The notes under the pieces are model-generated. The model ran no database searches, was not told the origin of the DNA, and worked only from the letters and a program-made list of their open reading frames with translations. The position numbers were made by a program, and so were the translations under genes. Source: Oikopleura dioica (Eukaryota > Animalia > Chordata). From it: a stretch of 64,000 bases of DNA. Below, piece after piece: positions 1 to 64,000 of the stretch; the first letter of the stretch is position 1; every line of letters starts with the position of its first letter. The stretch covers positions 2,666,001 through 2,730,000 of the forward strand of contig OU015566.1 in assembly GCA_907165135.1 (NCBI GenBank). The letters are read 5' to 3'.

Positions 1-490
1 GAAATCGCGGAAACGAGAAAAAGAAGAAGGTTCATCCGTGTTTCGGTCCCTTTTTTGGATATTGATATTGACAGAAAAGCATATTAGGGCGGCATTTATA
101 TGCAAGAAAAAGGGGATTAGGTTCGCTTGATCAAGTGGATAATACACGACGACGGGAATTCGTTATTCTCGTTTGCTCTTACTGTATCTTTTCCCATTGA
201 TAAGTCACTATTTCGTGAATAGTCAAATAGTTTCGGCTGTCATTTCTACCTGAAAAAACAGCATTGTTTGTTAGTTTTTCGTTAGAAATCATCATTTATT
301 CTCCAAATGAATCGTTAACGACAACATGCACATGATATTCTCCCTCAAAATCGTCAGAATCAAAGATAGGGATAACCTAATTTACCAATAAAAAAATTAG
401 ACAAGCTCAAAACTTCCGGTCTAAAAATCACTCCAAGCCTAGATTAATTTCCTCTTCTCTTCTCATTTGAGAGAAAAATTGACAAACACG

Positions 491-1031
491 ATGGGTTTTT
501 ACTACGACAATAACGTATGAGCTCTTCCCCCTTTTACTCTCCTAAGAGATATTTTTAGCAAGGCTTCTACTACGCCGTTCCTGTTGAAGAGCAGGCTCCT
601 CAGTTCCAGCCGCGATTTGGTGGATTTTCGCCTTACCGACAGGGATTTTACTACGACCAGCAGAGAAAGTCCAAGCAAGGTACACAATAACCATCTTCTT
701 CCTTGATCCCATCATATTAGGTTTCTACTACGACAGATTCGACGGCGAAACCAGCTTCGCCGCCGCCTGGCAAGAAAACGACGATGCCAAGCGCGCCCTC
801 GATGCTGCGGAAAAAGAGGCCACCAAGAAGGTCTCAATCTTCGCCGTCAAGAACAAGCACTCGCCAAACCAGGTGCAGAACCGAATCCTCGGAAACATCG
901 CTGGCGAGCGACTCGCTTATGAAGCTTGTGAGATTTACATGAACGAAACTGCTCCTAATGATCTCTCTGCTGATGAAATCCGAGCCGAAATCTTTGAAGT
1001 TGTCAAGAAGGCCATCACTGCTGATGAATAA
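491..1031 (+). CDS. Small orphan protein (~150 aa) with four GFYY motifs; exons 491-514, 559-679, 721-1031
   Basis: ATG at 491; GT-AG introns 515-558 (44 nt) and 680-720 (41 nt) join an open frame MGFYYDNNQGFYYAVP...RQGFYYDQQRKSKQGFYYDRFDGETS...KKAITADE*; AATAAA shortly downstream. Absent from the ORF track because it is split by introns. Confidence 0.72.
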
Positions 1032-1691
1032 GCATCGATTTGATTCATTTGTTTTATATTGTCAATAAACTTATTGAAAACTTGTTTCGAGGGAAAAATA
1101 GATTTGATCGTTCATGAACTTTGTTGTTGAACTTGGCCCTCCTCAAAAACGATTTTCACGCAATCCATCATTCATGTTTTCATCGACGTTTCAGAAATGA
1201 CATTTCGCTTCCCCCGCGTGAAGTCTTTCTTTCGTCAGAAGGTAAATTATTCTGCGTTTCAGGAGTTGAGTATTTACTGCTTTGATGATTGGTATTCCAA
1301 ACTCAAGTTTTCAACAAGAATGTTAGATTTAATACAAGAAATTTTCATCCTTTTTTGATAAATCCGATTTTCTTTTCAAATAAATATTTAATTCGAACTC
1401 TTATTGTCTTGAATGGAAGGTCTTAACAAAAATCCTTCGGGGTTCAAAAGGTTCCCTGAGTTTGAAGGGCCTTTTCTGAAGAATCTACAGATATAAGTGT
1501 TAACCGTCGATGAGCACAAGATCATTACTGATAGGTTGCAATTAACACCCTGTCCCCGAAGAAAATGTTCTGAGCAGTTAGAACAGCGCTGCGTGCCCAA
1601 CACGCCGCATAATCTCCTCTTAGCGATCCTTTCTGACCTTCTACACGTACATTCTTTTATTTCGAAAAAAAAACGGAGAGATTAATCAAAA

Positions 1692-4544
1692 ATGGGTTTA
1701 TTTGGAATTTTTTCGTATTTTGCCAAAATCGACAAGGATGGATCTGGATATCTAGAGCTGAATGAGATTGAAGGTAAGGTTTAAATATATTAGTGAGGAT
1801 GAGGGTCTTCGTAAAGGGTTTCAATGCGATCCCCTCGTTGTTAAATTAAAAAAAAATTCTTATGAAATAAGGGTATCTATTTTATAAATTTTGATAAAAT
1901 CTCTGATGAAATAAGGGTATCTCATTGTTAATTTTTTAAGAATACTTAAAATTATAGTCAAAATTAAGATAACATGCAAAATAATATTTTAAGACCTCGC
2001 TCGTGAAATTTTCGGCGCCGAAAAAAAACAAGAAGTCAACGAATACGTCGGTCGAGTTTTTAAAGAATACGACGCTGATAATTCTGGAGAGCTGAGCTAT
2101 GAAGAGGCTCGAAATTTCATCAAGGGTATCTACACATATTTCGAAAAGGCCGGAAACCTAACGGAGGAAGAAAGAGCAAAGTTGTTTGGAATCATTGAAC
2201 AGGTAATTTTTGGTTGAGAATGATGAGTGGGAGTTAAAATTGAGCAGTTATTTTATTTTCGTCTTGACCCGGTCAAGAAGTTGATGCGCTAAGATCAGTG
2301 TTTTATCCACTACAAAAACTGTCTTCCAAAGCAACCTCAACGCAATTAACCTTTGGTACAATTTTGAGAGCTTTTGAGGGTTGAAATGATGGGTTTATTA
2401 TGTGACTTTGGAAATATGGCCTGTGAATTTATGTCTTTCCCCGTCACAAGTAGCGATTTATCGCTCTGATGTCAATCCTCGTAATCAGCAGTCCTTTTTC
2501 TAATACGTTTCTTTTATACTTGTATTTAATTCATCCTTATTTTAGACAGAAGAACAAGTGGAAGTACCACAGGTAACATTCAATGTCATTTTGGCTTCTC
2601 ATTTTCATGCACATTGAAAATGATCTGGAATAACTACGATAACTCTTATCAGCACGAGTTATCAAATGCGCCTGTAGCTGTATCGGAGTCAACAGTGCAA
2701 GAAGTGGTCGCGCCGGTAGAAATTCCCATTCCTCCAAAGGTTTTATTCGTCAATTTATAAAGCCCAAATACATCATGCTTTATGCTTCTTATTTCAAAAG
2801 AAATAAGATGTTTCGAATATGTTAGGAATAGAAATGATAAATAAAAAATTCTCAAAACTCCCTCTTCGCTTAGGTTGAATTGCCACCACCACCGCCACCT
2901 GCAGAACCTGAGCCAGTCAAACCCGCTCCTGTCGAAAACAAGCCAGTTGAAATCAAAGTGGAAATTCCACCAGGTTCGTCCCTTACTCACTAAGGAGCCC
3001 TTATGAAGATCAAGCGTGGATCTTCATATCAACCTCTCTCTTTTATAGCGCTAGAATATTTCTTGATTGTTTTTGTCTCTTGAAATATTCTCTTCCAAAC
3101 CGCGATTATTTCAGTTGTCGTTCCTGAACCAAGTGAAGAGGTTAAAAAGTTACTTGAAGAAGGACCAAAATTGGGGGCGAATGGAGAGCTTCTTGGTCCT
3201 GATGGAAAGCCGATTCTTGGGCCAAATGGCGAGCTTTTAGGTAATTAAGATATATGGACAAAATATGCAATTAATAAAGGCGCGGATGGAAAACCGCTTC
3301 TTGGACCAAATGGAGAAATCCTCGGCCCTGATGGAAAACCTCTTCTCGGCAAATTTGGCGAATTACTGGGTCCAGATGGAAAATCTCTTCTTGGAAAATT
3401 TGGTCATCTTCTTGCGCCACCAGATGGACGAGCGCTTTTGGGCAAATTTGGAGAAATTCTTGGCGCAGATGGTAATGCGATTTTGGGACCAAGTGGTGAA
3501 ATTTTGGGAGAAAATGGATGTGCGCTGCTTGGACCGATTGGAGAACTCCTTGGTCCCGATGGAAAGCCGCTTTTGGGGAAATTTGGACAGTTGCTTGGTC
3601 CGGGAGGAGTGAGTCTTTTGGGACCGAATGGAGAGATTCTTGCGCCAGGTAGGCCATCAGAACTGGCAAAATATCAGTTTTGGTCATTTTTGAACGACCA
3701 TTTTTTAGGAGGAGTCGCCCTTTTGGGTCAATTCCAGCATATTCTTGGCCAGGACGGAAATGCTATTCTTGGCAAATTTGGTCAAATTCTTGATGCCGCT
3801 GGTGCCTCCCGTATTGGTGAATTTTCGCAACTCCTTGGCCCCGATGGTAAGTCTCTTCGTGGAAGATTTGGGGAGCTTCTTGGTGCTGACGGACGACCGC
3901 TTCTTGGACCCAACGGAGAACTTATTGGTGCTGACGGACGACCGCTTCTTGGACCAAATGGCGAACTTATTGGTCTTGATGGTCAACCTCTTCGTGGACC
4001 AAATGGAGAGCTCCTCGGTCCTGGTGGAAAACCTCTTGTTATGAGAACCGCAGCAGGTTAGAAATAAGATTTTCCGGTCATGTTTAATTTCGAAAAAGTT
4101 GCACCAAAAGTCGAAGCGAAAGTCAGTTCCGCGGCGCCACAAGCCGCTAGTCAAAGTCCCGCTTCTACCACGAATACAGCCCCGAAAGAAACACCAGCAG
4201 CTCCAGCAGCAACTACTGCCCCAGCTGTTTCTTCAACGACTTCCGATCAGAGCTATTCTCTTCCACAAAAACAGGAAATTTTCGAAAATTCTTCAGATCA
4301 TTATTGAAATTTTTTCCTTTTGAAATCATGAAAGACTGTCCGATCATCATCGCCAGTAGAAGAAGCGACGATTCAGCCAATTTCCACAAATTCAACTGAA
4401 GCTAGCCAAGAAAAGGTTAGTAAGTCTTTCGAAATCGAAGCACCTGAAAGCGAAGCATTGTATCGGACGATTAGACAAAACAGATTACAGTGTAATGATC
4501 ATGCTATCAGAGCTTGTCTGATGCATTCTGCTGAGTTTAAATGA
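1692..4544 (+). CDS. Two-EF-hand protein with Pro/Glu-rich linker, ~17 x 15-aa LG(P/K)xGE(L/I)LGxDGKPL repeats and Ser/Thr/Ala-rich tail; multi-exon
   Basis: EF-hand loops DKDGSGYLELNE (exon 1692-1773) and DADNSGELSYEE (exon from 1995); further in-frame exons near 2546, 2653, 2875, 3115, 3280, 3710, 4099 and 4335; stop TGA 4542-4544. Linkage of all exons into one gene is inferred from compatible phases. Confidence 0.65.
3171..4040 (+). repeat. Coding tandem repeat, 45-nt/15-aa period (LGPNGELLGPDGKPI type), about 17 copies over three exons
   Basis: Direct reading of the translation: LGPNGELLGPDGKPI, LGPNGELLGADGKPL, LGPNGEILGPDGKPL, LGKFGELLGPDGKSL and so on, up to RGPNGELLGPGGKPL. Confidence 0.9.
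4275..4334 (+). other. Predicted GA-AG intron with terminal stem (TTTCGAAA/TTTTGAAA, 8 bp including one G-U)
   Basis: Phase-0 removal joins ...PQKQ to TVRSSSP...; 3' arm ends 9 nt before the intron end; purine-rich acceptor TCATGAAAG. Not anchored by homology. Confidence 0.5.
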
Positions 4545-4826
4545 TTTGTAACCAAGAGGATTCGCCCTAATGCTGGTCTCACACTTCGTTAAAGCATTTT
4601 TCCAGAGCTGTCACCAGTTTTTTGAGAAAAGAAATTCTCAAGAGTGATGGAGGTGGGTGATGATTGGGCGGGGGTTTTTGATGATAACGTGGGAGATAGT
4701 GAGAACTGACCACTTGACAGCTGACGGATGAGCGCTAAAATTGTCAATTTCGTTGAAAAGTAATTGCTGGAAGTGTTCCAACTAGATGGTTATTGTGGGA
4801 GAAATTTTGTTTTCTTTTATTCAGTA

Positions 4827-5001
4827 CAGTGGCATTTGCGGTTGCCTCCCTATCCAAACGCTTCTAGAGAGGGAGGCAACGCGGGACGATTTCTGGTTCG
4901 ATTTAATGCGCCCTTATAGTCTATAAGTTATAGAAGAAGAGCGTCTGGATAGGGAGGCAACGAGGGACGCTCCAACAGGGAGGCAACCGCAAACGCCACT
5001 G
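4827..5001. mobile_element. Tc1/mariner-type MITE (175 bp)
   Basis: 25-bp TIR CAGTGGCATTTGCGGTTGCCTCCCT / AGGGAGGCAACCGCAAACGCCACTG (1 mismatch), TA on both flanks, internal copies of AGGGAGGCAAC. Confidence 0.85.
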
Positions 5002-5093
5002 TAATTTCAAATAAGGGTGTCACTATCTTAATTTTTTTTCTTCGAATCTTCGAAATCGCTTCATTGATTTCCACCCCCTTAATTTTCTTTCAG

Positions 5094-5556
5094 GTTTACA
5101 AAGCAGGAGGAAGTCTTCGTTCAGAAAAACCCGATCCTTTCGCAAAACAAGAAGATGATGGTTTCGATTACTCTGCCCAGGTTTCGAACAAAATAAACTT
5201 ATCATTATTCTATGTCCAATAAGGCAAATGCGATGCAAGCTCAAGTTGACAAAAGAAAACTCATGGAAAAACTGAAGAAAGAAAAGTTGGCAGCTCTTCG
5301 AGCGAATCGACCGACTGGACATGATGGTTGGTTCGAACCACTAGGAATTTACTTACCAAAGGTTTGCAGGAACAAACGGTCTTTCCCTGTCTAATTGAAT
5401 CTTAAGCCCAGCGCCTGTGAAATCCCAGACACCTGCCCAAAAGAAGTCAAGTTTTTCCGCGATCCAATTTCCCGCCAGTGGATTTCCGTCCGCCAAATCG
5501 CCCCCGATTTCGTTCGAAAAGACCGTCCCGGGGAAGAGAAGCCGACAGCAGAGTAG
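5094..5556 (+). CDS. Orphan protein, 3' exons (VYKAGGSLRSEKPD...ANAMQAQVDKRKLMEKLKKEK...PSACEIPDTCPKEVKFFRDP...); start not resolved
   Basis: Three exons joined in frame by short GT-AG introns; stop TAG 5554-5556. Confidence 0.45.
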
Positions 5557-6186
5557 GGCTCCAAAAATGCTTTTGCCAGTTTCGCTCCGATTTCTTTCGC
5601 TTCGCTTCGCTTTTTTTTCATGCCTAGATTATTTCGCTACGCACTGATTTTCGTCGCGATTTCGTCCCGAAAATTTCTTTGCCAGCTTTTTTTTCAAAAT
5701 TATGAAAAATTTGAGTCAAAAAATCGAATATTCAAAACGAATATTGAGTTTTGTTCTCTCTGCCTCTTTCGACGGGTAGAGCCTTAAATTATGATCCAGG
5801 AGCATCATGATTTTGAATAGGACATTTTTGGAACCTGCCCAACTGAAGGAGGAGGAAATATGATGATGCGACTTGGTTAACATTTGGAGGAAGCAATTGA
5901 AATTTGTTGAAATCTGTACCATACTGTTATTCAACTTTGTGCTGTATAAATAATAAAAACTCAAATTCTCAAGAACAATAAGCATTATTCTAGATCAGTT
6001 CTGATTGAAATTTGTGTAAAAAAAGCTGGTTTTCGATTGGTAAGGGTATTCAACAGACCGTCGTGCCCCGGGGTCTCATCCCTTCTGAATACCAACTTAC
6101 TTCAAGTTAACAACGTGCCTTTAGACCCTTGTCAACGTTTGAATTTTTGAAAATAACCGCGGAAAAAGACTGATAGAAAGAGAAAA

Positions 6187-7364
6187 ATGAACCACGATCA
6201 TCATAACCACGGCCATCATGAAATTCCACAGTCAGAAGAAACAGTAGGAGGAGATTATCAAGAAGATCATGGAGCTCATTCTATGAGCGGACACGTGAGT
6301 TTAAGTGATCAGAAAGCTTTATTATTTGTTGTCAATTTTGGTTTTGGGAAAAACTGCCGAAAAAATTGTGATTCAGTCACAAATTTTCAGCAGAAAAAAA
6401 TTTTTTTCAGCTACTGTTTTTCGCATAACACTTGATTAATTGCACAGGCAAGTGCTGCTATCAATGTGACAAACTCTTGAAAATTCACGTCACCACTCTC
6501 ATCCATGTCCATTGTACGAAAAATGTCATCCAACACGGAATCGGGCCCGAGTTCCAAAAGGCCCTTGAACTCAGCTAAAGTATACTTTAGGTAATTGTTA
6601 AATTCAATCGCTTACTTTGAAGTAATTTCCGGCACTCTTCTTTTGAAGTTTTTATCTGGGCCGGCATGCTGGTAGAACACTTCAATATTTGCTGCCATTG
6701 CTCCCTGAAGTCGTGACATGTTTTTTCTTACGGGTTTTTACTAAAATAAGTAAATGGAAAAGTGGGAAAAGCGAGGGTCGATTTTATACCATCCTAGCTT
6801 CCGGTCTATTTTCTATTCCATTTTAATCTTGATCTAACTACTCGCTTTTGTGGAATTTTATCATCTATTTTTTACTGAATTATTCCAGGCTTCATCCTTC
6901 ACATCCAATTTCGGCCAAACTCTACTCTTCTCTGGCTGGGAAATCAAGGACGAAAAACACTTGGCGATAGCTTGCGTTGCCGTCGCCGCAATCGCCATTA
7001 TCAACGAAGGATTAAAAGCCGCTCGTCAAAAACTCACGCACAAGACAAAGCCCGGACAGTTTTTGAACAAAACTTACGGCCAAAAGATTTGCAACAGATG
7101 GCACATTATCAACACGATCTTATCTCTCATTCAGGTGAATATTCAATTGAAAGACTCATTTTTAAAAAATGTATCAAATTTTAAGAATATTTTATCATAT
7201 GCGCTGATGTTGGCTTTTATGACTTTTCAAACATGGATTTGTGTGTCGATTCTTCTTGCTCATATGGTAAGTTTCTTATCATGAAAACTCATGAACGCTG
7301 AATTTTAGGTTGGGCATTTTTCTTCGGAGTTTTCCACTCTGATTTTGCCTACGACCACTGCTGA
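6187..7364 (+). CDS. CTR/SLC31 family copper transporter; exons 6187-6294, 6889-7134, 7186-7266, 7309-7364
   Basis: His-rich N-terminus MNHDHHNHGHH, LLFSGW motif, three hydrophobic segments, TM2 MxxxM (MLAFM), C-terminal DHC; all introns GT-AG. Confidence 0.9.
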
Positions 7365-7788
7365 AAAGTACATGTTTGAAGCCTTTTGTGTTTAATCTTG
7401 TTCTGAATAAATTATTTTGTATGTATTTTGTTTGATGCGAAAGCTGACAGAAATCTGTCTTTGAAAAATGTCAGCGACTAAACAAATCTTGTGTTAATAT
7501 TGTTTTGCGTTTAATTTATTTATCGAGGCTTCTTGAAGACTTGAACCAAGAGGCGTTTTCAAAAGAACATTTTTAAAAGAAAAAGAAAAATGTTTATTTC
7601 TCCTTCTTATCAGCTGATTTCTTGTTCTAAACCGGGGAGATACAAAAAGAATTGGAAAACGATTTTGATTGACATCGTCAAAGATCCGTTTTTTATTCCT
7701 GGGAATAAGAGAATCAGTTGGAGAATCAAGAAGCCGTCAAAGGAAGCTCAAAATAATAGAAGCAGATGAACTTGCATCGAGACTTTTG

Positions 7789-7898
7789 TGCCGCTATGTG
7801 CCGCTTTGTGCCGCCTTTTGCCCGCAAAAAAGTCTGAGTTCCTTCAGATTTGAAAAAACTGGGCTACCGTAGGCGGCACAAAGCGGCACTAAGCGGCA
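7789..7898. repeat. Small foldback: three 10-bp GTGCCGCTTT-type units inverted against three units
   Basis: TGCCGCTATGTGCCGCTTTGTGCCGCC (7789-7815) is the reverse complement of GGCGGCACAAAGCGGCACTAAGCGGCA (7872-7898) with 2 mismatches. Confidence 0.8.
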
Positions 7899-8059
7899 TA
7901 AAACAGCATTTCTCTCGTTCTTGAGCCTTTTAGTCAAATATATGGGTTTATATCGCTTCAATTTCGTTCAAAGTCATCCACAGTACTCCACCTCAGCAAG
8001 ACATCGTTCATCAATTCGACAATGAACAACAGATTTCATAGAAAAAATATTCTTGAAAA

Positions 8060-8711
8060 CGATGAAAAGAAAATAGATCAGATTTCAGAGATTTTACAGA
8101 ATCAGTTTCAACATCGAAAAATAAGGACACACTGAGGAAGGGATGAAAAAAAAAACAATTTTAATATTCGATGAATCATCAAAAAACATATTTTTTTCAT
8201 TGACAAAAGGACGAATAGTGAGCATTTGTTCGGAAACATCGATTTCGAACAAGAAGAAGATGATGGCAGCGATTCTGGAAGCGAAAGTGGCGATGGAGAG
8301 AAACAGTTTCAGGATGAAGATCTCGAAATCGTCAACGCCCAGGAAGAAGAAGAAGCGGATGAGGGCGGCGACGACGATGACGATGATGGCGATGACGACG
8401 GAGGAACTGATGATGATGACGGGTAAGACAATCTCTTCCTTAATTTGATTTTTTGCTGAAGTGGTTTTGGTGAAAAAGACGCGGACGAACGGCAAGTCGA
8501 TATTTTGTGCCATGAAATGTTCGAAAACGACCCAAAAATGGGCGATGGTGAAATTGAGGCTGCATATCTTGAGCTCGAACTGCAGCAGAATATGGTTGAA
8601 TGCCTTGATTACGAATATGCCAGAGAAGGTGAATCTGATGAAGAGGATGATGAGTTTTCGGTTAAAAATCAGAGATGCAATATTGACATTACTTTCAAGA
8701 ATTTGACATGA
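8060..8711 (+). CDS. Highly acidic (D/E-rich) orphan protein; 5' end unresolved
   Basis: ORFs 8226-8426 and 8505-8711 are joined by a GTAAG..AG intron (about 8424-8460); an upstream exon is joined through a GG-AG intron at 8140-8209. Confidence 0.5.
8140..8209 (+). other. Predicted GG-AG intron with perfect 10-bp terminal stem ATGAAAAAAA/TTTTTTTCAT
   Basis: Arms 8143-8152 and 8191-8200; 9 nt (TGACAAAAG) to the intron end; restores the only open frame (LRK-TNSEHLFGN). Confidence 0.6.
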
Positions 8712-8926
8712 TGATTTAACCGATTTGACAGGCTGACAGCGATTTTTCTCTTGATGAATATGATCTTTTGTGCTCTGAAGCGGATTAAATTATTTCTAAA
8801 ATAAAAAATAAACAGATGATGATAGTCAGTTATTTACACAAAAATGAGTAGCAAACTGGGAATCCAGCCATCTGGGGGCGATTCCATGAATTATACAAAA
8901 AAAAAAATTGAAAAAATAGAAAAATT

Positions 8927-10061
8927 ATGAAGCTTTTTTCAACAATTTTAGCCACTACCTCTGCCTTGACCGAGAAAGGCGAGTACACCCTTCCAGATGA
9001 CTTCAAAGCCTGGGCGGAGGAGCACCACAAAGTTTACCCAGACTGGCGAGTCGAGAGAAAAGCATTTGGCGACTGGCAGAAAGCGAAATTATGGATGAAC
9101 GCAAAGGCGGAAAACTACGATTTTGAGCTTGGACTGACTTCCGTTGCGGATCAAAATCCTTTCCGAAAGAATGAAATTAAAAGGTCTGATGGGTGTCCGC
9201 CGGTGAAGATTGAAATCGATGGGGATGTGCCTGAATCGCTCGATTACAGAGCTTTTGGGCCGGATAAAGAGGACTGTATCGGACCTGTTTTTAATCAGAG
9301 CGCATGTGGACCTTCATCAGCGCTCGCGGTCAAAGATGTTTTAGGAAAGGCTTTTGATCAGTAAAGGTCAGGGTTTGTGCAAAATCTTAAGCAATTTTCA
9401 AAACCATTCTAAGACAGCATTATCTGTATTCAAGACAATGTCCGAGAAGACATATCACTTCAAAACATCGTCGACTGCGCAGATTGTCCCTTCCCCGAAA
9501 ATCCCGGGCCAGACTGCCTCCTCGCCGGAGCAGTTGCGAATAAGGGCGCAAATTGCGAAAAGTGCTACCCGACGAGCAATTATTGCAAGCCGGGAACTTG
9601 CAAATACGATCCCTTCTGCAATTGCTCGAATATTCAGGGCTGTGGGGTAAAGAACAAAGCAAAGAATTTTCATTCGAAAAATATTTCTAGATGATGAACC
9701 CAGAAACTGACGAAAAACTGCTTGCTTATGCTCTTTCGAAGTTTGGAACGATGTCTGTAGTTGTCGATGCCGGAAATCCATCTTTTCAGGTTTCACTAGA
9801 AATTTAAGGACCTCCCTTCCTTAATTTTTTTTTCAGCTATACACTTCGGGAATCTACTCCGAGCCGAAATGCCGAACTGATCATGGCAATCACGTGATGT
9901 CGCTCGTCGGCTACGGAACTGAAGACGGAAAAGATTATTGGATCCTGAAAAACTCCTGGGGAACCGGGTGGGGAGAAAATGGATTCATGCGAATGGCGAG
10001 AAACGCCGGAAATATGTGCGGAGTTGCTTCTTACTGTACTTACCCGATTTATACCTTGTGA
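8927..10061 (+). CDS. Papain-family (C1A) cathepsin L-like preproprotein with catalytic Cys replaced by Ser; exons 8927-9344, 9414-9646, 9691-9789, 9837-10061
   Basis: Signal peptide, I29-like prodomain, VPESLDYR, QSACGPSSAL (canonical QGxCGSCWAF), ISLQNIVDC, NHVM, YWILKNSWGTGWGENGFMRM. Confidence 0.9.
9345..9413 (+). other. GA-AG intron with terminal stem TTTTGA/TCAAAA
   Basis: Removal gives ALAVKDVLDSIICIQDNVREDISLQNIVDC, gaplessly colinear with cathepsin L AFSATGALEG...LSEQNLVDC; 3' arm ends 10 nt before the intron end. Confidence 0.8.
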
Positions 10062-12744
10062 ATTGAGAGGAAAGATACATTATCCTTGGGGTCAAGAGAA
10101 AACGTGAGGTATTAATAATACCGTATTATATTTTTGACCATGTGTATCTCAAGGAGTAAAGGCTTTCACCTGCTGACCCAAAGTCTTACTCTCGATTAAG
10201 AATTTTGCTGAATCATCATTTATCCGCAGACGTGTTTATTTTAGCTCCAGATTTTATTGTCAAGTGCAGCCACTAAACTTTATTTTTCTTTCGGTTTGAG
10301 ATAAAGCCAGAATCTTTTTTTCTCTCAGGTTTTGCAAGCTGGTAGACACGAGGTCAAAATCGGAAATTCGTTGAGCAAAATCTAACCTCAAACCGATTAT
10401 TCGACCACCTTGGTTCGGCTCATTTTTTTGTCTTACATCATTTTTTTATCGGCAAAAAAAAATTATTTTTTTAGTTCGAGAAAAGGGTTGAAAAAGGCGC
10501 CGTTTATCAGCTCTTGTAGTTTGTTTGAAACGAAAATAGATTTGACATAACAGAATTTTTTGTGAGCCGCCTATGCGGATAAATTACAAAACATCGACAG
10601 CTTCGTAGAACCTGCGGATTGTTTCTTCAAGAGGAATGTAAAACAACGTCTTGCGGAACTTATCAGATGAGATCCAGTTACATTCCTTGAGTATCGAAGA
10701 ATGCAAACTTTGAAAGTTTCTTTATAATAAAGTTTCAATATATGTGTCAATTTGAAAAAATCACAAAGATGAAAAAGAGCGAAAGTTATTTTTTGCAGAT
10801 TTCGATACGCGGGTTTGGATTCGTTGTCAATCGGAAAATCGGGGATCATTTAATTTTCCGACTTCCTGAATCAGGAAGCGATGACGTTTCTTCTTAGGGC
10901 ACAATTTTGTTCTAAAAACTTTGCTCTTTTCATTTTTATAAGAGTATGAATGCTTTTGAAGACACATTTTTAAGAAATAATTATTAACGAAATAGTTGCG
11001 CAACTTGAATTTCGATGAACCAAAATAACACCGCGAAATAAGCCGCGAAAAAATGTCGCTTCAAGTCTGCGAAAAAATCTTATAAAAACATGTTATTTCC
11101 GAACGTCTCAATTTAATTTTCGTTTCTTTCAGAATCAGGATTTTAAATAATACACTGCGTCGCAAGTTTCGTAGAAAGTGTGTTCCTTGCGGAATCCAAA
11201 AATCGTTTGATGTGAAAACAGTCGTCTGATCCAAGCAAGATAACATAATTAATCCAAGCGGAGAGTAAACTTGTCGTCAGCTTACCAAAGATCAAAATAA
11301 ATTTAGTTGATCTTGACGTGTTTTCTTGATTTTTTTTTGTTGAAAAAGATATTTTTTTATTTAAAATCTTATCAGAATAAGCACTAGGTTTGGTCGTTAT
11401 TTTTTGCCAAAAATCTTTTTCAAAAGTCGCAAATCAAGATCAAGATAAAGAATGTGATCTTGAGCCCCGAAATGAGCCCCGGAAAGAGCCGTGAAGATCA
11501 TTACTAATGATTCATTAGAAAAGCTCGTTAGAAGTTTCGCCTCACGTTTTTCAAGTCCGTAGTTAAAGAGTAAATTATTTTATAAAAAAAACGATCAAAA
11601 GAAAAATAAGCTTTATTGAATAAGGCATAATAAGTCATTTAAAAAAGTTTTAAAACTTGATAATATATTAAAATTTCATTATTCAAAAGTCATTGAGTAA
11701 ACGAGGCCACGTAAAAATGCAGAAAAACGTTTTAGAAAATCGAGTTTTTGTGTCGAGGTTTTGCAAAAAGCCGATTAAGAAGAAGCGATTATTCAATTTC
11801 GCGATGCTTTGCGCGGTCTCGAAGTTGGTGGAGTCTGGTGCTCGCGCAACAGTGCACCACCTAGGTTACGAACTGCGTACTAAAGCGACGGTCTCGTCTT
11901 GAGTGAATTTATTCACGAGAGAGAAAATCTTCGATATGAAGGTAAGAGAGACATCCTTTTTTTTAATAAAAACTTGGGAAAGATACCACGTCGAATTTGA
12001 GTTCAGTAATCATAAAAGTATAAAACATTCAATTCAATTTGAATTTGGGAGGGGGGGGGTCGACGAAAATTTCTTTCAGGGGTGATCGAAATATCACTTC
12101 TACCTATAGTCTGCATATGAATTGCATATTTTTGGAATCTACAGATCCTGCCGAATCTGTTGAGCCTAAAATCATGTGATAAAAATAAGTTTTCGTGGGC
12201 GAAATTAACAAAAATTACCATTTTTGGTGCATTTTTGCGAAAATGGCCCCACTTTGACGGGATTTTTGACCAATTTTCTCTGGCAAAAATTTTTTCTACT
12301 TCTCGCCGGTTAATTTTTTCAACCCTTCTCTATTCACCAGTTAATTCAGATTCCGGCTATCTCATCAGATTTTCCCGCATTTTAGGTCACGGAAATCCCG
12401 ATTCTCGTCGACCCACTCCTTAATTATCGTGATTACAATTTATTAGTCTATTCAGACATTAGGGAACGTGGATTTTACAAACAACACATCGGATAAAATA
12501 TCTCAGACAATTGTAAACTTTTACAAAACATAAATTTACTAAAATAATTAAATAATTATTTAATAATTATTAAATACAGCCGGAGTCCAAAATAAGGGAC
12601 TTTTTTTGGTCCCAAAATTGTCGAAAATAGTCCCTTAAATTGGGTCATGAAGGAAAATTTTCGGGCGCAGCGCAATTTTTCACAAAAATCTTCTAGAGCA
12701 GATTTTAATTTGTTGTTTTCAATAAGCGTTCTATCACTCATATC

Positions 12745-13206
12745 ATGTCAAGTAAAAAACAAGAGAGATTTCGCCTTACTTTCAATGAGAAAAAATATTG
12801 GGCCTCGCTTCAGACAGCTCGAAGAATCAGACAGTTCTTGGACAAGTTTCTCGTCGAGCATGATCATGCGAAAGTTCCCGAAGAGCAACTTGTTAAAGAA
12901 ACTCTTAAAATTTTTGAAGGCCTGTCCGCTGCGCTGTTCAAGAAAGCTTGGACAAATACTCTTCTAAGTGAAGAAGAGTTTGAAAATGATTTGGACAATG
13001 ATGAAGATATGGAAGAAGAGGATGATTTGGAGGAGTTCTACTTTGAAAAAGAACAAGAAGATGAGATTCGAGATGAGTTTTTTGCTATTGAAGAAGCTGA
13101 AAATGCTGTTTCTGTCTCTACGAATCCGGTTTCTAAAGCGATTACGTATTCTCAATCACAAATCACTTCATTTTTCGAAAGATCTAAAACAAAATCAAGC
13201 AACTGA
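12745..13206 (+). CDS. 153-aa intronless ORF inside the transposon: CENP-B/pogo-like start, acidic tract, C-terminal PIP box
   Basis: RLTFNEK resembles CENP-B QLTFREK; D/E-rich tract; QSQITSFF fits the PCNA-binding consensus QxxIxxFF; no DDE domain visible. Confidence 0.65.
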   Translation: MSSKKQERFRLTFNEKKYWASLQTARRIRQFLDKFLVEHDHAKVPEEQLVKETLKIFEGLSAALFKKAWTNTLLSEEEFENDLDNDEDMEEEDDLEEFYFEKEQEDEIRDEFFAIEEAENAVSVSTNPVSKAITYSQSQITSFFERSKTKSSN

Positions 13207-13336
13207 TTTCCTTTATCTGCTGTCGATTGAATAAAAAAAATTTCTCGTCTGAAAAAGTCCCTTAAATTAGATTTTTTTGAGGCGCAGATTGTCGGCATTT
13301 TTCGTCAAAAAGTCCCTTATCTTGGTGTCCCTTATC

Positions 13337-14009
13337 TAGGGCCAGCGCGGGGAAAATCAGCATGCAGAACCCCTTGAGGTAAAGGGCTGAAACTTCGGGA
13401 CAATATAGATTTTGAGCGAATCAAAAAAATTGTAATAGAAAATTTTTTAGTCTGGTCAAGTGATCACGTGATACAGGCCCTCGAAAACCTAGAAAAGCTT
13501 GACGAGCTCGATCCCCTTGTCGTAGTCGATCACATGATAGCTCAAAAGAAAGAGCATAAGGAGTACTACCTAGAGAGTTAAAAAAATCTTTGGGCCCGAT
13601 TGTAGTTTAGGCGGTAGAAGCAAGAGAAGGCCTCGAAATGGCTGAAATTTGGGTAAAAAATGGACATCATTGGGTGATTTCTGTCAAAATAAGCTACAAA
13701 AAGGGTCATTTTTCACGTAAAACTCTCCGTGCGGACTCACACGATCGCGGGCCCAAGAATTTTTCTCATCCATTCAGAAGTACTTTTTGAGCTCTTTCTT
13801 CTGAGCGATAAAGTAATCACCTGTAATAAGGGGATCAAGCTTGACGAGCTTTTCAAGCTTTTCGAGGGCCTTTATCACGTGATCATGTGGCCAGACCAAA
13901 AAAATTTCAATACGATTTTTTTTCGTTTGTCCAAAAACTCGATTGTCCCAAAGTTTCAAACCTTCACTTCAAAGGGTTCAAGAGGCTGATTTTTCGCGCG
14001 CTGACCCTA
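13337..14009. mobile_element. hAT-type foldback MITE with ~260-bp imperfect inverted arms
   Basis: Ends TAGGGCCAGCGCG / CGCGCTGACCCTA; 8-bp target duplication CCCTTATC (13329-13336 and 14010-14017); arms about 13337-13600 and 13745-14009. Confidence 0.8.
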
Positions 14010-14117
14010 CCCTTATCTTGGACTGCCCCTGTAAAATAATATGAGCATTATGGTTCGCGGGGCAAAAGATTTTCTCTAGAAAAACAAGGGAACTTTTGAG
14101 ATTGATCTTTGTTCTTG

Positions 14118-16194
14118 ATGAAGCTGTCTGTATATCACCGTTATAGCCTATATAACTTATAGGTTATAGGGAGCTTAAATTTAAATTTGACGCGAAACCT
14201 GCTAAATACTACTCCTAAATTTGTATGTCAGTCAACGTTTTTTAGATCTCTGCCAGTCTTTTCGTCCTCACTTCCGCCGCTCCTGGCGCAAAGAAACCCG
14301 CCAAGTTCGTCCAAGACCCCGATGCTCCCCGAACCGTCTGCGGCGGCCGAATCACCGGCGACAGCATCATCACCTCTCCCGGTTTCGAAGACCCGGGACA
14401 CTACGTAAATAACCTCGACTGCACTTGGGAAATCGAAATTCCCGGCGTTTCTGCTTTCACGATTTACCCCGAGTTCTTCCAAGTCGAAGATCAAGACCAA
14501 TGTATTTACGACTCACTGAACATAAGCTTTGGAAGCTCGAGCTTCAAATTTTGCTCGCCTGATATTGACTGGGACAATTTGGAGCCATATACTTCCTCGC
14601 CGGCATACAGTACTACCGATTACTCAACTACTTCAACGAGTGATTGTGAGTTTGACTCTATATTTTTTTGAATTTTTTTGTATTTTCATTTATTGATTTA
14701 AAAATTGTAATAATAATTTAATTCAAGACACAACCACATCAGACTACTATCCAACAACATCAACTACTCAGACATCAACAACGTCGACATCTTACGATTA
14801 TCCAAGCGGAGGAGACTATTACAGTAGCTACGGTAGTTCTTACTCTGGGAGCTACAGTAGCAGCGATTCTGGCGGATACAGTAGCTCCAACTATAGCTAC
14901 GGCTCTAGCTCTTCCTTTGGCAAACGAAAGCGACGAGCGCCAGTTAAGGGTGTTCTCGGCGCTTCCGGAAGCGGCAGAACACATGAATCCTCGAGCTCTG
15001 GATACATTGGAGATTTCACCCAACCACTTCGAGTAAGAAATTTCTCTCCTGGCTAGATAAGTTATTCGCATCTTAGGTTGAAGGAAATACAGCAACGATC
15101 AATTTCAAAACTGATTCATCCGTCGTTTTGAGAGGATTCAAGCTTCGAATTGAAAAGGACAACAACATCGAAGAAACAGGATGTGATCAAGTTCAATCTG
15201 GTTCCGGATCTCTAAGCAGCACGAATTATCCAGAAAGATACGGAAACAATGAGCTTTGCAGGTGAGAAAAGGGCTAAAGCGATGATTTTCAACCATATCT
15301 CTAGATACACCCTTAATGCGGAGCCCGGCAAGATCATCAGAATCAACTTCGATCAGTTCGACGTCGAGTCCGAATTCGAATGCAGATACGACTTCCTGTC
15401 AATCAACGGTCGAAAACACTGTGGCACTGAAGACAAAGGATTCGGCAACAAGAAGATGCCACAAGAATCGCTTTACGTTCTCTCTGAATCCACCGAGCTT
15501 GTGTGGAAGACCGACGGCTCTGTAACAAAGAATGGTTTCTCCCTTTCCTGGGAGTCTGTTGATAATCCAGCCGGGCCCGCCGCTTCCGGACCTCTTGAAA
15601 GCGCCGCTGGATTTCATGATCATATGGAGGTAAGATACGATCAGGGAATGCAAACAAGTTCAACCGCAGTGTTTCTTTAACCAGGGCGGTCTTATCATTC
15701 CGGCTTCAAAGATGTCCTTTTAGCTCTTTTACGATCAACTCATCTATCAAATGGAATTCCGTCGACCTTGGATGTCAAAAGCTCTTTCCCGATTCTGGAG
15801 CAACATTCAAATTTCCGAAGAATACTTTCAGAGCGAAGGCGAATGCGAATGGAAATACTACACCCCGAAGTACCAATCTTTCGATTTCAAAAATTTCGAC
15901 GAAGGTCTTTCGAAATGCTCGAATTTGAAAAATTTTGCCAACAATGCCAAACAGTTTTTGGACAACTTTGTTTGTATGGATGACCACGAGTTGCCAAGAA
16001 GAACATTTAACCAATGGCAGAAGCAAGCATCACAAATAGTCGGAATCGCCGACGATTTGGAAGGCCACTGCTCCGATTCTAGCGCAAGCTCTAGCAGCTC
16101 CAGCAGTTCTAGTAGTTCTAGTAGCTCTTCAAGCTCAAGCTACAGCTACAGCTCCAACAGCTCAGGAAGCTATTCTAGCTCCTACAGAAAATGA
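14118..16194 (+). CDS. Secreted two-CUB-domain protein with Ser/Thr/Tyr-rich insert, C-terminal Cys-containing helical domain and poly-Ser tail
   Basis: Signal peptide MKLS|ISASLFVLTSA; CUB motifs CGGRITGDSIITSPGF...CTWEI...CIYDSL and SSTNYPERYGNNELCRYTL...CRYDFL...WKTDGSVTKNGFSLSW; intron 15630-15723 joins ORF 15751-16194. Confidence 0.8.
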
Positions 16195-16708
16195 GTGCCA
16201 GAAAGATGCTGGAAGTCGCATCTCATCTAAATTTATGTAAGAAAAAAAAACTGTTTCTTGCCTGTATAATAAATTATCAAAGAAAAAAAATGATGAAAGA
16301 ATGTCGGTAAAGATCGAAAGAAACTTCTCAAAAAAGCAGATGTCATGCTTATTACTTTTCAATAATAATAGCCCGCAAAAAATGAAAAAAAATATTTTCG
16401 AAATTTGACAATAGTTTTCAAGACTGGAATGATCCACCAGACATGTGAAGATACACTTCGCTGCTCAAGCAAAAACATGAACCCAATTTTGTGCAAGACT
16501 TTTTCTGAAATTTCATTTGAGATCGATAAAATAAAGCAAAAAGTTTAAATTTAACGAGTTGTCTACCGTTTCTAACAAAAATGGGAATGCCGGAAGAGAA
16601 AAATGGAGAAAAAGAGTCCGATTCTTGGCTCAATTCTTACTTCACTGACTCACTTCTTTCCTGTTGAATAAAAACAACCAATCTTTATAAACCAGCATTC
16701 TTGATTTA

Positions 16709-17017
16709 TTACAATATTGTTTTCAGAAATTTCTTTTCTCTGCAGCATAATCGGTGGAGCTTCGAACATTTAAAAATGATAAAATAATGGAAAACTTACC
16801 AAATGGCATTTGTCCTCCATATCTTGGAAGGAATCATCTTTTTTCATAAAAGAAAATTGAATAATTTTCGCGCATTTATAACAATTCGTCGCCTCGCAGA
16901 GTTTATTCTTCACCAATTCTTAAAAAAATGATTTTTTAATGTCCAATTACGCACTATCAATAACTTACCGTAACCAAGGACGCATCCAGCGAAGGCAAGA
17001 AAATTCTGAAGTCTCAT
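16709..17017 (-). CDS. Small secreted 6-Cys peptide (~74 aa), three exons
   Basis: MRLQNFLAFAGCVLGY|ELVKNKLCEATNCYKCAKIIQFSFMKKDDSFQDMEDKCHL|LHRLCCREKKFLKTIL*; two GTAAG..AG introns in compatible phases. Confidence 0.65.
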
Positions 17018-17438
17018 ATTCTCCGCAAAAACAAGAAAAATGAGTGACAAAATATTGTTTCTTGCGATTTATATAGTGTTGACGGACAGGTGCCACGAAA
17101 CATTTATTAAAATCCCGAGCCCCAATCGCGTTAATAATAAAGTGACGGACAGGTCAATTTCCGTCGACATCAGCACAATATCGAAGCAATTAGAGGTTCT
17201 TTTTTTTTTGTACAATTATACTCTAAATGAACTTTTGCACCTCCTTTGAACCCAGTCAAAAGGTTTAGTGGCTTCCCTATGGAAAGAATTTTAATTTATT
17301 TGAAATGCATCGAAAGATCTTTTTCTAGCGCCAAATATAGCGAAAAGACCGATAAGCAATATCAGCGTGTTCCAGCCGGCATCAACAACTCTCTCTTACC
17401 TCTTGAACAGCGCGGATTATTTCATTTTATTAAAAATA

Positions 17439-19307
17439 ATGCCACCAAGAGATGAAAAAATTCAAGTCGATCAGCGCAAATTTGAGCCTGGCCTAGCAAC
17501 AATCCCGGCTCAAGCTTACCGAAAAGCGCTCAAATCTGGCTTCAGATTCAATCTAATGGCGATTGGAGAGCCAAGTTTGGGAAAGACATCGACAGTGAAT
17601 ACAATCTTCAAATCGGAAATTTACAACGAGCAATTTGTCAGCTCAACTCAGAGAATCGCCAATTCGGACTCGCTGATTGTCCAAGAATTTGACCTGAAGC
17701 TGAAAGAGAATGGTGTTCCACTGATTCTCAGGTTTGAAGGGAGAGATATGTCAAGCCCCTGACTTATTAAACGAGAATTCAGAGTCATCGACTGTCCTGG
17801 TTATGGCGCCTTCATCGACAATTCAAACCAAGTGCCAACTATTGTCAGTTATCTGGATGGTAGACACAGACGGCAATTCGACCAAGAAATGGATATCGAC
17901 CGTGACATTGAAAAAAATGATGATGAGCTTGTCCACTGCTGTCTCTGTGAGTTTATTTTCTTTCGAAGTGCAAATGAATTTTTTAAGTCTTCTTTTCGCC
18001 AAATTGCCGGACAGTCAAAGAACTCGACCTTGAGTGCCTAAAAGCGATCCACAACAAAGTCAATGTTATTCCAATCATCGCGAAGGCTGATAGTTTGACG
18101 CTGGACGAGCGACACGAGTTGAGAAAGGAAATTCTCCGTGTTTTCGAAAAAAATAAAATCAGTTGCTATGCATTTCCGGAAAATGTTGATGATAGTCAAG
18201 CAGCGCTTATCAGGAAATTTGTTCAAAAAATTGTTAGAAAAAGTGAATTTTTCGTTAAAATGGAGAATTCCACTTTTAATTCGATAGACATTATAGACAT
18301 CTTAAGTCATCTGAGATGACTCATCTCTAGGCATCTGTTGACATCCGTAGACATCTATAGACATCTACTGACATTTTAAGACATCTGTAGACATTATATC
18401 TCAATATTATCATTGAACTTCTTTTTTACCTACAAAAAGGCTCGTTGATAAAAACGAACTGCTTCTACTTTGAACGTCAACTTTTAAAATCAATTTGAAC
18501 GGAAAAAAGACGAATGAGAAGAAAATCTCCATTCAGCATCATCAGTGGAGGAAGAATGATCGACGCCGGTGCTGATTCCATCGGAAAACAAAAGTTGTCA
18601 TCTTTCAAAATTTTCGTGCTAAAAGCAATTCTAGCGTTTCTCTATTCGACGAAGAAAAGAAAGAAGAGCCCGAATCAAAGCCAGTCGCCATGAGACGCTA
18701 TACCTTCGGAGCATGCGAGATCGAAAACGACGAGCACTCCGATATGCGAATTTTGCGCCATCTGATGATTCAAACGCATCTTGTCGATCTTGTCAACTCG
18801 ACAAAAAATGAAAAATACGGGAATTTTCGCGAGCACTGGTTGACAAAGCACCCAATTAAATTTCCAGAAAAGAAGCCGGAAACGACCGAAGAGCTGAAAA
18901 AACGTCTTGACAAGGAGCTCAAGTAAGTTTTTCGCGGAAAATTTGAATATTGAAAACTCTCAAGGGATGAAATAATGGGGCACAAAGAAAAACTCCAACG
19001 AATTCAAGCGGACATGGAAGCAGTCTTTCAAAAGAAACTCCAAGAGCGGCGGATGAAAATCGCCGAAGGAGAAAGAAAACTTGAAGAAATGCAGAAAGCC
19101 CACCGGGAACACATGAAAGATGAAGAAAACGTCATCGCAATCAAGCGAAAGTAAGAAAATCAATCCGACCTTGACAAAATTATTTTCTTCAGCAAAATCA
19201 AGAAAGACATGGCAGCGCTAGAAGCTGAGCTGATTCAGTCGAACAGGCAGTCATTTGAATCGAAAAATGAGAAGAAAGAAAAATCTGGAAGACGTCTCTT
19301 TTTCTAG
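17439..19307 (+). CDS. Septin GTPase with C-terminal coiled coil (divergent)
   Basis: GFRFNLMAIGEPSLGKT (G1), VIDCPGYG (G3), VHCCLFFF, KVNVIPIIAKAD (G4), RRYTFGACEIENDEHSD, coiled-coil tail ending RRLFF*. Confidence 0.9.
18214..18509 (+). other. GA-AG intron (296 nt) with terminal stem GTTCAAA/TTTGAAC
   Basis: Joins AALIR to RMRRKSPFSIISG (septin xPFAVVGS motif); purine-only acceptor GGAAAAAAG 9 nt after the stem. Confidence 0.75.
18286..18395. repeat. Degenerate ~10-bp minisatellite (GACATCTATA-like) in septin intron
   Basis: Repeated GACAT/CATCT units: gacatctt, gtcatctg, ggcatctg, gacatccg, gacatcta, gacatcta, gacatttt, gacatctg, gacatta. Confidence 0.65.
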
Positions 19308-19348
19308 AAAAAATAACAATAAAGATCACAATTTTATTTGGAAAGGTC

Positions 19349-19594
19349 TTAGCAGGCGCAATTGGCTCCGCAGGCTTCTCGAGCTGTCTGGCAGACAAAG
19401 ACTTGACCAGCTCCGGCGTTCTTTTTTTGGACTTTCTCTATTTCTGTGAAAAAATTCTTCCTAAAATGAGTCCATTCCTGGGTGCATCGACGAAGCTTTC
19501 GATCGCATCTTGTCAAGCATCGATCATCGTACCCGAGGTAGCAGAAGCCAGAAGAAAGGCCAAAAACGGCGGCAAAAATTGTAAAAAACTTCAT
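19349..19594 (-). CDS. Small secreted 8-Cys protein (81 aa)
   Basis: ORF track: signal peptide MKFFTIFAAVFGLSSG, Cys pattern C-x7-C-x3-C-x6-C ... C-x6-C-x3-C-x-C; convergent with the septin. Confidence 0.65.
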   Translation of the reverse strand: MKFFTIFAAVFGLSSGFCYLGYDDRCLTRCDRKLRRCTQEWTHFRKNFFTEIEKVQKKNAGAGQVFVCQTAREACGANCAC

Positions 19595-20015
19595 TTTTAA
19601 GAATCTCTGTTCTTAGTTGATCCTATGCTAAGTGGCTTGCCGGTAGGAAAGAGAACTCAAATACTGTTTTGTTTATTAGATAAACAAATCTTACGGTAAA
19701 CTTTGTAAGTTCAGCACTTGAAGAGTCTTCAAGAGTCTTCAAGAGTCTTCAAGACATTCCGAACTGCTGATACTGTTAAAAGTGAAAACAGCGGTATTTT
19801 GTTATTTAACAAGTTTATTGTTTGTCAATAGAAGCTCAGTATTGGTGCTATCTATTCAATCATTTTTTTTTGAGTTTTTTCGTGACTGAAACCTTTTCAG
19901 TCTATATGCAGAAAGAGGATAAGGAAAGAAGTAATTTAAATAAAAGTTTTGTTCGTTGGGCAGGATCGGGTTGTCATTTCCAAGCGTCGATTTTAGGAAA
20001 AATCAAAGGATTTAT

Positions 20016-21829
20016 TTACTTTCGTCCGGGTGCAGTAGAACTGTAATCGGCAGCCCAATCAGTCTCAGTTTGTGGTCTCCATGAGGCGTTGCAGTTGTCA
20101 GCGTTTGAACAACACTGGGTGCATCTTTTTAATTGGTTCAGAGAAGTTTTTCTAGTTTTAAATATGCTGTTTGTAAGTTGCTATTTAATGATTTCTGAAT
20201 CGTTCCTGGAAGTCTCCTTCATTCCATTTTTGTAAGCGCCGGAGTGGCCATGGATGATGTGAAGAGAATTGTAGTTCAAGTTGCTCGAGCCATCAAGAAC
20301 GTAGTCTGGATCAACGTAGAGTCCGCTGACAAGTCCACCAGAATCAGGAGAACCGTCAGTGAAATCAGTGAAAGTTTTATCATGAGAGTCGGCGTGGTTT
20401 CCATTGGCATTGTAATACCACTAACAATAAGTAAATGTCTTTGATCTTAAAATAATATCTCACCTCATCAGCTTTAATGTCATATGGTCGTCGGGCAATC
20501 TTTTCAGCGGTGTTAGTTGCATCGACAGGCCAGCATTGTCGTCCAGCCTTGACAAGGAAGTTCTGGTACTTTTGCATGTAGCAGGCCTTGGCTTGTTTGC
20601 AACCTCGCTCGAAGGAGACCAAGAAGCCGAACTGTCGTCGCTCTTCAACAAAGCAGACACCAGATGAGTATGGGCAGAACGTTGTTGGCGCATCTCCGTC
20701 TCCGTCTTGGTCAGCGTCACAGGCGGTGATAGCAGCGGCCTCGTCAGTGTAAAAGTCAGCTGAATATATTTGAAATCAATGTTATCCGAGTCATTGCTTA
20801 CATCCGTTCTTCTGCTTGAGAACAAATTTATCATTGTCCGTGTCCCACATAACTTGGAAGTCGATCTTGCAAACTTTGCATTGCAGTCTTGCTTCATCAT
20901 TGATGTCGCTGAATGCTCGGGCATCACTGGGGTGAAGTCCAAGTTCCCAAGATTTATCATAAGTTGCATCACCGGCTTCATTGTTATGAGTAGCGGAGAT
21001 CCATGATCCCTGATAACGAGCATGGTCGTCTTGGTCGAAGTCGCTCAAGACACCTTTGTCTTGGATGCCACCTAAAAGTATATTATTAAGTCTCAACCTT
21101 AATTATTCTTTATCTCGTTTGATAGAAATGTTTTTGCTCCTTACCCATGTAGTTCTCCATGTTGTTGTGGACGTGTCCAATATCAACGGCTTGGTCGGAA
21201 TGGTTAGTGTGGACCTTTCCATCCCAGTGGCGACCGTAATCAGCTTTCCACATTGCGTATGCATCGGGAGCAGCAGCTCTCTGGCCACTGACGTATCCGT
21301 AGGAAGAGACTTCGCCGAAGTTCTGGTAGGGATCGTAGCTGCCGCTGGATCCAGTGTTGTAGCCGTATCCGGTATTGTCATAGCTTGGGTAGCTCAAAAT
21401 GTTGGAAAGGCCGTAATCGTAGGAACCGTAAGGATTGGAAGATGGAGCAGATGGAATGTATGGCTGGTAGTCCTCGGCTCGTTCGGCGTCATCAGCTACT
21501 GGGGCCTAAACTTGGGTTGTACAGAAATTCTCGAGGATGAAAATTACCATTGTTGTGGTCTGTAGGGAGTTCACTTTTGTTAGATAGCCTTATTGATAAA
21601 AAATCTGTATTCAAATAATTGATCGCAATTATTTACTTCGTTAGATTAGTGCATGAGTACTTGTCTCTCGATGCATTTTAGTAAAGAAATTGAAATAAAA
21701 AAGATAAAGAACTTTTTAAAGAACTCATCGTCTCAACTTTCAGAGAAGAAAGTGAGGTTGTAAAAATTATCTCTTCAGTTGATGTGGTTGCCGTTGTTGT
21801 TTTTGTTGTTGTTGTTGTTGTTGTTGTTC

Positions 21830-21884
<55 letters not shown>

Positions 21885-21886
21885 AG

Positions 21887-21956
<70 letters not shown>

Positions 21957-23966
21957 GGTTGTCGATGTGGTTGTTGTTGTGGTAGTACTTGTCGTTGTTA
22001 TTGATGTCTTTTAGACGTTAAAAAACATTAAAAATGTGAAAACTTGATATATTTTATATATCAGCAGATAAAAAATGTTTTTTTTTGGTTTGTTAAAAAA
22101 TGAAAGTAAAAATGGAAAAATAAATTCTTGTAAAAAAAATTAAAGAACTCAACGTCGTGGTTGGGGGCTCGGTAGTCGTTGTTGTTGTAGTTGTGGTTGT
22201 AGTGGTTGTTGTAGTGGTTGTTGTAGTGGTTGTTGTCGTGGTTGTTGTTGTGGTGGTGGTGGTGGTACTTTCCTCCGTCTTCGACGGTTCACATTAAAAA
22301 ACAAAAAAATATATAGAAAAATAACTGTTAATAAAGTATCACGACGCTGAGATAAATATATAGAATGTTGGAAAATTGAAAAAACTGATAAAGAATTATA
22401 TAATCTTGAAAATCGAATATTTGTGAACTTAACGTTGTGATTTCAGCAGTGGAAGTCTGGAGCTCAGTTGTAGTGATGGGCTCCGTTGTTGGCTGATATT
22501 TGTTCACATAAAGAATAGAAAAATTCAATGACAGCAAAATAAGAAATAATAAAACTCGGAAAATCGTAAAAAAATCAAAATAAATGAAAAACAAATAATT
22601 AAACAATTTGCGAACTAAACTCAGGAGTTGTCGTTGTGGTCGTCGTCGTTGTTGTTGTTGTGGTTGTTGTTGTGGTGGATGTTGTCTTACCTTGGTTCCA
22701 AAAAATTTTTAAATAAAATAAAATATTTGAAATATTCTTTTGAAAAGAAATAAAGATTCAAAGAATTCTAAGAAAAATCAAATTTAAATACAAACAGAAA
22801 AATAAACAAGAAAAAAATTGAATCGAACAAGCAAAAAGCTTCGAAAAAAGCAAAATTAAGGAACTCAACGAAGTGGTTGTTGAAGTAGTTGTGGTTGTTG
22901 TTGTTGTTGTTGTGGTGGTGGTTGTGGTCTTCAGTGGTTCAGAATAAATAATATTAAAAATCATCTTTCAAAAAATAAATCAAGCTTTTGAGAAAAATTT
23001 AAATATTAAATTACAAATCGATAATAAAGAAAAATATGTATTTTTAGTAGAATGTCAATAATAAAGACAAATATTGAAGAGTTTAAATATACCAAAATTG
23101 TTTATAAATTATTCGGAAAATAGAAAAATCAGTGTAAGAATCAGTAAAATAAATAAATAAACAATGACTTTGTTTCGTTAAATAGATATATTACTTGAGT
23201 TTTGATTGTGAGATGATATTTAAAAAAAAATTTTGAACTCTTAACGTTGTGGTTGTAGTTGTTGTTGTCGTAGTCGTTGTTGTGGTTGTAGTGGTTGTCG
23301 TTGTGGTGGTTGTTGTCTTCGAAATGGTTCATTTTGTTCATAATAAAAATATTCCATTAAAAATTAGAATACGAAACAAATATCTTCAGGACAAGAAAAA
23401 TACATAGAGTTTAAGTAAATCAAAATGCATTCTTTGTCCGTTTGCAACATATTATTAAACTATAATGAAACTCAAAAATTGCAGATTTAAAGAAATAATT
23501 GAAGATATCAAAAAAAATTAACATCAAAAAATTATTTCAGGAAAGACAACTGTTAAATAACGCTAATCAATATTTCTACGTAACAAATTAACGAAAATTT
23601 GAACTCATAACTGTTCAGCGGTGGTCTCAACAGCGGCGAAATCGAAGTCACCAAAGTCAAAGTCAGCAGCCTCGCTCTTTGACTCGGTGGCATCAACACC
23701 GGCGGAGTCGTAGTTGTAGTAGTTGTCGAATTGTGAAAGGTCCATTCCTTCGAATGTGTTAAGTCCAGAGCTGCCAGCTGATCCGGAAACGTCATCGCTC
23801 GCACCGGCGGCAAGTTCGACATTGGAACTGTCCTGAAATCAAGAATAATTTCAAAAGTAATGAGTGAATATCTACCTGGAACTCAGCAGAATCGGCAACA
23901 GCAGCTTCAGTTGTTGTTGTCGTGGTTGTAGTAGTGGTCGTTGTAGTGGTAGTGGTCGTGGTAGTG

Positions 23967-24018
<52 letters not shown>

Positions 24019-25123
24019 TAGTAGTAGAAGTGGTAGTAGTAGTAGTAGTAGTTGTAGTAGTAGTAGTAGTAGTTGTTGTTGTCGTTGTTGTCGTGGTCGT
24101 TGTGGTGGTGGTTGTGGTAGTTGTCGTTGTTGTTGTGGTCGTGGTCGTGGTAGTTGTTGTTGTTGTCGTGGTTGTCGTGGTAGTGGTAGTAGTAGTTGTA
24201 GTGGTGATGGCAGTGCATTTAAATCCATTTCCTTCAAATCCATCATTGCACTGGCAAAGGTAGCCGAGATCATCTGGTCCTCGCTTTCGACCGCGCTCAA
24301 ATCCGCCGACAGTGCTTACACATGTTGCGTCGGCATCACACTTGTGGTCACCCACGGCGCAGTGGTCGATTCGCTGGCAGGTAAATCCGTCACCTTCGTA
24401 TTCATTGTTGCAGGAGCAGGTGTATCCGCCATCAGTGTTACTGCAGCTAGCGTTCTCGTCACATCGATCTTCGCCTCGCTTGCATTCATTCACGTCATTG
24501 CAGCGGACTCCATTTCCGTCGTATCCAGCATTGCAGCTGCATTCAAAGCCGCCTGGCGTGTTATTGCACGAGGCATTGGCGTTACAGTTGTTTTCACCGT
24601 TCGAACACTCGTCGATGTCGTTGCAAGAAGCACCGTCGCCAAAGAAGCCCTTGTTGCAGGAGCAGTTGTAGCTGCCTCGGGTATTGCTGCAGCTAGCGTT
24701 AGCATCGCAAGGAGAGTTGGCGCACTCGTTGACGTCGTCACAGAACTTGCCATCGCCGGAGAAGCCAGCGTTGCAAGAGCAGCTGTAGCCGTCTTCGAGA
24801 TCAGTGCAGGAAGCGTTGGGGGAGCAGTCGTCCATGCTCAAAGCGCACTCGTCAACTGGACCCTGAGTTGTTGTTGGAGCAGCAGTGGTTGTTGTTGGCT
24901 CAGGAGTTGTCGTAGCGGCTTGGGTCTTGGGCTGTCTCTTCTTCTTCTTTTTCTTTGAGCCGGAATTATTCGCGGCAGAAAGAGCGATCAGCTGAGCAAG
25001 AACATCTGCGCTTGGAGCAGCGAACATGGACGCGTAATCCATATCATCGCTGCCGCCGAACTGGGCCGTTGCCAGGCCGCAGAGAACGGCAACGCCAAAA
25101 ACGAGCCGTTTTTGCAATTTCAT
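20016..25123 (-). CDS. Large secreted EGF-mucin: signal peptide, 5 EGF-like (mostly Ca-binding) repeats, poly-Thr tracts over many mini-exons, Tyr/Gly-rich region, C-terminal Ly6/three-finger-like Cys domain (candidate house/oikosin-type protein)
   Basis: Exon 23876-25123 (ORF track), then 23611-23832, 23245-23316, 22869-22928, 22620-22685, 22433-22492, 22153-22278, 21729-22007, 21548-21559, 21145-21505, 20802-21071, 20464-20759, 20206-20420, 20016-20124; ends RCTQCCSNADNCN...PGRK*. Joining the Thr mini-exons needs non-canonical introns (see findings). Confidence 0.7.
20125..20205 (-). other. Predicted GA-AG intron with stem TTCAGA/TCTGAA
   Basis: Phase-2 removal joins KETS-R to CTQCCSNADNCN; purine-rich acceptor CCAATTAAAAAG. 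Confidence 0.6.
21790..21975 (-). repeat. (ACA)n-type coding microsatellite, poly-Thr
   Basis: Long (GTT)n run on the + strand inside exon 21729-22007. Confidence 0.9.
23905..24210 (-). repeat. ACN-codon poly-Thr tract (~100 residues)
   Basis: Mixed GTA/GTT/GTC/GTG triplets on +; variation falls at the third position of ACN codons on the minus strand. Confidence 0.9.
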
Positions 25124-26626
25124 CGAGTCGAGTATCGATCAGTCCGTCCCTTATCGACACGTGACTTATACCCGTTGATACCTTCATATTGGATTAAGAA
25201 CGTGGTTAGGCAAAATCAGTTAATAAGGAAAATGACATCAAATTTTGGTAGAAATGACCGAGAATCGAAGTGAGCTTACTTTGATTTTTCATTTTACTTA
25301 AAAAATTCAAACTATAAAATTAAAATCAAAAATTCTCTATTCTAGACTTTGCGATCAGATAAATATGGATAAGGGTTTCACTAGGTAAAGATTTAAAAAT
25401 CTGATGAAAATAGCGAGTATTGAAGCCTACTTCTTTGATCAACATTTCTCTACGGAAAATCTCTTAACAGTTCTCATGAATGAAAGTTAAAAAAAACAAA
25501 GATTCGTTAATCCGTCCCGAGAGGTGAATGATGAATATTGAATGATGCTGGAAACAAACGTCCGTGAAATCACCGGTGCTCCGTTTTGGAAGAGGCGCCG
25601 CCATAACTCTGAAGATTCGGGTTCATATGACACAAATATGTGGCGGATATTGATGGAGATCATCTTTTTCAATGAATAATAATCATTCTCTGGCTCATTT
25701 TTGAAAATAGTCCCTTATATTATTCTTTACGAATGTCTTAGAAGGGAAAAATAACTACAAGGCGGTCTTCCCACAGCGTCCAAGGCAATTCTCATCATTA
25801 AGCGTTTCTCTGCGCTCTGATTGGTCAATCCTGAAAATCGGCCTAGTCATGATTGAAAGACCCCTTTGTAGAATCTGACTTGCCTGCATTGGTTTCTCTA
25901 TTTTCCGAGGATGACCATTTTTTTATCAATTTTATCAAATTTTTGATAAATCGAAAATTTTTTGGACTAATTAAACTCATTTGTATTCAGATAAAAATGG
26001 ATCAATTTTTCAGCGAGATCTCAAGAACAATTTATGTAAACGACATTTTCTTGCTTTTATTACGATTTTCATATGTTTTTAGAATTTTGATATCGATATT
26101 ATGATAAAAGATAACTCACGGAGACTTCGAGAATCAGAATTTGTGGAACTACGGAATCTTCCGTCGAAAAAGTCGTGTCCAGGATTGTCGACCGCGGAAG
26201 CCAAACTTTTCGAAAATTTTTCGCGTCCTGGCAGAAAACAAAACGGCGCTCTGGCCAAATTGTTTAAGCCGCGTCAGATAAACAGTGGCACGCATGCATA
26301 GACATAGCTTTTATTCGCCGGATATAAATATAACTTTCTAAATATTGACGGTGCTAAATTGTGAACTTATCATCTGAGAATTGATCTTTTTGTATTTTCG
26401 AATCGATGTGAAATTAATTTAAATGTCAATAATTTACGTCAATAGTTAAGTGAACTTAATTCAATGTTTTATTTATTTGCTACACATATTGGCAGTTGTC
26501 GCGTACAGAATTGGTTGCCACCAGTATTTTCCCATATTATTTGTGGAGTGAATGAGTTCTATCGTTTTAACCTCGTCATTATCTTTATAAAGATATAATT
26601 TAGTTTAAATTCTTAATCTAGTCGAG

Positions 26627-29011
26627 TTATATCGTATCTTTTCCTAGTATTATTCGCTCGGCCATAGAATTACCGTCCCATTTAAAGGGATGAGAAGCCG
26701 TTCCCGGAATGACGAAGATTTCCTCGTTAATATAGATTGATGAATGGTCATACATATTCTGAACACAAAATGAAAATAACAAAGAAAATCAAGTGAGAAC
26801 CTGGTTAAGTTTTCCAAGTCTACTCCATGACAAATCCTTCAATCTCCAGATACCTCTCTCCCTCCATCCTCCAATAGTAAGAAGTGCTCCCATGGGAAGA
26901 GCAAGCCCGGATGCCGAATTCAAATCTCTTAAAATCAACAAATCATTAGGCTTACCGGACTAAATTTCAGCCATTTTTCTAGCTTAGTTTAGAAGAAATA
27001 TGGCTTATTGTTGGAAAGCCCAAGACCTGGGCTTTCATTTGGTACCCATATCGAGGGGGTTAGGTCATGCCCGCAAGGCAATTTTTGAGGCCGGAAGTAC
27101 AAAAATAGGCACTAGAACTCTTGCATCAAATTTTTCGATGCATTAAGGCGATCAAGAGCATTTGACAGTCGAGTAATAAGAAAGCTCATACTCTGAGCTT
27201 TCTAAAGAGCCCAAAAAATCTAGCTGCCAGTCGGTCTGTGGCCTCCAGCGAGCGCTAGACGTCCAATTTTGGTGCCAAAATTTCGCTAAAATTAGAGACT
27301 ATTCCACAAAAAAAGTGCCAAAAATGGGGGATAATAGACATTATAATTGATTATTGATTGTCACAAACCCCCCTTGGCAGCCAGATTTCTTGGGCTCTAT
27401 AGAAAGCTCAGAGTTTGAGCTTTCTAACAAACCTAGGTCTTGGGCTTTCTTGGCCTAGGTCTTGGGCTTTCCAAAAATAGGCCATATAACTGCTAAACTA
27501 AGCTAGAAAAAATGGCTGAAATTTAGTCCGGTAAGCCTACAAATCATCTTTCATAGACCAGAGAACAAGCTTTTTTTATTCCTTGAAAAGCTCTTCCAAT
27601 TTTACCTCCCTGGATGATCAGGAAGAGGAACCCAATCTTCATCTGTCTTTAGATATTCTGATGCACCGTCGACATCTTGACCTGCAATGAGAGCAGGACG
27701 GTACTCGTACAATGCAAGAACTCCCTTTTCGTGGTGATAAAGTGCCTTCGGAAGCCTTCTTGATTTGACTCCGTCAAATTCTTCGCAGAAAAATCTTACA
27801 TGGGCCGAAGGCAAGCAAATAACAGCTTTTTATAAGAATTATGAGTAATGATGATTTACCTTCACCGCCACCATAAGTTGACGTCGCAAGATATCCACTA
27901 GTCCAACCATTTCCATTAATTAATCTGTACTGTAATTTTTCGAAGCGACAATTGTTGAAAATAGAGATCTGAATTTTTTTATGCAACAATTAAATGACAA
28001 CGAGTGCATTACTCTTATACGGAAACTTTCACTTGTAAATATATAAAGCTTGTTCTTAATGACAGCTTGAACTGCTTCGCGAGTGTCATGTGGGGTTTTC
28101 ATGTTCAAATTCGCGTTTATTGATCCGTCAGACAACAACCCGTAGGGCCGATTTTCTTGAATTTCCTTTTTGGTTGTACTATCTGTAAGAACGAATCTGG
28201 GTATGACCATAATTTGATAGAATATCGAAGAAAAGAAGTTTTTTATTTCGAAGATTTGATCAAACTTGTAGATTCGTATTCTTTTTCCGCTTTTGTTTTC
28301 ATCAAATTGTATATTTAATGAGAAAATTTCCACGCCATTCTTTTTGGGCAAGATAAATAAGAAATATTCAAATATGGCACTCATTAAAAATCATCAAAGC
28401 TTGATTTGATCGGAGATGCCGCCTCTTCTTGGAATTTCTATACTCTTTCTTAAGATTATCTCTAACGATCCTTTATGATTGTCATTTTTTTGTCATCTGA
28501 ATGATTATTTTTCAGGCGAATATTGATAGATGTCCACTTTTATCAGAGCTTTAAATTTCGTAAAATAGAAATAAATAGATAAAAGAATTGATAGAATTTC
28601 TTCTTCACCAGTAAGTCATAAAATTTTTGAGTCAATAGAATTATTTTGGTGGATTTTAATTATCAACTCTGATTCCGATTGAAGAGAAAAATTATTGATC
28701 AAAACGACATTTTTCTTGAGAAAATCGGATTCGAATACAACCGTGTCATTCGAAATAATCCTTAGACGAAAGAACACCTGCTCATTGGTAAATTCACAAG
28801 TTAGAATTTCATGAAAATTCGTCATATTGTCAACTCGTCTGATTTGAAATTGAAAAATCTCATATTCATCGAACCTCATTTCAATCGTTGAAATATGATT
28901 GAACTCCTGAAGAGAGACAAAAGCATTGTCTGGAATGATTGTTTTTGCATATGAGGGCGAATTTGCGTTAGCAGACTTGCTAAACATGCGCTGCGAAACC
29001 ATATTCTTCAA
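26627..29011 (-). pseudogene. Kelch/beta-propeller-like orphan gene, one exon interrupted by a hAT MITE (probable null allele)
   Basis: Exons read AVIKNKLYIF, ISIFNNCRFEKL, CEEFDGVKS...HHEKGVLALYEYRPALIAG...EDWVPLPDHP, LLTIGG...IWRLKDLSWSRLGKL, SSIYINEEIFVIPG. The frame MKDDL|LILRDL is restored when the MITE plus one TSD copy is removed. Family assignment is recalled, not searched. Confidence 0.6.
26947..27539. mobile_element. hAT-type MITE (593 bp)
   Basis: TIRs of about 85 bp starting TAGGCTTACCGGACTAAATTTCAGCC; exact 8-bp TSD CAAATCAT (26939-26946 and 27540-27547). Confidence 0.92.
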
Positions 29012-29079
29012 GAGGGTTCAAAATTTTTTGTTTTCAGGGGCCCTGAATCAGGGCGTTCTCAATTAGGTTATAAGCGGAT

Positions 29080-29599
29080 GCGTGTCATTAACCATCGTTT
29101 GGGGGTTTGAGTCACTTGCAACGGCTGGGTCAATTGCTACGGTGCGTCAATAGCTACGGTTAAAAAATGATTCCTAGGGACCATAGCAATTGATACGGAG
29201 TTTAGGGTTGGCCTCAACCAACGTTCGGTTTGTTAGTCATTTAGAAAATTAGAACAATTTGAAGCTATCTAGGTCGGTCATAACGAGAGTGTGGTATTTT
29301 TTTTTGCTTGCAAAAATGATAAAAATATGAAAAAAAAACCATTTTTGGATCTATACACATTAGTCCAACTTTGTGACTTATTTCTTGTTTTTTAAGCGAT
29401 AAGTGACCACACTCTATTTTCGACCGACCTAGATAGCTTCAGATTCTTGTAATTTTCTTAATTATCGGCAAGCCCTTGGTTGATGCCCACCCTAAACTTT
29501 GTGTCAATTGGTATCGTCCCTATGATTCATTTTTAACCCTAGCTATTAACCCACCGTAGCTACTGACGCAAACCCTCCAAACCGTAACTAATGACGCGC
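29080..29599. mobile_element. Foldback element/MITE with ~210-bp imperfect inverted arms
   Basis: About 29080-29298 is the degenerate reverse complement of about 29405-29599 (e.g. GAAGCTATCTAGGTCGGTC / GACCGACCTAGATAGCTTC); TSD not resolved. Confidence 0.75.
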
Positions 29600-29881
29600 A
29601 CCAGTAATAAGCTAGTTTACTTGAATAGGGAGTGAATTAAGCCCATACAATATGGGCCTAATGATGTGGGCTATTTGCCTATTTCAAACCCTCTTCTTAG
29701 CAAAAGCTGGAAAGATATCGTCGTGAAAAGCGAAAAAGGGATTGCTTGTTATATACATCTTGTTTGTTGAATTTTGTTGCACGAAGTCAAGTTCGAATAT
29801 ATCTTTGTAAAATTGAACAAACAATCAAGGAGTAATTTAAAAACGGTAAAAAATTCGTTTGATCCCTTCCAAAATTGTATT

Positions 29882-31925
29882 TTATCTCAAAAGTCGTATC
29901 GAAGACATAATTTTGAAGAAAGAGTCTGTCTTGATTGATGATTCCGTTGACAAAATACTCGCATTCGTCATTGTTGCTTCCAAGCTGATCGGTGAATTTT
30001 TATCATTTGGTGCAAAGATCGCCGAGTAGCATATCGATCTCTGTTCATATCTGACGACCGATCCTATCCACTCACTGCCAAGAGTCAAAAATCTTCCATC
30101 ACTCTCTACTAAGACGGAGTACTGAGTATTTGAGAGAACGATGCTTCTTGTAACTAAGATGAGGAGAAGTCGACCAAGATCAATCTTTCGTATGGTTAAA
30201 AAGATCACCATTATCAGAAGTGAATTAGAAGTTTTAACCCATGACATTGGAACAATATGTACTGGATCCATATCTCGAAATTCAATAGGCAATACGATCT
30301 CGCCCTTCTTCCACCCTTTTTCAAGTTCTTCCGTTTTACGAATTCGATTGAGCGCCATAGTTGTTGACAATTTTATCCACCGTTCGCCTAACCTCACACT
30401 CATGAGGTGAAAAATTCCGTTGAAGCTTACAGAAGACAGCTTTGCGTTTAAATGGTTACTGGCAATGAAGCCCTGTGCTTCCTCAAACCGATCAAGGTTG
30501 TAGTCAGGAGCATAAAAATAACATCGATCTGCTCTTTCCGTTGGCGCACAAATAACGACAACAGGAAAAACCTGCTTATCCTTCTCTTTATGTCGAATTT
30601 CGATTTGAAATGTACCAATTGATGATCCAAAGTGGAAAACAAAAAGCCAGTTCTTTGAAAAGAATGATAGATTCTGAATTTCTTTATAGAGACTTACTGT
30701 CTAAAATATCGATTCGGAACAGAAATCATTAATGATTGACTTTCGGTTAGTCTCAATAAATTTCCTTGCGCGTCAACCAAATAATGCTCTCCCTCGAGAA
30801 AAGTTGCACCAATTGACTTTCAAGGTTTTTTTGTCTCATTGATACAGTATCAACGGTAGGGATTAAATGTGTTAAAAAACCTTCATGAAGGATGAAAGAA
30901 CCGTTGATCAGGTTTTCGCTATTTTGATTCATCCCCGTTGTTAAATCTGCAAATTGAACAGAAAACTCCTTGATTGTACGTTCACGGTCTTGAATTCGAC
31001 CGGTGATTAATTTTAAATTTAATTCGTTCTCCTTCTCATAAGTTTCTTTTTAAATTTAATGAATTTGTTTAAAGAGAAAATAAATAACTACATGTATTTT
31101 TTCAAAAATTATTTTTAAACTTCCCTGTTAAATTTTCTTTTGATTTCTGTAGGTCAAAAACAGGAATCATCTGTTGATCGAACTGAGTTATCTCGCATTT
31201 GTAATGGAGACAAGGACAGCCAGTTTTACAATATTTCTCAAACGGACATATTTCTCCAGCAGCATCAGATACTCTTGCGAGCTCAAAGCAAATGTTTTCA
31301 CATCGAGATGGTAGATTCTTCTTTCTTGATTCCAAAATACGAGTTTTTGAACAAAGATGACGGCAAATTTTCGCGTCGTAAAACTGTTGCTTCTTGCAGC
31401 GGAGTAAGTTAATCCTGTTGTCTTCTTCAGTAAACTGAGCGGGCTCAAGTTTTTCATCAGGGATTTTAACGGCTGGTTCGGGGAGGACGAACTTTCTGGT
31501 TTCACGACATTGCTTCATCAAATGTCCACAGATGTCCATCGATTCAGTCCGGACGCATTTCTTGTAATTACGGTGGCAGGTCGAAGTAAGAAAAGTTTGA
31601 ACGCCACGTGATCTCTCCAAAGACTGGTAATTTGCTAGGGAAACATAAATTTCAATACCCATTCGATTCTCTTACTGATAAGCATGATCGTGATCCAGAA
31701 AAGAGAGCCAAGAGTCAAATAAGTGTATTGCTGCTTGTTAGTTGCGAATCCATGCTTAGCAAGACTAACGCTTTCGTTAATTTTTTTCACAAAAGTTTTC
31801 TTTTCCAAATCATGCTTTTGAGTATGAATACTTCTAGTCGACAGGACTTCTTCTGGGAACAAGTAATATTTATTTTTGCTCTTTCTTATAACTCCAATAC
31901 ATTGACAGTCCAAGCACTTAATCAC
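29882..31925 (-). CDS. Orphan secreted-type protein with CPFEKYCKTGCPCLHYKC motif and probable degenerate propeller repeats; exon structure incomplete
   Basis: Cys-rich ORF 31102-31662, coding-like ORF 29882-30403 and an intervening exon reading ICAPTERADRCYFY. Confidence 0.45.
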
Positions 31926-32617
31926 TTGGTTAAAAAAACTTAGTCAATCATTTATTTTTCAATCCTTGCTATAAGTTATAAACTGTACTTGAACTCTTTT
32001 TTGGTAAATCGGAACCGATTGTTTCTCGTTTGAAATCACCATTTAAAAAGTAGCATAAATTTCGATTCTGAAAGAGTTTGTGAAGGGAAAATTTCAAAGT
32101 CGCTCTTGACTTCGACATTTTGACACTTTGCTATTTCACTTTCTGCTTGTAGTGCGCTTTTGAATATCATTTGTTAGTAACGATTGGGTTTTGACTTTTA
32201 CGAATCGCAGGGAATTATCTCTTGAATTTTTTTGGCTTTATTTGGAAATAAAAAGAAAATTCTTCTATAAAAACTCTTGAAAAGCTACAATAAAATAACC
32301 ATTAATAAAAACTCATCCTTACTAGTTTGAAAACAAACAAGACATAAATCAAGTCTCATAAATTCCGACATGCTATTCCGTAATTATACTTGCGCTCAGA
32401 AGAAAATTGGCAATTTTCCTTTACAACGCCACTATTTAAAGCATCGAAATTATTGTTTATTTCGCCGCCGGTCCTGAATTGCCAAGTTCCGCCATTGCTC
32501 AGGCGCCTTGAAAAAATAAACATGATGAAAAATATCTTTCTAACTTTTTTGCTTCAATTTTTGTTCTAATTATCGTTTATATTTTTGAATTTAAAGAGCT
32601 TGAATTCGAGTTTTCAG

Positions 32618-33942
32618 TTGACAAAATAGCGCAGATAGAGAGAGTAAACGAAGAAATAAACGAAATTTCGACGTCAGCGAAAAAGTGCACGCCTTTGAAA
32701 AGTTATGTTTTCCTGAAAAAACACAAATGCGCTTCGAGTTCATTCCAGGGAGGATTTTAGAGCTGATCGAAAGCAAAGATTTTTAGCGGAAAAAATCCCC
32801 GAAAAGACGATTTTCAAACGATACGGCGATGAAAATGGAATCGGCGCCGCAATCCCCTACTACGGCTCTTACGGCGGCGGATATCCAGCCCGTTTTCAAC
32901 CTCAATTTTTCAAACCTCCGATTATTTTCACCAACCAATCTATCCGATGCCACCATCGATTCAATCCTGATATCGAGCCTGGGCTTTTTCCCGGGGCGAA
33001 ATTCTTCACTTCTATAAGAGAGCCATTCGAAGCCTTCAAGAGCAATTTTAACTACCACTACGGAAGATTTTTCAAGTAAAATTGCTTCCGTTATTTGTAA
33101 AGAAATTTTTCAGCGAGAAAAATTTGGAGCGACGGGAGCGCTGGTGCACTGTTGGCTGCTGGGGCGAGCCGTTTCGCTCGATCGTCGGTAAATTGAACGT
33201 TTCAGCGGCTGAATACCTCGATGTCGTTGAGAAGAAAGGACTGCCAGCTGACGAGAAGACTCCTTGGTTATTTCGAGCGAAGAATTTTCAAGGCTTCGAG
33301 CTCGGAATGGATCACAACAACTTCGACATCAAATACATTTATGATGAGATTCTGAGACTCGATGACATTTTCGACCTCGTCATGGTTCAAGAGTATTTCT
33401 TCGAATCCCTTGTTCTTCTTGCTGAAGAACTTTGCACAAGTTTCAAAACACTGTATGCTTCGACAGATAGGATGGTCTCAATGCCAAGATTGAAGGAAAA
33501 GAACTCGAATGCGAAATTCACGGACCAACAAATGAAAACCTTTCGAAAAGACAATATCCAAGATTATGCTATTTATGAATTTTTCAATAAAACTCTTTGG
33601 GAGAAGATCGACAGATATGGACATGAAAGAATGAAAAAAGATGTCGAGAAACTGAAAATGATCTACAAAGGTAACCGCTTATTTCATTTTTATGAATTTT
33701 TCATCGTTCAAGAATGCGATGAGGATGAATCATTGTGTGGAATAGAAAAAAGACGCGAGCCAAGTGGAAAAGCCGAATTCGACCCTGGAACAAAGAAAGA
33801 ACTGCTTCAGCTAATGGCGGAGAATGGTGGAGCTTGCGCGACGGGGGTCTTCCCTAAATTACGAGCGGGGAACCAACAGGCTGCGACTATGTGGACAGAG
33901 AGCTCACATGATTCCCGAGAAGCACGAAAGAAAATTGTATAG
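32618..33942 (+). CDS. Galactose-3-O-sulfotransferase-like protein (start further upstream, unresolved)
   Basis: CTPLKSYVFLKKHKCASSSFQ|TIFKRYG (PAPS loop, cf. FLKTHKTASST), FFTSIREPF, NFQGFELG, LDDIFDLVMVQEYFFESLVLLAEELC. Confidence 0.85.
32749..32806 (+). other. GG-AG intron with terminal stem GGATTTT/AAAATCC
   Basis: Gives SSSFQTIFKRYG, matching the Gal3ST STxQNILxRFG pattern; uses purine-rich CCGAAAAG and skips a conventional ATTTTTAG at 32786. Confidence 0.75.
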
Positions 33943-33983
33943 TTCTGTATCTACTGATATTTATTCAATAAAAGTCATCAAGT

Positions 33984-36900
33984 TCAAAGAGAAAAAGCAG
34001 CTAAGAGCCCCTGGAATCCAGCATTATAGTCGATTGCCACCTCATTCGCGACATAATCCGATCGATCATTGACGAAAACATCAGTCAGTGTTCTTGGGCC
34101 TCCACAGAGAGCTCCATAGAGAGTCCAGTGATTTGGACCGGAAGAGTGGAAGTTATTCCAGCCACAAGCATTGGGGTAAGGAGGACAGCTTGAAGCGGTA
34201 TGGTGGGGTGAGTGGGGCGATTTCGGACCATGACCGACGACGAGAGAGGCTTGGATTCCGTCGATCACCGGATGTCCGTTTGGTCCGTTTCCAAGAACGT
34301 AATCAAGCTGGCTCTTTGCGAAGGTTCCGTATTGAGCAGAAAGACCAAGATCGGAAGCCACCTGAAAGAATTAACAAAATTGGCATCATGGAAGACTCAC
34401 CTTGAGAATGAAGCCTGCATTGCACGCATGTCTCGCAGATCCCCATTCTTGAATATGCACAAGACCTCCTGGAGTTGAGGGTCTGTTTTGTAGGGCATTG
34501 TAGAATTGTTGGATCTTGGCTGAATAAGTGCTTGCATCAGAATCGCCAGCAAGAGTCAGGACATCGTACATCATGACATTTGCGCCCTCTCCCTTGTTGT
34601 CCCATGAAAATTCACTTGCCGAACCTGGATTGAAGGAAGAAAAGAGAGATTTTGCCTGCGCAACGTCGGAGTTAAATGATGCACTATCGACAACGTAGCT
34701 CGCTCGGGCAATGGAAGCTCCAGCAAAAACGATTTCATCGTTGTATCCAGACCAGGAATCGTAAAATGGAGAGGCGCCGACAATGTTTTCGGAGTATTTG
34801 CCAAGATTGGTTGTTGCAAAATCAAGCAGCTCACGCGCCCTGCTGAGGAGATCCGCTGCATAAGCAGGATCAGAGTCGTAGAAAACTAGCGCAGCAGTGG
34901 AGAAAAGTGATGAAACTCCAGCGGCAAGGTCTGATCCAGGGTTTGAAGGGGTGATCTTCACAGCTGGTCGAACCATGTTCATTTCTTCAGGGCGATCCCA
35001 GAAAGCGTGGTCGAGATTGCCATCACCGACTTGAGCGTACAACTCGTTGGGCGCGATATGGCATCGGACAAAATAATCGACTCCCCATTTGAACACTCGG
35101 AGGGCATTTTCATACTCACCGGCGGCTTCATATCCGGCTTTGTATTGATGAAGACCCCATCCGAGAGTTTGCATGGCCATTGAAGCTGGGAAATGAAATT
35201 TGACGAAATCACCAGCGTCGTAAAATCCACCAGTAAGATCGACTCCGACATCGCAACCATCAGTGATAGTGGCGTCTCCTCGCCAAGGGACGCGATGCCA
35301 GGCGGGCAAGGGACCTGCCATTTGGGCTTCGTAGAAGAGGATGCTCTTCTCAAGAGCACCTTGATAGTCAAGCCAGCTTGTAGAGCCAACGGAAGTCTGA
35401 GCAGGACTTGGAGGAAGAACTCCCTGAGGGCCGTTGCAGTCTTGTGGACCAGTTGTGGTGGTGGTCGTTGTTGTTGTCGTTGGTGGACCTGTGTAAGGCG
35501 TTGTGGTGGTCGTTGTCGTTGTTGTAGTTGTTGTTGGCCCTTGGGTGGTAGTCGTCGTTGGTGGGAAGTTTCCATCAGGATAGACGCCGTCTGGCAGACA
35601 GACCTTTAGGCTGTTTGGTAGGAGTGCAGTTAGTGACGCCTCTGTTACGTAAGAAGAAGCAACTTGACCCTCGAAGACGAATTCGATCGGGTTGACGTTC
35701 CACTTGTTGTCGAAAAGCATATCCCAATTCAGCGCTTCTGACGCAGTTACAGGGTCTTTTATAGAGTTTCATTTAGGATCATTCGAAAATAAAAACTTGC
35801 GGTAAAACTCAGTCCTGGATTGTTTACGGTATTACCCCATGTTTCGATCGAATTCACGGGCCATTTGAAATTGACCTTCACCAAAAAGGTATCTGTCATG
35901 CCAGTAAGCGGGATATTCGGACGGGCTTGGAAGTGATAGTTTCCTGAGTTTTCCCAGAAATTCGTGATTTCCATCGAATATTGCTCCGAGGACAAAGAGA
36001 AACAGTTAAGATCGCCAGAAGTACTCGTTGTTGTAGTTGTTGATGGACCAGGGGTCGTTGTTGTCGTCGTAGTTGGACCAGCTGGTGTAGTGGTTTTTGT
36101 TGTCGATGTTGATGTTGGACCTGTCGTAGTCGTGGTTGAAGTTTGTGTTGTAGTTGTGGTCGTCGTAACCTATGAAAGGATATACTAAGTAAAAGAATAG
36201 CTACAAATTCTGCTGCCAAATCCTTTCCTGACTGGTGATATCGAGAATCCAGGGGACGATCGAAGACACTTTTGTGAACACTGATGGTCGATTTGGCCCG
36301 ACACATCCTAAAAATGATAAAGAAAAATCGCTGATCGATGATTCACCTGAAGTTCCCCAAGATAAAAGACCGGAGAGAACGGGTTTGCCGCCCATATCGC
36401 AAACAAGAGGGCTTCCAACATCACCATTGCAGATGTCCTTTGTTCCGTCAAACATTGAATCAGGAACACCAGCGCAGAACTCTGAGTTCTCATTTATATT
36501 TCCATACCCGAGCCCGGCGCAGTAGTTATTCGGAAAGTAGTTGACCGGAGAAGCATGAAGATTTTGAAGATTCTCAGATGCGGCTCTTATCGATCCCCAG
36601 CCGGAAACGTAGCACATAGCACCATCTTCCGGCATATCATTTGAGATGCAAGCTGGTTCGTAGACTGATTGACCCGATGTAGTGATTTTTCCAATATTGA
36701 TCAAGCAAGCATCATTTCCAGTCCACTCGCCAAATTTGAGGTAATCGTCATGGATGAAAATGTTGCTGCTGGTTATCGTGATTTCGCCGGCATCGTAGTT
36801 TTGAAGGTTGAAATCTCCAACTTTTGCGATGATCGTGTTCCTGTTATCACAGCATTGGGCAGAAGTGAGGACCCAATCAGGAGAATCAGCATTGTTTTTG

Positions 36901-37940
36901 CTGATAAGAGCACCTGAGCAGATGAATTCTCCGGTTGGGTCGAAGAGGGGTACTTGCCATCGATAGGTCTCTCTAGAAATAAGTCATCAAAAGTGATCTT
37001 TGTTGAAGTTTACCTAGGAGCTTCAGATCCTCCAAAAATCTTGGGCCCAGGTCTTCCCTTGACGGATCCATAGCCAGCGGGGTCTAGGGGATTGTGACAC
37101 GTCATCTGATTAGGCAAATGCGCTCCATTATCCTCCCACGTAGGGGGCGCGACGGGGGCATTCGTCGTTGTCGTCGTGAATGTTGTTGTCGTGGTCGATG
37201 TCGTTGTAGTTGTTGGCTGAGGAGCTTCATCCCAATCCGGCGTTTGAAGATATCGCTGATAAAGATAGCATTTTGAGTAGTCCGCTTCTTCGAAACCAAA
37301 ATCATCGTCAGCCATTGTGGCGATTCCCACATTCGAAAAACACTGGTAGTAGTCATCATGCACTACATTTGAATTTGGCGGATCAAGTGGATCGAAATCG
37401 GGGTCAACTCCGCTCATAGTGAAAAAGAATCGATCTTTTCCTTTTGTTAGGAAATCGCCTTCGAGGAATCGTGATCGTCGGAATTGAACAACTGCAGCTT
37501 CCTTGGTTTTGGATCCGTCGGCGGGGAGCTCGTAGTACTGTGCTTCGGTGAAGTAGTTATCATCGGTACGATCCCAGACATTGATGGTGATGGTTCCGTC
37601 GCCGATTGCACGGAGGATCGGCCGTTTACAGTAAGTTCTGTCGAATCTAAAGAGAAAGGAAAGAGGTAAAAAGAAGAGTCAAGAAAAACCTGAGCATGCC
37701 AACATATCCATCCTCTTTGTTCAAATACGGCAAGCCCCATTTCAATGCAACCATCTGCGCCGTGAAAGAAAATTCACTCTTCCCCATGTCTTTGTACATG
37801 ACATTATCTCCCCGCCCGAGCCAATCAAACGAACACGAATTTTTGCAAAGCATCGTCGACTCTGGTTTTGTTCCATCTTCGTAGCAAGAGCCCTTGTTCC
37901 AAGCCCTTGCGGATGCGAGAACGCAGCCTAATATCTTCAT
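33984..37940 (-). CDS. Secreted multidomain protein: N-terminal unknown domain, Thr linker, catalytically dead trypsin-like domain, Thr linker, CBM2-like module, Thr linker, GH9 endoglucanase
   Basis: Signal MKILGCVLASARA; trypsin motifs LTSAQCC / NDACLI / GDVGSP; Trp-rich MEITNFWENSG...IETWG; GH9 DLTGGFYDAGDFVKF, HHTASSC, NEVAIDYNAGF. Fusion depends on GA-AG introns 36170-36227 and 35756-35814. Confidence 0.75.
35756..35814 (-). other. GA-AG intron with terminal stem GAGTTT/AAACTC
   Basis: Phase-1 removal joins TVNNP to DPVTASEALNWDMLF (frame of ORF 34386-35720); acceptor TATAAAAG 8 nt after the stem. Confidence 0.7.
36170..36227 (-). other. GA-AG intron whose first 8 nt (GAAAGGAT) pair with ATCCTTTC just before ATAG
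   Basis: Phase-0 removal deletes the stop at 36201 and joins ILDITSQ to VTTTTT. Confidence 0.65.
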
Positions 37941-38184
37941 TTCTCTCTTTTTTCTCTGACTTCTGCAATAATCGAAAGAAAACTCACTTATCAAGCTTGA
38001 TATTTCTCGGCCAAAGCGTCGGACATGCGATATCAAGTCGGAGATGAAATTGATTTGCGGTATATTTTGATGAAAAATCAAAATCTATTTTTAGTTGGAA
38101 CATCAGAGTTATGAAAAAGGGGAAAAAACTAATTGAGAACAAGCTTTTATATTTACAGAAATATACAAAATTTCAATTTCAACT

Positions 38185-39584
38185 TTATATAAAATGCAGA
38201 TTTTCTCTTTCCTTCAGCCTCGTCGACCTATTATCGAACCACTGAAGCCATCTTTTCGGATGAGTCACTCTCCTCCGCGAAGTCTGCCGACAAAGTTGAT
38301 CTTGTCGAGAAATGATCGCCGTCAAAATCGACATGATTTTGGTCGATGTTGTCGCGGAATTGATCTGATTCAAGAAAAGTGGCGGAATGTCGCTGTTTTC
38401 AAGCGAGCTTCCTTGTGGGAGATAACAAGGACGAAGTTTTGATTTTCGATCTTGATCGGCAAAAACATGGGTGATCAGCTTGTTGAATTTTTCGATGATA
38501 CGGCTTAATACAGGTTGAGATCTTAATTTTTTTCTCTTCAACCTTTGAAGACTTTGATTTCCTCCAACTTGCTCTCTTCTTTTGATAAGCAATTCATATC
38601 TTCTCTTCACTGTTTCGATAAAACCGACCTTAACCCTTTGCTTTTTCTTCTTTTTCCGACTCTGTCTCTTTTTCCTTGTCGTTGTGGTTGTAGTTGTCGT
38701 TGTTGTTTTTATTTGCGATCTCCATTCAAGGTCGAAGCCATAGTGCTTCCCGGAATAGCCTTCGAAATAGACCCCTAAGTTGCCCGAATCGACATTTGTC
38801 CAATTCATGAATTCATTATCCGCTATTCGACGGTTCGAATATTTTCTAAAAATTCAAAAAAAAAAAATTTTCTGCGAAAAAAAATTCGAATTTGGGGACA
38901 TTTTTCTTAGGGAACCGTTTCTTGGCAAATCCAGCCAAGTTCTTTGTGTCCATCATAGAGCTGAATATTATCAAACAAGCAATTTTGAGTTACCTTGAGT
39001 TCCATCTTTTTGATCCGAAACTCGATCGGTTCTGGAGATGTGACAGTGTACATACATCCGAATCCAGCGGCGTAAGGGTGCTCTGATGAGATTTCACCGG
39101 AGGTACTTTAGAGGGTTAAACGCGTTAAACTGATCAGATGGCCGTTAGATTTTGTTTGGTCAATAAGAAAATTGCGTAAATGAAAAATTTGATTGATAAA
39201 AAATTATCCACCCAAGCGATTTTCCAAAAACGTTTTCAAATTTATTTGAAAAGCAAACATCAATATTTCTAACAAAAAAAAAGTTTTTTCATAAGTTTGT
39301 CGAAAAAATTATTTTAAAGTTCAACCTATCCTATCCCAATTACCACAATGCTGCATTGGGAGAACATCCGGTGCACTTTCGGCAGAATTATCAACTTGTT
39401 CGAATTGAATTCGTTTTATTTGCACTCAACACTGTCAAAAAATACCTTTATTAGCCAGGTCATAGATTTCCTGAAGAATTCGATCCGTTCCTGTATCTTT
39501 TGCCGCTGTCGACCCAGAACTAAAAGAGGGAATCGCTGCTGACACCCTTAGCAGTCCAAAAAGACAGAACCAATCGACTCTCAT
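38185..39584 (-). CDS. Secreted single-CUB protein with Thr linker, RKKR site and C-terminal helical domain
   Basis: Signal MRVDWFCLFGLLRVSA; exons read MQHCG, CTVTSPEPIEFRIKKMEL..NCLFDNIQLYDG..GWIC, VYFEGYSGKHYGFDLEW; ORF 38185-38808. Confidence 0.65.
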
Positions 39585-40429
39585 CGACTTCTTTTTCTGC
39601 TTCTCTTGTTAGAAAATCACTTTTGCTTCTTCAGAAATTTTGAATAAGCGACAAAAAATTGCAAAATTTTATTCCGAACACGTTTACTTTTTCGAGCGTA
39701 AACTTTCATGATAACGGTACAGCGCCACCAGCGCAAATCCGCGGGTACCAGCGCGCGCGGTTCAGTATTTCTGGTTTTCTAGAATTTGTCTGATGACCTT
39801 TTGGCTGGAAAAGAATGAGGTTATTCGAAGCAATATTTGATTGAGTAAACTTAAGGGTATCTCAAAGAATTGCTCATGGGAAGCAACAGTTGCTCATATT
39901 TGACCTCCAGCGCCAAATCAAAAAGACAAATCTTTTATCTAAAAAAATGAGAGCAGTAGGCTTGCTCCCCTTGCTAAATGCCTTTACAATCGAGCATGGA
40001 AGTTCGAAAGGCGAATTTACAATAAGAGGTAGTAAAGAGCACACACGGCATGTCTAAATTCGGGGAACTCTTCAAAAGTGAATATTTCAAAAAGAGTCCT
40101 AAAATAGTTGCCCGGAAATCCACAGAAGCCTCATAAATATTCATTTTTAAAGACGTAGAGATGGTTTTATATTAACAATCGCGTGCACTTTTTGGCCGAA
40201 ATCGGGTGGGAAAATCGATCAAAAAGGAAAATTATGTATTTTTTTCAAAAATTTTTCGTTGAAAAGATACAGCGAAAACGGCATCTGAATTTTTCCACAC
40301 GTTTCGGAACGTATACCTGTTTTCTCCACGTAAAAACAAATAGTTGCCAAAACAAGGCCCCTTGTTTAGAGGAGAAAACAGCTTTGCTGGCCTCAAAACT
40401 GGTTTTGCATAATTTTCTGTTTAGGGGGC

Positions 40430-43400
40430 GATGCGGCCTTTGACTCCATCGGCGGTTTTCTTTGGGCTGATGGACGCCAGGTGAGTTCTTTTTTATCATC
40501 TGTCTGAGCTTGAAGACGCTTTTTGACTCAAAAATTGATATTGACGGAAGTCCATTTTTTTCAGTTTCACCTTGGAGATGGATCACTCGAAGTGTACGCA
40601 GAAGATACGGTATCCGGAAGGTTCGTTCGTTTACAATTAAATAATTATCACAGACCCCAAATCCGCCTCTCCAACGTGAATTTTGCTCTCCCGAAATAAG
40701 GATAATAACTTTTCGAAAAGCTTGTTTTTTAAATCTTTCTTCAAATTAAGGGATGAATTCGGCGACTATGAACTTTTACGATGGCGAGCAAAGGCGGAAA
40801 ATGAGGAAGAGGAAATTTTGGTCGAATTTTTCATCAGAAATTATGAAAAAAGAGACATCATCGTTTTTGAACAACATTTTATGTAAGTTGGCGAAATTCG
40901 AGCGCGAAAAAACGCGCTGATCCGTCTAAAAACGTGATTTTTTTATCGGGCGAATTCAATAGCTCCGGACACGATAGCCAAGCTGTTAGCGAAGAAGACG
41001 GGATGGATACGATTTGCACCGCTTTTCCGATGATTCGCGTGCCTAAGCTTTGGTTCAGCAAAATTGATTTTTGAGCCGGATTTTCACGATGATGTTGAAC
41101 TTGAAGGTTAGGAAGATGAAGGATTTGGATATATAACGCCGGGAGGAAATATGATGGGAAAGGCTTAAATTTCGTGCTTTTTTTCGAATTGAAGAAAATA
41201 ATGCTAATCCCGGTTAATAAAGGTGCAACACGTATCTCGTTTGGGCCGTGGCATGATCTTCCAGAAACGCTCTCCGAAAACGGTGCGGCTTACGGTTAGA
41301 TTATCCGCCTCACACTTTCTCTTAGAAGCGACCTTCATGGACGGACGTGAAGGTGGATTTGCGACCATTTTTACGAAAGATTTCTCGACTGTTTGGACTT
41401 CTCTATCCGAGCCGATGTCTCAATACATCCAGATTCTCACCGATCCAATCACGAATCAACAAACAATGTCTTTCGGAACCATGGGAGGTGTTAAACACAT
41501 TCCAGCTGGCCACATCACTAGAACCGTCCTGGTCGGAGGCGATGGAATCAAAGAAGGAATCGAAAACTGGGGCGAGTTTTTCAGAAAATTTCACGAAAAA
41601 AGTTCGGCAAAAAGAGACGCGTTCCTCGAAATGCGATACTTGGGATATTATACAGACGCCGGAGCTTATTATTATTATAACACGGAGCCAGGGCTGAATT
41701 ATGAAGAAACTTTTGATTATATACGGTAAGAAGGGAGGAGTTTCGAAGGAAATCATTAATCCCCAATCTTCCGCCACACTTTTTCTTTTAGAAAATACGC
41801 CGATGAAACCAGTTTTCCGATCCGATTCGCTCAGTATGACTCTTGGTTCTACCCCCATGGCGAGGGAAATGGATTGCTAGAATGGGAAATTCGAACTGAC
41901 GATGGATACTTTCCGAGTAAAAACTTGAAGTACTGTATGGAATGTTATGTTCTTTAGACGGCGGCGAGGCAGCATATGCAAATCACAATGTCCCAATAGT
42001 GGCCCACAACCGGTGGTTTGGACCGGACGCGGTTTATGCCAAAGAAAACGGGGGCGATTACGATTGGGTTCTTGAAGACAATAGAAAACGTGATAAAATG
42101 CAAGATTTTCCATTTTATTTATGTTATTCAAATCACGGAAAAAGAGTCGATCTTCCAATAGGCCCACCAGGCTCTGGAGTAGGACCATATTCATTTCCCA
42201 GTAAAACGAATCAGAAAGGAATAAATTTTTGATCTGTTTAGACGACACGAGTTTTTGGCCGGATTTTCTGGCTAATCGGCGCCAATGGGGGCTCAAAACG
42301 TACGAGCAAGATTGGATGGACGTTCAAATAAATAGAATGAATGCGACTCAACAAGACCTTGCTCTCGGAAGGTAAAGACTCCCTCTTCTTCGATGAGTCA
42401 TTGTGACTCATAATTTATAAGTCATAATTTATGAGTTATATTTTATGAGTCATAATTCATGACTTATAAAATATAAGTTATATATTATATAACCCATAAA
42501 TTATGAGTCATATTTTATGAATCATAATTCATGAGTCATAATTTATGACTCGTCATGATATGAGTCTGTAAGACGATAACTACGCTTCAATTTACTTTTG
42601 AATAACAATTTTCAGAGATAACTGGCGGCAAATGGACTGGGCTGCTGAGCTGAAATACCTGGATATACAATACTGTCTTACTCTTCCACGTTTCGTCCTG
42701 TTTTCAACTGAACTTGACAACGTCTCCCACGCTCGTGGCTCGCCAGATTATGCTTACAACTTCCTCCAGTGGAATATCGGCTTTCAGTCGCTCTGGGGAG
42801 AGGCTGCCGGTCTCGCTGTTTTAAAAGTATTGAGAAAAACGGGACGAAAAAAATCGGGATGAGAATATTTTCAGGACACGTTCCACTCGGTTCATGTCCA
42901 GCCGGAAGTAGAGGCGGATGGAGATGTTCCAGGCGACATTTTCAATGAACATTTTCCGGATTTACATGCTGCTGTTTCCACTTTTTCCTCCGGTTAGTTC
43001 GAAGACCGTCTTAGAGGGAGAAAAAAGCGTTGAGGATTATTTCAGCTTATGAAGAGATAAAGTAACTGATAAGAATCTAGGGCGTTATGTTTTTTTTCAG
43101 GCCCGGTTGTTCCTGGAGATCGAATCGGCTTCGAGGAAAGGGGTTCTTAATCCTTTTTAAAAATCATAATTTTCACCATAAAATCATGGCCACCCTCGGC
43201 AAGGATCGTCTTCTCATCGACAAAAGCATCAACTCCGACGGCCTCATCCTCCGCCTCGGCAACTCCATGAAACCTATCAACTCCGAAATGCAGCGAAAAG
43301 CGCGAAATGACTGGGACGGCCCAGCCAGCCAAGAGCCAGGAGAAAATCTCCACATCTTCGGAAACCGATTCGGCGCTCAAATTTGGTCGGCAAAGTCGAC

Positions 43401-44272
43401 ATTCGGGAAATTTGAAGGATCAGCTGTTTTGTACGCGAGTTTGCTGGAGGAGTATGAAACGAATGCCGAAGATTTGGAAATGGACTCTGAAAGGAACGGG
43501 CTAAAATTAAAGGGGATACAAGGAAGGAAATTCAGGACAATTTATATTTGAGATAAACACAGTGCCGCCCTGTTTTTTTCTTCTTTACAAAATAGTTTTA
43601 AAAAGAAGAATTTCTTTCTTTTTTGCTGCAAATGCGACATAATCCGTTATAAAAAGTTTAATTTTGAGCTAACAACTCCCGTTTGAATAAAAAAAAATTG
43701 AAAAATCATTTGAGTCAAAATTTCATTTTTTTTTTCAATTTTTTTGAGTCAAATCTCAATTTTAGCCTTCAAAAAGCTATATTTTCGAAGGATATCCCGA
43801 ACAAAATTTAGAAGTTCGTCTATCCGCCGCATCAATCAAATTGCCAGGGACGGGGATAAAAGCTCACTTTTGAAAATACATCTGTTCGATTTGCATGAAA
43901 TTCGTTATCGCGCACGTGTTGCGCTCAATCCCTGCTCAAGTGGCGAACCGGTGGGGATTGTTGTATTCGGCGCCGATTAAATGCTTTGAAAATGGAAAGA
44001 AGCTTGTCATTTTTGGGGAGATGGGCAAATGGAGTTATCTCAGTCCGCAAGTCAGGAAGTCTTTTTTGTTTTCCTAGGTATAATTCTATTTCTAGAGAAT
44101 CAAGCAAATAAACGATTATGGGAGCTTCTTGACGATAGAACTTTTCGGTGCGATTGGAGAGGAAATTGAGTTTACAACTGGACGATTTTCTGAAAATGAA
44201 GAAATTCAAATTGAAGTTCAGTCGATCAAATTCGATCGCTCTCAAAAGAAAATGCTCTATTTTTACGAATAA
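40430..44272 (+). CDS. Uncharacterised glycoside-hydrolase-like (probable TIM-barrel) protein; start unresolved
   Basis: Exons read GYYTDAGAYYYY, AQYDSWFY, VAHNRWFG, FWPDFLANRRQWGLKTYEQDWM, IQYCLTLPR, ARGSPDY, QWNIG, DTF, GPVVPGDRIG, DGLILR, LVIFGEMGKWSYLSPQR. I recognise this motif string from a conserved unnamed family; the GH function is inference. Confidence 0.65.
42393..42566. repeat. Intronic ~14-bp minisatellite ATGAGTCATAATTT, partly palindromic
   Basis: About 10 degenerate units in both orientations; several contain TGAGTCA/TGACTCA. Confidence 0.8.
43136..43203 (+). other. Predicted GA-AG intron with short stem GGGGT/ACCCT
   Basis: Removal gives GDRIGFE-DRLLIDKSINSDGLIL with family-like spacing. 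The intron also reads through in frame, so it is not forced. Confidence 0.45.
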
Positions 44273-44388
44273 ATAGCGAAAATACGGCAAAACGGCTTTT
44301 TATTGGCTCTGAGGAAATTTTGAACCCTCTGATTAGCCGAAATTTCTTCCCATTTTTGGCTTGAATCTTGAATTTGTACATTTTATTT

Positions 44389-45960
44389 CAATATTTGAGG
44401 CAGTTAAAAGCTCTCGCTGGAATTTCCTAGACTTTCTGTGATTGTTTTGGGTGGCTCGTCGGATGATCTTGGCGAGCTTGAGAAAATTGCCGCTCTTCCA
44501 GTGTAGTGACTTTGTTCGAAAACCGCATTGAAATTCCAGAAATACCCGGCGACCAGTCCAAAAATTGCAATCAAGGAAGAGATAATGAGGTGAACTATTA
44601 GGGCTTTATCTAGAAAAAGGGATTAGCTACTATTGCAAAATTACAGGAGAAAAATACCTATGGTTCGAAGACAATTGCTAGTAAACGGCGTTTGTATCAA
44701 ATAAGTCTCGTTTCTTGGTTGAATCAAGTCGTCATAAAAATCCACCTTTTTCTCGAGACAGTTCATAATGTAGCTTGGATCATCGGGGAAGGTCAACACC
44801 GCGAAAATACGGACGGCGTGAACCACGAGGATTGAGAAAATAATCAAAACCATAAAAAAGAGGCGAAGATGCTCGTTAATCGTATCCACGAGTTTCCAGT
44901 AAGGAATCACGTGACGCAGGAAGCGGATGAAGGAAATCAGGGCGAAGACGACCATGATGACGCTTTTTACTAAAAAGCGATTGACACCCTTATTAATCAC
45001 CATTTTCTCATACCTGTAACGAGCCAGCTATCTTCTCCGACAAATTTATCAACATAAAAATATTGGGCAAAGCTCTCAGCTGCATCTTCAAGCAAAAAGC
45101 TCAAAATATCTCGCCAATATTTCAGTTTTTCGTAGACGTTTTCGTCTTGCAAATTGCCTTCGTCATCTTGAGCGCTGGAAATTCTAGCGTTGACGACATT
45201 TGGGCGAAGTGGATTGATTGTTTGGCGAATTATTGGGACGTTCGGTCGAACCTGAACTCAGGGAGATACCCTTAAGAAGAGGGGTTGTTGAGCCCTACCT
45301 GTCTGACAGCAATGACACCAAGAGCGAAAGCTTTGACATTTGCTGTTATCAAAAAGGTGAACATAACAGGAAAGATCTTCCAATCTTTAAAAGCATCAAA
45401 ACCTTTCTGCTTCCCCCAATAGTCAAAAAAACATGTGATGCTTTCCTAAGTGAATCCGATTGTCAAACATCTTAGACAACGCGAGATCGTTAAAATATTT
45501 CGTGTCAAAGAAAATGTCGAAGAAATCCGCCATCAGAACCGGAATGACTGTGAAGAAAATGACGATTCCAACGATCCAGCGGGGCAGACATCGTAATTTG
45601 TTGAATAAACAGTTTTTTGAATAGGGCCATTCTGGATTTTGTCGTTTCACCTTGTTTTAAAATACATCAATTAAAGCGAATGACATTTTTAATTTTTATT
45701 TATGAGTTCAAAAACGTATAGAAAGGCCGACTTAGAGTCAGTATTTATAACCTTGTTAAACTTAATCCAAGCCGGCTGGCCATAAAACGCGAAATCAAGG
45801 AAGAAAATGTCTGGTTAGGACATGAGATTTTCATTAGTAATAAATTCTTAACACGTAATTACGCAAATAAGTGATTACCTTGACCCAGCTGCGGTAGATA
45901 TTGATGATAGAAACTGTGGATATGAGGGTTGTGATGACGAAATTTACCCAAAGGACGACG
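44389..45960 (-). CDS. Multi-pass membrane protein of unknown family
   Basis: Several hydrophobic exon segments (WIVGIVIFFTVIPVLM, IFPVMFTFLITANV, VIMVVFALISFI, LFFMVLIIFSILVVHAV, LIISSLIAIFGLVAGYFW); exon structure not fully resolved. Confidence 0.4.
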
Positions 45961-46982
45961 CGGAAAATCTTTTTTTAGGCTCACATTTTTTTCTGTAAAT
46001 AAATTCTCAATGTTTCAACATTAGGAATCCTAACCCTAACTCTAACATAAAATGATGTAGGCAAAGTCAATCGAAAGAAAATAAATAAGAAAAATATAAT
46101 TTTGCAATACACAGTTTTATGGGATTTCTGGCGACCAGAATTGTCAATTTTTGGTCGACCATTTCGGCAAAAATTTTGAGAAAATTTTGAATCAATTTAG
46201 AAAGATGATAGAGAACCTTTCCTGAACATAATTCGGTGGCTCAAAAACTTTGCATTGATTCTGGCAAAGTTCATCAATCTTTTCTTTTATCAAACTCATA
46301 TTTTTAGCTTCTCTTCTTTTCTCTTCTCATTTTCAAGCGTCTTTTTTCCTCTCTTTCTCTTTCTTGCCTTTCAAAAGAAAAAAAAGAATGCGCTCTAGAA
46401 AGACTCTAGCATTCTCGTTTTTTTTTTATTTATGAAAGATTTGAAGATCTGGCAAGTGTATGTTTTATAACGTGCTAGATGGTCCTGCCGTTCGTAAAAA
46501 GGTATTCGAGGTATTCTGCGGGGCTCGATCGCGAGGGGTGCTCGTAAATCCTGCTGCCAATTTTTTCCTCTACTGATTCGAAATATCTATCTGGTAATCA
46601 CCTCCTTTCAGACTTGGCCTAATCAACGGGGCAATCCATTTTTAGATCTTCTTTCTCTCTGAAGACGAAATTTATTGTTCTTGCCTCTTTCATTTAATTT
46701 TTTTAATTAAATTAATAAGAAACCCTTACTTTTTAATTAACCGTTTAAAATTTGATTCTAGGGAATATTATTTCGAAAATTGCGATAATCGCGTGGGCCC
46801 CGAAATTCGGGCGAAGCCTATTCAGCTTTTTCAGCAGTCGAGGAGTTCAGAGTAACTAATCCTGCTCCAGGCGAAAGAAACTCAGAGTTTCAGACTTAAA
46901 TGAGGGGCCCCCGCATCTCATCCCTTCATATCTCAGAACGAAAAGTTCCACAAGAGATAGAAATTTTGAAAAAAGAGAAGCG

Positions 46983-49170
46983 ATGAAGATTTCATCCCTG
47001 GTTTTTGGGAGTGCCACAGCCCAGATGGCATCCCTTTGTGCTGATAATAATGAGATGGTATTTATATTAATCAAAAAATTTCATAAATAAATTGTTAAAA
47101 TCATCTGAAAATTTAAATTTTTTCTTATGAAAATAAAATTATTTTATTTTTTTTTAAATTTTTTATTCAATTTTTATGTTATGAATTTAGGAATGTAGAG
47201 GCGCGACTATGTGCAACTGGACCGGATCATCATGTGACCAAGCCATGAGCGGATCAAACATGCTCAGCCCAGGAGTCAATTCTGCCATCACCAATGCCCT
47301 AGCCGCTGCCATGGGAAACATGAAGCTCAGCCAGCAAACGACAGCAGCTATCAATCCAGCGAGTAACAGTCGCATGGGCGGAATCGGCATCACAGCGATG
47401 GCTGCTCCATCCGTTGCGTCGACTAACTCTAGAATGTTCTCCGGCATCGGTGGCGGAGGCTTCGGATTAGGTCAATTCATGACTTGTCCGTTCAACGTGC
47501 CATTTTGCGAGCGTCAGGCTTGCACAATGACTCCTCTCGACGTCAGCCCCCTCGAAAACGACGCTTACCAGTGCTACTCTAATCCAGGCTGCTGTTTTGA
47601 CGAGACACTTTTTGTCTACCGCCAAGCCTTTGGACCGGCATTTTTCCGAGGAGTTCCTCTTTGCTACAGAGCGATCGACAACCCGATCTTCAACCAGCTG
47701 ACTGCCATGAACTACAATCCATATTTCCTCAGCTCGATTGTCAATACAGTCAAGCAAGCAAATAGGAATGCATTCGTAAGTCATTTATTATTAAAAACAA
47801 GATATTCAATTTATTCTCAGACAAATATGCAATCACGAAGCTTAATTGGCTGCCCACCTCGAGCCGATGACGACTACTCAAAGCTTGGCTTTATCCAGAA
47901 CGTTGTCGGAAACAACTGGTGGCTGATGAGTCAACTTACGGACAATGATGGATACGCGGATTTCGTGGAAACCGTCAGTCCCGCTTGCGGCTGGTCAGGA
48001 ATCCTCGAAGATGAATGCTTCTTGATCGGCTGCTGCTGGAATAAGGGCAGCAATACTTGTGGGTCTCCACTCAGCACTGGGCTCGGAAAAGACCGAATCA
48101 ACTCGTTTATGCAGTACAAGATGTACAAAGGAGTTTTCGGCGATGACGAAGTTTCGATCGGAGGAAAGGGAGGCAGCATCTCTTCCGGTTTACCTCTCAA
48201 GCCAACTCAACCAGGAGGTCTTCCACCATTCGTCGGTAGAAAACGAAGAAATGCTCGGGATCGCAGACAAGCGAATCCTTTTGGCGCTGCTGGCAACCTT
48301 GGTATGCTTGCTCTCATGACAAACACTGGCAACAACAATAACAATGGCAATAACAATAACAACAATCTCGCCAATCTTGCTTTACTGAGTGGCCTGGGAG
48401 GCAACGCAGGGTTAGGAGGAATGGGTGGTCTCGGTGGACTTGGCGGAATGGGAGGACTTCCCGGATTCGGTGGAATGGGTGGCTTTCCAGGATTCGGAGG
48501 AAACCAAAACGCAGAGATTTGCCCATCGCGCGAAATAAGCTCTAATTGCATGGTGTCTACGCAAATCAAAGCTTTCGATTTCTCCCAGAAATTGCTCCTC
48601 AAAGAATCTTGCCGAGCAAAGGGGTGCTGCTGGGACGAACAACACTACACTACCCAGCAGTGGGGAAGTCCTATCATCACCAACTTGAACTGTCCCTGGA
48701 ACTTGCCTGCAACGATGAATCTTTGGAGCTTCCCAAGTCTTCAGGCATCTGTGAGAGGGTGCTGTGAGGCCTCTCCATGCGTCGATCGACAAGCTAGAAA
48801 TGGACAAATGTTTCCTGGAAATCGCAATTCCTTCCCTCAACCAACTAACCCACCCACTCCAGTTGAGCCAATGTGGACAAATTGGTCCTCCTGGTCTTCC
48901 TGTATGCATTCCATTCAAAAAAGAACCCGAAGTAAACCAGAAAGCCCACAAGAAGAAGAAATCAGAACATGCTCCGCGCCAGTCTGGTCGAATTGGCAAC
49001 AAATCAGCCAATGCAGCAAGCAATGTGGCGGTGGATCAATGTCGCTTCGCCGAGACTGCACGGGAACTGCATGCCCACGATCTTTTGAATACAAGGACGC
49101 TCCATGCAACACTCAATCCTGTGGCCAAGGCGGTTGGGGATCGTTCATTCCCCAATTTGGTGGAAAATGA
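46983..49170 (+). CDS. Secreted protein with three trefoil (P-type)-like domains, RKRR site, Gly/Met/Asn low-complexity region and two TSP1-like repeats
   Basis: Signal exon MKISSLVFGSATA; C..NPGCCFD, CGWSGILEDECFLIGCCWN, SCRAKGCCWD; WTNWSSWSSC, WSNWQQISQCSKQCGGG; in-frame 45-nt intron near 47777-47820. Confidence 0.8.
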
Positions 49171-49816
49171 ATCATCAGATACTGTCTTAAAAACTCTGTG
49201 CATGCAATAAAACTCTCCCGAAATCAAGTTCGGCAAAATTGAATTTCAAAATTTGCGCGCGTTTATTTATCCGAAATGTCACGATTACGAACCCGACATA
49301 AAAAAATCATTATTCATCGCTCGTATCCAAACAGCGCGCGAGGGACAAGACCAGCTTTAAAATTTCCCAGCGCGACATTTTCTTTTTCCATTTTGCCAAC
49401 AAAAGAGCTTTTGAAAAGAGAAGGAAACAGAATGGACACGAGTAGTTTGGAGGACGATTCAATTACGCCTGGTTGGGTCAGAGAAATTGGGTAATTAGTG
49501 AAGAGGATGGTTTTTATAAGCTTTATTCGAATAAAAATTCTTTTAATAAAAATTAATAAAAATTTTTAATAAAATAAAAAAGCTTGAAAATCTTAAAAAA
49601 TTGAATCAAAAGCTCAAAGAAATTTTTCAGTGCTAATATGTCTCCCAGACTCGTTCTATCCCGGTAAAACTCTCATTTTTGTCTCATAATTAAAACTCCC
49701 TGATCAATGATTTCGTTGAACTTTCACCTCATTTTACCCATTTCTGATTGTAATTCTTTACTAAAAATGCACTAAGAATACGGCTCATGACTCACGAGTC
49801 ACCATTTTCTAGAGAA

Positions 49817-50870
49817 ATGTCGAATCCGTTTCAAAATGTCAAATTGCCGATGACATCGAGGATATTGAAGTACTCGTTGTTTTTCTCAAATCTGCTTATT
49901 TATATTCTCGGGATTGTTCTCATGAGCACAGGTAGAGACGTTTATGAGAAGTTTTTCTATTAAAAAATGAAGGTTTTACGGTTTCTGCTGAATATGCTTC
50001 GGCGAATGGCCTGGCCGAGCTTTTCCAGGACAATTATACAGCACTGCCAGTATTTGTCGGAGTCGCGGGGGTCATCCTCAGTTTCGTGACTTTCTTTGGC
50101 TGCTGGGGTGTTGTCAAGGCAAGGCGAAAAATGTAGCATTGGAGCAAGTTTTACCATCAATTTTAGGAATCAACTACGATGACACTAATTTATGGAATTT
50201 TACTTTTCCTCACGATGGTCTCGTTGCTGTTGGCTGGCATTTTCGGCTACTTATACAGGGATGCCGTTGATCACTATGTTGAAGGTCAGCTCACTACTTC
50301 GCTCAAACACTGGTGTCATTCCAATCCAGAGCCATGGGACTCGATTCAGGTGAGAGAAGACATGGAAGACAATTATCAAATCCCTAGAAATACTACAAAT
50401 GCTGCGGCATCACAAGTCCAAAAGACTGGTCCGAAAAGGCAAAAGACTTCGAATACTGGGCTTACGGTTATGCACACTTGAACAATCTGACATCTACAGA
50501 GACAAAGTTTTCTGAAACTCCAGTTCCAAGCTCCTGCTGTGCGGAAATTTCCGGAAGGGCTTACCAAACTTTTTTCTGGAATAGAAATCCACTTGATAGT
50601 TTTGAAAAGAGTAATTGTGAGCTGAAAAAGACGGATGCGGCCTCCTTGAGGGCGGAAACATTCATGAAGAAGGATGCCTAAACAAACTTGAGCAAAACAT
50701 CGCTGATAATTTATCAGCAGTTGCAGGTTGGAAATTTTTTTACGCCATATCTTCAAAGAAATAATTAAGGCGCTGCCGTCGGTATTAGTATCTTCACCTT
50801 GATAGGCATCTTTGTGGCGTTCTTCCTTTTCCGAAAATACCGAGAGCGAAACTACAGCAATATGGACTAG
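49817..50870 (+). CDS. Tetraspanin
   Basis: Four TM segments, FFGCWG, WDSIQ|KYYKCCG, PVPSSCC, GCL in the large loop; includes a GC-AG intron 50119-50166. Confidence 0.9.
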
Positions 50871-51029
50871 TTTTTTTAGCACTGAATATTTACTGCGAGC
50901 AAGTTTTCAATTAGACTAAATAAAGATAACATTGTATTATAATTAATTCCTTTTGTTTTCTTATGTTTCTCCTTTATTTTTCTCAGAAAGAAAACAAGGT
51001 AGAAGAGTAAACTCTGTAAAAAGCCGCGT

Positions 51030-51700
51030 TTATTTGTAATCATACATATCTAAAATCACTGATTCATCGTTGATTCGATTGTTTTTGATGGTGAACTTCT
51101 TCTTTGGCGGCTTGTTCTGCACTTGAAGCATGATAAGCTCGTCCCTTTTGTTGTCCTTTCTGGATCGATGGTAGCTTTTGAGTTTCTTCGTGAACTTTTT
51201 TCCATAGCTTAAACTTTTTGAGTATAAGAAACTTCGGTTCGACTTACGTTTTGAATAAGTATTTGATGAAGTATAAAAAAGCCCTTCTGATAAGCGGGTA
51301 GATTAAAATTATCATGATGATAGCAAGGAGAATTTTCCAGAGGTAATTCAGAGCAATTTCAATAACAGAATTTTTCGCCTGCTTGGCTTGGGAATTTCTT
51401 TTTGCTTTGAAAATTCTCTTGCTTAGGTAAAGCCGAGAATTAGCCTAGTCTCGCCAAGCCTCACCTTAGTGGCAAATTCGCCTAGATTATTTCGAAACCT
51501 GGGTAGATCTTTAGAGAAGAAACTCACGAACGTGTTTTCGATTGATAAAGCGACTTCAGCACTAACAAAAGATAATTAAACCCATAAAATTAACACAGTA
51601 TAAATTATACGGTGTTGTGAATACCCTTTTTCAAATGCGCTTTGCAAGTGTGCTTCAATCGCGCTGGTTCCGTTTGCAAAGAATAAGTCGGGAATCATTT
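51030..51700 (-). CDS. Single-pass membrane protein with Lys-rich cytoplasmic tail, partial
   Basis: Exons read IALNYLWKILLAIIMIILIYPLIRR and YGKKFTKKLKSYHRSRK...DMYDYK*; 5' part unresolved. Confidence 0.35.
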
Positions 51701-52569
51701 ATCAAGTCTGAAAAAAAGAACTAACAAAATTATCAATATTGTCTGATTATAATTTGCGATTTTTCTATATAGTTGGAGGCAATTATGATCAATAACTCTT
51801 TGTCTAAATGAAGTTTTCTCTCTTTTGTTCACTGTAAAGGTAATGCGAAAATACGAAAATCTTCGTACTTTTTATACATTCAATTTTATGGTGTTAGAAT
51901 GACTAGACATTTAAATCTAGTCACGAAAGCTTTTCCCTCGATTTTATTGATAAGTTCAAAGGTTTTATTTCCGGAACTGAAGTTTGATGATATATGAGGA
52001 CAATGATTGTTTATCCCTTCTAGTCAAACAAATTATATTTCAAAGACGATTATTAATTAAAATAAAAAATTTTCCTTTTTTATTGATTCTTTGATGTTAA
52101 ATATCGACTCACCTGACAGCTGATGCAAATCGGAGTTCTGATGAAAATCATGAATTCAAAAAAAATCAGTTGCTTATCCATATAAAAAAGAAAATAGAGA
52201 AACTTTTTTAGATAATTGATAAATTTGTCGAAATGAAGCAAAAATGATGAAGAAATTATTATAAAATGCTCTTTCGAGCAATTTATAATCATTTATTCTT
52301 TATTAATAATGTTGTTAACAGAGCGTCATACTTGAGACCTCGAAAAAAACAAATAAAAAATTATTGTCTCATATTTGAATTTTAATTATTTTTCGAATAA
52401 AAATCGGAAAAAATATCGCCATGGAAACCGCGAGCTTATGTTTACCGATCCGCTGCTTGAATACTTTTCTGAGTCACAAAAGAAAGCGATAATCCTAAAT
52501 CTCGCTTTTGAAAAACTCAAGTTTAAGTGTTGTTGACTTTCTAGAACCGAAGTTTTGAAAAGCGCCGGA

Positions 52570-55500
52570 ATGAGCAGACGCACCAGTCAGGCGACGAGCC
52601 GCGCCAGTTTCGCCAAATCGCCAGCGGTACAGAGAGATCCGAACATGAAGGAGACGGTGATTTCGTTCAATATCAAGGGTGGACAGAATTTATCAGCAAC
52701 AAAGGTCAGTTTTTGCTTTCAAAAAATTATTTTCTTTAATTTTTTGCTACAAAAAATATTTTCACGAAATATTTTGAATGAAAATTTCTTTTTGACTTAT
52801 CTTAGTGACACCCTTAATCCTATAAAAGATGGTCAATCGACTACCGAGAGATTTTTATTTCTAATTAATAAAAATTTTTATAAATATTTTCATTTTTGCC
52901 ATTTAAAAATTATAAACGATCAGTGTCATCATAAGGGAGTCAGAATGTTATTTCTGCTTTCAATCTTGTTTTCTCAATCCTATCAACCCAAATTTAGGAT
53001 GGTTCTGAAATGTTCATTCGCCTGTCTTTCGGCTCCTTCACCGCTGAATCTGAATACGTCGAGGCAAAAACCGAAGCTTCCAACGTCAAACTCGCGATCA
53101 AGGAAGAAATCTCCGGCACGAGCACTCCCTTCTTCGACAATTTGGTCCGATACCCCTTGACAGTCAGCTTGATCGAAATGCTGCCGAAAGAAAAGAAGCA
53201 AAAAGAAGATAAAATTATTTGCCACAGAGAAGTGCACCGAGATCTTTCGCCATTTTTGAAGGGAAAGAGGAAGATTTCCGAAAGCGTGCGGGAGGTTTCA
53301 AAAGAAGCGCCAAATGTTCAGGTCAATTTGGAGATTTCTGTTTCCATAAGTCCAGGTAAGAAACAATCCTTTTTTTTCTGTTTTCTTAATCGTTTTCAGA
53401 GCTGAAACCCGAATTCCTGGAAAAGAACCGAATCATGACCCTCCGCCTAATCTACGCTTCTGGAGTCCCCGATTCATGGGTCGGAAACAATTTCAACGCC
53501 TGCCTTCCCATTCAAAAAGAAGAAAACGAAACCGCCGCGATCAAGTTTTCCGGAAAAGCAGAAAACGCTTTCAACACAAGCGAAAAATTGCCCCTCTTCT
53601 GGAGCGGATTGAAAAACACTACCGAGAAAATCATCGCGAAGGAAAACTACAAAATTCCAGACAGCGCGGAAGCTGAAGAAAATGCGGATGGAGAATGCCC
53701 TAATGCGATTGTTTTTACTTCGGAGAGGAAGATGATCATGAGTGAAGATGATTGCAGAGCTTTTGAGGCGAGAATCGCGAAGGTATCAAATTTGTTGCCG
53801 ATTGAGGTTTCGAAAGTGAAAGATACAGGAAAGGGATGAGATAGTTTTCGCTAAAGAAACTCTACTTGATTGGTCATTTCTAGCCAAAAAAACTGTGTAG
53901 AAGCCTGTGTCAGGATCTTGAAAGAGCTGATTAGCCGGGTAAGATCCTGACTCAGGTTTCTACACAGGTTGCCATGACAGGACTGTCTTTTGTACGTTTC
54001 AAATTGACTCCCTAATTCTTGAGGCTCAGGTTGAGCTCATTATCATCCCTTTGAAAAAGACGCAAAAGCAAAAGGAAAAGCAAAACCTGACGATGGTGAG
54101 CTCCACAACCACGGAATCGCCCTGATCAACCTCGAGTCACTTCTCTATCCCGGTGTAAAATCCGTCTCTGGCAAATTCAAGCTCAATCCGTTTACACAAA
54201 ATCAACTTATTCGCGCTGGATATGGAGAGAGTATCACAGCGAGTTCCTGCAACAGCGGCACGATTTTATCGATGGGATCAACTTCAAGAAACGACAGTTC
54301 TGATGCCGGCGGCGCTTCAGACATCAGACCCGAATCACGACAAATGGCCCAAGACGCGCTTCCTTACAAAGAAATGAACTCGTCAATTTTCTTCGAAATC
54401 TCGTTCTCCCGCGCCCTCGTCGATCGCGCTACTCTTCAAGACCTGGACAAGAACCTCGCGACTTTGATTCCAATGCGGCCGAAAATCCCAAGGAAGAAAT
54501 ATGGAGCTGACATTAGCGTTCAAGAGTATAAAAAGCAAATCACAGAAGTCGCGAAACAAGTTCTCGCGGAGATCAGAGCTTTTGCGCCGTCGACTAAAGG
54601 AGAATCTTTTGAAAAATCATTATTGTATCAGGTAAGAAAAGAAGCATAAGGAGTAGAGCCCCATTTTGATTTCAGCTGAACAGAACTGGAAAACACGCAC
54701 AATACCACGAACTGCTGAAAAACTCGATCATCCGCGTCGTCCGCGAGAAATTCCTGAAAAAGAAAGACTTTGAAGATCCAGAAGCAAAGAAAGAATTCAT
54801 CGAGCAACTCTACGTTTTTCTCATAGGCAAATGGGTTTCTTTTTTATTTTTGAGAAATGATTTTTTGAAAGTTTTTTGTTTCGCCAAAAGGGAGGAGGCC
54901 GTATTTTTGGAGGGTGAGGGCGGGATTGTTGGTTTGGAGTGCGAGGAGGACGATGAGGATTTCTTGCTGTTGGCGGCGGCATTTTGAGATTTCTAGAGAT
55001 GAAAAATAGTAATCAGATAAACCTGTATTAAACATGTATTTTACCTGTGTAAGAATTCTCTGCACAATCGTATAAAAGAAGAGGTTTCAGGTCTTCAAGA
55101 CCTTCTTGAAATCCTTGCTTTTTTCAATGCTTTTGAAAAGCGTTCTGATATCCTTATTCCTTGCATACTTATTAAAATCTAGAGCATTTCCTGAGAATAT
55201 CTCCCTTCCGTCATCATCTTCCCCAGCACCATAAAAAGCGTATTGTCAAGCTCTCCACTTGATTGTCTCGTTTTTCGCGAGTCACTTTCTTCATCCCTCA
55301 GTTGGGAATTGCTTCCGCTCATTACGGGAACATAAGTTTTAATTGGTCTATTTCCTCGCACGCGTGAAACCGTCGGACGCTGATAAATCGGTCGAGCGGT
55401 TCTTTTTCTCGGCTTTGAGTACGCTTGAATAACGAGGAGCTTTTTGAGCAAGTTTGAGTTGAACGCGGATCGGCGGAATCTCGACTTTGTGTTTTGGAGA

Positions 55501-57685
55501 AAGTCGATAGCGGCTTTTGTATCTTCCTTGACCAATTCAGAAAGTAGAAAATCATTCGAGCTAAGGAAGGAGAATTCTTCGGCTTCTTGAAGATTCTTTC
55601 AAACAATATTCATCATTGCTAATTATTTAAGAGTGAAATTAACGAATAAGTTCGAATGGTTCAAAAACACAAAATCCATAAGAATCATTCGAGATTTTTC
55701 GTTTAAAAATTTTCCTTTTCAGTTTCAGGCGACAACCTCAAAATATCAATTGGAACTGCGTAACAACAGAACTTTATAATAAAAATAAATTTAAATATTT
55801 TCCTGAAATCCCCGACCATCGATTCTCTCTTCTTCCACTTCTCGAATTCCTGATCTCTTCCTTGATTTCACTACTCCATCAACACCTCTTACAATGAAAA
55901 AGAGCCAAAAAACCTTCAAAATTTGTGATCTCATCAACATTTTTGAAAATTTGTGAGTTTGAAATGAACACCGGTAAAACATATGCCGCCTGGCTTATCC
56001 AATCTACGGTTCATTAGGCACTCGAGTTGAGACTTTTTATGTCAGTGCTTTTAACCCTGTTTTCAGGTTGAGTTAACATGGCGGAACTGAAAAAATATTG
56101 ATTATTGAAGGCGAAATTTTGGACATGATTACATAACAAAGGATTTTTTCTTCCCGTTTATGACTAAAACACTCATTTGTCTACCAGACGGCGAAAAAAC
56201 CCGAATTCAGAACAAATGCACGTGGCAATCAACGAACAAGTGGTCAAGCAAACTGACGAAGAGCCAATTCCAGATGTAGTTACTGTCGAGGAGCTCGCCA
56301 AAGTGGCCCTTCTCGCGGAAAAAATTGGAGATTTGAAAAAAGCGGAAGCGACTTGGCTGGAGCTGCTTTCCCGTGACGAGGCGAATTCGGACAATTGGGC
56401 GGGCTATGGAAGAGTGTGCTACAGAAAAGGAGATATTGGAAGAGCATATGAAGCTTTCAAGCAAGCTGTTTCATTAGAACACTCCGAACCCTGGTACATG
56501 ATCCTCGCCTCCCTCCTCGCCCGAGAAGAAGGATTCCCCAACGAAGCAAAACTCATCCTCCAGCGCGCAGCTGCCAATCCTGACTACAACGATCAATCGA
56601 CCAAGGGTGGCAAAGAATCGAGGCTCATGGAGCGCGCGCTTTCAAACATCTTCCTTTCGGAAATTCATGAAGAACAGTTGGAAAACAGACTCAGCGAATT
56701 CACGAAGTTGGAGGGAAAGAGGCTGATAAAACTTTTAAACTCAGGTAAAAACGGAGAATTGGACCGTTTGAACTCATTTTTGAAGCTCATCCTGGCGAGG
56801 GAGTCCTCCTCGAAGCGGCTGAAAAACTCTTCGATTCTGGCTTCTGCGAAGTTTCGGACAATCTTCTCGCGAAATACCTTTCATCTCTCGATGCTGAAGA
56901 GCCGATTCCAACAGCTGCTTTGCTTCTCCGAACTCGACTGATGATTCAGCTTGGCAAAATTGATACGGCGATGGAGACAGTTATTCAAGCGACGGAAGCT
57001 GATCATAAAAATGCGAATGTTTGGGCGCTAAAGGTTTGCTTCCCATTTCTCGTCCTTCGACTGATTTTCGATTCTAGGGCGAGATCTTGCACATTCAAGG
57101 AAACGAAGAAGCAGCAAAAGAGTGCTTCTCCCGTTGTCTTTCTTACACTACTCCTTGCAAAGATCCAGCTTTTGTGTGCCTTCAGCTTGGCGATATTTTC
57201 TCCGCCGAGGAGAAATGGGAAGAAGCAAGAAATTACTACCTCCATGCATGCAGACTTAGTCCGACATCGATTTCCTGGCTTGGAGTGGGCATTTGTAGTC
57301 TGAGAATGAGTCGACTTTTGGAAGGTAAATGATCTGAATGATTTCGCGACGGCAGAAGGCAATATCATAATTTTATTAATTTCTTCAGAAATTTTTATTA
57401 AGAAAAAACTAACATTTTTTCATACAAAAAGCAAAGTTATGGTTTCCAATTTTCATCTCATTTTTTTTAGCGGAAGACGCATTGGCCGAAGCAAATCTCC
57501 TCGACTCAAAGAGCCCAGAAGTGTGGGGCTATCTCTCCGTCCTTTGCCTCCGAACACATCGAAAAGTCGAGGCTGAGCAGAGCTTCAAGTACTCGATGAA
57601 ACTCGGTCTTGACGAGTCATCATCTCTTCACAAAGAAATTCGAGGGCTTCAAGCAAAACATGGATTCGGCGATCCAAGCCTTTGA
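52570..57685 (+). CDS. CFAP70: Cilia- and flagella-associated protein 70 (TTC18), TPR-containing
   Basis: LINLESLLYPGVK, LYVFLI|EQMHVAINE and C-terminal AEDALAEANLLD..EVWGYLSVLCL...EAEQSFKY...GFGDPSL match CFAP70 motifs as I recall them; TPR repeats 56300-57685. Confidence 0.85.
53829..54059 (+). other. GA-AG intron with perfect 10-bp terminal stem AAAGGGATGA/TCATCCCTTT
   Basis: Arms 53830-53839 and 54043-54052; the AG 7 nt downstream (GAAAAAG) is the acceptor that gives in-frame KDT-DAKAKGK. Confidence 0.75.
53893..53967. repeat. Intronic hairpin, 27-bp arms (2 mismatches)
   Basis: CTGTGTAGAAGCCTGTGTCAGGATCTT ... AAGATCCTGACTCAGGTTTCTACACAG. Confidence 0.85.
54827..56210 (+). other. 1.4-kb GC-AG intron of CFAP70 with terminal stem GGGTTT/AAACCC
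   Basis: Joins LYVFLI to EQMHVAINE; 3' arm ends 8 nt before the intron end. Confidence 0.75.
54844..55940 (-). CDS. Putative nested antisense gene in the CFAP70 intron, signal-peptide-like N-terminus, basic protein with RFRR site
   Basis: MLMRSQILKVFWLFFIVRGVDG at 55940, ORF 55179-55535 and further coding-like segments; exon joins not verified. Confidence 0.4.
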
Positions 57686-57964
57686 ATTTTGTTTTCTTTT
57701 GTAAATACTGCATATTTTTTCAGTAATAAATATATTTTTGCAAATCTAAAAAAGTTCTTTGTTATGCATTGAAATAACCGCTGACGCTAGTTTCGAGTCA
57801 GCATTCAGCAGAATACAGTGGGATAAATCAAAAATGTGCGAATGCGAAAGTCAGGTGTCAATGAAACTCGGCCCCGCTGCTCGATGTTTTTATCTTCTCA
57901 GTCGACCATCGCCTGATTTTCCTAAAGGACTCTTTTTTTCTGCAGAAAAAGCATAGAAGAAATA

Positions 57965-58752
57965 ATGGCTCACGAATTTACTGAAGAACAAGTTGCTGGT
58001 AAGCTTTTTATTAACCCTTTCTATAATAGAGGACCTCGCTTTTCCCTCCTAAAATCTCTCTAGAATTCAAGGATGCCTTCGAGCTCTTCGACCGAACCGG
58101 TCAGGGCTTGATCAAGTGGGAAGAATGCTGCAACTTGGCCCGATGCTTCGGTTACAATCCTGCTGAATATACAGTTCAAGGTACGTTTTTTATGAACTTT
58201 TCTTCCGCGTTTATCAAAATCAAACATTTATTTGACATTTTCGGGACAGGGTGTTGATTGGCGATAATCTTGACTTGTTGTGTAATGGGAAAATGGTGAG
58301 AACGAGCTGAGAGGAAGTCTGCAAAAGTGATGAGCAGACAGTAAAAACACAATTTTAGTTCTTCTCGCTGGTGGAGACGAAGAAAACCTCCCATCAAAAG
58401 AAGACATGGCGACAAAGTCCCTTCCATTCGAAGATTTTCTTCCTATTCTTTGGGCGATTTCCAACACTGCCGATCCAGGAAGCTATGAAGATTTCCTCGA
58501 AGGTCTTAAAGTCTTTGACAAGGATGGGAACGGAACTGTCAACTCTGCTGAATTGCGTCATGTTCTTACTTCTCTTGGTGAGTCCTTGTTGATTTCAATG
58601 GAAATTATGTCCTTTTTATAGGTGAAAAATTGACTGGCGCCCAATTTGATGACCTTATCGAAGGCATGGAAGGATCAAACGGCCAGATCGTGATCGAAGA
58701 CTTCATCAAAAAAGTCATGTGCGACGATGAGCTTGCTCCTGCTGAAGCTTAA
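57965..58752 (+). CDS. Myosin essential (alkali) light chain
   Basis: [11 protein letters not shown]|[13 protein letters not shown]...FEDFLPIL...[33 protein letters not shown]|GEKL; GT-AG introns. Confidence 0.92.
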
Positions 58753-58857
58753 AAATCTCCATTTTCTTTATTTTTCATTTTTATTTTCAAAATTTGGGGA
58801 AATTTTGAAAAATCGTCAATCCAAATTAGCTGCAATAAAAAACGGTTTCTGCTTGAT

Positions 58858-59133
58858 TTATAGATTTATTCGTACATTACAGTAATGAACAAGTGTTCGC
58901 ATCCAGCGCCACTTTGAGATTCTGTTGAAATAATCGCCATCGTCTCTCAATCTCTCGCACAGTTCCCAGAGTTTGTCAACTGGGATATCTTGTGTTTTCT
59001 GAGGGAGAAAAACGTGGTTAGGGTGCAGCTCTGGAAGCGCCTTTGTGGATTCGAAAAAGCTCGCTTCATATGGAAGTGAAGTCGAGTAAAAGCCAAAGGC
59101 AAAGACCAAAAGCTGGAAGAGCGTGATTTTCAT
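58858..59133 (-). CDS. Small secreted 2-Cys protein (91 aa), intronless
   Basis: Signal peptide MKITLFQLLVFAFGFYSTS; C-terminal LWELC-x25-C region. Confidence 0.6.
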   Translation of the reverse strand: MKITLFQLLVFAFGFYSTSLPYEASFFESTKALPELHPNHVFLPQKTQDIPVDKLWELCERLRDDGDYFNRISKWRWMRTLVHYCNVRINL

Positions 59134-59497
59134 CTCGTAATCAAAAAATGGCTTTTTGCCGAAAAAAAAATGGAGTAAGGACAGATTTGGAAGGCTTCTT
59201 TTTATTTTTTATGAATGACAGTCACATGACAGATTTTCAATATGGCGACAAAATATGGCCTTCACTCTTCGACCACATGCTTGCAGAAGTGATAGATTCC
59301 TAAAAAAGTCCTCTTATTGTGCTCTTTGCAAGTTTTTAAATTTTCATTATAATAATACAGACCTCTGAGTCTAACTTTTCTTCTCAGCGAAAATTTGCTT
59401 TTTGGATATTTGAGACCACTAAAAAAATTTTCACGAGCGGGAAACCGTTAGTTACTAACTTGCACATTTTCTGCTGTTCTGACATCCATTGTGGGTG

Positions 59498-61157
59498 TGA
59501 TGTGAGTGACATGATGTCCTCAATCGGTCTCCCGTTGAGCTTAGATAGATAAGGCCGTTTCCGCCGAGAATCAACTGTTCTCACTTCCTGTCAGCTGTTT
59601 TCCCTCGCCCTTTCTGTGCACGATCCGCAAGGATCACTCACTCATGCAATAGTTTCTCTACAAAACACACACTCAAGCAAAGCCCAGTGTTTTACCCACT
59701 GTGAAATAAATATGTTACAGTCACAAAGAGTCCAGTACATTGAGCAAGGAAAAACTCATGTCACTGGTGACTGTACGGGTAAAGAGCCCCGCCACGCCCC
59801 GAAGAGCCGACTGAAAAAACAATAACCTGGAAAGAGAGATCCCTTCGACTCGGATGAAGAACGTCAACGACAAGCAGTAAAGAGGACGCGGGAACCTCGT
59901 TGTTCACTTGTCAATGATAAACCGCAAGAACGGGATGCGGCGCTAATCCTGTTCTTCATCTCAACGGAGCCGAATTCGATCTTCTTGCTAACCAACAAAA
60001 ATCTGAAAAAAGAGAAAACCCTTCGACTTGGAAAGAAAATCAAGTACGCGCAGCAGCTCGACTCGTCAAAGATGATCAGGGGATGCGTGACCCCCGACGA
60101 ACACGACATGGAGCAGGTCCTGTTCTTCATCTCAACCGATCCGAAAATGCGTTTCTCTTCTCATCTATAGTTCTTAGTTAAATTTTTTGACTATTCTTTA
60201 GGACTTGTGCTATGGTATGCTTTTTGATAAACCTTCGCTAGGATGCTTGCTCTTGATAAAATAGGTCTAAAATATTTTCGTCCTCAAAGCCATTATCAAA
60301 GCCTGACATTTTATTGCTACGGCCATGGGGGTGCGTCATGGGGTGGCTATAAATATTGTCTTTTTCTTGTGATCTAGTAAGCTAAGACCGTTGATATGTC
60401 CGGCACTGAAATTTCACCTTTTTTGGCCAATTGAATTTTGAGTTTTCGAGGTAATAAAAATGGACAACGGATATAAGTGCCATGTAATTAGGGAATCATT
60501 AGATTTTTTTATCAAGAAATGCTTTATTAATTTGAATAGTAAATGAAGGTTAACCTATTCATAATGATAATTTTTCCCTGCTTTATCTATAAGCGTACCA
60601 AACCTATGATGAACTTATAATTGATGTTAAAGATGCTGATTTTTCTATCCTTTTGTCATGAAAAGGGGGGAGGAAGAATTCTTGAGACAAAGAATCTGAC
60701 TTTCGCAAAATAAGTCATTTTGTCCTCTGACCTACCCCAAATATTCTCTCCACATTTCAGTGCTAACTTTTATTACTTATCCGATATCCTTAACTACCGC
60801 TTATGCCAATCAATACCAGATCCAGTCAAATCTTGTGTATAACCTTATAACCTTTTATAACTGTGCACAACCTTAGAAAGCTGGGGGTGGGTGATGTGAG
60901 TGACATGATGTCCTCAATCGGTCTCCCGTTGAGCTTAGATAGATAAGGCCGTTTCCGCCGAGAATCAACTGTTCTCACTTCCTGTCAGCTGTTTTCCCTC
61001 GCCCTTTCTGTGCACGATCCGCAAGGATCACTCACTCATGCAATAGTTTCTCTACAAAACACACACTCAAGCAAAGCCCAGTGTTTTACCCACTGTGAAA
61101 TAAATATGTTACAGTCACAAAGAGTCCAGTACATTGAGCAAGGAAAAACTCATGTCA
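59498..61157 (+). mobile_element. Young non-autonomous LTR retroelement (1660 bp, Ty3/gypsy-type ends)
   Basis: 266-bp LTRs 59498-59763 and 60892-61157 (TG..CA, no difference seen by eye); 4-bp TSD GGTG; PBS-like TGGTGACTGTAC 59765-59776; polypurine tract 60875-60891; no gag/pol. Confidence 0.92.
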
Positions 61158-61477
61158 GGTGGACAAGCGAATAAAAATCGTTCTGATAGGCAAAATGGCA
61201 AGTGAAAAATACAAACAAAAATCTCATAATGACACTTTTTTATGCACTTATTTGTGAATATGCATTGCTTTTTATATCCTGGTTGTGGTATTGACTGGAA
61301 TCCGATTTCTGTCATCATTAAGAAACAGGGTAATGAGGATAATTTATCATGGCGCATTTATACTGTAAAATCGGGATAAGAAAGTGTGGCTTAGCATAAA
61401 ACAGGTTTAGTATACTGACCCACAAAACTTATTTTGGGTAGACTTTCTTGCTCAAATATGTGCGGCTGTGTTTTATT

Positions 61478-63026
61478 TCATTTTTTCGCAGTATAGTAGT
61501 TGCATTTGATAAATGGCATTTTGGTAACTTCGGCTTCGAAAACATTCTTTCTGACTTTGACTTGAAGTTGTGTCCCTGGCTTGGCTAATTCGAGCGGGAC
61601 GTATCCCATTCCAATATTAAGGCCGAGAGTAGGACTTGGGCCACCAGAAGTGACTCGGCCGATTTTTTCGCCGTCTTTGAAAAGCTCTGCTCCTTGTCTG
61701 GCAGGTGGTTTTCCCTTTTGAAAAATCAAACCAACTCGTTTTTCGTCTGGCTTTGACTTTTGCTGCGCCACGATTTCCGCACAACCAGGAAAATTTCCCT
61801 GAGCTCTGCGAGATTTCGGGACGGTAAAAAGAAGAACAGCTGATGGTGGAAGCGTCGTTTCGTCGATATCATTTCTTAGAAAGAGGGTTGAAACAGGGAT
61901 GATGCTTGAGAATATTTTACCCTATATTGTAACATCAAAATAAGGTCTCCTCGGGGTTCAAAAACATTGATTCTTACATGATGTAAGTTACATCAAAAAT
62001 TGTAAGTGACACCCTCATTTATTATTCTAGAGATTCTGTACTCTATCAAGTTTCAACCCTTTCCCATAAAGACACAATCCTGCTTCCAATCTCAATGTAT
62101 CCCTCGCTCCAAGTCCTGCCAAAAGCGCTCCATCCTCCATCAGTTTTTTCGTCAATTTCTCAACTGCTTCTGCCGGAATCGAAAGCTCGAAGCCATCTTC
62201 TCCAGTGTATCCGCATCTTGTTGCGCGAATACCGTCGATTCCAAAGAGGGAAAGATCAGCTCCTTGCATGAAAGAAAGGGTGGAGAGATCTGTTGTAGTT
62301 CCTTTTTGAAGAATTTCCGCGGCCTGAAAACAATAATTGTACTTTTCTTCGGATAAGTATATAGGTACGAATTAGAGTAAGCATTGACTCTAACAAACTA
62401 CCACTAATAATTTTAATCAATTAAAACCGTGAAGGCAGAAATATTACCTTAGGACCTTGAACGGCAATAAGCCCAGTCTCAATCTTCTCCAATCGACAGC
62501 CAAAAGAAGCCGCAGCAGTCTCCAAAATCGCAAAATCTTGCTCCGCCATAGAAGCATTTGAAACGATGTAGATTTCATTGTTTGAAATTTTGTTCACAAT
62601 CAGATCGTCCAAAATTCCTCCCTTTCAAGAGAAGTCTCAATACCTTCAACTCTATCGAAAATTCTTACCTGATCATTTGTAAAAAGAGCCAAAGACCCTG
62701 AATTATCCGGCATAGCAGCAACATCAGCAGTGCAAACAGATTCAATGGCGGTAACTGCTGCTTCTCCAGTCAACCGCGTCTGGAGCATATGCGACACGTC
62801 GAAAATCGAGCAGACGGAGCGAGTATGTTCGACAGATTGAGGAATCGACACTCCCTGAATACAGCGATAAATAAACAAATCTGGCGATAAAGGCAAGAAC
62901 CTTGTAAATCATCGGCATGTCAAAACCAGCAAATTCGGCCATTGTAGCATTTTGCTCTTTGTGAAGATTCCATAACGGCGTCTTTCTCAAAAATCTCGCG
63001 GGAATTCGAAAAAGTGAATTTCTCAT
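61478..63026 (-). CDS. AMT: Aminomethyltransferase, glycine cleavage system T protein
   Basis: [10 protein letters not shown]...[64 protein letters not shown]|[18 protein letters not shown]...IGMGYV. Confidence 0.95.
61875..62063 (-). other. GA-AG intron with perfect 11-bp terminal stem AGGGTTGAAAC/GTTTCAACCCT
   Basis: Boundaries are fixed by the conserved AMT peptide GLCLYG|NDIDE; arms at + 62050-62060 and 61884-61894; 9 nt to the intron end. Confidence 0.85.
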
Positions 63027-63446
63027 TTTTCTTGCTAAAATTCTCTGCACTAGAATGATGGGAGAAATGATGCTAGACAATATCAACAAAACACACACCC
63101 TCGTGTGTTTTCGTGATTTTCCAAATAAAGGGGTGCGAAATCCCGCGAGCACGAGATCGTACTGGATTTTAACGACACCTTTTTAGAGCGAAAAGGTTGA
63201 TAAAAAAGGGGATAGGAAGATAGAAAATTCGAAATTTATGACCAAAAATTTGGTCAAATTTTTGACCTCTCAGATGAACGCATTTGTCCAGTAAGCCTAT
63301 AAAATAACAAACAATTGAAAATTTTGAATTTCTTGTCGATTTTAGTCACCAACCCGATACCTCACTCAGAGGGCAAATTTGTAGTCTTCTATTTTATTAC
63401 ATTTTATAGATTTCAAAGAAAGCACTTTTTCTTGAGTTATTCTTCT

Positions 63447-63776
63447 TCACCCAACAAAATAATTGTTGCACAGAACGGTAATGCATGCAACTATCGTGGC
63501 AAACTCAACAAAGTCCACATGTCCGCTGCTATCAGAGTCTTAGTCTTTGAATATTTTCTCTAATTTAGAAGGATCTACTGCATTTCCAAGCAATGCTCCA
63601 TACTCGTCTAAAATGATATGTATAGCAATATGTGAATTCCAAAAAAATGTGATATCAGAATATTGCTTACCATCAAGTAATTTTCTCAGCTCTCCTTTTC
63701 CTAAAACCTGGTCATCGCCGGCATGCTTTTTGAAAACTTTGATCAAGAGTGCCATAGCGTTTTGTACGTAAGTCAT
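63447..63776 (-). pseudogene. S100-family EF-hand protein with an in-frame TAA in the canonical EF-hand
   Basis: MTYVQNAMALLIKVFKKHAGDDQVLGKGELRKLLD|DEYGALLGNAVDPSKLEKIFKD*DSDSSGHVDFVEFATIVACITVLCNNYFVG*; stop at 63540-63542 where Leu is expected. Confidence 0.8.
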
Positions 63777-64000
63777 CGTCTCAAAAATATTTCAATTGCT
63801 TGATATAAGCGAAAACTAAGGAAAACTAAGGATGGAATGAAGCGAGAGATCACGGTTTTATGCAAAATTACTTCCGTTTTTTGCTTCGCTTTATAAACAC
63901 TCTCATTTTTAAGCTTCTAAAAAGCTCGACGGCTGATAATACGAAGCCTTCGCTAGAAAATATGAAAACGGGAGTTTTTCTTTATTGTCTTTTGGAATTT

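What the first reader, a model, noticed from the sequence alone, without database searches (positions are those of the whole stretch)
4275..62063. Non-GT introns are closed by a terminal RNA stem: a candidate structure-guided splice-site code
I could place twelve GA/GG/GC-donor introns in unrelated genes, and each has a 5-11 bp stem between its first ~14 nt and a segment ending 4-12 nt before the intron end. They are 4275-4334, 8140-8209 (10 bp), 9345-9413, 18214-18509 (7 bp), 20125-20205, 32749-32806 (7 bp), 35756-35814, 36170-36227 (8 bp), 43136-43203, 53829-54059 (10 bp), 54827-56210 and 61875-62063 (11 bp). Stem sequences differ between introns while the register is nearly constant, so pairing rather than a motif is conserved. 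Many acceptors are purine-rich (GGAAAAAAG, CCGAAAAG, TATAAAAG, GAAAAAG) with no pyrimidine tract, and one skips a better-looking TTTTTAG. The short ones are 58-81 nt versus about 40-47 nt for ordinary GT-AG introns here. Boundaries in cathepsin, septin, Gal3ST, CFAP70 and AMT are fixed independently by protein motifs. GA/GC/GG donors are known in Oikopleura; the end-pairing is my observation. Two readings: (a) the stem juxtaposes weak splice sites, or (b) it is a remnant of TIRs from transposon-derived (introner-like) introns. Exception: GC intron 50119-50166 has a strong AAG|GCAAG donor and no clear stem. A few GT introns also show stems.
Basis: partly seen in the sequence, partly recalled or inferred. 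Interest (0 to 1): 0.92.

Follow-up and report, generated by a model that had tools for sequence, protein, structure and literature searches.

The report
Stem-closed non-GT introns in Oikopleura
In this Oikopleura dioica (Okinawa) region, introns that do not start with GT have their two ends tied by a short intron-specific helix that ordinary GT-AG introns lack and that related lineages keep, so it probably helps the cell find these weak splice sites.

Summary
The window is O. dioica OKI2018_I69 chr1 (100% match). The 12 GA/GG/GC-AG introns have end-to-end complementarity well above shuffles (Fisher p about 3e-10). Their own arms pair better than arms swapped between introns (P<5e-5). Seventeen GT-AG introns show nothing (Fisher p 0.89; Mann-Whitney 5e-6). 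About 8 of 12 stems are individually convincing; 4275, 9345, 43136 and 54827 are weak. Boundaries are independently supported for six introns: RNA contigs (20125), the official protein (53829, 54827), and homology or intron-less relatives (32749, 61875, 18214). The rest rest on ORF continuity only, and "cathepsin" was not confirmed.

Four orthologous introns in other Oikopleura lineages keep a stem although the interiors differ strongly. Changes include GC-to-GU and matched indels in both arms. Two lineage-specific non-GT introns, delimited against intron-less OKI sequence, also have 8-10 bp stems.

A functional splice-site-juxtaposing helix is the best reading (about 0.55). A pure TIR relic is less likely: no TSDs, no repeat families, arms subterminal. 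A hairpin-bearing insertion origin remains plausible, because these introns come and go between lineages. A G·U strand-asymmetry test was negative.

The scan noted the same thing on other windows of this genome. I found no paper describing it.

The parts
4275..4334 (+). GA-AG intron, 60 nt; weak AU-rich stem, 5' arm 4280-4287, 3' arm 4318-4325
   Evidence: ORF joining in phase 0. The 8 bp stem includes G·U and is not significant (p_E 0.16).
8140..8209 (+). GG-AG intron, 70 nt; stem 5' arm 8142-8152, 3' arm 8191-8201
   Evidence: 11 bp stem, p_run <0.004, p_E 0.013. Boundaries rest on ORF joining only, with a short upstream frame.
9345..9413 (+). GA-AG intron, 69 nt; interrupted stem from +1, core 9352-9357 / 9398-9403
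   Evidence: Duplex -8.4 kcal/mol, p_E 0.09. Long ORFs on both sides in phase 1. Protein family not confirmed.
18214..18509 (+). GA-AG intron in the septin gene, 296 nt; stem 18218-18227 / 18494-18503
   Evidence: 10 bp stem with 2 G·U, p_run 0.007. The upstream exon aligns to septin-7 up to the junction. No RNA coverage.
20125..20205 (-). GA-AG intron, 81 nt; stem 20194-20199 / 20137-20142
   Evidence: Junction 20124->20206 in RNA contigs of runs X1 and X3. 6 bp core, duplex p_E 0.007.
32749..32806 (+). GG-AG intron in the Gal-3-O-sulfotransferase gene, 58 nt; stem 32752-32758 / 32792-32798 plus two outer G-C pairs
   Evidence: Duplex -15 kcal/mol, p_E <0.004. Pfam continuity. The orthologue in L002 is GA-AG with arms kept and loop diverged. 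The official model reads through it.
35756..35814 (-). GA-AG intron upstream of the GH9 exon, 59 nt; stem 35803-35810 / 35764-35771
   Evidence: 8 bp stem, p_run 0.017. Joins ORFs of 118 and 455 codons in phase 1.
36170..36227 (-). GA-AG intron, 58 nt; stem 36220-36227 / 36174-36181, starting at +1
   Evidence: 8 bp Watson-Crick stem, p_E 0.003. Joins ORFs of 252 and 136 codons in phase 0.
43136..43203 (+). GA-AG intron candidate, 68 nt; only a 5 bp end stem (43140-43144 / 43192-43196)
   Evidence: Not significant (p_E 0.10). The 5' end folds on itself instead. Boundaries rest on ORF joining only.
53829..54059 (+).
   Evidence: The official protein P0277 maps with exactly this gap. 10 bp Watson-Crick stem, p_E 0.003 or less. 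GA donor at the same site in L007, L008, L009 and L014. Stem kept in L014.
54827..56210 (+). GC-AG intron, 1384 nt; short GGGTTT/AAACCC-type stem 54832-54838 / 56197-56203
   Evidence: P0277 maps with this gap. Stem weak (p_E 0.11-0.15). The same hexamer pair is kept in L006 while its surroundings changed.
61875..62063 (-). GA-AG intron in the aminomethyltransferase gene, 189 nt; stem 62050-62060 / 61884-61894, extendable to 14 bp
   Evidence: 11 bp Watson-Crick stem, p_E <0.004. Homologue alignments are continuous across the junction. Orthologous stem-closed intron in L003. Intron absent in L004, L005 and L010.
50119..50166 (+). GC-AG intron with strong donor, 48 nt, no end stem (the stated exception)
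   Evidence: Best stem 3 bp, p_E 0.5.

Best explanation
These are spliceosomal-type introns of Oikopleura dioica with weak ends. The donor is G followed by A, G or C instead of T. The 3' end is A-rich and ends in AG, with no pyrimidine tract.

Each intron carries its own 6-14 bp helix. The helix pairs roughly nucleotides +2..+14 with a segment that ends 3-12 nt before the 3' splice site. I propose that this helix forms in the pre-mRNA and holds the two splice sites (and probably the branch region) next to each other. It would shorten the effective intron and mark the AG a few nucleotides beyond the helix as the acceptor. In this way it would make up for poor recognition of the ends by U1 and U2AF. 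Selection then keeps the pairing while the rest of the intron drifts.

The helix was probably present from the birth of such introns, through insertion of hairpin-bearing DNA. This is suggested because these introns are gained or lost between lineages and the two lineage-specific ones both have strong 8-10 bp stems.

Shown: the stems exist, are specific to non-GT introns, are intron-specific in sequence, and persist in orthologues.

Inferred: that they act at the RNA level, that they act in splicing, and how.
For: - Stems exceed shuffles (Fisher about 3e-10) and exceed arm swaps between introns (P<5e-5). 17 GT-AG controls show nothing.
- In the one gene with an official model that matches, the GA intron has by far the strongest end duplex of its 8 introns (-16.6 kcal/mol).
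- Independent replicate in other lineages: L003_GA 11 bp, L003_GC 10 bp, L006_GA 8 bp, L002_GA 7 bp, L014_GA 13 bp with one bulge. All have p<=0.03 on at least one of the two shuffle measures (run length for L002). Six GT introns from the same loci are not significant (p>=0.067).
- L003_GC and L006_GA were delimited by alignment to intron-less OKI sequence, not by the stem.
- Protein P0291 (353 aa on a 1192-bp contig, hence intron-less) confirms both L003 junctions.
- Orthologue pairs. Gal3ST: arms kept, loop diverged with indels, two C-to-T changes giving G·U. AMT: TT/AA became TTT/AAA in the two arms. CFAP70-GA: interior unalignable by blastn, both arms kept, extra A in the 5' arm matched by extra T in the 3' arm. 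CFAP70-GC: GGGTTT/AAACCC kept amid change.
- GT introns compared between the same lineages show no conserved ends beyond the splice dinucleotides.
- G at +1, AG at the 3' end, exonic AG before the donor and A at +3/+4 fit major-spliceosome recognition, as reported for GA-AG introns of this species (PMC7072748).
Against: - No experiment or structure probing was possible.
- Only one of the 12 junctions was seen in RNA here.
- Sense and antisense duplexes are equally stable (10 vs 7) with equal G·U counts (17 vs 16). There is therefore no signature that selection acts on the sense RNA rather than on the DNA repeat.
- No clean double substitution was seen, only one-sided changes and matched homopolymer indels.
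- When formed, the helix would cover positions +2..+6, which U1 and U6 must read.
- Four of the 12 stems are weak. One GA-AG intron of a more distant species (L010) has none.
- One GT intron (53356-53399) has a 7 bp stem.
Confidence: 0.55

Rival explanations
1. The stems are decaying terminal inverted repeats of transposon-derived (MITE or introner-like) introns, as described for Fritillaria borealis and Amoebophrya. They have no role of their own in splicing.
For: - Non-GT introns differ in presence between lineages. The AMT GA intron is absent in L004, L005 and L010. L003_GC and L006_GA are absent in OKI.
- The two introns found only in the other lineage both have strong stems.
- Intron 53829-54059 holds a nested 30-nt inverted repeat.
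- No sense-strand G·U excess.
- TIR-bearing non-canonical introns are known in the sister larvacean (PMC11282704, citing Henriet 2019).
Against: - Comparison with intron-less alleles shows no target-site duplication beyond 1-3 nt.
- The repeats are not at the very ends: 0-7 nt inside at the 5' end and 3-12 nt inside at the 3' end.
- No intron has a second copy in the window.
- Stem sequences differ between introns, so many families would be needed.
- 58-nt introns leave no room for an element.
- Stems persist in four orthologous pairs whose interiors have diverged strongly, two of them beyond blastn alignment. Neutral repeats should not do this.
Confidence: 0.2
2. The complementarity is a by-product of two independent linear signals. 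One is a purine-rich extended donor (G-A-A-A-G-G). The other is a pyrimidine stretch near the acceptor (C-C-T-T-T-C) that serves as a short polypyrimidine tract.
For: - Five of the 12 introns start with GAAAGG, and most of these (36170, 53829, 61875) have CCTTT or CTTTC near the 3' end.
- Arms swapped between introns still give -5.9 kcal/mol on average, a little better than shuffles.
Against: - Own arms are much better than swapped arms (P<5e-5).
- Stems extend into intron-specific sequence, for example GATGA/TCATC, GTTGAAAC/GTTTCAAC, TTCAGA/TCTGAA and AGCTTCAA/TTGAAGCT.
- Matched indels occur in both arms.
Confidence: 0.07
3. These introns are removed by a non-spliceosomal, structure-reading pathway like the nonconventional introns of euglenids. 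There a helix near both ends plus fixed spacers defines the cut sites and the intron leaves as a circle.
For: - The architecture resembles the Euglena code: spacer of 3 nt, helix, spacer of 5-6 nt, purine as first exon base (PMC12501133).
- Here the spacers are 0-7 and 3-12 nt, and 12 of 12 introns are followed by a purine.
- One RNA-supported junction in the same window (23317-23610) reads TT..AG or GT..AA and also has an end stem.
Against: - G at +1 and AG at the end are kept in all 12 introns and in the five other-lineage introns.
- The exonic AG before the donor and A at +3/+4 are as in U2-type sites.
- There is no CAG/CTG motif.
- The literature treats larvacean non-canonical introns as U2-spliceosome substrates (PMC13326754; PMC11282704).
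Confidence: 0.08
4. The set is an artefact of selection. The reader picked boundaries and introns that show stems, and stem-less non-GT introns were overlooked.
For: - Six of the 12 boundaries rest on ORF continuity only.
- My attempts at an unbiased ab initio intron list failed.
- A generic hairpin scan is swamped by AT-rich background.
Against: - Six boundaries are fixed by RNA, the official protein or homology, and these include the strongest stems.
- Introns that I delimited myself in other lineages without using stems show the same feature.
Confidence: 0.1

Closest known systems
G*-AG (GA-AG, GG-AG, GC-AG) non-canonical introns of Oikopleura dioica (Denoeud et al. 2010; Frey and Pucker 2020, PMC7072748)
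   Same: Same species and same intron class: G at +1, AG at the end, exonic AG before the donor and A after GA.
   Different: The accessible papers describe dinucleotides and flanking logos only. I found no mention of pairing between the intron ends. The 2010 paper and its supplement could not be read.
Nonconventional introns of euglenids (PMC12501133, PMC6221363, PMC3935182)
   Same: A helix close to both ends brings the junctions together. Spacers are short and of near-fixed length. The first base of the downstream exon is a purine. Base-pairing was shown there to be required.
   Different: Euglenid borders are variable, with a CAG/CTG core at +4..+6 and -8..-6. The machinery is unknown and the product is circular. 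Here G...AG borders and U2-like donor context are kept and the helix has no fixed sequence.
MITE-derived non-canonical introns of Fritillaria borealis (Henriet et al. 2019, as summarised in PMC11282704; PMC13326754)
   Same: Sister larvacean lineage without a minor spliceosome. It has many non-GT introns at lineage-specific positions, inverted repeats at the intron ends and A-rich 3' ends bound by a divergent U2AF2.
   Different: In Fritillaria the ends are mostly AG-AC or AG-AT, with TIRs and TSDs of transposon families. Here the ends are G*-AG, no TSD or family was found, the repeats are subterminal, and they are conserved between lineages.
Introner elements with inverted repeats in Amoebophrya, and introners of Micromonas and Aureococcus (PMC7789003)
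   Same: 8-20 nt inverted repeats join the two ends of non-canonical introns, which show presence/absence variation.
   Different: Those are repeated families with 3-5 nt direct repeats across the boundaries. No family or direct repeat beyond 1-3 nt was seen here.
Structure-assisted splice-site pairing in yeast introns and mirtron hairpins (from my own knowledge, not checked here)
   Same: Intron helices that shorten the effective distance between splice signals. Mirtrons pair the two intron ends.
   Different: Yeast helices lie between donor and branch point, or between branch point and acceptor, of GT-AG introns. Mirtrons are hairpins along their whole length. Here only a basal 6-14 bp helix closes a largely unstructured loop, and there is no Rfam match.

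Membership tests
U2-type G*-AG non-canonical introns of O. dioica | Intron starts with G (not GT) and ends with AG | tested here: met
   All 12 intervals plus 50119-50166.
U2-type G*-AG non-canonical introns of O. dioica | The interval is absent from mature mRNA or protein | tested here: met
   Shown for 20125-20205 by RNA contigs. Shown for 53829-54059 and 54827-56210 by official protein P0277. Shown for 61875-62063 and 32749-32806 by homology. The other seven have ORF continuity only, with partial septin-homology support for 18214.
U2-type G*-AG non-canonical introns of O. dioica | Removal by the major spliceosome (lariat, U2/U6 dependence) | not testable with these tools
   Needs lariat sequencing or inhibition experiments.
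Euglenid nonconventional introns | Helix near both ends that brings the junctions together | tested here: met
Euglenid nonconventional introns | Variable non-GT/AG borders with a CAG...CTG core at +4..+6 / -8..-6 | tested here: not met
   Borders are G*...AG throughout and stem sequences have no common core.
Euglenid nonconventional introns | Purine as first base of the downstream exon | tested here: met
   12 of 12 (9 A, 3 G). GT introns also mostly have a purine there, so this is weakly informative.
Euglenid nonconventional introns | Excision as a circular RNA by non-spliceosomal machinery | not testable with these tools
   Needs RNase R or circular-junction reads.
MITE- or introner-derived introns (Fritillaria, Amoebophrya, Micromonas) | Terminal inverted repeats at the element ends | tested here: inconclusive
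   Inverted repeats are present but set in by 0-7 nt at the 5' end and 3-12 nt at the 3' end.
MITE- or introner-derived introns (Fritillaria, Amoebophrya, Micromonas) | Target-site duplication flanking the insertion | tested here: not met
   Compared with intron-less alleles: 1 nt (AMT) and 3 nt AAG (L006_GA).
MITE- or introner-derived introns (Fritillaria, Amoebophrya, Micromonas) | Many similar copies in the genome | tested here: inconclusive
   No second copy of any of the 14 introns in the 64-kb window. The whole genome was not searchable.
MITE- or introner-derived introns (Fritillaria, Amoebophrya, Micromonas) | Lineage-specific presence | tested here: met
   The AMT GA intron is absent in L004, L005 and L010. 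L003_GC and L006_GA are absent in OKI.
Mirtrons | Whole intron folds into a pre-miRNA-like hairpin of about 20 bp or more | tested here: not met
   Only a basal 6-14 bp helix with a largely open loop in the 58-81 nt introns. No Rfam hit.

The most novel reading that the evidence does not exclude
A chordate uses an RNA helix as an obligatory cis-element of intron definition. In Oikopleura dioica, introns without GT are recognised because an intron-specific stem a few nucleotides inside both ends presents the donor and the A-rich acceptor together to the spliceosome. This would be a structure-based rule convergent with the euglenid nonconventional-intron code. It would also let newly inserted hairpin-bearing DNA become an intron at once.
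Probability: 0.4. Interest if true: 0.85.

Novelty: new variant of a known kind. Interest (0 to 1): 0.74.

Why it matters
Oikopleura has lost the minor spliceosome, yet about a tenth of its introns break the GT rule. How the major spliceosome copes is an open question that current work addresses through U1/U6 modification and U2AF variants (PMC13326754).

A conserved end-to-end helix would be a simple cis-acting answer. It would link larvacean introns to the structure-defined introns of euglenids and to transposon-born introns of Fritillaria and protists. It would also explain how new introns can be tolerated at birth.

It has a practical side too. The official gene model of the sulfotransferase gene here misses such an intron. 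A stem-aware splice model would therefore improve annotation of this model organism.

The idea can be tested directly with minigenes in Oikopleura embryos and by comparing the sequenced cryptic species.

Tried and rejected
- Ab initio gene models. Two home-made dynamic-programming gene finders fused genes and over-called introns. I dropped them, so I have no unbiased full intron list for the window.
- Generic hairpin scan for G...AG intervals with an 8 bp terminal stem. It gave about 4000 hits per strand, no more than on the reversed sequence. It is uninformative without coding context.
- Exon query of the GH9 gene. It found only paralogues at 56% identity or less, because the length filter excludes the 1105-aa orthologue.
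- L001 turned out to be the window itself.
- L012 and L013 are unrelated to the window. Their cluster membership was spurious.
- L007, L008 and L009 end before the 3' arm of the intron. Their changed 5' arms could not be tested for covariation.
- L011 is a distant animal and was not used.
- RNA run X24, with the same species label, is only 90-95% alike and gave almost no usable reads.
- Identity in terminal versus interior intron regions from global alignment was not discriminating in this AT-rich sequence.
- The sense versus antisense stability and G·U count test was negative.
- PDB and Pfam searches did not confirm the 'cathepsin' next to intron 9345.
- Mirtron and known-RNA readings were rejected.
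- Denoeud 2010 and Henriet 2019 could not be read.

Full report
**Source of the window.** Locus L001 was fetched through the annotated protein Oidioi.mRNA.OKI2018_I69.chr1.g667. It is 100% identical to window 15365-43942. The window is therefore Oikopleura dioica OKI2018_I69 (Okinawa), chromosome 1, about 2.666-2.730 Mb. G+C is 40%.

**The observation.**
- All twelve intervals start with GA, GG or GC and end with AG on the stated strand. Ten follow an exonic AG and all twelve are followed by a purine.
- Each has one phase that joins open frames.
- RNAfold and duplexfold place a helix between the first ~14 nt and a segment ending 4-12 nt before the 3' end in most of them.

**Statistics.**
- Against shuffles of each intron, the best terminal-register stems (8, 11, 6, 10, 6, 7, 8, 8, 5, 10, 7, 11 bp) and duplex energies give Fisher p of about 7e-10 and 3e-10 (dinucleotide shuffles agree).
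- Five introns share a GAAAGG start and most of these a CCTTT or CTTTC stretch near the 3' end. I therefore swapped arms between introns. Own pairs average 8.1 bp and -10.3 kcal/mol; swapped pairs average 6.1 bp and -5.9 kcal/mol. None of 20000 permutations reached the observed sum. The complementarity is intron-specific.
- Seventeen GT-AG introns show no excess (Fisher p 0.89) and differ from the non-GT set at p about 5e-6. Five of them are RNA-confirmed; the others have strict consensus with ORF joining or come from the official model.
- In gene g675 the boundaries come from the official protein. Its GA intron has by far the strongest end duplex of eight introns.
- Without any register constraint, the best stem between the first and last 45 nt is still terminal in 14 of 19 non-GT introns.
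- Individually weak: 4275, 9345, 43136 and 54827.

**Boundaries.**
- RNA contigs of two metatranscriptome runs skip exactly 20125-20205. They also confirm five GT-AG introns of the same gene.
- Protein P0277 (CAG5103228.1) maps on the window with gaps of exactly 231 and 1384 nt at 53829-54059 and 54827-56210.
- For 32749-32806, the flanking exons carry consecutive parts of the Gal-3-O-sulfotransferase profile. In the 85%-identical contig L002, exon differences fall on third codon positions, while the intron has a net indel of 1 nt (not a multiple of three). The official model g667 instead reads through this intron.
- For 61875-62063, homologue alignments are continuous across the junction. Three more distant relatives have the uninterrupted codons.
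- The septin exon aligns to septin-7 up to the junction at 18213.
- The remaining boundaries rest on ORF continuity only. The 'cathepsin' label could not be confirmed.

**Other lineages.** Metagenome and Logan contigs gave orthologous pieces from at least three other Oikopleura lineages, with 76-88% nucleotide identity in exons.
- Four orthologous non-GT introns keep a stem.
  - Gal3ST (L002). The donor changes from GG to GA. The arms are nearly unchanged, with two C-to-T changes that turn G-C into G·U. The loop has many substitutions and two indels.
  - AMT (L003). The intron is 106 nt instead of 189 nt, with an 11 bp stem. TT/AA in the two arms has become TTT/AAA.
  - CFAP70-GA (L014). The interior is unalignable by blastn. 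Both arms are kept. An extra A in the 5' arm is matched by an extra T in the 3' arm. The duplex is -11.6 kcal/mol, p 0.014.
  - The 1.4-kb GC intron (L006). GGGTTT/AAACCC is kept while the neighbouring bases and spacing changed.
- The donor at the CFAP70-GA site is GA in four further contigs, with differing 5' arms. Their 3' ends lie outside the contigs.
- Two non-GT introns exist only in the other lineage. I delimited them against the intron-less Okinawa sequence. L003_GC has a 10 bp stem and L006_GA an 8 bp stem, both in the same register and both with an A-rich tail.
- Protein P0291 (353 aa on a 1192-bp contig, so without introns) spans both L003 junctions.
- Six GT-AG introns from these loci have no significant stem (p>=0.067). 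One GA-AG intron from a more distant species (L010) has none either.

**Origin.**
- These introns come and go. The AMT GA intron is absent in L004, L005 and L010. L003_GC and L006_GA are absent in Okinawa. GT introns also vary: 62324-62447 is absent in L003.
- Comparison with intron-less alleles shows no duplication beyond 1-3 nt.
- No intron has another copy in the window. The repeats are not at the very ends.
- A classical cut-and-paste MITE origin is therefore not supported here. Insertion of hairpin-forming DNA is still the simplest way to be born with a stem.

**Function versus relic.**
- Persistence of the arms while interiors are replaced argues for constraint.
- The diversity of stem sequences, the G-C to G·U changes and the matched indels argue that the constraint is on pairing.
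- Against this, sense and antisense duplexes are equally stable and carry equal numbers of G·U pairs. I also saw no clean double substitution.
- When formed, the helix would hide positions that U1 and U6 read. It must therefore act transiently, or before or after donor recognition.
- I put the functional reading at about 0.55 and a pure relic at 0.2. The rest is split among motif by-product, a non-spliceosomal route and selection artefact.

**What is known.**
- GA-AG, GG-AG and GC-AG introns of this species are known (PMC7072748; Denoeud 2010, not readable here).
- Helices that join intron ends are known for euglenid nonconventional introns, where pairing is required (PMC12501133).
- They are also known for transposon-derived introns of Fritillaria and Amoebophrya (PMC11282704, PMC7789003).
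- In eight full-text searches and the papers read, I found no description of end pairing in Oikopleura.
- The scan has noted the same feature on other pieces of this genome. Those notes were used as leads only.

**Verdict.** This is a new variant of a known kind: a structure-closed non-canonical intron in a chordate with U2-like borders.

Noticed in passing
window 23317-23610 (- strand): RNA contigs of two runs join 23316 to 23611. On the coding strand this reads TT..AG, or GT..AA if shifted by one. This intron also has an interrupted 8 bp end stem (ATG-A-GTTCA / TGAAC-C-CAT) with a 7-nt tail. The stem-closed class may therefore not need G at +1.
   Followed up: partly
window 21550-23300 (- strand): A run of poly-threonine exons is separated by AT-rich introns whose ends carry GTTC/GAAC-type complements.
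   Followed up: no
window 25365-33942 (+ strand): The official model g667 (P0121, 377 aa) starts with a 7-aa exon 7 kb upstream. It then reads through the GG-AG intron 32749-32806 in another frame. It misses the conserved N-terminal exon 32512-32748 of the sulfotransferase.
   Followed up: yes
window 9141-9168 and 9340-9367: A 28-nt inverted repeat (82%) pairs a coding stretch 200 nt upstream with the donor region of intron 9345-9413. It is a possible competing helix or a chance match.
   Followed up: no
window 53890-53919 and 53941-53970: A 30-nt, 90% inverted repeat sits inside intron 53829-54059. It gives a nested hairpin within the terminal stem.
   Followed up: no
window 13337-14009, 29126-29570, 27179-27425, 42398-42558, 4825-5003, 7784-7908: Long inverted repeats and palindromes occur here, with arms of 27-262 nt. 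They look like foldback or MITE-type elements or AT-rich palindromes, and lie mostly outside the introns studied.
   Followed up: no
window 62324-62447 (- strand) versus L003:119-121: A 124-nt GT-AG intron of the Okinawa aminomethyltransferase gene is absent from the related lineage. Intron turnover therefore also affects canonical introns.
   Followed up: partly
L006:1-424: The related lineage has a long intron (at least 420 nt, 5' end off the contig) inside what is one continuous exon in Okinawa (54062-54646).
   Followed up: no
L004:1-4709: A more distant Oikopleura-like contig carries the whole aminomethyltransferase gene. It has four long (316-979 nt) GT-AG introns, all canonical and without significant stems. 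None sits at the Okinawa GA-intron site.
   Followed up: partly
window 19797: Poly(A)-type loose ends (T runs) in RNA reads and a contig mark the 3' end of the minus-strand gene that contains intron 20125-20205.
   Followed up: no
run X24: Reads of a 2026 RNA-seq run labelled as the same species are only 90-95% alike to the window. That strain belongs to another cryptic lineage.
   Followed up: no

Follow-up and report, generated by a model that had tools for sequence, protein, structure and literature searches.

The window is the whole stretch of DNA that was analysed (64,000 nucleotides, or 64 kb), and its assembly identity is chr1 of Oikopleura dioica OKI2018_I69. The minus strand carries the gene of a secreted EGF-mucin in which the first-pass annotation had described seven consecutive introns with TT..AG or AT..AG ends. 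The ORF model in the register of that annotation is a single ORF with its ATG at 25123 and its TAA at 20016-20018. The protein order is a signal peptide, 5-6 EGF/EGF-CA domains, a long Thr-rich mucin region, and a conserved Cys-rich C-terminal domain. Exon 1 exhibits Pfam matches to EGF_3, EGF_CA, and cEGF. No Pfam model matches the C-terminal domain, which is conserved in a protein family of 39 representative clusters; OKI2018_I69 chr1 g665.t1 matches the C-terminal part with 100% identity. The full-length Bergen-type cDNA contig (L004) also exhibits one ORF, which encodes 1169 aa. The gene and two of its other introns are listed below.

20016..25123, minus strand: EGF-mucin gene, ORF model, 1126 aa in the register of the first-pass annotation
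23833..23875, minus strand: control intron of 43 nt, canonical GT..AG, skipped in the same two contigs (X1 and X2) that skip intron 1
20125..20205, minus strand: GA..AG intron in the C-terminal domain, CAG|GAACGATTCAGA..TCTGAACCAATTAAAAAG|ATG, from the ORF model

The control intron has no counterpart in the Bergen copy. The orthologue of the GA..AG intron is confirmed by Bergen-type cDNA with a 3-nt ambiguity, and this intron exhibits a short end-to-end pairing that is a different one in each lineage.

The seven introns are AT-rich and 127-316 nt long. They start with G|TT (G|AT in one of them) and have RAGTTC near the 5' end, and their 3' ends consist of GAAC (TAAC in intron 6) followed by 8-10 nt that finish in AG. 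The 5' starts of introns 1-7 are, in order, TTATGAGTTC, TTAAGAGTTC, TTGAGTTC, TTTAGTTC, TTAAGTTC, TTGAGTTC, and ATGAGTTC, each preceded by a G. The intervening exons are 222, 72, 60, 66, 60, 126, 279, and 12 nt long, which are all multiples of three, and the third positions of their ACN codons vary in Okinawa and Bergen alike. The coordinates, starts, ends, and exon lengths given by the first-pass annotation agree with the sequence in all seven cases. They are genuine introns in phase 0 that separate Thr-rich cassette exons of one EGF-mucin gene.

23317..23610, minus strand: intron 1, CAG|TTATGAGTTC..GAACCATTTCGAAG|ACA (or GT..AA, or AG..GA), from the cDNA skip
22929..23244, minus strand: intron 2, ACG|TTAAGAGTTC..GAACCACTGAAG|ACC, from the X1 donor read and Bergen-type cDNA
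22686..22868, minus strand: intron 3, TCG|TTGAGTTCC..GGAACCAAGGTAAG|ACA, from ORF continuity and the orthologous junction in L004 and L005
22493..22619, minus strand: intron 4, GAG|TTTAGTTCGC..GTGAACAAATATCAG|CCA, from the X1 contig and the orthologous junction in L004
22279..22432, minus strand: intron 5, ACG|TTAAGTTCACA..TGTGAACCGTCGAAG|ACG, from the X1 contig and the orthologous junction in L004
22008..22152, minus strand: intron 6, ACG|TTGAGTTCTTTAA..TTTAACGTCTAAAAG|ACA, from ORF continuity and the orthologous junction in L004 with 2 mismatches
21560..21737, minus strand: intron 7, with a firm 3' end at 21560 and a 5' end at 21728, 21731, 21734, or 21737

BLAST against the window identified no interior similarity among the seven introns or to the rest of the 64 kb. 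A pattern scan for further RAGTTC...GAAC-N-AG introns identified only chance-level matches in the window outside this gene, and no Rfam match was identified in the introns or in the whole window.

The junction evidence for the Okinawa lineage consists of metatranscriptome contigs (X1 and X2) from wild plankton. The read comparison used 2,006 letters of this locus, with pure (ACA)n and (ACT)n runs excluded. Intron 1 is skipped as exactly 294 nt (23317-23610) in the X1 contig (depth 15) and the X2 contig, with 2 nt ambiguous, and its orthologous junction GAACAG|ACAAC is present in 10 cDNA contigs from at least five lineages. An X1 contig runs 8 nt beyond 23245, the end of exon 3 with the G included, as ACCACAAC at the donor of intron 2, and the orthologous junction of this intron is present in Bergen-type cDNA (L004, L005, and L007). 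Record 1 of the X1 contigs reads ...ACTCCcGAG|CCAACAACGG at intron 4 and ...CACAACG|ACGGAGGAAAG at intron 5. The mRNA register of the first-pass annotation is thus borne out by Okinawa-lineage cDNA for introns 1, 4, and 5 and the donor of intron 2, and by L004 at all seven orthologous introns. One G is kept at each mRNA junction, and the removed piece is the GT..AG (or GA..AG) segment minus exactly one base. Since the cDNA junction is one base off the available GT..AG, each intron breaks either the rule of starting with G or the rule of ending with G. A bulk RNA run labelled with this species (X24) hardly covered the locus, with 39 reads, most of which are 95-99% alike and carry long dissimilar tails; they probably come from a paralogue or another lineage. 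The single joint in this run connects 21986 with 22418 and allows no interpretation.

In the Bergen OdB3 assembly (L002), these introns occupy the corresponding positions and have the same ends, and introns 1-3 are also present in a contig of a third lineage (L013). The intron interiors exhibit approximately 50-64% identity between lineages while the ends are conserved. The exon lengths differ between Okinawa (72/60/66/60/126/279) and Bergen (93/90/90/48/165/360), and all are multiples of three despite differing. The one-base-offset arrangement is confirmed as conserved in at least three cryptic lineages, in six or seven consecutive introns. Independent DNA contigs (run X30) are identical to the window at the covered donor and acceptor ends and differ from it only inside introns; their coverage takes in introns 1, 4, and 5 at both ends, the greater part of intron 3, and intron 6 at its 3' end.

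Two accounts would do away with the offset itself. The first-pass annotation had left strict GT..AG (or GA..AG) splicing open, with frames that rotate through Gln/Pro and His/Asn polymers, and a decaying pseudogene is grouped with this account. Every intron does have a GT and an AG, and no stop interrupts the shifted frames in the mucin exons, so that the proposal holds that far. Beyond these exons it fails, with a stop at aa 715, just past the 12-nt mini-exon, and the loss of the conserved C-terminal domain. The cDNA contigs of two lineages have junctions of one more nucleotide, no cDNA contig has a GT..AG junction at these introns, and both lineages exhibit the ACN third-position variation and the exon lengths in multiples of three. 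This account is very improbable and is refuted as the main form, and the alternative polymers proposed from frame rotation are refuted by the cDNA junctions. The other account, an assembly or sequencing error that left out or added one base at each donor, has practically no probability. The donors are identical in the X30 DNA contigs wherever these cover them, and so are those of the Sanger-era L002, of two environmental genomic contigs (L008 and L009), and of the third-lineage contig L013. Canonical cDNA junctions at these introns and systematic single-base errors at the donors were among the observations that the first-pass annotation had named against itself; the former appear in no cDNA contig and the latter are excluded by X30 and the DNA of the other lineages.

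Intron 7 is the exception to the uniform pattern. Its 5' options are 21728 (AT..AG, as in the first-pass annotation), 21731, 21734 (GA..AG), and 21737 (canonical GT..AG), which are all in frame. The 21731 option is the homologue of the Bergen cDNA cut and can be written as AC..AG, GA..CA, or AG..AC. The Bergen-type cDNAs L003 and L004 read ATTGAG|ACCACAACAATG at this intron, so that the Bergen-type cut (GAG|TCACTGAGTTC) lies 3 nt upstream of the place homologous to that of the first-pass annotation, whose AT..AG assignment is one candidate among the four. The Okinawa intron also has the canonical in-frame option AAA|GTTGAG..CAG|. No Okinawa RNA fixes the 5' edge of intron 7; the number of offset introns is given as six or seven.

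Where the two cuts fall is a separate matter from the mRNA. A G stands before every donor and another ends every acceptor, so TT..AG and GT..AA/CA give the same mRNA, and the statement of the first-pass annotation that one end is non-canonical under either reading because of this common terminal G is exact. All 16 intron copies from the three lineages have G as the last base of both the exon and the intron. No lineage has an exon whose last base differs from that of the intron, and the register is therefore not fixed by comparison.

We consider it about an even chance that these genuine introns of a single EGF-mucin gene are cut as G|UU...AG| and belong to the lineage-specific non-canonical intron class of O. 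dioica. The donor would match the U1/U6 consensus at +2 to +6 (N-U-R-A-G-U), with U replacing G at +1, and this reading would retain an invariant G at exon position -1 and a normal [A/C]AG acceptor. Three features are counted for it, which are the invariant +2 T and +5 G of introns 1-6, the AG that is invariant in 16/16 copies, and position -3 alternating between A and C across lineages as in ordinary acceptors. U2-type introns with a non-G at +1 have been reported in human, namely ETV1 (TT-AG) and ACTR10 (AT-AG) (PMC4176328), and these precedents are also counted for the G|UU...AG| cuts. The first-pass annotation had placed +1 non-G donors outside the known GA/GC/GG set, which holds with respect to the published G*-AG set of O. 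dioica; in general such donors have the precedent of these human introns. The seven introns may derive from one duplicated exon-intron module whose donor acquired a G-to-T change at +1. The Bergen copy of the gene contains a canonical Thr-phase intron, ACG|GTAAAT..CAAG|ACA (L002:7961-8007), which represents the likely starting state and is also counted for the G|UU...AG| cuts.

Somewhat short of an even chance is the reading that the same introns, with the same mRNA, are cut as |GU(U)...[A/C]A|G, with U1 placed on NURAGU in a shifted or bulged register. Cleavage would use the closest GU on the upstream side, or GA in the case of Okinawa intron 7, and the second step the A one base before AG. 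This reading agrees with the G*-AG donors published for O. dioica, since G stands at the 5' boundary in 16/16 copies and T follows in nearly all, and it would make the first and last bases uniformly G...A. It also accounts for the gap of 1, 3, or 4 nt that separates the U1-like motif from the cut. The distance from the cut to the conserved GAGTTC is 2-3 nt greater in introns 1, 2, and 7 than in introns 3-6, which means that no single fixed spacing to GAGTTC determines the cut. Bergen intron 7 (GAG|TCACTG) exhibits no U1-like match in the G|N register and a plain GT start in the |GU register. Shifted U1 registers have been raised for larvacean introns (PMC13326754). Against the |GU(U) cuts, a non-AG acceptor would be required every time though an AG overlaps it, and the +1 G would naturally partner that AG to give a GT..AG product, which was found in no cDNA. 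The penultimate intron base would differ (A/C) between orthologues, CA ends lie beyond A-to-I editing of AA, and two simultaneous one-base shifts would be needed from a canonical phase-0 intron.

Other notations and routes were rejected. Introns 1, 4, and 7 can formally be written AG..NC as in Fritillaria borealis and introns 2, 3, 5, and 6 cannot, so that this is not a general reading. A bulge-helix-bulge (tRNA endonuclease) or IRE1-type cut is excluded by the geometry, in which the helix has the two cuts on one side and contains neither. Dependence on editing, as in certain GT-AA or AT-AG introns, is excluded in that TT starts and CA ends (5/7 in Bergen) are not editable into GT or AG.

Removal is presumably by the U2-type spliceosome. 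It has been reported that larvaceans retain only U2-type machinery and have lost U12 (PMC13326754), which is counted for spliceosomal removal, and the introns are precisely removed in the cDNA of this U2-only organism. U12-type introns ([AG]TATCCTT donor, TCCTTAAC branch site 10-15 nt from the 3' end) were rejected as a match, as the donors here are NTRAGTTC; the seven introns resemble the U12 type only in how close GAAC/TAAC is to the 3' end. The G*-AG introns of O. dioica (GA-AG, GC-AG, and GG-AG) represent 11-12% of its introns (PMC8008620, PMC7072748, PMC13326754). The seven introns resemble them in belonging to the same species, in the exon -1 G, in purine-rich AAG acceptors, in having no pyrimidine tract adjoining AG, and presumably in sharing the U2-type machinery, and the class has a member in the same gene (the GA..AG intron at 20125-20205). 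Unlike the G*-AG set, which combines a first base G with a final AG, they have both GT and AG present and do not use them together; the cDNA junction is one base longer, leaving a non-G at +1 or at the end. They are also 3-6x longer than the O. dioica median of 49 nt.

AG/AC and AG/AT introns have been described in F. borealis (Henriet 2019 as cited in PMC11282704; PMC13326754). The likeness lies in the larvacean host, the U2-type removal, the breaking of both terminal rules, and the terminal complementarity. Unlike those introns, the ones described here exhibit no repeated (MITE) family and no target-site duplication, and the YAY triplets of F. borealis are not found, with exon ends CAG, ACG, TCG, and GAG and intron ends AAG and CAG. 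Transposon-derived introns (introners and MITE introns) were rejected, with no interior similarity and no duplicated target in the 64-kb window. The nonconventional introns of euglenids leave the transcript as circles, by an unknown route that probably does not involve the spliceosome (PMC11282704, PMC4770533). They share variable terminal dinucleotides and a short stem just inside the ends, at +4..+6 / -8..-6 compared with +5..+8 / -13..-10 here, but the donor here is U1/U6-like and AG is invariant. The sporadic human U2-type TT-AG, AT-AG, and GT-AA introns (ETV1, ACTR10, and NRK; PMC4176328) likewise depart by a single base at +1 or -1 from a U2-like consensus and are mis-annotated by aligners that force GT-AG. 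The human cases are isolated and often recent or editing-dependent, whereas the six or seven introns present here are consecutive, constitutive, and conserved between cryptic species.

Shifted or bulged U1 registers at 5' splice sites are reportedly known from Roca and Krainer, with GUUAAGU and GUUGAGU as the classic sequences. That class is said to be cleaved at GU and joined to a normal 3' AG, which gives a GT..AG product that is unseen here.

A stem of 4-7 bp could join the two ends of an intron, formed by the conserved RAGTTC(N) on the 5' side and by (N)GAAC, which precedes AG by 8-10 nt. A GTTC/GAAC helix of this size is possible in 6/7 introns, at offsets of 4-7 nt and 8-10 nt; intron 6 has TAAC in both lineages and a 3-bp core. 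The covarying stems claimed by the first-pass annotation hold in one respect, in that cognate 5' and 3' ends pair better than swapped ends by duplex energy (p ~0.01-0.02). They do not hold in the position-by-position pair count for the stem arms, which is not significant, or between lineages, where the arms are conserved only, with zero compensatory changes and one two-sided change in intron 2 that does not restore pairing. An end-joining stem is thus weakly supported. There is a substantial chance, a little under even, that GTTC and GAAC are instead two separate protein or snRNA binding signals that are complementary by accident, the first being an extended donor element and the second, at 10-13 nt from the 3' end, resembling a branch site. 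The conserved blocks are longer than the part that can pair, with 10-12 nt conserved on the 5' side and GAACC on the 3' side, and TTTAAC of intron 6 is nearer to the branch consensus, which agrees with separate signals, as do the pair count and the missing compensation. The stabler cognate duplexes do not, and GGAAC is a poor U2 branch match. The base adjoining the core also changes in step among paralogous introns (A-T in three, C-G in intron 3, and G-U in intron 4), which is counted against separate signals.

The 3' end of intron 7 is shared by several transcripts, for which two further features are needed.

21548..21559, minus strand: 12-nt mini-exon ACCACAACAATG, whose acceptor is common to all shorter cDNA forms
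21569..21576, minus strand: 3' arm of intron 7, GTGAACTC, the best duplex partner for every donor-side RAGTTC arm

We have identified four shorter cDNA forms in which the donors of introns 2-5 are joined straight to the intron 7 acceptor, and these forms are new here. The duplex matrices of both lineages give the 3' arm of intron 7 a column mean of -9.1 kcal/mol, compared with -3.0 to -6.4. It is conceivable, at rather low probability, that the spliceosome routinely takes U (or A) at +1 and that the RAGTTC and GAAC(TC) arms form a docking code. A donor arm would then have two possible partners, the acceptor arm of its own intron and the stronger one in the last intron, and the choice between them would set the number of Thr-rich cassette exons kept and hence the length of the mucin stalk. 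In the Dscam exon clusters, docking and selector RNA pairing underlies the mutually exclusive choice of one exon. The present gene is similar in having many modules with a similar short arm able to pair with one common arm, and differs in that the observed forms lose a terminal block of exons and the putative pairing is 6-7 bp only. The shorter forms may also be transcripts of wild alleles in which unequal recombination has removed blocks of exon-intron modules, that is, mucin length polymorphism, which we regard as possible though doubtful. The contigs do come from wild-plankton metatranscriptomes, and the region is polymorphic, with repeat lengths that differ among L002, L003, L004, and L009. 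However, the four short forms share one acceptor and begin at successive donors, a pattern predicted by competition for one strong acceptor, and no such deletion allele is present in L002, L009, or the window.

No feature of spliceosomal introns is more conserved than the G at +1 and the G at -1, which are linked to second-step chemistry. Here six or seven introns in a row do without one of these two invariant Gs, and they do so in cryptic species between which the intron interiors can no longer be aligned. As O. dioica is culturable and has a single spliceosome, these introns represent a compact natural test set for the tolerance of U2-type splicing to other terminal pairs and for what replaces the lost terminal signal.

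Aligners that force GT-AG would misplace or miss these junctions, and other genes with such introns are probably mis-annotated likewise. Both reference annotations split this gene, into two models in OdB3 and with g665 of OKI2018_I69 representing the C-terminal part only. The ATG of the mini-exon at 21548..21559 is the false start of the annotated model.

The EGF-mucin gene of the Okinawa lineage consists of a signal peptide, five to six EGF/EGF-CA domains (Pfam), a long Thr-rich region, and a Cys-rich C-terminal domain, in that order. Its non-canonical introns are genuine and conserved, and cDNA confirms them. The gene and its parts are listed below.

25123-20016, minus strand: EGF-mucin gene, a single gene
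23317-23610, 22929-23244, 22686-22868, 22493-22619, 22279-22432, 22008-22152, 21560-21728, minus strand: introns 1 to 7 (intron 7 with the 5' end of the first-pass annotation)
20206-21505, minus strand: C-terminal domain, motif ...CEYSSGVCFVEERR..RGCKQAKACYM.KYQNFLV.AGRQCWP...

All strings and coordinates that the first-pass annotation had assigned to the seven introns were found in the window sequence. The introns are AT-rich (18-28% G+C), 127-316 nt long, and each preceded by G. They start with TT in six cases and with AT in one. GTTC is located at +5 to +8 (or +7 to +10) in all seven, and the 3' ends consist of GAAC (TAAC in intron 6) and then 8-10 nt terminating in AG. The borders proposed in that annotation keep one G per junction. 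They give exons of 222, 72, 60, 66, 60, 126, 279, and 12 nt and one ORF of 1126 aa ending at TAA 20016-20018. The intron interiors are mutually unlike (mean column identity of 42% among the seven), and no similarity of the introns to the rest of the 64-kb window was found.

An exact skip of intron 1 (23317-23610) is seen in X1 record 2 (depth 15) and X2 record 7, cDNA contigs assembled from two plankton metatranscriptomes; in both molecules, the canonical 43-nt intron 23833-23875 is skipped as well. Two letters fit either side of intron 1, so it can be written as TT..AG, GT..AA, or AG..GA. After the final base of exon 3, with its G present, X1 record 2 runs on for 8 nt as ACCACAAC, a sequence with which both exon 4 and the mini-exon begin. 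In X1 record 1, exon 5 is preceded by ...ACAACTCCcGAG (the end of exon 4 with one synonymous difference) and followed by ACGGAGGAAAG (the start of exon 6). In Okinawa, these contigs bear out the proposed register at three introns (1, 4, and 5) and at the donor of intron 2. In contigs of the independent DNA run X30, introns 1, 4, and 5 are covered at both ends, intron 3 for the most part, and intron 6 at its 3' end. These contigs match the window at the covered intron ends, and the differences are confined to intron interiors. The species-labelled bulk RNA run X24 gave hardly any usable cover of the gene. X24 reads on the Thr-rich exons (window 21965-23970), among them a joint of 21986 to 22418, exhibit just 95-99% identity and long unlike tails, and probably derive from a paralogous mucin or another lineage.

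All seven introns recur in the Bergen orthologue (L002, OdB3 genomic sequence, FN653026.1), in matching positions and with nearly identical ends. Okinawa and Bergen introns agree at 13-15 of their first 16 nt, keep the core and AG, and have 50-64% identity in the interiors. The Bergen exon lengths (93, 90, 90, 48, 165, and 360) are unlike those of Okinawa, yet all are multiples of three. Scanning JGI contigs with the exon-2 peptide identified 13 loci. L008 and L009 are Bergen-type genomic loci. L013 is a genomic locus of a third lineage that has intron 1 (G^TTATGAGTTCAAAC..TTGAACCATCGGGCAG^, where the caret denotes the cut), intron 2, and the intron 3 donor. The remaining 10 are cDNA contigs from at least five lineages, and all 10 exhibit GAACAG^ACAAC at intron 1. 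The Bergen-type full-length cDNA L004 reads all seven junctions in the proposed register, and a GT..AG-type junction is absent from every cDNA contig checked. Splicing all seven introns as G*..AG (any GN donor with AG) was computed to give a stop at aa 715 with loss of the C-terminal domain; on both grounds, frame rotation is excluded. Pseudogene decay is excluded by cDNA in the proposed register and by L004, which encodes one protein in a single ORF of 1169 aa. Assembly error is excluded by the agreement of X30 DNA and the genomic sequence of other lineages.

Canonical introns vary by cryptic species. The 43-nt GT..AG intron 23833-23875 (minus strand) of Okinawa is missing in Bergen, and a 47-nt GT..AG intron within the first Thr run of Bergen (L002:7961-8007) is missing in Okinawa. 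Each is spliced in the cDNA of its own lineage. In the otherwise spliced Bergen-type cDNA contig L003, the opening 31 nt (L003:1-31) are the 3' end of intron 6, which points to incomplete splicing of the molecule or to slow removal of that intron.

In L003 and L004, the intron 7 junction is ...AAAATTGAG^ACCACAACAATG and the genomic sequence is ...ATTGAG TCACTGAGTTC...CCCTACAG ACC, hence Bergen intron 7 is TC..AG, GT..CA, or AG..AC. It is cut 3 nt upstream of the homologue of ACG^ATGAGTTC, the donor originally chosen. The Okinawa junction has no RNA cover, and there are four in-frame donor candidates.

21737, minus strand: AAA^GTTGAG, fully canonical GT..AG
21734, minus strand: GTT^GAGACG, GA..AG
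21731, minus strand: GAG^ACGATG, homologue of the Bergen cut
21728, minus strand: ACG^ATGAGT, choice of the first-pass annotation

Six of the seven non-canonical introns claimed are secure, and AT..AG for intron 7 is the least secure given the Bergen cut and the four in-frame donors.

Exon and intron both end in G in all 16 intron copies from three lineages, so the mRNA is blind to the cut position. We give about even chances to physical cuts at G^UU..AG^. Introns 1-6 all have T at +2 and G at +5, and the donor would thus be an ordinary NURAGU site altered at +1 only. The AG is invariant and -3 alternates between A and C by lineage (mostly AAG in Okinawa, mostly CAG in Bergen), as at ordinary acceptors, which also favours G^UU..AG^. 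A phase-0 intron with canonical ends, ACG^GTAAAT..CAAG^ACA, occupies an identical codon context in the Bergen copy (L002:7961-8007) and is spliced in five cDNAs; a lone G-to-T substitution at +1 would turn an intron of this kind into the present form. Cuts at ^GU..(A or C)A^G are a serious alternative to which we give somewhat below even chances. G would always be the first base, matching all published O. dioica introns, and the varying distance (1, 3, or 4 nt) from the cut to the conserved U1-like motif downstream of it would be accounted for. Bergen intron 7 would also start with GT, where the other register has nothing donor-like. With G at +1, the overlapping AG would be the natural partner, but no GT..AG product was seen. 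A-to-I editing as a rescue of either register is ruled out by the TT starts and CA ends.

GTTC and GAAC are complementary, at distances from the cuts of 4-7 nt and 8-10 nt. One position further inward, the bases pair in five of the seven paralogous introns, with three pair types (A-T, C-G, and G-U). Potential pairing reaches 7 bp in introns 4 and 5 and extends outward in intron 7 (GAGTTC/GAACTC). Cognate ends form more stable duplexes than swapped ends by calculated energy (permutation p 0.011 for eight Okinawa introns; rank 115/5040 for Bergen), and the flanking-pair count is not significant (0.23 and 0.13). The arms are conserved between the lineages, the TAAC of intron 6 is kept in both, and no compensatory arm changes were found between them; the lone two-sided change (intron 2) forms no pair. 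Stem covariation is weak. A GTTC/GAAC stem is only a possibility, and the arms would be explained about as well by a pair of independent signals, one an extension of the donor and one resembling a branch site near the 3' end. A GA..AG intron in the C-terminal domain (20125-20205, minus strand; L002:12078-12178) has pairable TTCAGA/TCTGAA near its ends in Okinawa; in Bergen both arms are lost and CGATT/AATCG is pairable. These pairings are short, could have arisen by chance, and are anecdotal.

Shorter cDNA forms are a new finding in this work. In several samples, Bergen-type cDNA contigs have donors of upstream introns joined straight to the acceptor of intron 7, and the reading frame is kept in all shorter forms.

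intron 2 donor to intron 7 acceptor: L006 and L010, ORF of 903 aa
intron 3 donor to intron 7 acceptor: L007
intron 4 donor to intron 7 acceptor: L005
intron 5 donor to intron 7 acceptor: L014, another lineage
exon-4-type TCG^ donor to mini-exon: L001 and L016

In both lineages, every donor arm is calculated to pair far better with the intron 7 3' arm GTGAACTC than with any other 3' arm (mean duplex energy of -9.1 kcal/mol versus -3.0 to -6.4 for the others). Docking of donor arms onto this arm would explain the shorter forms and fits the calculated energies; an intron 7 acceptor (CCCTACAG) that is simply stronger also fits. Another possibility is that the shorter forms were transcribed from shorter alleles in the wild, consistent with the samples being wild plankton.

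The non-canonical introns reported in O. dioica are G*-AG (PMC8008620, PMC7072748, PMC13326754), and the EGF-mucin introns miss that definition at one end. The YAY triplets and repeated transposon family of the F. borealis class are absent from them, as are the marks of U12 introns. Euglenid nonconventional introns, in which a stem lies a short way inside ends that vary, have a similar architecture. In humans, single introns of the TT-AG, AT-AG, and GT-AA types are on record (PMC4176328).

The C-terminal exon 21146-21505 has 100% identity with Oidioi.mRNA.OKI2018_I69.chr1.g665.t1, which places the window on chr1 of the O. dioica Okinawa assembly; in agreement with this, the stretch is present in marine plankton metatranscriptomes. 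The g665 model (OKI2018_I69) covers only the C-terminal 417 aa of the gene. It starts at an ATG within the 12-nt mini-exon 21548-21559, so everything upstream is missing from it. The Bergen OdB3 orthologue is annotated as two models (396 aa and 431 aa). The breaks in both reference annotations fall at the odd introns (window 20016-25123, minus strand; L002:7001-12278). A Pfam search gave no model for the C-terminal Cys-rich domain. Its family consists of 39 representative protein clusters, nearly all from marine metatranscriptomes and some likewise joined to EGF arrays, and may be a larvacean-specific family of secreted (house?) proteins. The mucin exons contain almost uninterrupted runs of (ACA)n and (ACT)n codons (window 21800-21960 and 23960-24090, minus strand). 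Repeat-unit counts vary among L002, L003, L004, and L009, so the mucin region is length-polymorphic in the wild.

Follow-up and report, generated by a model that had tools for sequence, protein, structure and literature searches.

A single Oikopleura dioica gene likely encoding a secreted fusion of a catalytically dead trypsin-fold domain, a CBM2-like module and a putative GH9 cellulase

Results

Gene structure and domain order

The window analyzed here, a 64,000-nucleotide stretch of Oikopleura dioica DNA (GCA_907165135.1, OU015566.1:2666001-2730000), carries one seven-exon gene at 37940-33984 on the minus strand, with a product of about 1,225-1,233 residues (Table 1; slashes within motifs mark cleavage or splice positions). 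The encoded order is signal peptide, N-terminal domain, mucin-like Thr linker 1, trypsin-fold domain, Thr linker 2, CBM2-like module, Thr linker 3, and GH9 domain, the signal peptide being predicted from the start of exon 1 (MKILGCVLASARA). We consider it likely that the locus is a single gene for one secreted modular fusion protein, representing the Okinawa-lineage ortholog of the gene GH9-13. Pfam and similarity searches were run with the window exons taken singly, and whole-domain work was carried out on the natural sequences P0122, P0271, P0276, L041, and L051.

Table 1. Features of the fusion gene, listed in the direction of transcription
Feature	Coordinates	Strand	Description
Exon 1	37690-37940	-	ATG, signal-peptide-like start MKILGCVLASARA, beginning of the conserved N-terminal domain
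Intron 1	37647-37689	-	43 nt, GT-AG; missing in the L047 lineage, where the reading frame is uninterrupted
Exon 2	37014-37646	-	N-terminal domain (to ~37226), Thr linker 1, Cys (MTCHNP), activation site GPK/IFGG
Intron 2	36973-37013	-	41 nt, GT-AG; missing in the L047 lineage (...SGAPRETYRWQ)
Exon 3	36347-36972	-	Trypsin-fold domain, predicted catalytically dead; Pfam Trypsin
Intron 3	36308-36346	-	39 nt, GT-AG; in frame, stop-free; removed in the L051 contig, which reads SWGTSGCVGPNRPS
Exon 4	36228-36307	-	End of the trypsin-fold domain (...PWILDITSQ); Pfam Trypsin positions 201-220
Intron 4	36170-36227	-	58 nt, GA-AG, in-frame TAG at 36203-36201; links the protease-like and cellulase parts
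Exon 5	35797-36169	-	Thr linker 2 (36169-36017), then the CBM2-like module's first half, beginning with GDLNCF
Intron 5	35756-35796	-	Inside the CBM2-like module; boundaries uncertain
Exon 6	34401-35755	-	Second half of the module (to ~35589, ...KVCLPD), Thr linker 3, GH9 model positions 1-339
Intron 6	34362-34400	-	39 nt, GT-AG; missing in Bergen (contiguous tblastn matches)
Exon 7	33984-34361	-	C-terminal part of GH9, HHT at 34205-34197, TGA stop at 33986-33984
AATAAA polyadenylation-type signal	33960-33965	-	~20 nt past the stop; direct sequence reading

The junction of exons 1 and 2 is confirmed by an intron-less ortholog (P0276/L047) that reads ...GQLRFDRTYCK, and exon 4 is 100% identical in the L042-44 lineage. 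Three in-frame options exist for intron 5, namely 35796-35756 (GT-AG, 41 nt), 35808-35756 (GT-AG, 53 nt), and 35814-35756 (GA-AG, 59 nt), the latter two moving the 3' end of exon 5 from 35797 to 35809 or 35815. In alignment with the L043 lineage, only the donors of the 53-nt and 59-nt options are conserved; the GT donor at 35796 is not conserved there and is probably not real.

A trypsin fold lacking two catalytic residues

Exon 3 matches the Pfam Trypsin model (PF00089) at 36971-36348 with an E-value of 7.7e-26. When aligned with activated protein C and trypsins, the sequence has Gln (TSAQC; codon 36857-36855) at the position of His57 and Val (GDVGS; codon 36419-36417) at that of Ser195; the same Gln-Asp-Val in place of the catalytic triad is present in the Bergen, L047, and L051 sequences. 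On the basis of these two exchanges, the domain is therefore assigned as a non-peptidase homolog and not as an active member of peptidase S1. Asp102 (NDAC), Asp189, and Asp194 are retained, and the disulfide cysteines (Cys42/58, 136/201, 168/182, and 191/220, plus the partner Cys122) are all there by alignment. A zymogen-type activation site, GPK/IFGG, is conserved together with Asp194 (GDVGS) in four lineages, its cleavage being predicted from the sequence. A close paralog of the domain is absent from the genome, where the next best match shows 38% identity. Judged by its residues, the domain is a serine-protease homolog, structurally intact and catalytically dead.

A divergent CBM2-like module

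The module that follows Thr linker 2 gave no match to the Pfam model PF00553, either with the exon pieces (E<=1) or with P0271 (E<=0.1), and a jackhmmer search started from a krill CBM2 reached O. dioica GH9-14 and not the module of GH9-13. Profile alignment by hhalign against an animal CBM2 alignment yielded a probability of 62.5% (E 7e-5), and the nearest Atlas cluster to the module was CBM_2, with a score of 0.88. The AlphaFold model of the module (pLDDT 84.5) found its best Foldseek match in the C. fimi CBM2a (6QFS; E 9e-4, TM 0.50/0.59). In agreement, VIA gave Z-scores of 7.9, 7.5, and 7.2 to the CBM2 entries 2CWR, 6QFS, and 3NDY, and of 7.9-6.3, all below 8, to eleven CBM2 entries. Three Trp residues (NFW, ETW, NKW) and a Cys near each end of the module are conserved in the alignment, and two of the three Trp match conserved CBM2 Trp positions in the hhalign comparison. 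These data are consistent with a divergent CBM2-like module of the cellulose-binding type, for which the similarity scores are moderate and the Pfam model failed.

A GH9 domain with a full catalytic set

The Pfam Glyco_hydro_9 model (PF00759) is matched by exon 6 at positions 1-339 (300.9 bits, E 2.7e-89) and by exon 7 at positions 343-444 (92.9 bits, E 3.7e-26), and a scan of the whole genome places one GH9 match at the locus, with 400 bits over model positions 1-444. The two Asp residues of DAGD are encoded in exon 6 within DAGDFVKF (codons 35219-35217 and 35210-35208), and the catalytic Glu in exon 7 within NEVAIDYNAG (codon 34043-34041; NEVAIDYNAGFQ). In the alignment of the Bergen ortholog to the termite structure 1KS8, DAGDFVKF matches DAGDFVKF and the Glu motif matches NEVATDYNAGFQ. 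The domain looks like a working enzyme, a putative endoglucanase with both Asp and the Glu in place.

In the window, as in the two Bergen copies, the conserved Arg of the substrate-site motif HHR is replaced by Thr (HHT; codon 34199-34197), and its loss could have turned the domain into a cellulose binder that does not cut. We regard this as improbable, given that the DAGD pair and the catalytic Glu are all there and that the position is variable: a residue other than Arg is found in 36 of 211 retrieved GH9 domains (17 HHA, 10 HHS, and others), and HHT is therefore no proof of inactivity.

Several of these assignments had been made in a first-pass annotation of the sequence, which described a trypsin-like domain deprived of two catalytic residues, a GH9 domain with the DAGD pair and the NEVAIDYNAG Glu intact, and three Thr-rich linkers. 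The alignment of His57 and Ser195, the reading of exons 6 and 7, and the recovery of all three linkers agree with this description, and its CBM-like call can be raised to a divergent CBM2-like fold on the strength of the hhalign, Atlas, AlphaFold, Foldseek, and VIA comparisons.

A conserved N-terminal domain and selection along the protein

Ahead of Thr linker 1 lies a conserved domain of about 215 residues, which is 85-96% identical across four lineages and is the most conserved part of the protein. Pfam returned no match to it, and AlphaFold, run on a 7-row alignment, gave no usable model (pLDDT 29.8). Atlas offered a weak VWD lead (0.90-0.92), with the domain's own structure matches all at TM < 0.35. 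Neither this domain, nor the preserved zymogen activation site, nor the Arg-to-Thr exchange in GH9 was noted in the first-pass annotation.

Selection was assessed by comparing the window with the L042-44 lineage, at a dS of 0.5-0.9. The dN/dS ratio was 0.04 for exon 1, 0.03 for the N-terminal domain, 0.033 for the trypsin-fold domain, with 0.03-0.12 for exon 3, 0.07 and 0.014 for linkers 2 and 3, 0.056 and 0.053 for the exon 5 and exon 6 halves of the module, and 0.016 and 0.023 for the exon 6 and exon 7 portions of GH9. Every part of the protein is under strong purifying selection.

A GA-AG intron very probably joins the protease-like and cellulase parts

The splice sites of intron 4 read tcAG/GAAagg ... 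catAG/gtt and fit the AG/GAA consensus. GA-AG is the commonest class of non-canonical introns in O. dioica and has this consensus (PMC7072748); in OKI2018_I69, 11% of introns are non-canonical, and introns have a median length of 49 nt (PMC8008620). In the Bergen and L047 lineages, this codon boundary is occupied by a canonical 41-nt GT-AG intron, whereas the window and L042-46 carry GA-AG introns of 58 or 59 nt, L042 and L043 differing by 1 nt in length. Alignment indicates that the ancestral GT of the donor was broken by a 6-nt insertion. An alternative boundary, AT-AG at 36221-36170, is likewise in frame. A 112-nt GT-AG intron at 36232-36121, also in frame, was set aside because the L043 lineage lacks its acceptor.

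The JGI contig L051 (Ga0115100_10279771) reads in one frame from K/IFGG through the dead trypsin-fold domain and ITSQ/GSTTTT into the linker and on to GDLNCF...WGNTV, exactly without the two introns found in L047, its nearest relative among the genomic sequences, one of them being the GT-AG homologue of intron 4. A sister lineage thus has the protease-like part and the module in a single reading frame. The contig runs from the protease-like part across the linker and through the module's first half, and the connection to GH9 is supported by the continuous open reading frame of exon 6. Conceivably, L051 stems from the genomic DNA of a lineage that has lost both introns; even then, it would show one open reading frame. 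For the window genome, we strongly infer that the parts are joined by splicing of the intron at 36227-36170. The proposal of the first-pass annotation that a 58-nt GA-AG intron removes an in-frame TAG here is thus upheld by the GT-AG intron at the same boundary elsewhere and by the read-through in L051. Retention of this intron, also raised in that annotation, might give a short isoform limited to the pseudo-protease part.

The locus could alternatively be an operon of two genes, in which a pseudo-protease ends at TAG 36203-36201 and a cellulase is trans-spliced at AG 36170. The stop does lie 31 nt ahead of a pyrimidine-rich tract and AG, a spacing like that of a short operon spacer followed by a trans-splice acceptor, and both are common in O. 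dioica. However, the downstream part (linker, module, and GH9) lacks its own start codon and signal peptide: in the linker frame, a TAG stop directly precedes the acceptor, the first ATG follows only after 195 nt, at 35974, and its Met is not conserved, with Thr-Ile or Val taking its place in two further lineages. The missing signal peptide, already remarked on for the GH9 part in the first-pass annotation, would be odd for a protein rich in Cys and Thr linkers, and dN/dS is 0.06-0.07 across the 51 linker codons and the module residues that precede that Met. In addition, a search of the sequence around intron 4 for AATAAA found no such polyadenylation signal at the junction, two lineages have a canonical intron at the same place, and L051 reads across it in one frame. 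The two-gene arrangement is therefore close to refuted. The still weaker idea that the GT-to-GA donor change, with the ancestral GT split by the 6-nt insertion, broke the fusion and left the downstream part to decay is refuted by the selection data, since the window and L042-46 share the GA donor at a dS of 0.5-0.9 while their downstream exons show dN/dS values of 0.01-0.07 and no frame breaks.

The Bergen ortholog and prior record of the fusion

A search with exon 3 reached the ortholog of the window gene, Bergen GSOIDG00016147001 (CBY23689.1 / E4X1K8_OIKDI; P0271). The gene is already recorded, as a model in GenBank since 2010, and this model contains Trypsin at 23-260 followed by GH9. The accessible portion of a recent preprint lists the Bergen gene as GH9-13 and makes no mention of the protease-like part (bioRxiv 10.64898/2026.03.31.715263), and literature searches that included the gene identifiers found no discussion of this part of GH9-13 in the accessible portions of the sources. 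The claim of the first-pass annotation that the architecture is undescribed does not stand, as the same fusion is present in CBY23689.1 / E4X1K8_OIKDI. The annotation had also named a common occurrence of the architecture in databases as a possible refutation; among the matches listed, no protein combining Trypsin and GH9 was found outside O. dioica, and a Trypsin domain occurred in none of the 120 short and 120 long GH9 proteins among them.

Bergen GH9-13 shares with the window gene the dead trypsin-fold domain (SSAQC, GDVGS), the ITSQ/linker junction, the module, and a GH9 domain with DAGDF and HHT, at 74-82% identity per domain. The two differ in that the Bergen genomic open reading frame continues into two tandem GH9 domains and an expansin-like tail, whereas the window gene has one GH9 domain and then a stop. 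The Bergen junction intron is a 41-nt GT-AG intron in place of the 58-nt GA-AG intron of the window, and introns 5 and 6 are missing from Bergen. The Bergen model takes an internal Met as its start; the conserved 270 residues of the N-terminus are left out of the model but present in the Bergen DNA.

Discussion

In the mechanism that we propose, the CBM2-like module would hold the enzyme on beta-1,4-glucan, which the GH9 domain would cut. The dead protease and the N-terminal domain would cut no protein and might instead form a head for binding or docking, which cleavage at Lys/Ile could activate, as in other protease homologs. The first-pass annotation had suggested a comparable adaptor role, with the secreted cellulase possibly remodeling, inflating, or releasing the house. 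The animal's own cellulose, in the pre-house or house, has a slightly better than even chance of being the site of action, and food cellulose in the gut is a possible, less probable one.

In the latter setting, the fused protein would be a digestive enzyme secreted into the gut for algal cellulose, and its trypsin-like part a relic of a neighboring digestive protease acquired through exon shuffling. We hold this digestive role to be possible, if rather unlikely. CBM2-GH9 enzymes are common in invertebrates and typically digestive, and the protease-like domain retains the trypsin-type Asp189 and the Lys/Ile activation site. GH9-13 is also not in the house proteome list; no hydrolase appears in the 2012 paper on the house proteome or in its supplements. 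A relic, however, would not be expected to show a dN/dS of 0.03 or to have preserved every disulfide cysteine along with the activation site, and no part of the protein is more conserved than the N-terminal domain. Moreover, O. dioica has an expanded GH9 family, and the accessible portions of the literature report expression of several of its members in the house-making (oikoplastic) epithelium and give none for GH9-13 itself.

For a role on the animal's own cellulose, a more detailed scheme can be drawn by analogy with HGF, although we give it a small chance. A live house or epithelial protease would cut at Lys/Ile, the freed N-terminus would order the pseudo-active site, and the head would then bind a specific oikosin or other matrix protein. 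Cellulose cutting by the tethered GH9 would thereby be limited to particular places and moments as the house is built, inflated, or discarded.

Several times daily, larvaceans make a new cellulose-scaffolded feeding house and abandon the old one, and a cellulase with a conserved, putative protein-recognition head could link matrix protein and polysaccharide. The gene offers a clear case of a pseudo-protease under strong selection within a carbohydrate-active enzyme. Its intron 4 provides a clean natural case of a GT-AG intron becoming GA-AG through a 6-nt insertion with the gene retained. Domain content also differs among cryptic O. dioica species, with one GH9 domain here and two plus an expansin-like tail in Bergen.

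Among known systems, the animal CBM2-GH9 endoglucanases of krill, Daphnia, abalone, and sea star have an N-terminal CBM2-type module, of which the window module would be a divergent counterpart, and share with the window protein a linker and GH9, together with the catalytic motifs DAGD(F/H)VKF and NEVA.DYNAGFQ and a catalytic domain as in termite NtEgl (PDB 1KS8); the window module has diverged beyond recognition by the Pfam CBM_2 model. The S1-fold serine-protease homologs, which include HGF/MSP, haptoglobin, azurocidin, and the arthropod masquerade and clip-domain proteins, bind and do not cut; their catalytic residues are replaced and their disulfides retained, and HGF keeps an activation site of a basic residue followed by Ile or Val. 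In these proteins the dead domain is C-terminal and accompanied by kringle, clip, or CCP modules, whereas the dead domain of the window protein is an internal part of a carbohydrate-active enzyme. Horseshoe-crab Factor G and the insect GNBP/betaGRP proteins couple a glucan-recognizing part of glycoside-hydrolase type to a trypsin-fold part. Their logic is the reverse of that of the window protein, pairing a dead glucanase-like part with a live protease; in addition, the two reside on separate chains, and the systems are immune sensors. Closest to home, the O. dioica GH9-expansin (GSOIDG00010457001) and other multidomain GH9 proteins of larvaceans and ascidians likewise show a lineage-specific gain of modules on a secreted GH9 enzyme; the extra module of GH9-expansin acts on carbohydrate, whereas that of the window protein has a presumed protein-recognition fold.

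Gene structure and the protease-cellulase junction

Reading the minus strand of the window between 38100 and 33900 and translating the exons singly, we found seven exons between an ATG and a TGA stop, 3' of which lies AATAAA (Table). Exons were used singly throughout, natural ortholog sequences from databases served for whole-domain work, and own-genome comparisons used the Oikopleura dioica assembly (64,281,565 bases, 19 contigs). Exon 3 has a Pfam Trypsin match (E 7.7e-26), the last 20 model positions of which fall in exon 4, and exons 6 and 7 together hold a complete GH9 domain (E 2.7e-89 and 3.7e-26). Three Thr-rich linkers lie between the domains.

Table. Features of the gene under study, its surroundings and its counterparts in other lineages.
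Feature	Sequence	Coordinates	Strand	Remark
Gene under study	window	37940-33984	minus	ATG at 37940
TGA stop	window	33986-33984	minus	
AATAAA	window	33965-33960	minus	
N-terminal domain	window	37226-37928	minus	~215 residues
Intron 4 (junction)	window	36227-36170	minus	58 nt, GA-AG
Alternative junction intron	window	36221-36170	minus	AT-AG
Acceptor AG of intron 4	window	36171-36170	minus	TAG directly 5'
First ATG in Thr-linker frame	window	not before 35974	minus	
Intron 5	window	35756-35815	minus	inside CBM2-like module
Intron 5 donor options	window	35808 (GT), 35814 (GA), 35796 (GT)	minus	first two conserved in L043 lineage
Upstream ORF	window	38188-38808	minus	207 residues
Sulfotransferase-like ORF	window	33085-33939	plus	PF06990, E 5.9e-18
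Bergen ORF	L041 (FN653021.1)	5018-8626		1,202 residues
Additional short intron	L047	170-260		within signal-peptide codons
Different GH9 gene	L043	3941-4333		convergent
Different GH9 gene	L044	4025-4405		convergent

In the frame of the Thr-rich linker, the stop codon at the intron 4 acceptor and the late first ATG leave the cellulase part without a start codon or signal peptide of its own. We compared this junction across Bergen locus DNA (L041), contigs of a sister lineage (L042-L046; protein identity ~95%), and a fourth lineage (L047, ENA ERZ27250226 k141_52254). The Bergen and fourth lineages have a canonical 41-nt GT-AG intron after the ...ITSQ codon, whereas in the window and L042-L046 the ancestral GT is split by a 6-nt insertion and the intron reads CAG|GAAAGG...AG; in L042, a poly-T run that differs by 1 nt brings its length to 59 nt. 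In every lineage compared, the following exon starts in the Thr-linker frame. At its GA donor, the intron agrees with the AG|GAA consensus published for O. dioica (PMC7072748); an alternative AT-AG boundary would likewise keep the frame, adding two residues.

In a 1,095-nt JGI contig retrieved using the Bergen protein (L051, Ga0115100_10279771), one frame spans the activation site, the dead trypsin domain, the ITSQ|GSTTTT junction, and the linker and enters the middle module; the contig lacks precisely the two introns present in L047, its nearest genomic relative. Whether L051 represents a spliced transcript or the DNA of a lineage that has neither intron, the protease-like part and the module share one reading frame. 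From the module to GH9, the sequence is continuous inside one exon. A separate downstream gene would require a Met, in place of which L047 has Thr-Ile and L051 has Val. The 58-nt GA-AG intron proposed in the first-pass annotation is thus supported by its homologous 41-nt counterpart and by L051, and lineage comparison settles the question: at the level of the predicted gene, the fusion of protease-like and cellulase parts is real. The overall observation of a dead trypsin domain, a CBM-like module, and a GH9 domain joined by Thr-rich linkers in one gene is confirmed.

A dead but conserved trypsin-like domain

Numbered by alignment to activated protein C and trypsins, the trypsin-like domain carries Gln in place of His57 (TSAQC) and Val in place of Ser195 (GDVGS), which bears out the two catalytic losses noticed initially. 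Asp102 (NDAC), the S1-pocket Asp189, Asp194, and the canonical cysteine pairs are retained, as are the activation site GPK|IFGG and an upstream Cys of the type that ties the pro-piece to Cys122. Residue states are identical in the Bergen lineage (proteins P0122 and P0271), the fourth-lineage protein P0276, and L051. Judged by these residues, the domain is catalytically dead and otherwise intact. It has no close paralog in its own genome, where the next best match shows 38% identity.

The window and the L042-44 lineage, which both carry the GA donor, differ at dS 0.5-0.9. In this comparison, dN/dS is 0.033 in the dead trypsin domain and 0 in exon 4; it is 0.07 in the linker immediately 3' of the acceptor, 0.05 in the module, 0.014 in linker 3, and 0.016-0.023 in GH9. 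These low values in two GA-donor lineages indicate that the donor change did not break the gene, and rule out the pseudo-protease as a decaying relic.

Preceding it is a domain with several cysteines that exceeds every other part of the protein, the enzyme domains included, in conservation (85-96% identity over four lineages; dN/dS 0.03 in the same comparison). It has no Pfam match, its AlphaFold model is of low confidence (pLDDT 30), and the sole lead is a weak match to VWD in a language-model protein atlas.

The CBM2-like module and the GH9 domain

Pfam does not recognize the middle module in exon pieces or in the Bergen model P0271. Four lines of evidence point to a divergent CBM2-like module. 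Aligned by hhalign against animal CBM2, a small module alignment gave a probability of 62.5% (E 7e-5). The nearest protein-atlas cluster was CBM_2 (0.88), followed by COBRA, CBM49, GD_N, and CBM_3 clusters. For the Bergen module, which has no intron, AlphaFold gave a model (pLDDT 84.5) whose top Foldseek match was Cellulomonas fimi CBM2a (6QFS; E 9e-4, TM 0.50/0.59), and VIA-align gave Z scores of 7.9, 7.5, and 7.2 to the CBM2 entries 2CWR, 6QFS, and 3NDY and 6.3-6.9 to eight more. The module keeps three tryptophans and, close to each end, a Cys. Within its own genome, the module type is shared with only one other gene, which is GH9-3-like.

The GH9 domain has both DAGD aspartates and the NEVAIDYN glutamate, and that of the Bergen ortholog can be aligned to the termite enzyme 1KS8, in keeping with the catalytic set described before. 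Phe is a common residue after DAGD, shared by 1KS8 and 44 of the retrieved GH9 domains. Where the HHR motif has Arg, the window and both Bergen GH9 copies have Thr; since 36 of 211 retrieved GH9 domains lack this Arg, we read the change as substrate-site variation rather than loss of function. From its residues, the cellulase domain looks active.

Variation between lineages

Bergen DNA encodes, in one uninterrupted ORF, the module, a linker, GH9, a linker, a second GH9, a linker, and an expansin-like tail; its tandem GH9 domains are near-identical, whereas the window has a single GH9 followed by a stop. The Bergen (Genoscope) model begins at an internal Met, upstream of which the N-terminal domain is still conserved in the DNA; it misses the conserved N-terminal 270 residues, and has the Thr linkers spliced out. 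L047 has neither intron 1 nor intron 2 of this gene and carries an additional short intron with GA...AG as its most plausible ends, so that introns were gained and lost between cryptic species in one gene. Introns 5 and 6 are absent from Bergen. The donor of intron 5 is uncertain among three in-frame options, the canonical GT at 35796 not being conserved in the L043 lineage; to be collinear with Bergen, which has no intron there, the reading would have to use a TT...AA intron.

Just downstream, the sister lineage has a different GH9 gene (38-42% identical), and the window has at the same place a galactose-3-O-sulfotransferase-like ORF. The upstream ORF contains a Thr run and then a Lys/Arg-rich stretch, with no Pfam match.

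Proposed function

The gene is predicted to encode a modular protein of secreted type, in which an endoglucanase that looks intact is combined with a CBM2-like module and a trypsin-fold domain that is dead yet conserved. The module would anchor the enzyme on cellulose, which GH9 would cut, while the head, comprising the N-terminal domain and dead protease, could bind a protein partner. By analogy with other protease homologs, conservation of the Lys|Ile site points to possible switching of the head by a live protease. Because GH9 family members are expressed in epithelium, we lean, with moderate odds only, to the animal's own rather than dietary cellulose as the target.

Comparison with known proteins

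The architecture had been regarded as not known, which was overstated, since the ortholog model has been public since 2010 (GenBank CBY23689.1, UniProt E4X1K8_OIKDI), labelled 'cellulase' with Pfam Trypsin and GH9, and is catalogued as GH9-13 in the glycoside hydrolase table of a 2026 single-cell preprint (bioRxiv 10.64898/2026.03.31.715263); taken as a whole, the first interpretation finds partial support. That preprint describes an expanded O. dioica GH9 family with some members expressed in fields of Fol, and highlights only the expansin fusion, without mention of the protease-like part. A literature search on gene IDs found no naming paper, and the 2012 study of the house proteome, supplements included, lists no hydrolase. 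In the ascidian Styela clava, proteins P0277 and P0278 (2,071 and 2,135 residues) have GH9 bit scores of 1283 and 918, which suggests several GH9 domains in each; multi-GH9 proteins may thus extend beyond larvaceans.

Our searches found no trypsin+GH9 protein outside O. dioica, and PF00089 occurred in none of the best 120 GH9 proteins of 248-789 residues and none of the best 120 of 879-2796 residues. When the dead trypsin exon was used in a representative search, close matches came solely from O. dioica lineages (74% and 96% identity), followed by unrelated multi-trypsin proteins at ≤39% identity. The literature does not yet describe the combination of pseudo-protease and cellulase, which appears to be confined to the O. 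dioica species complex.
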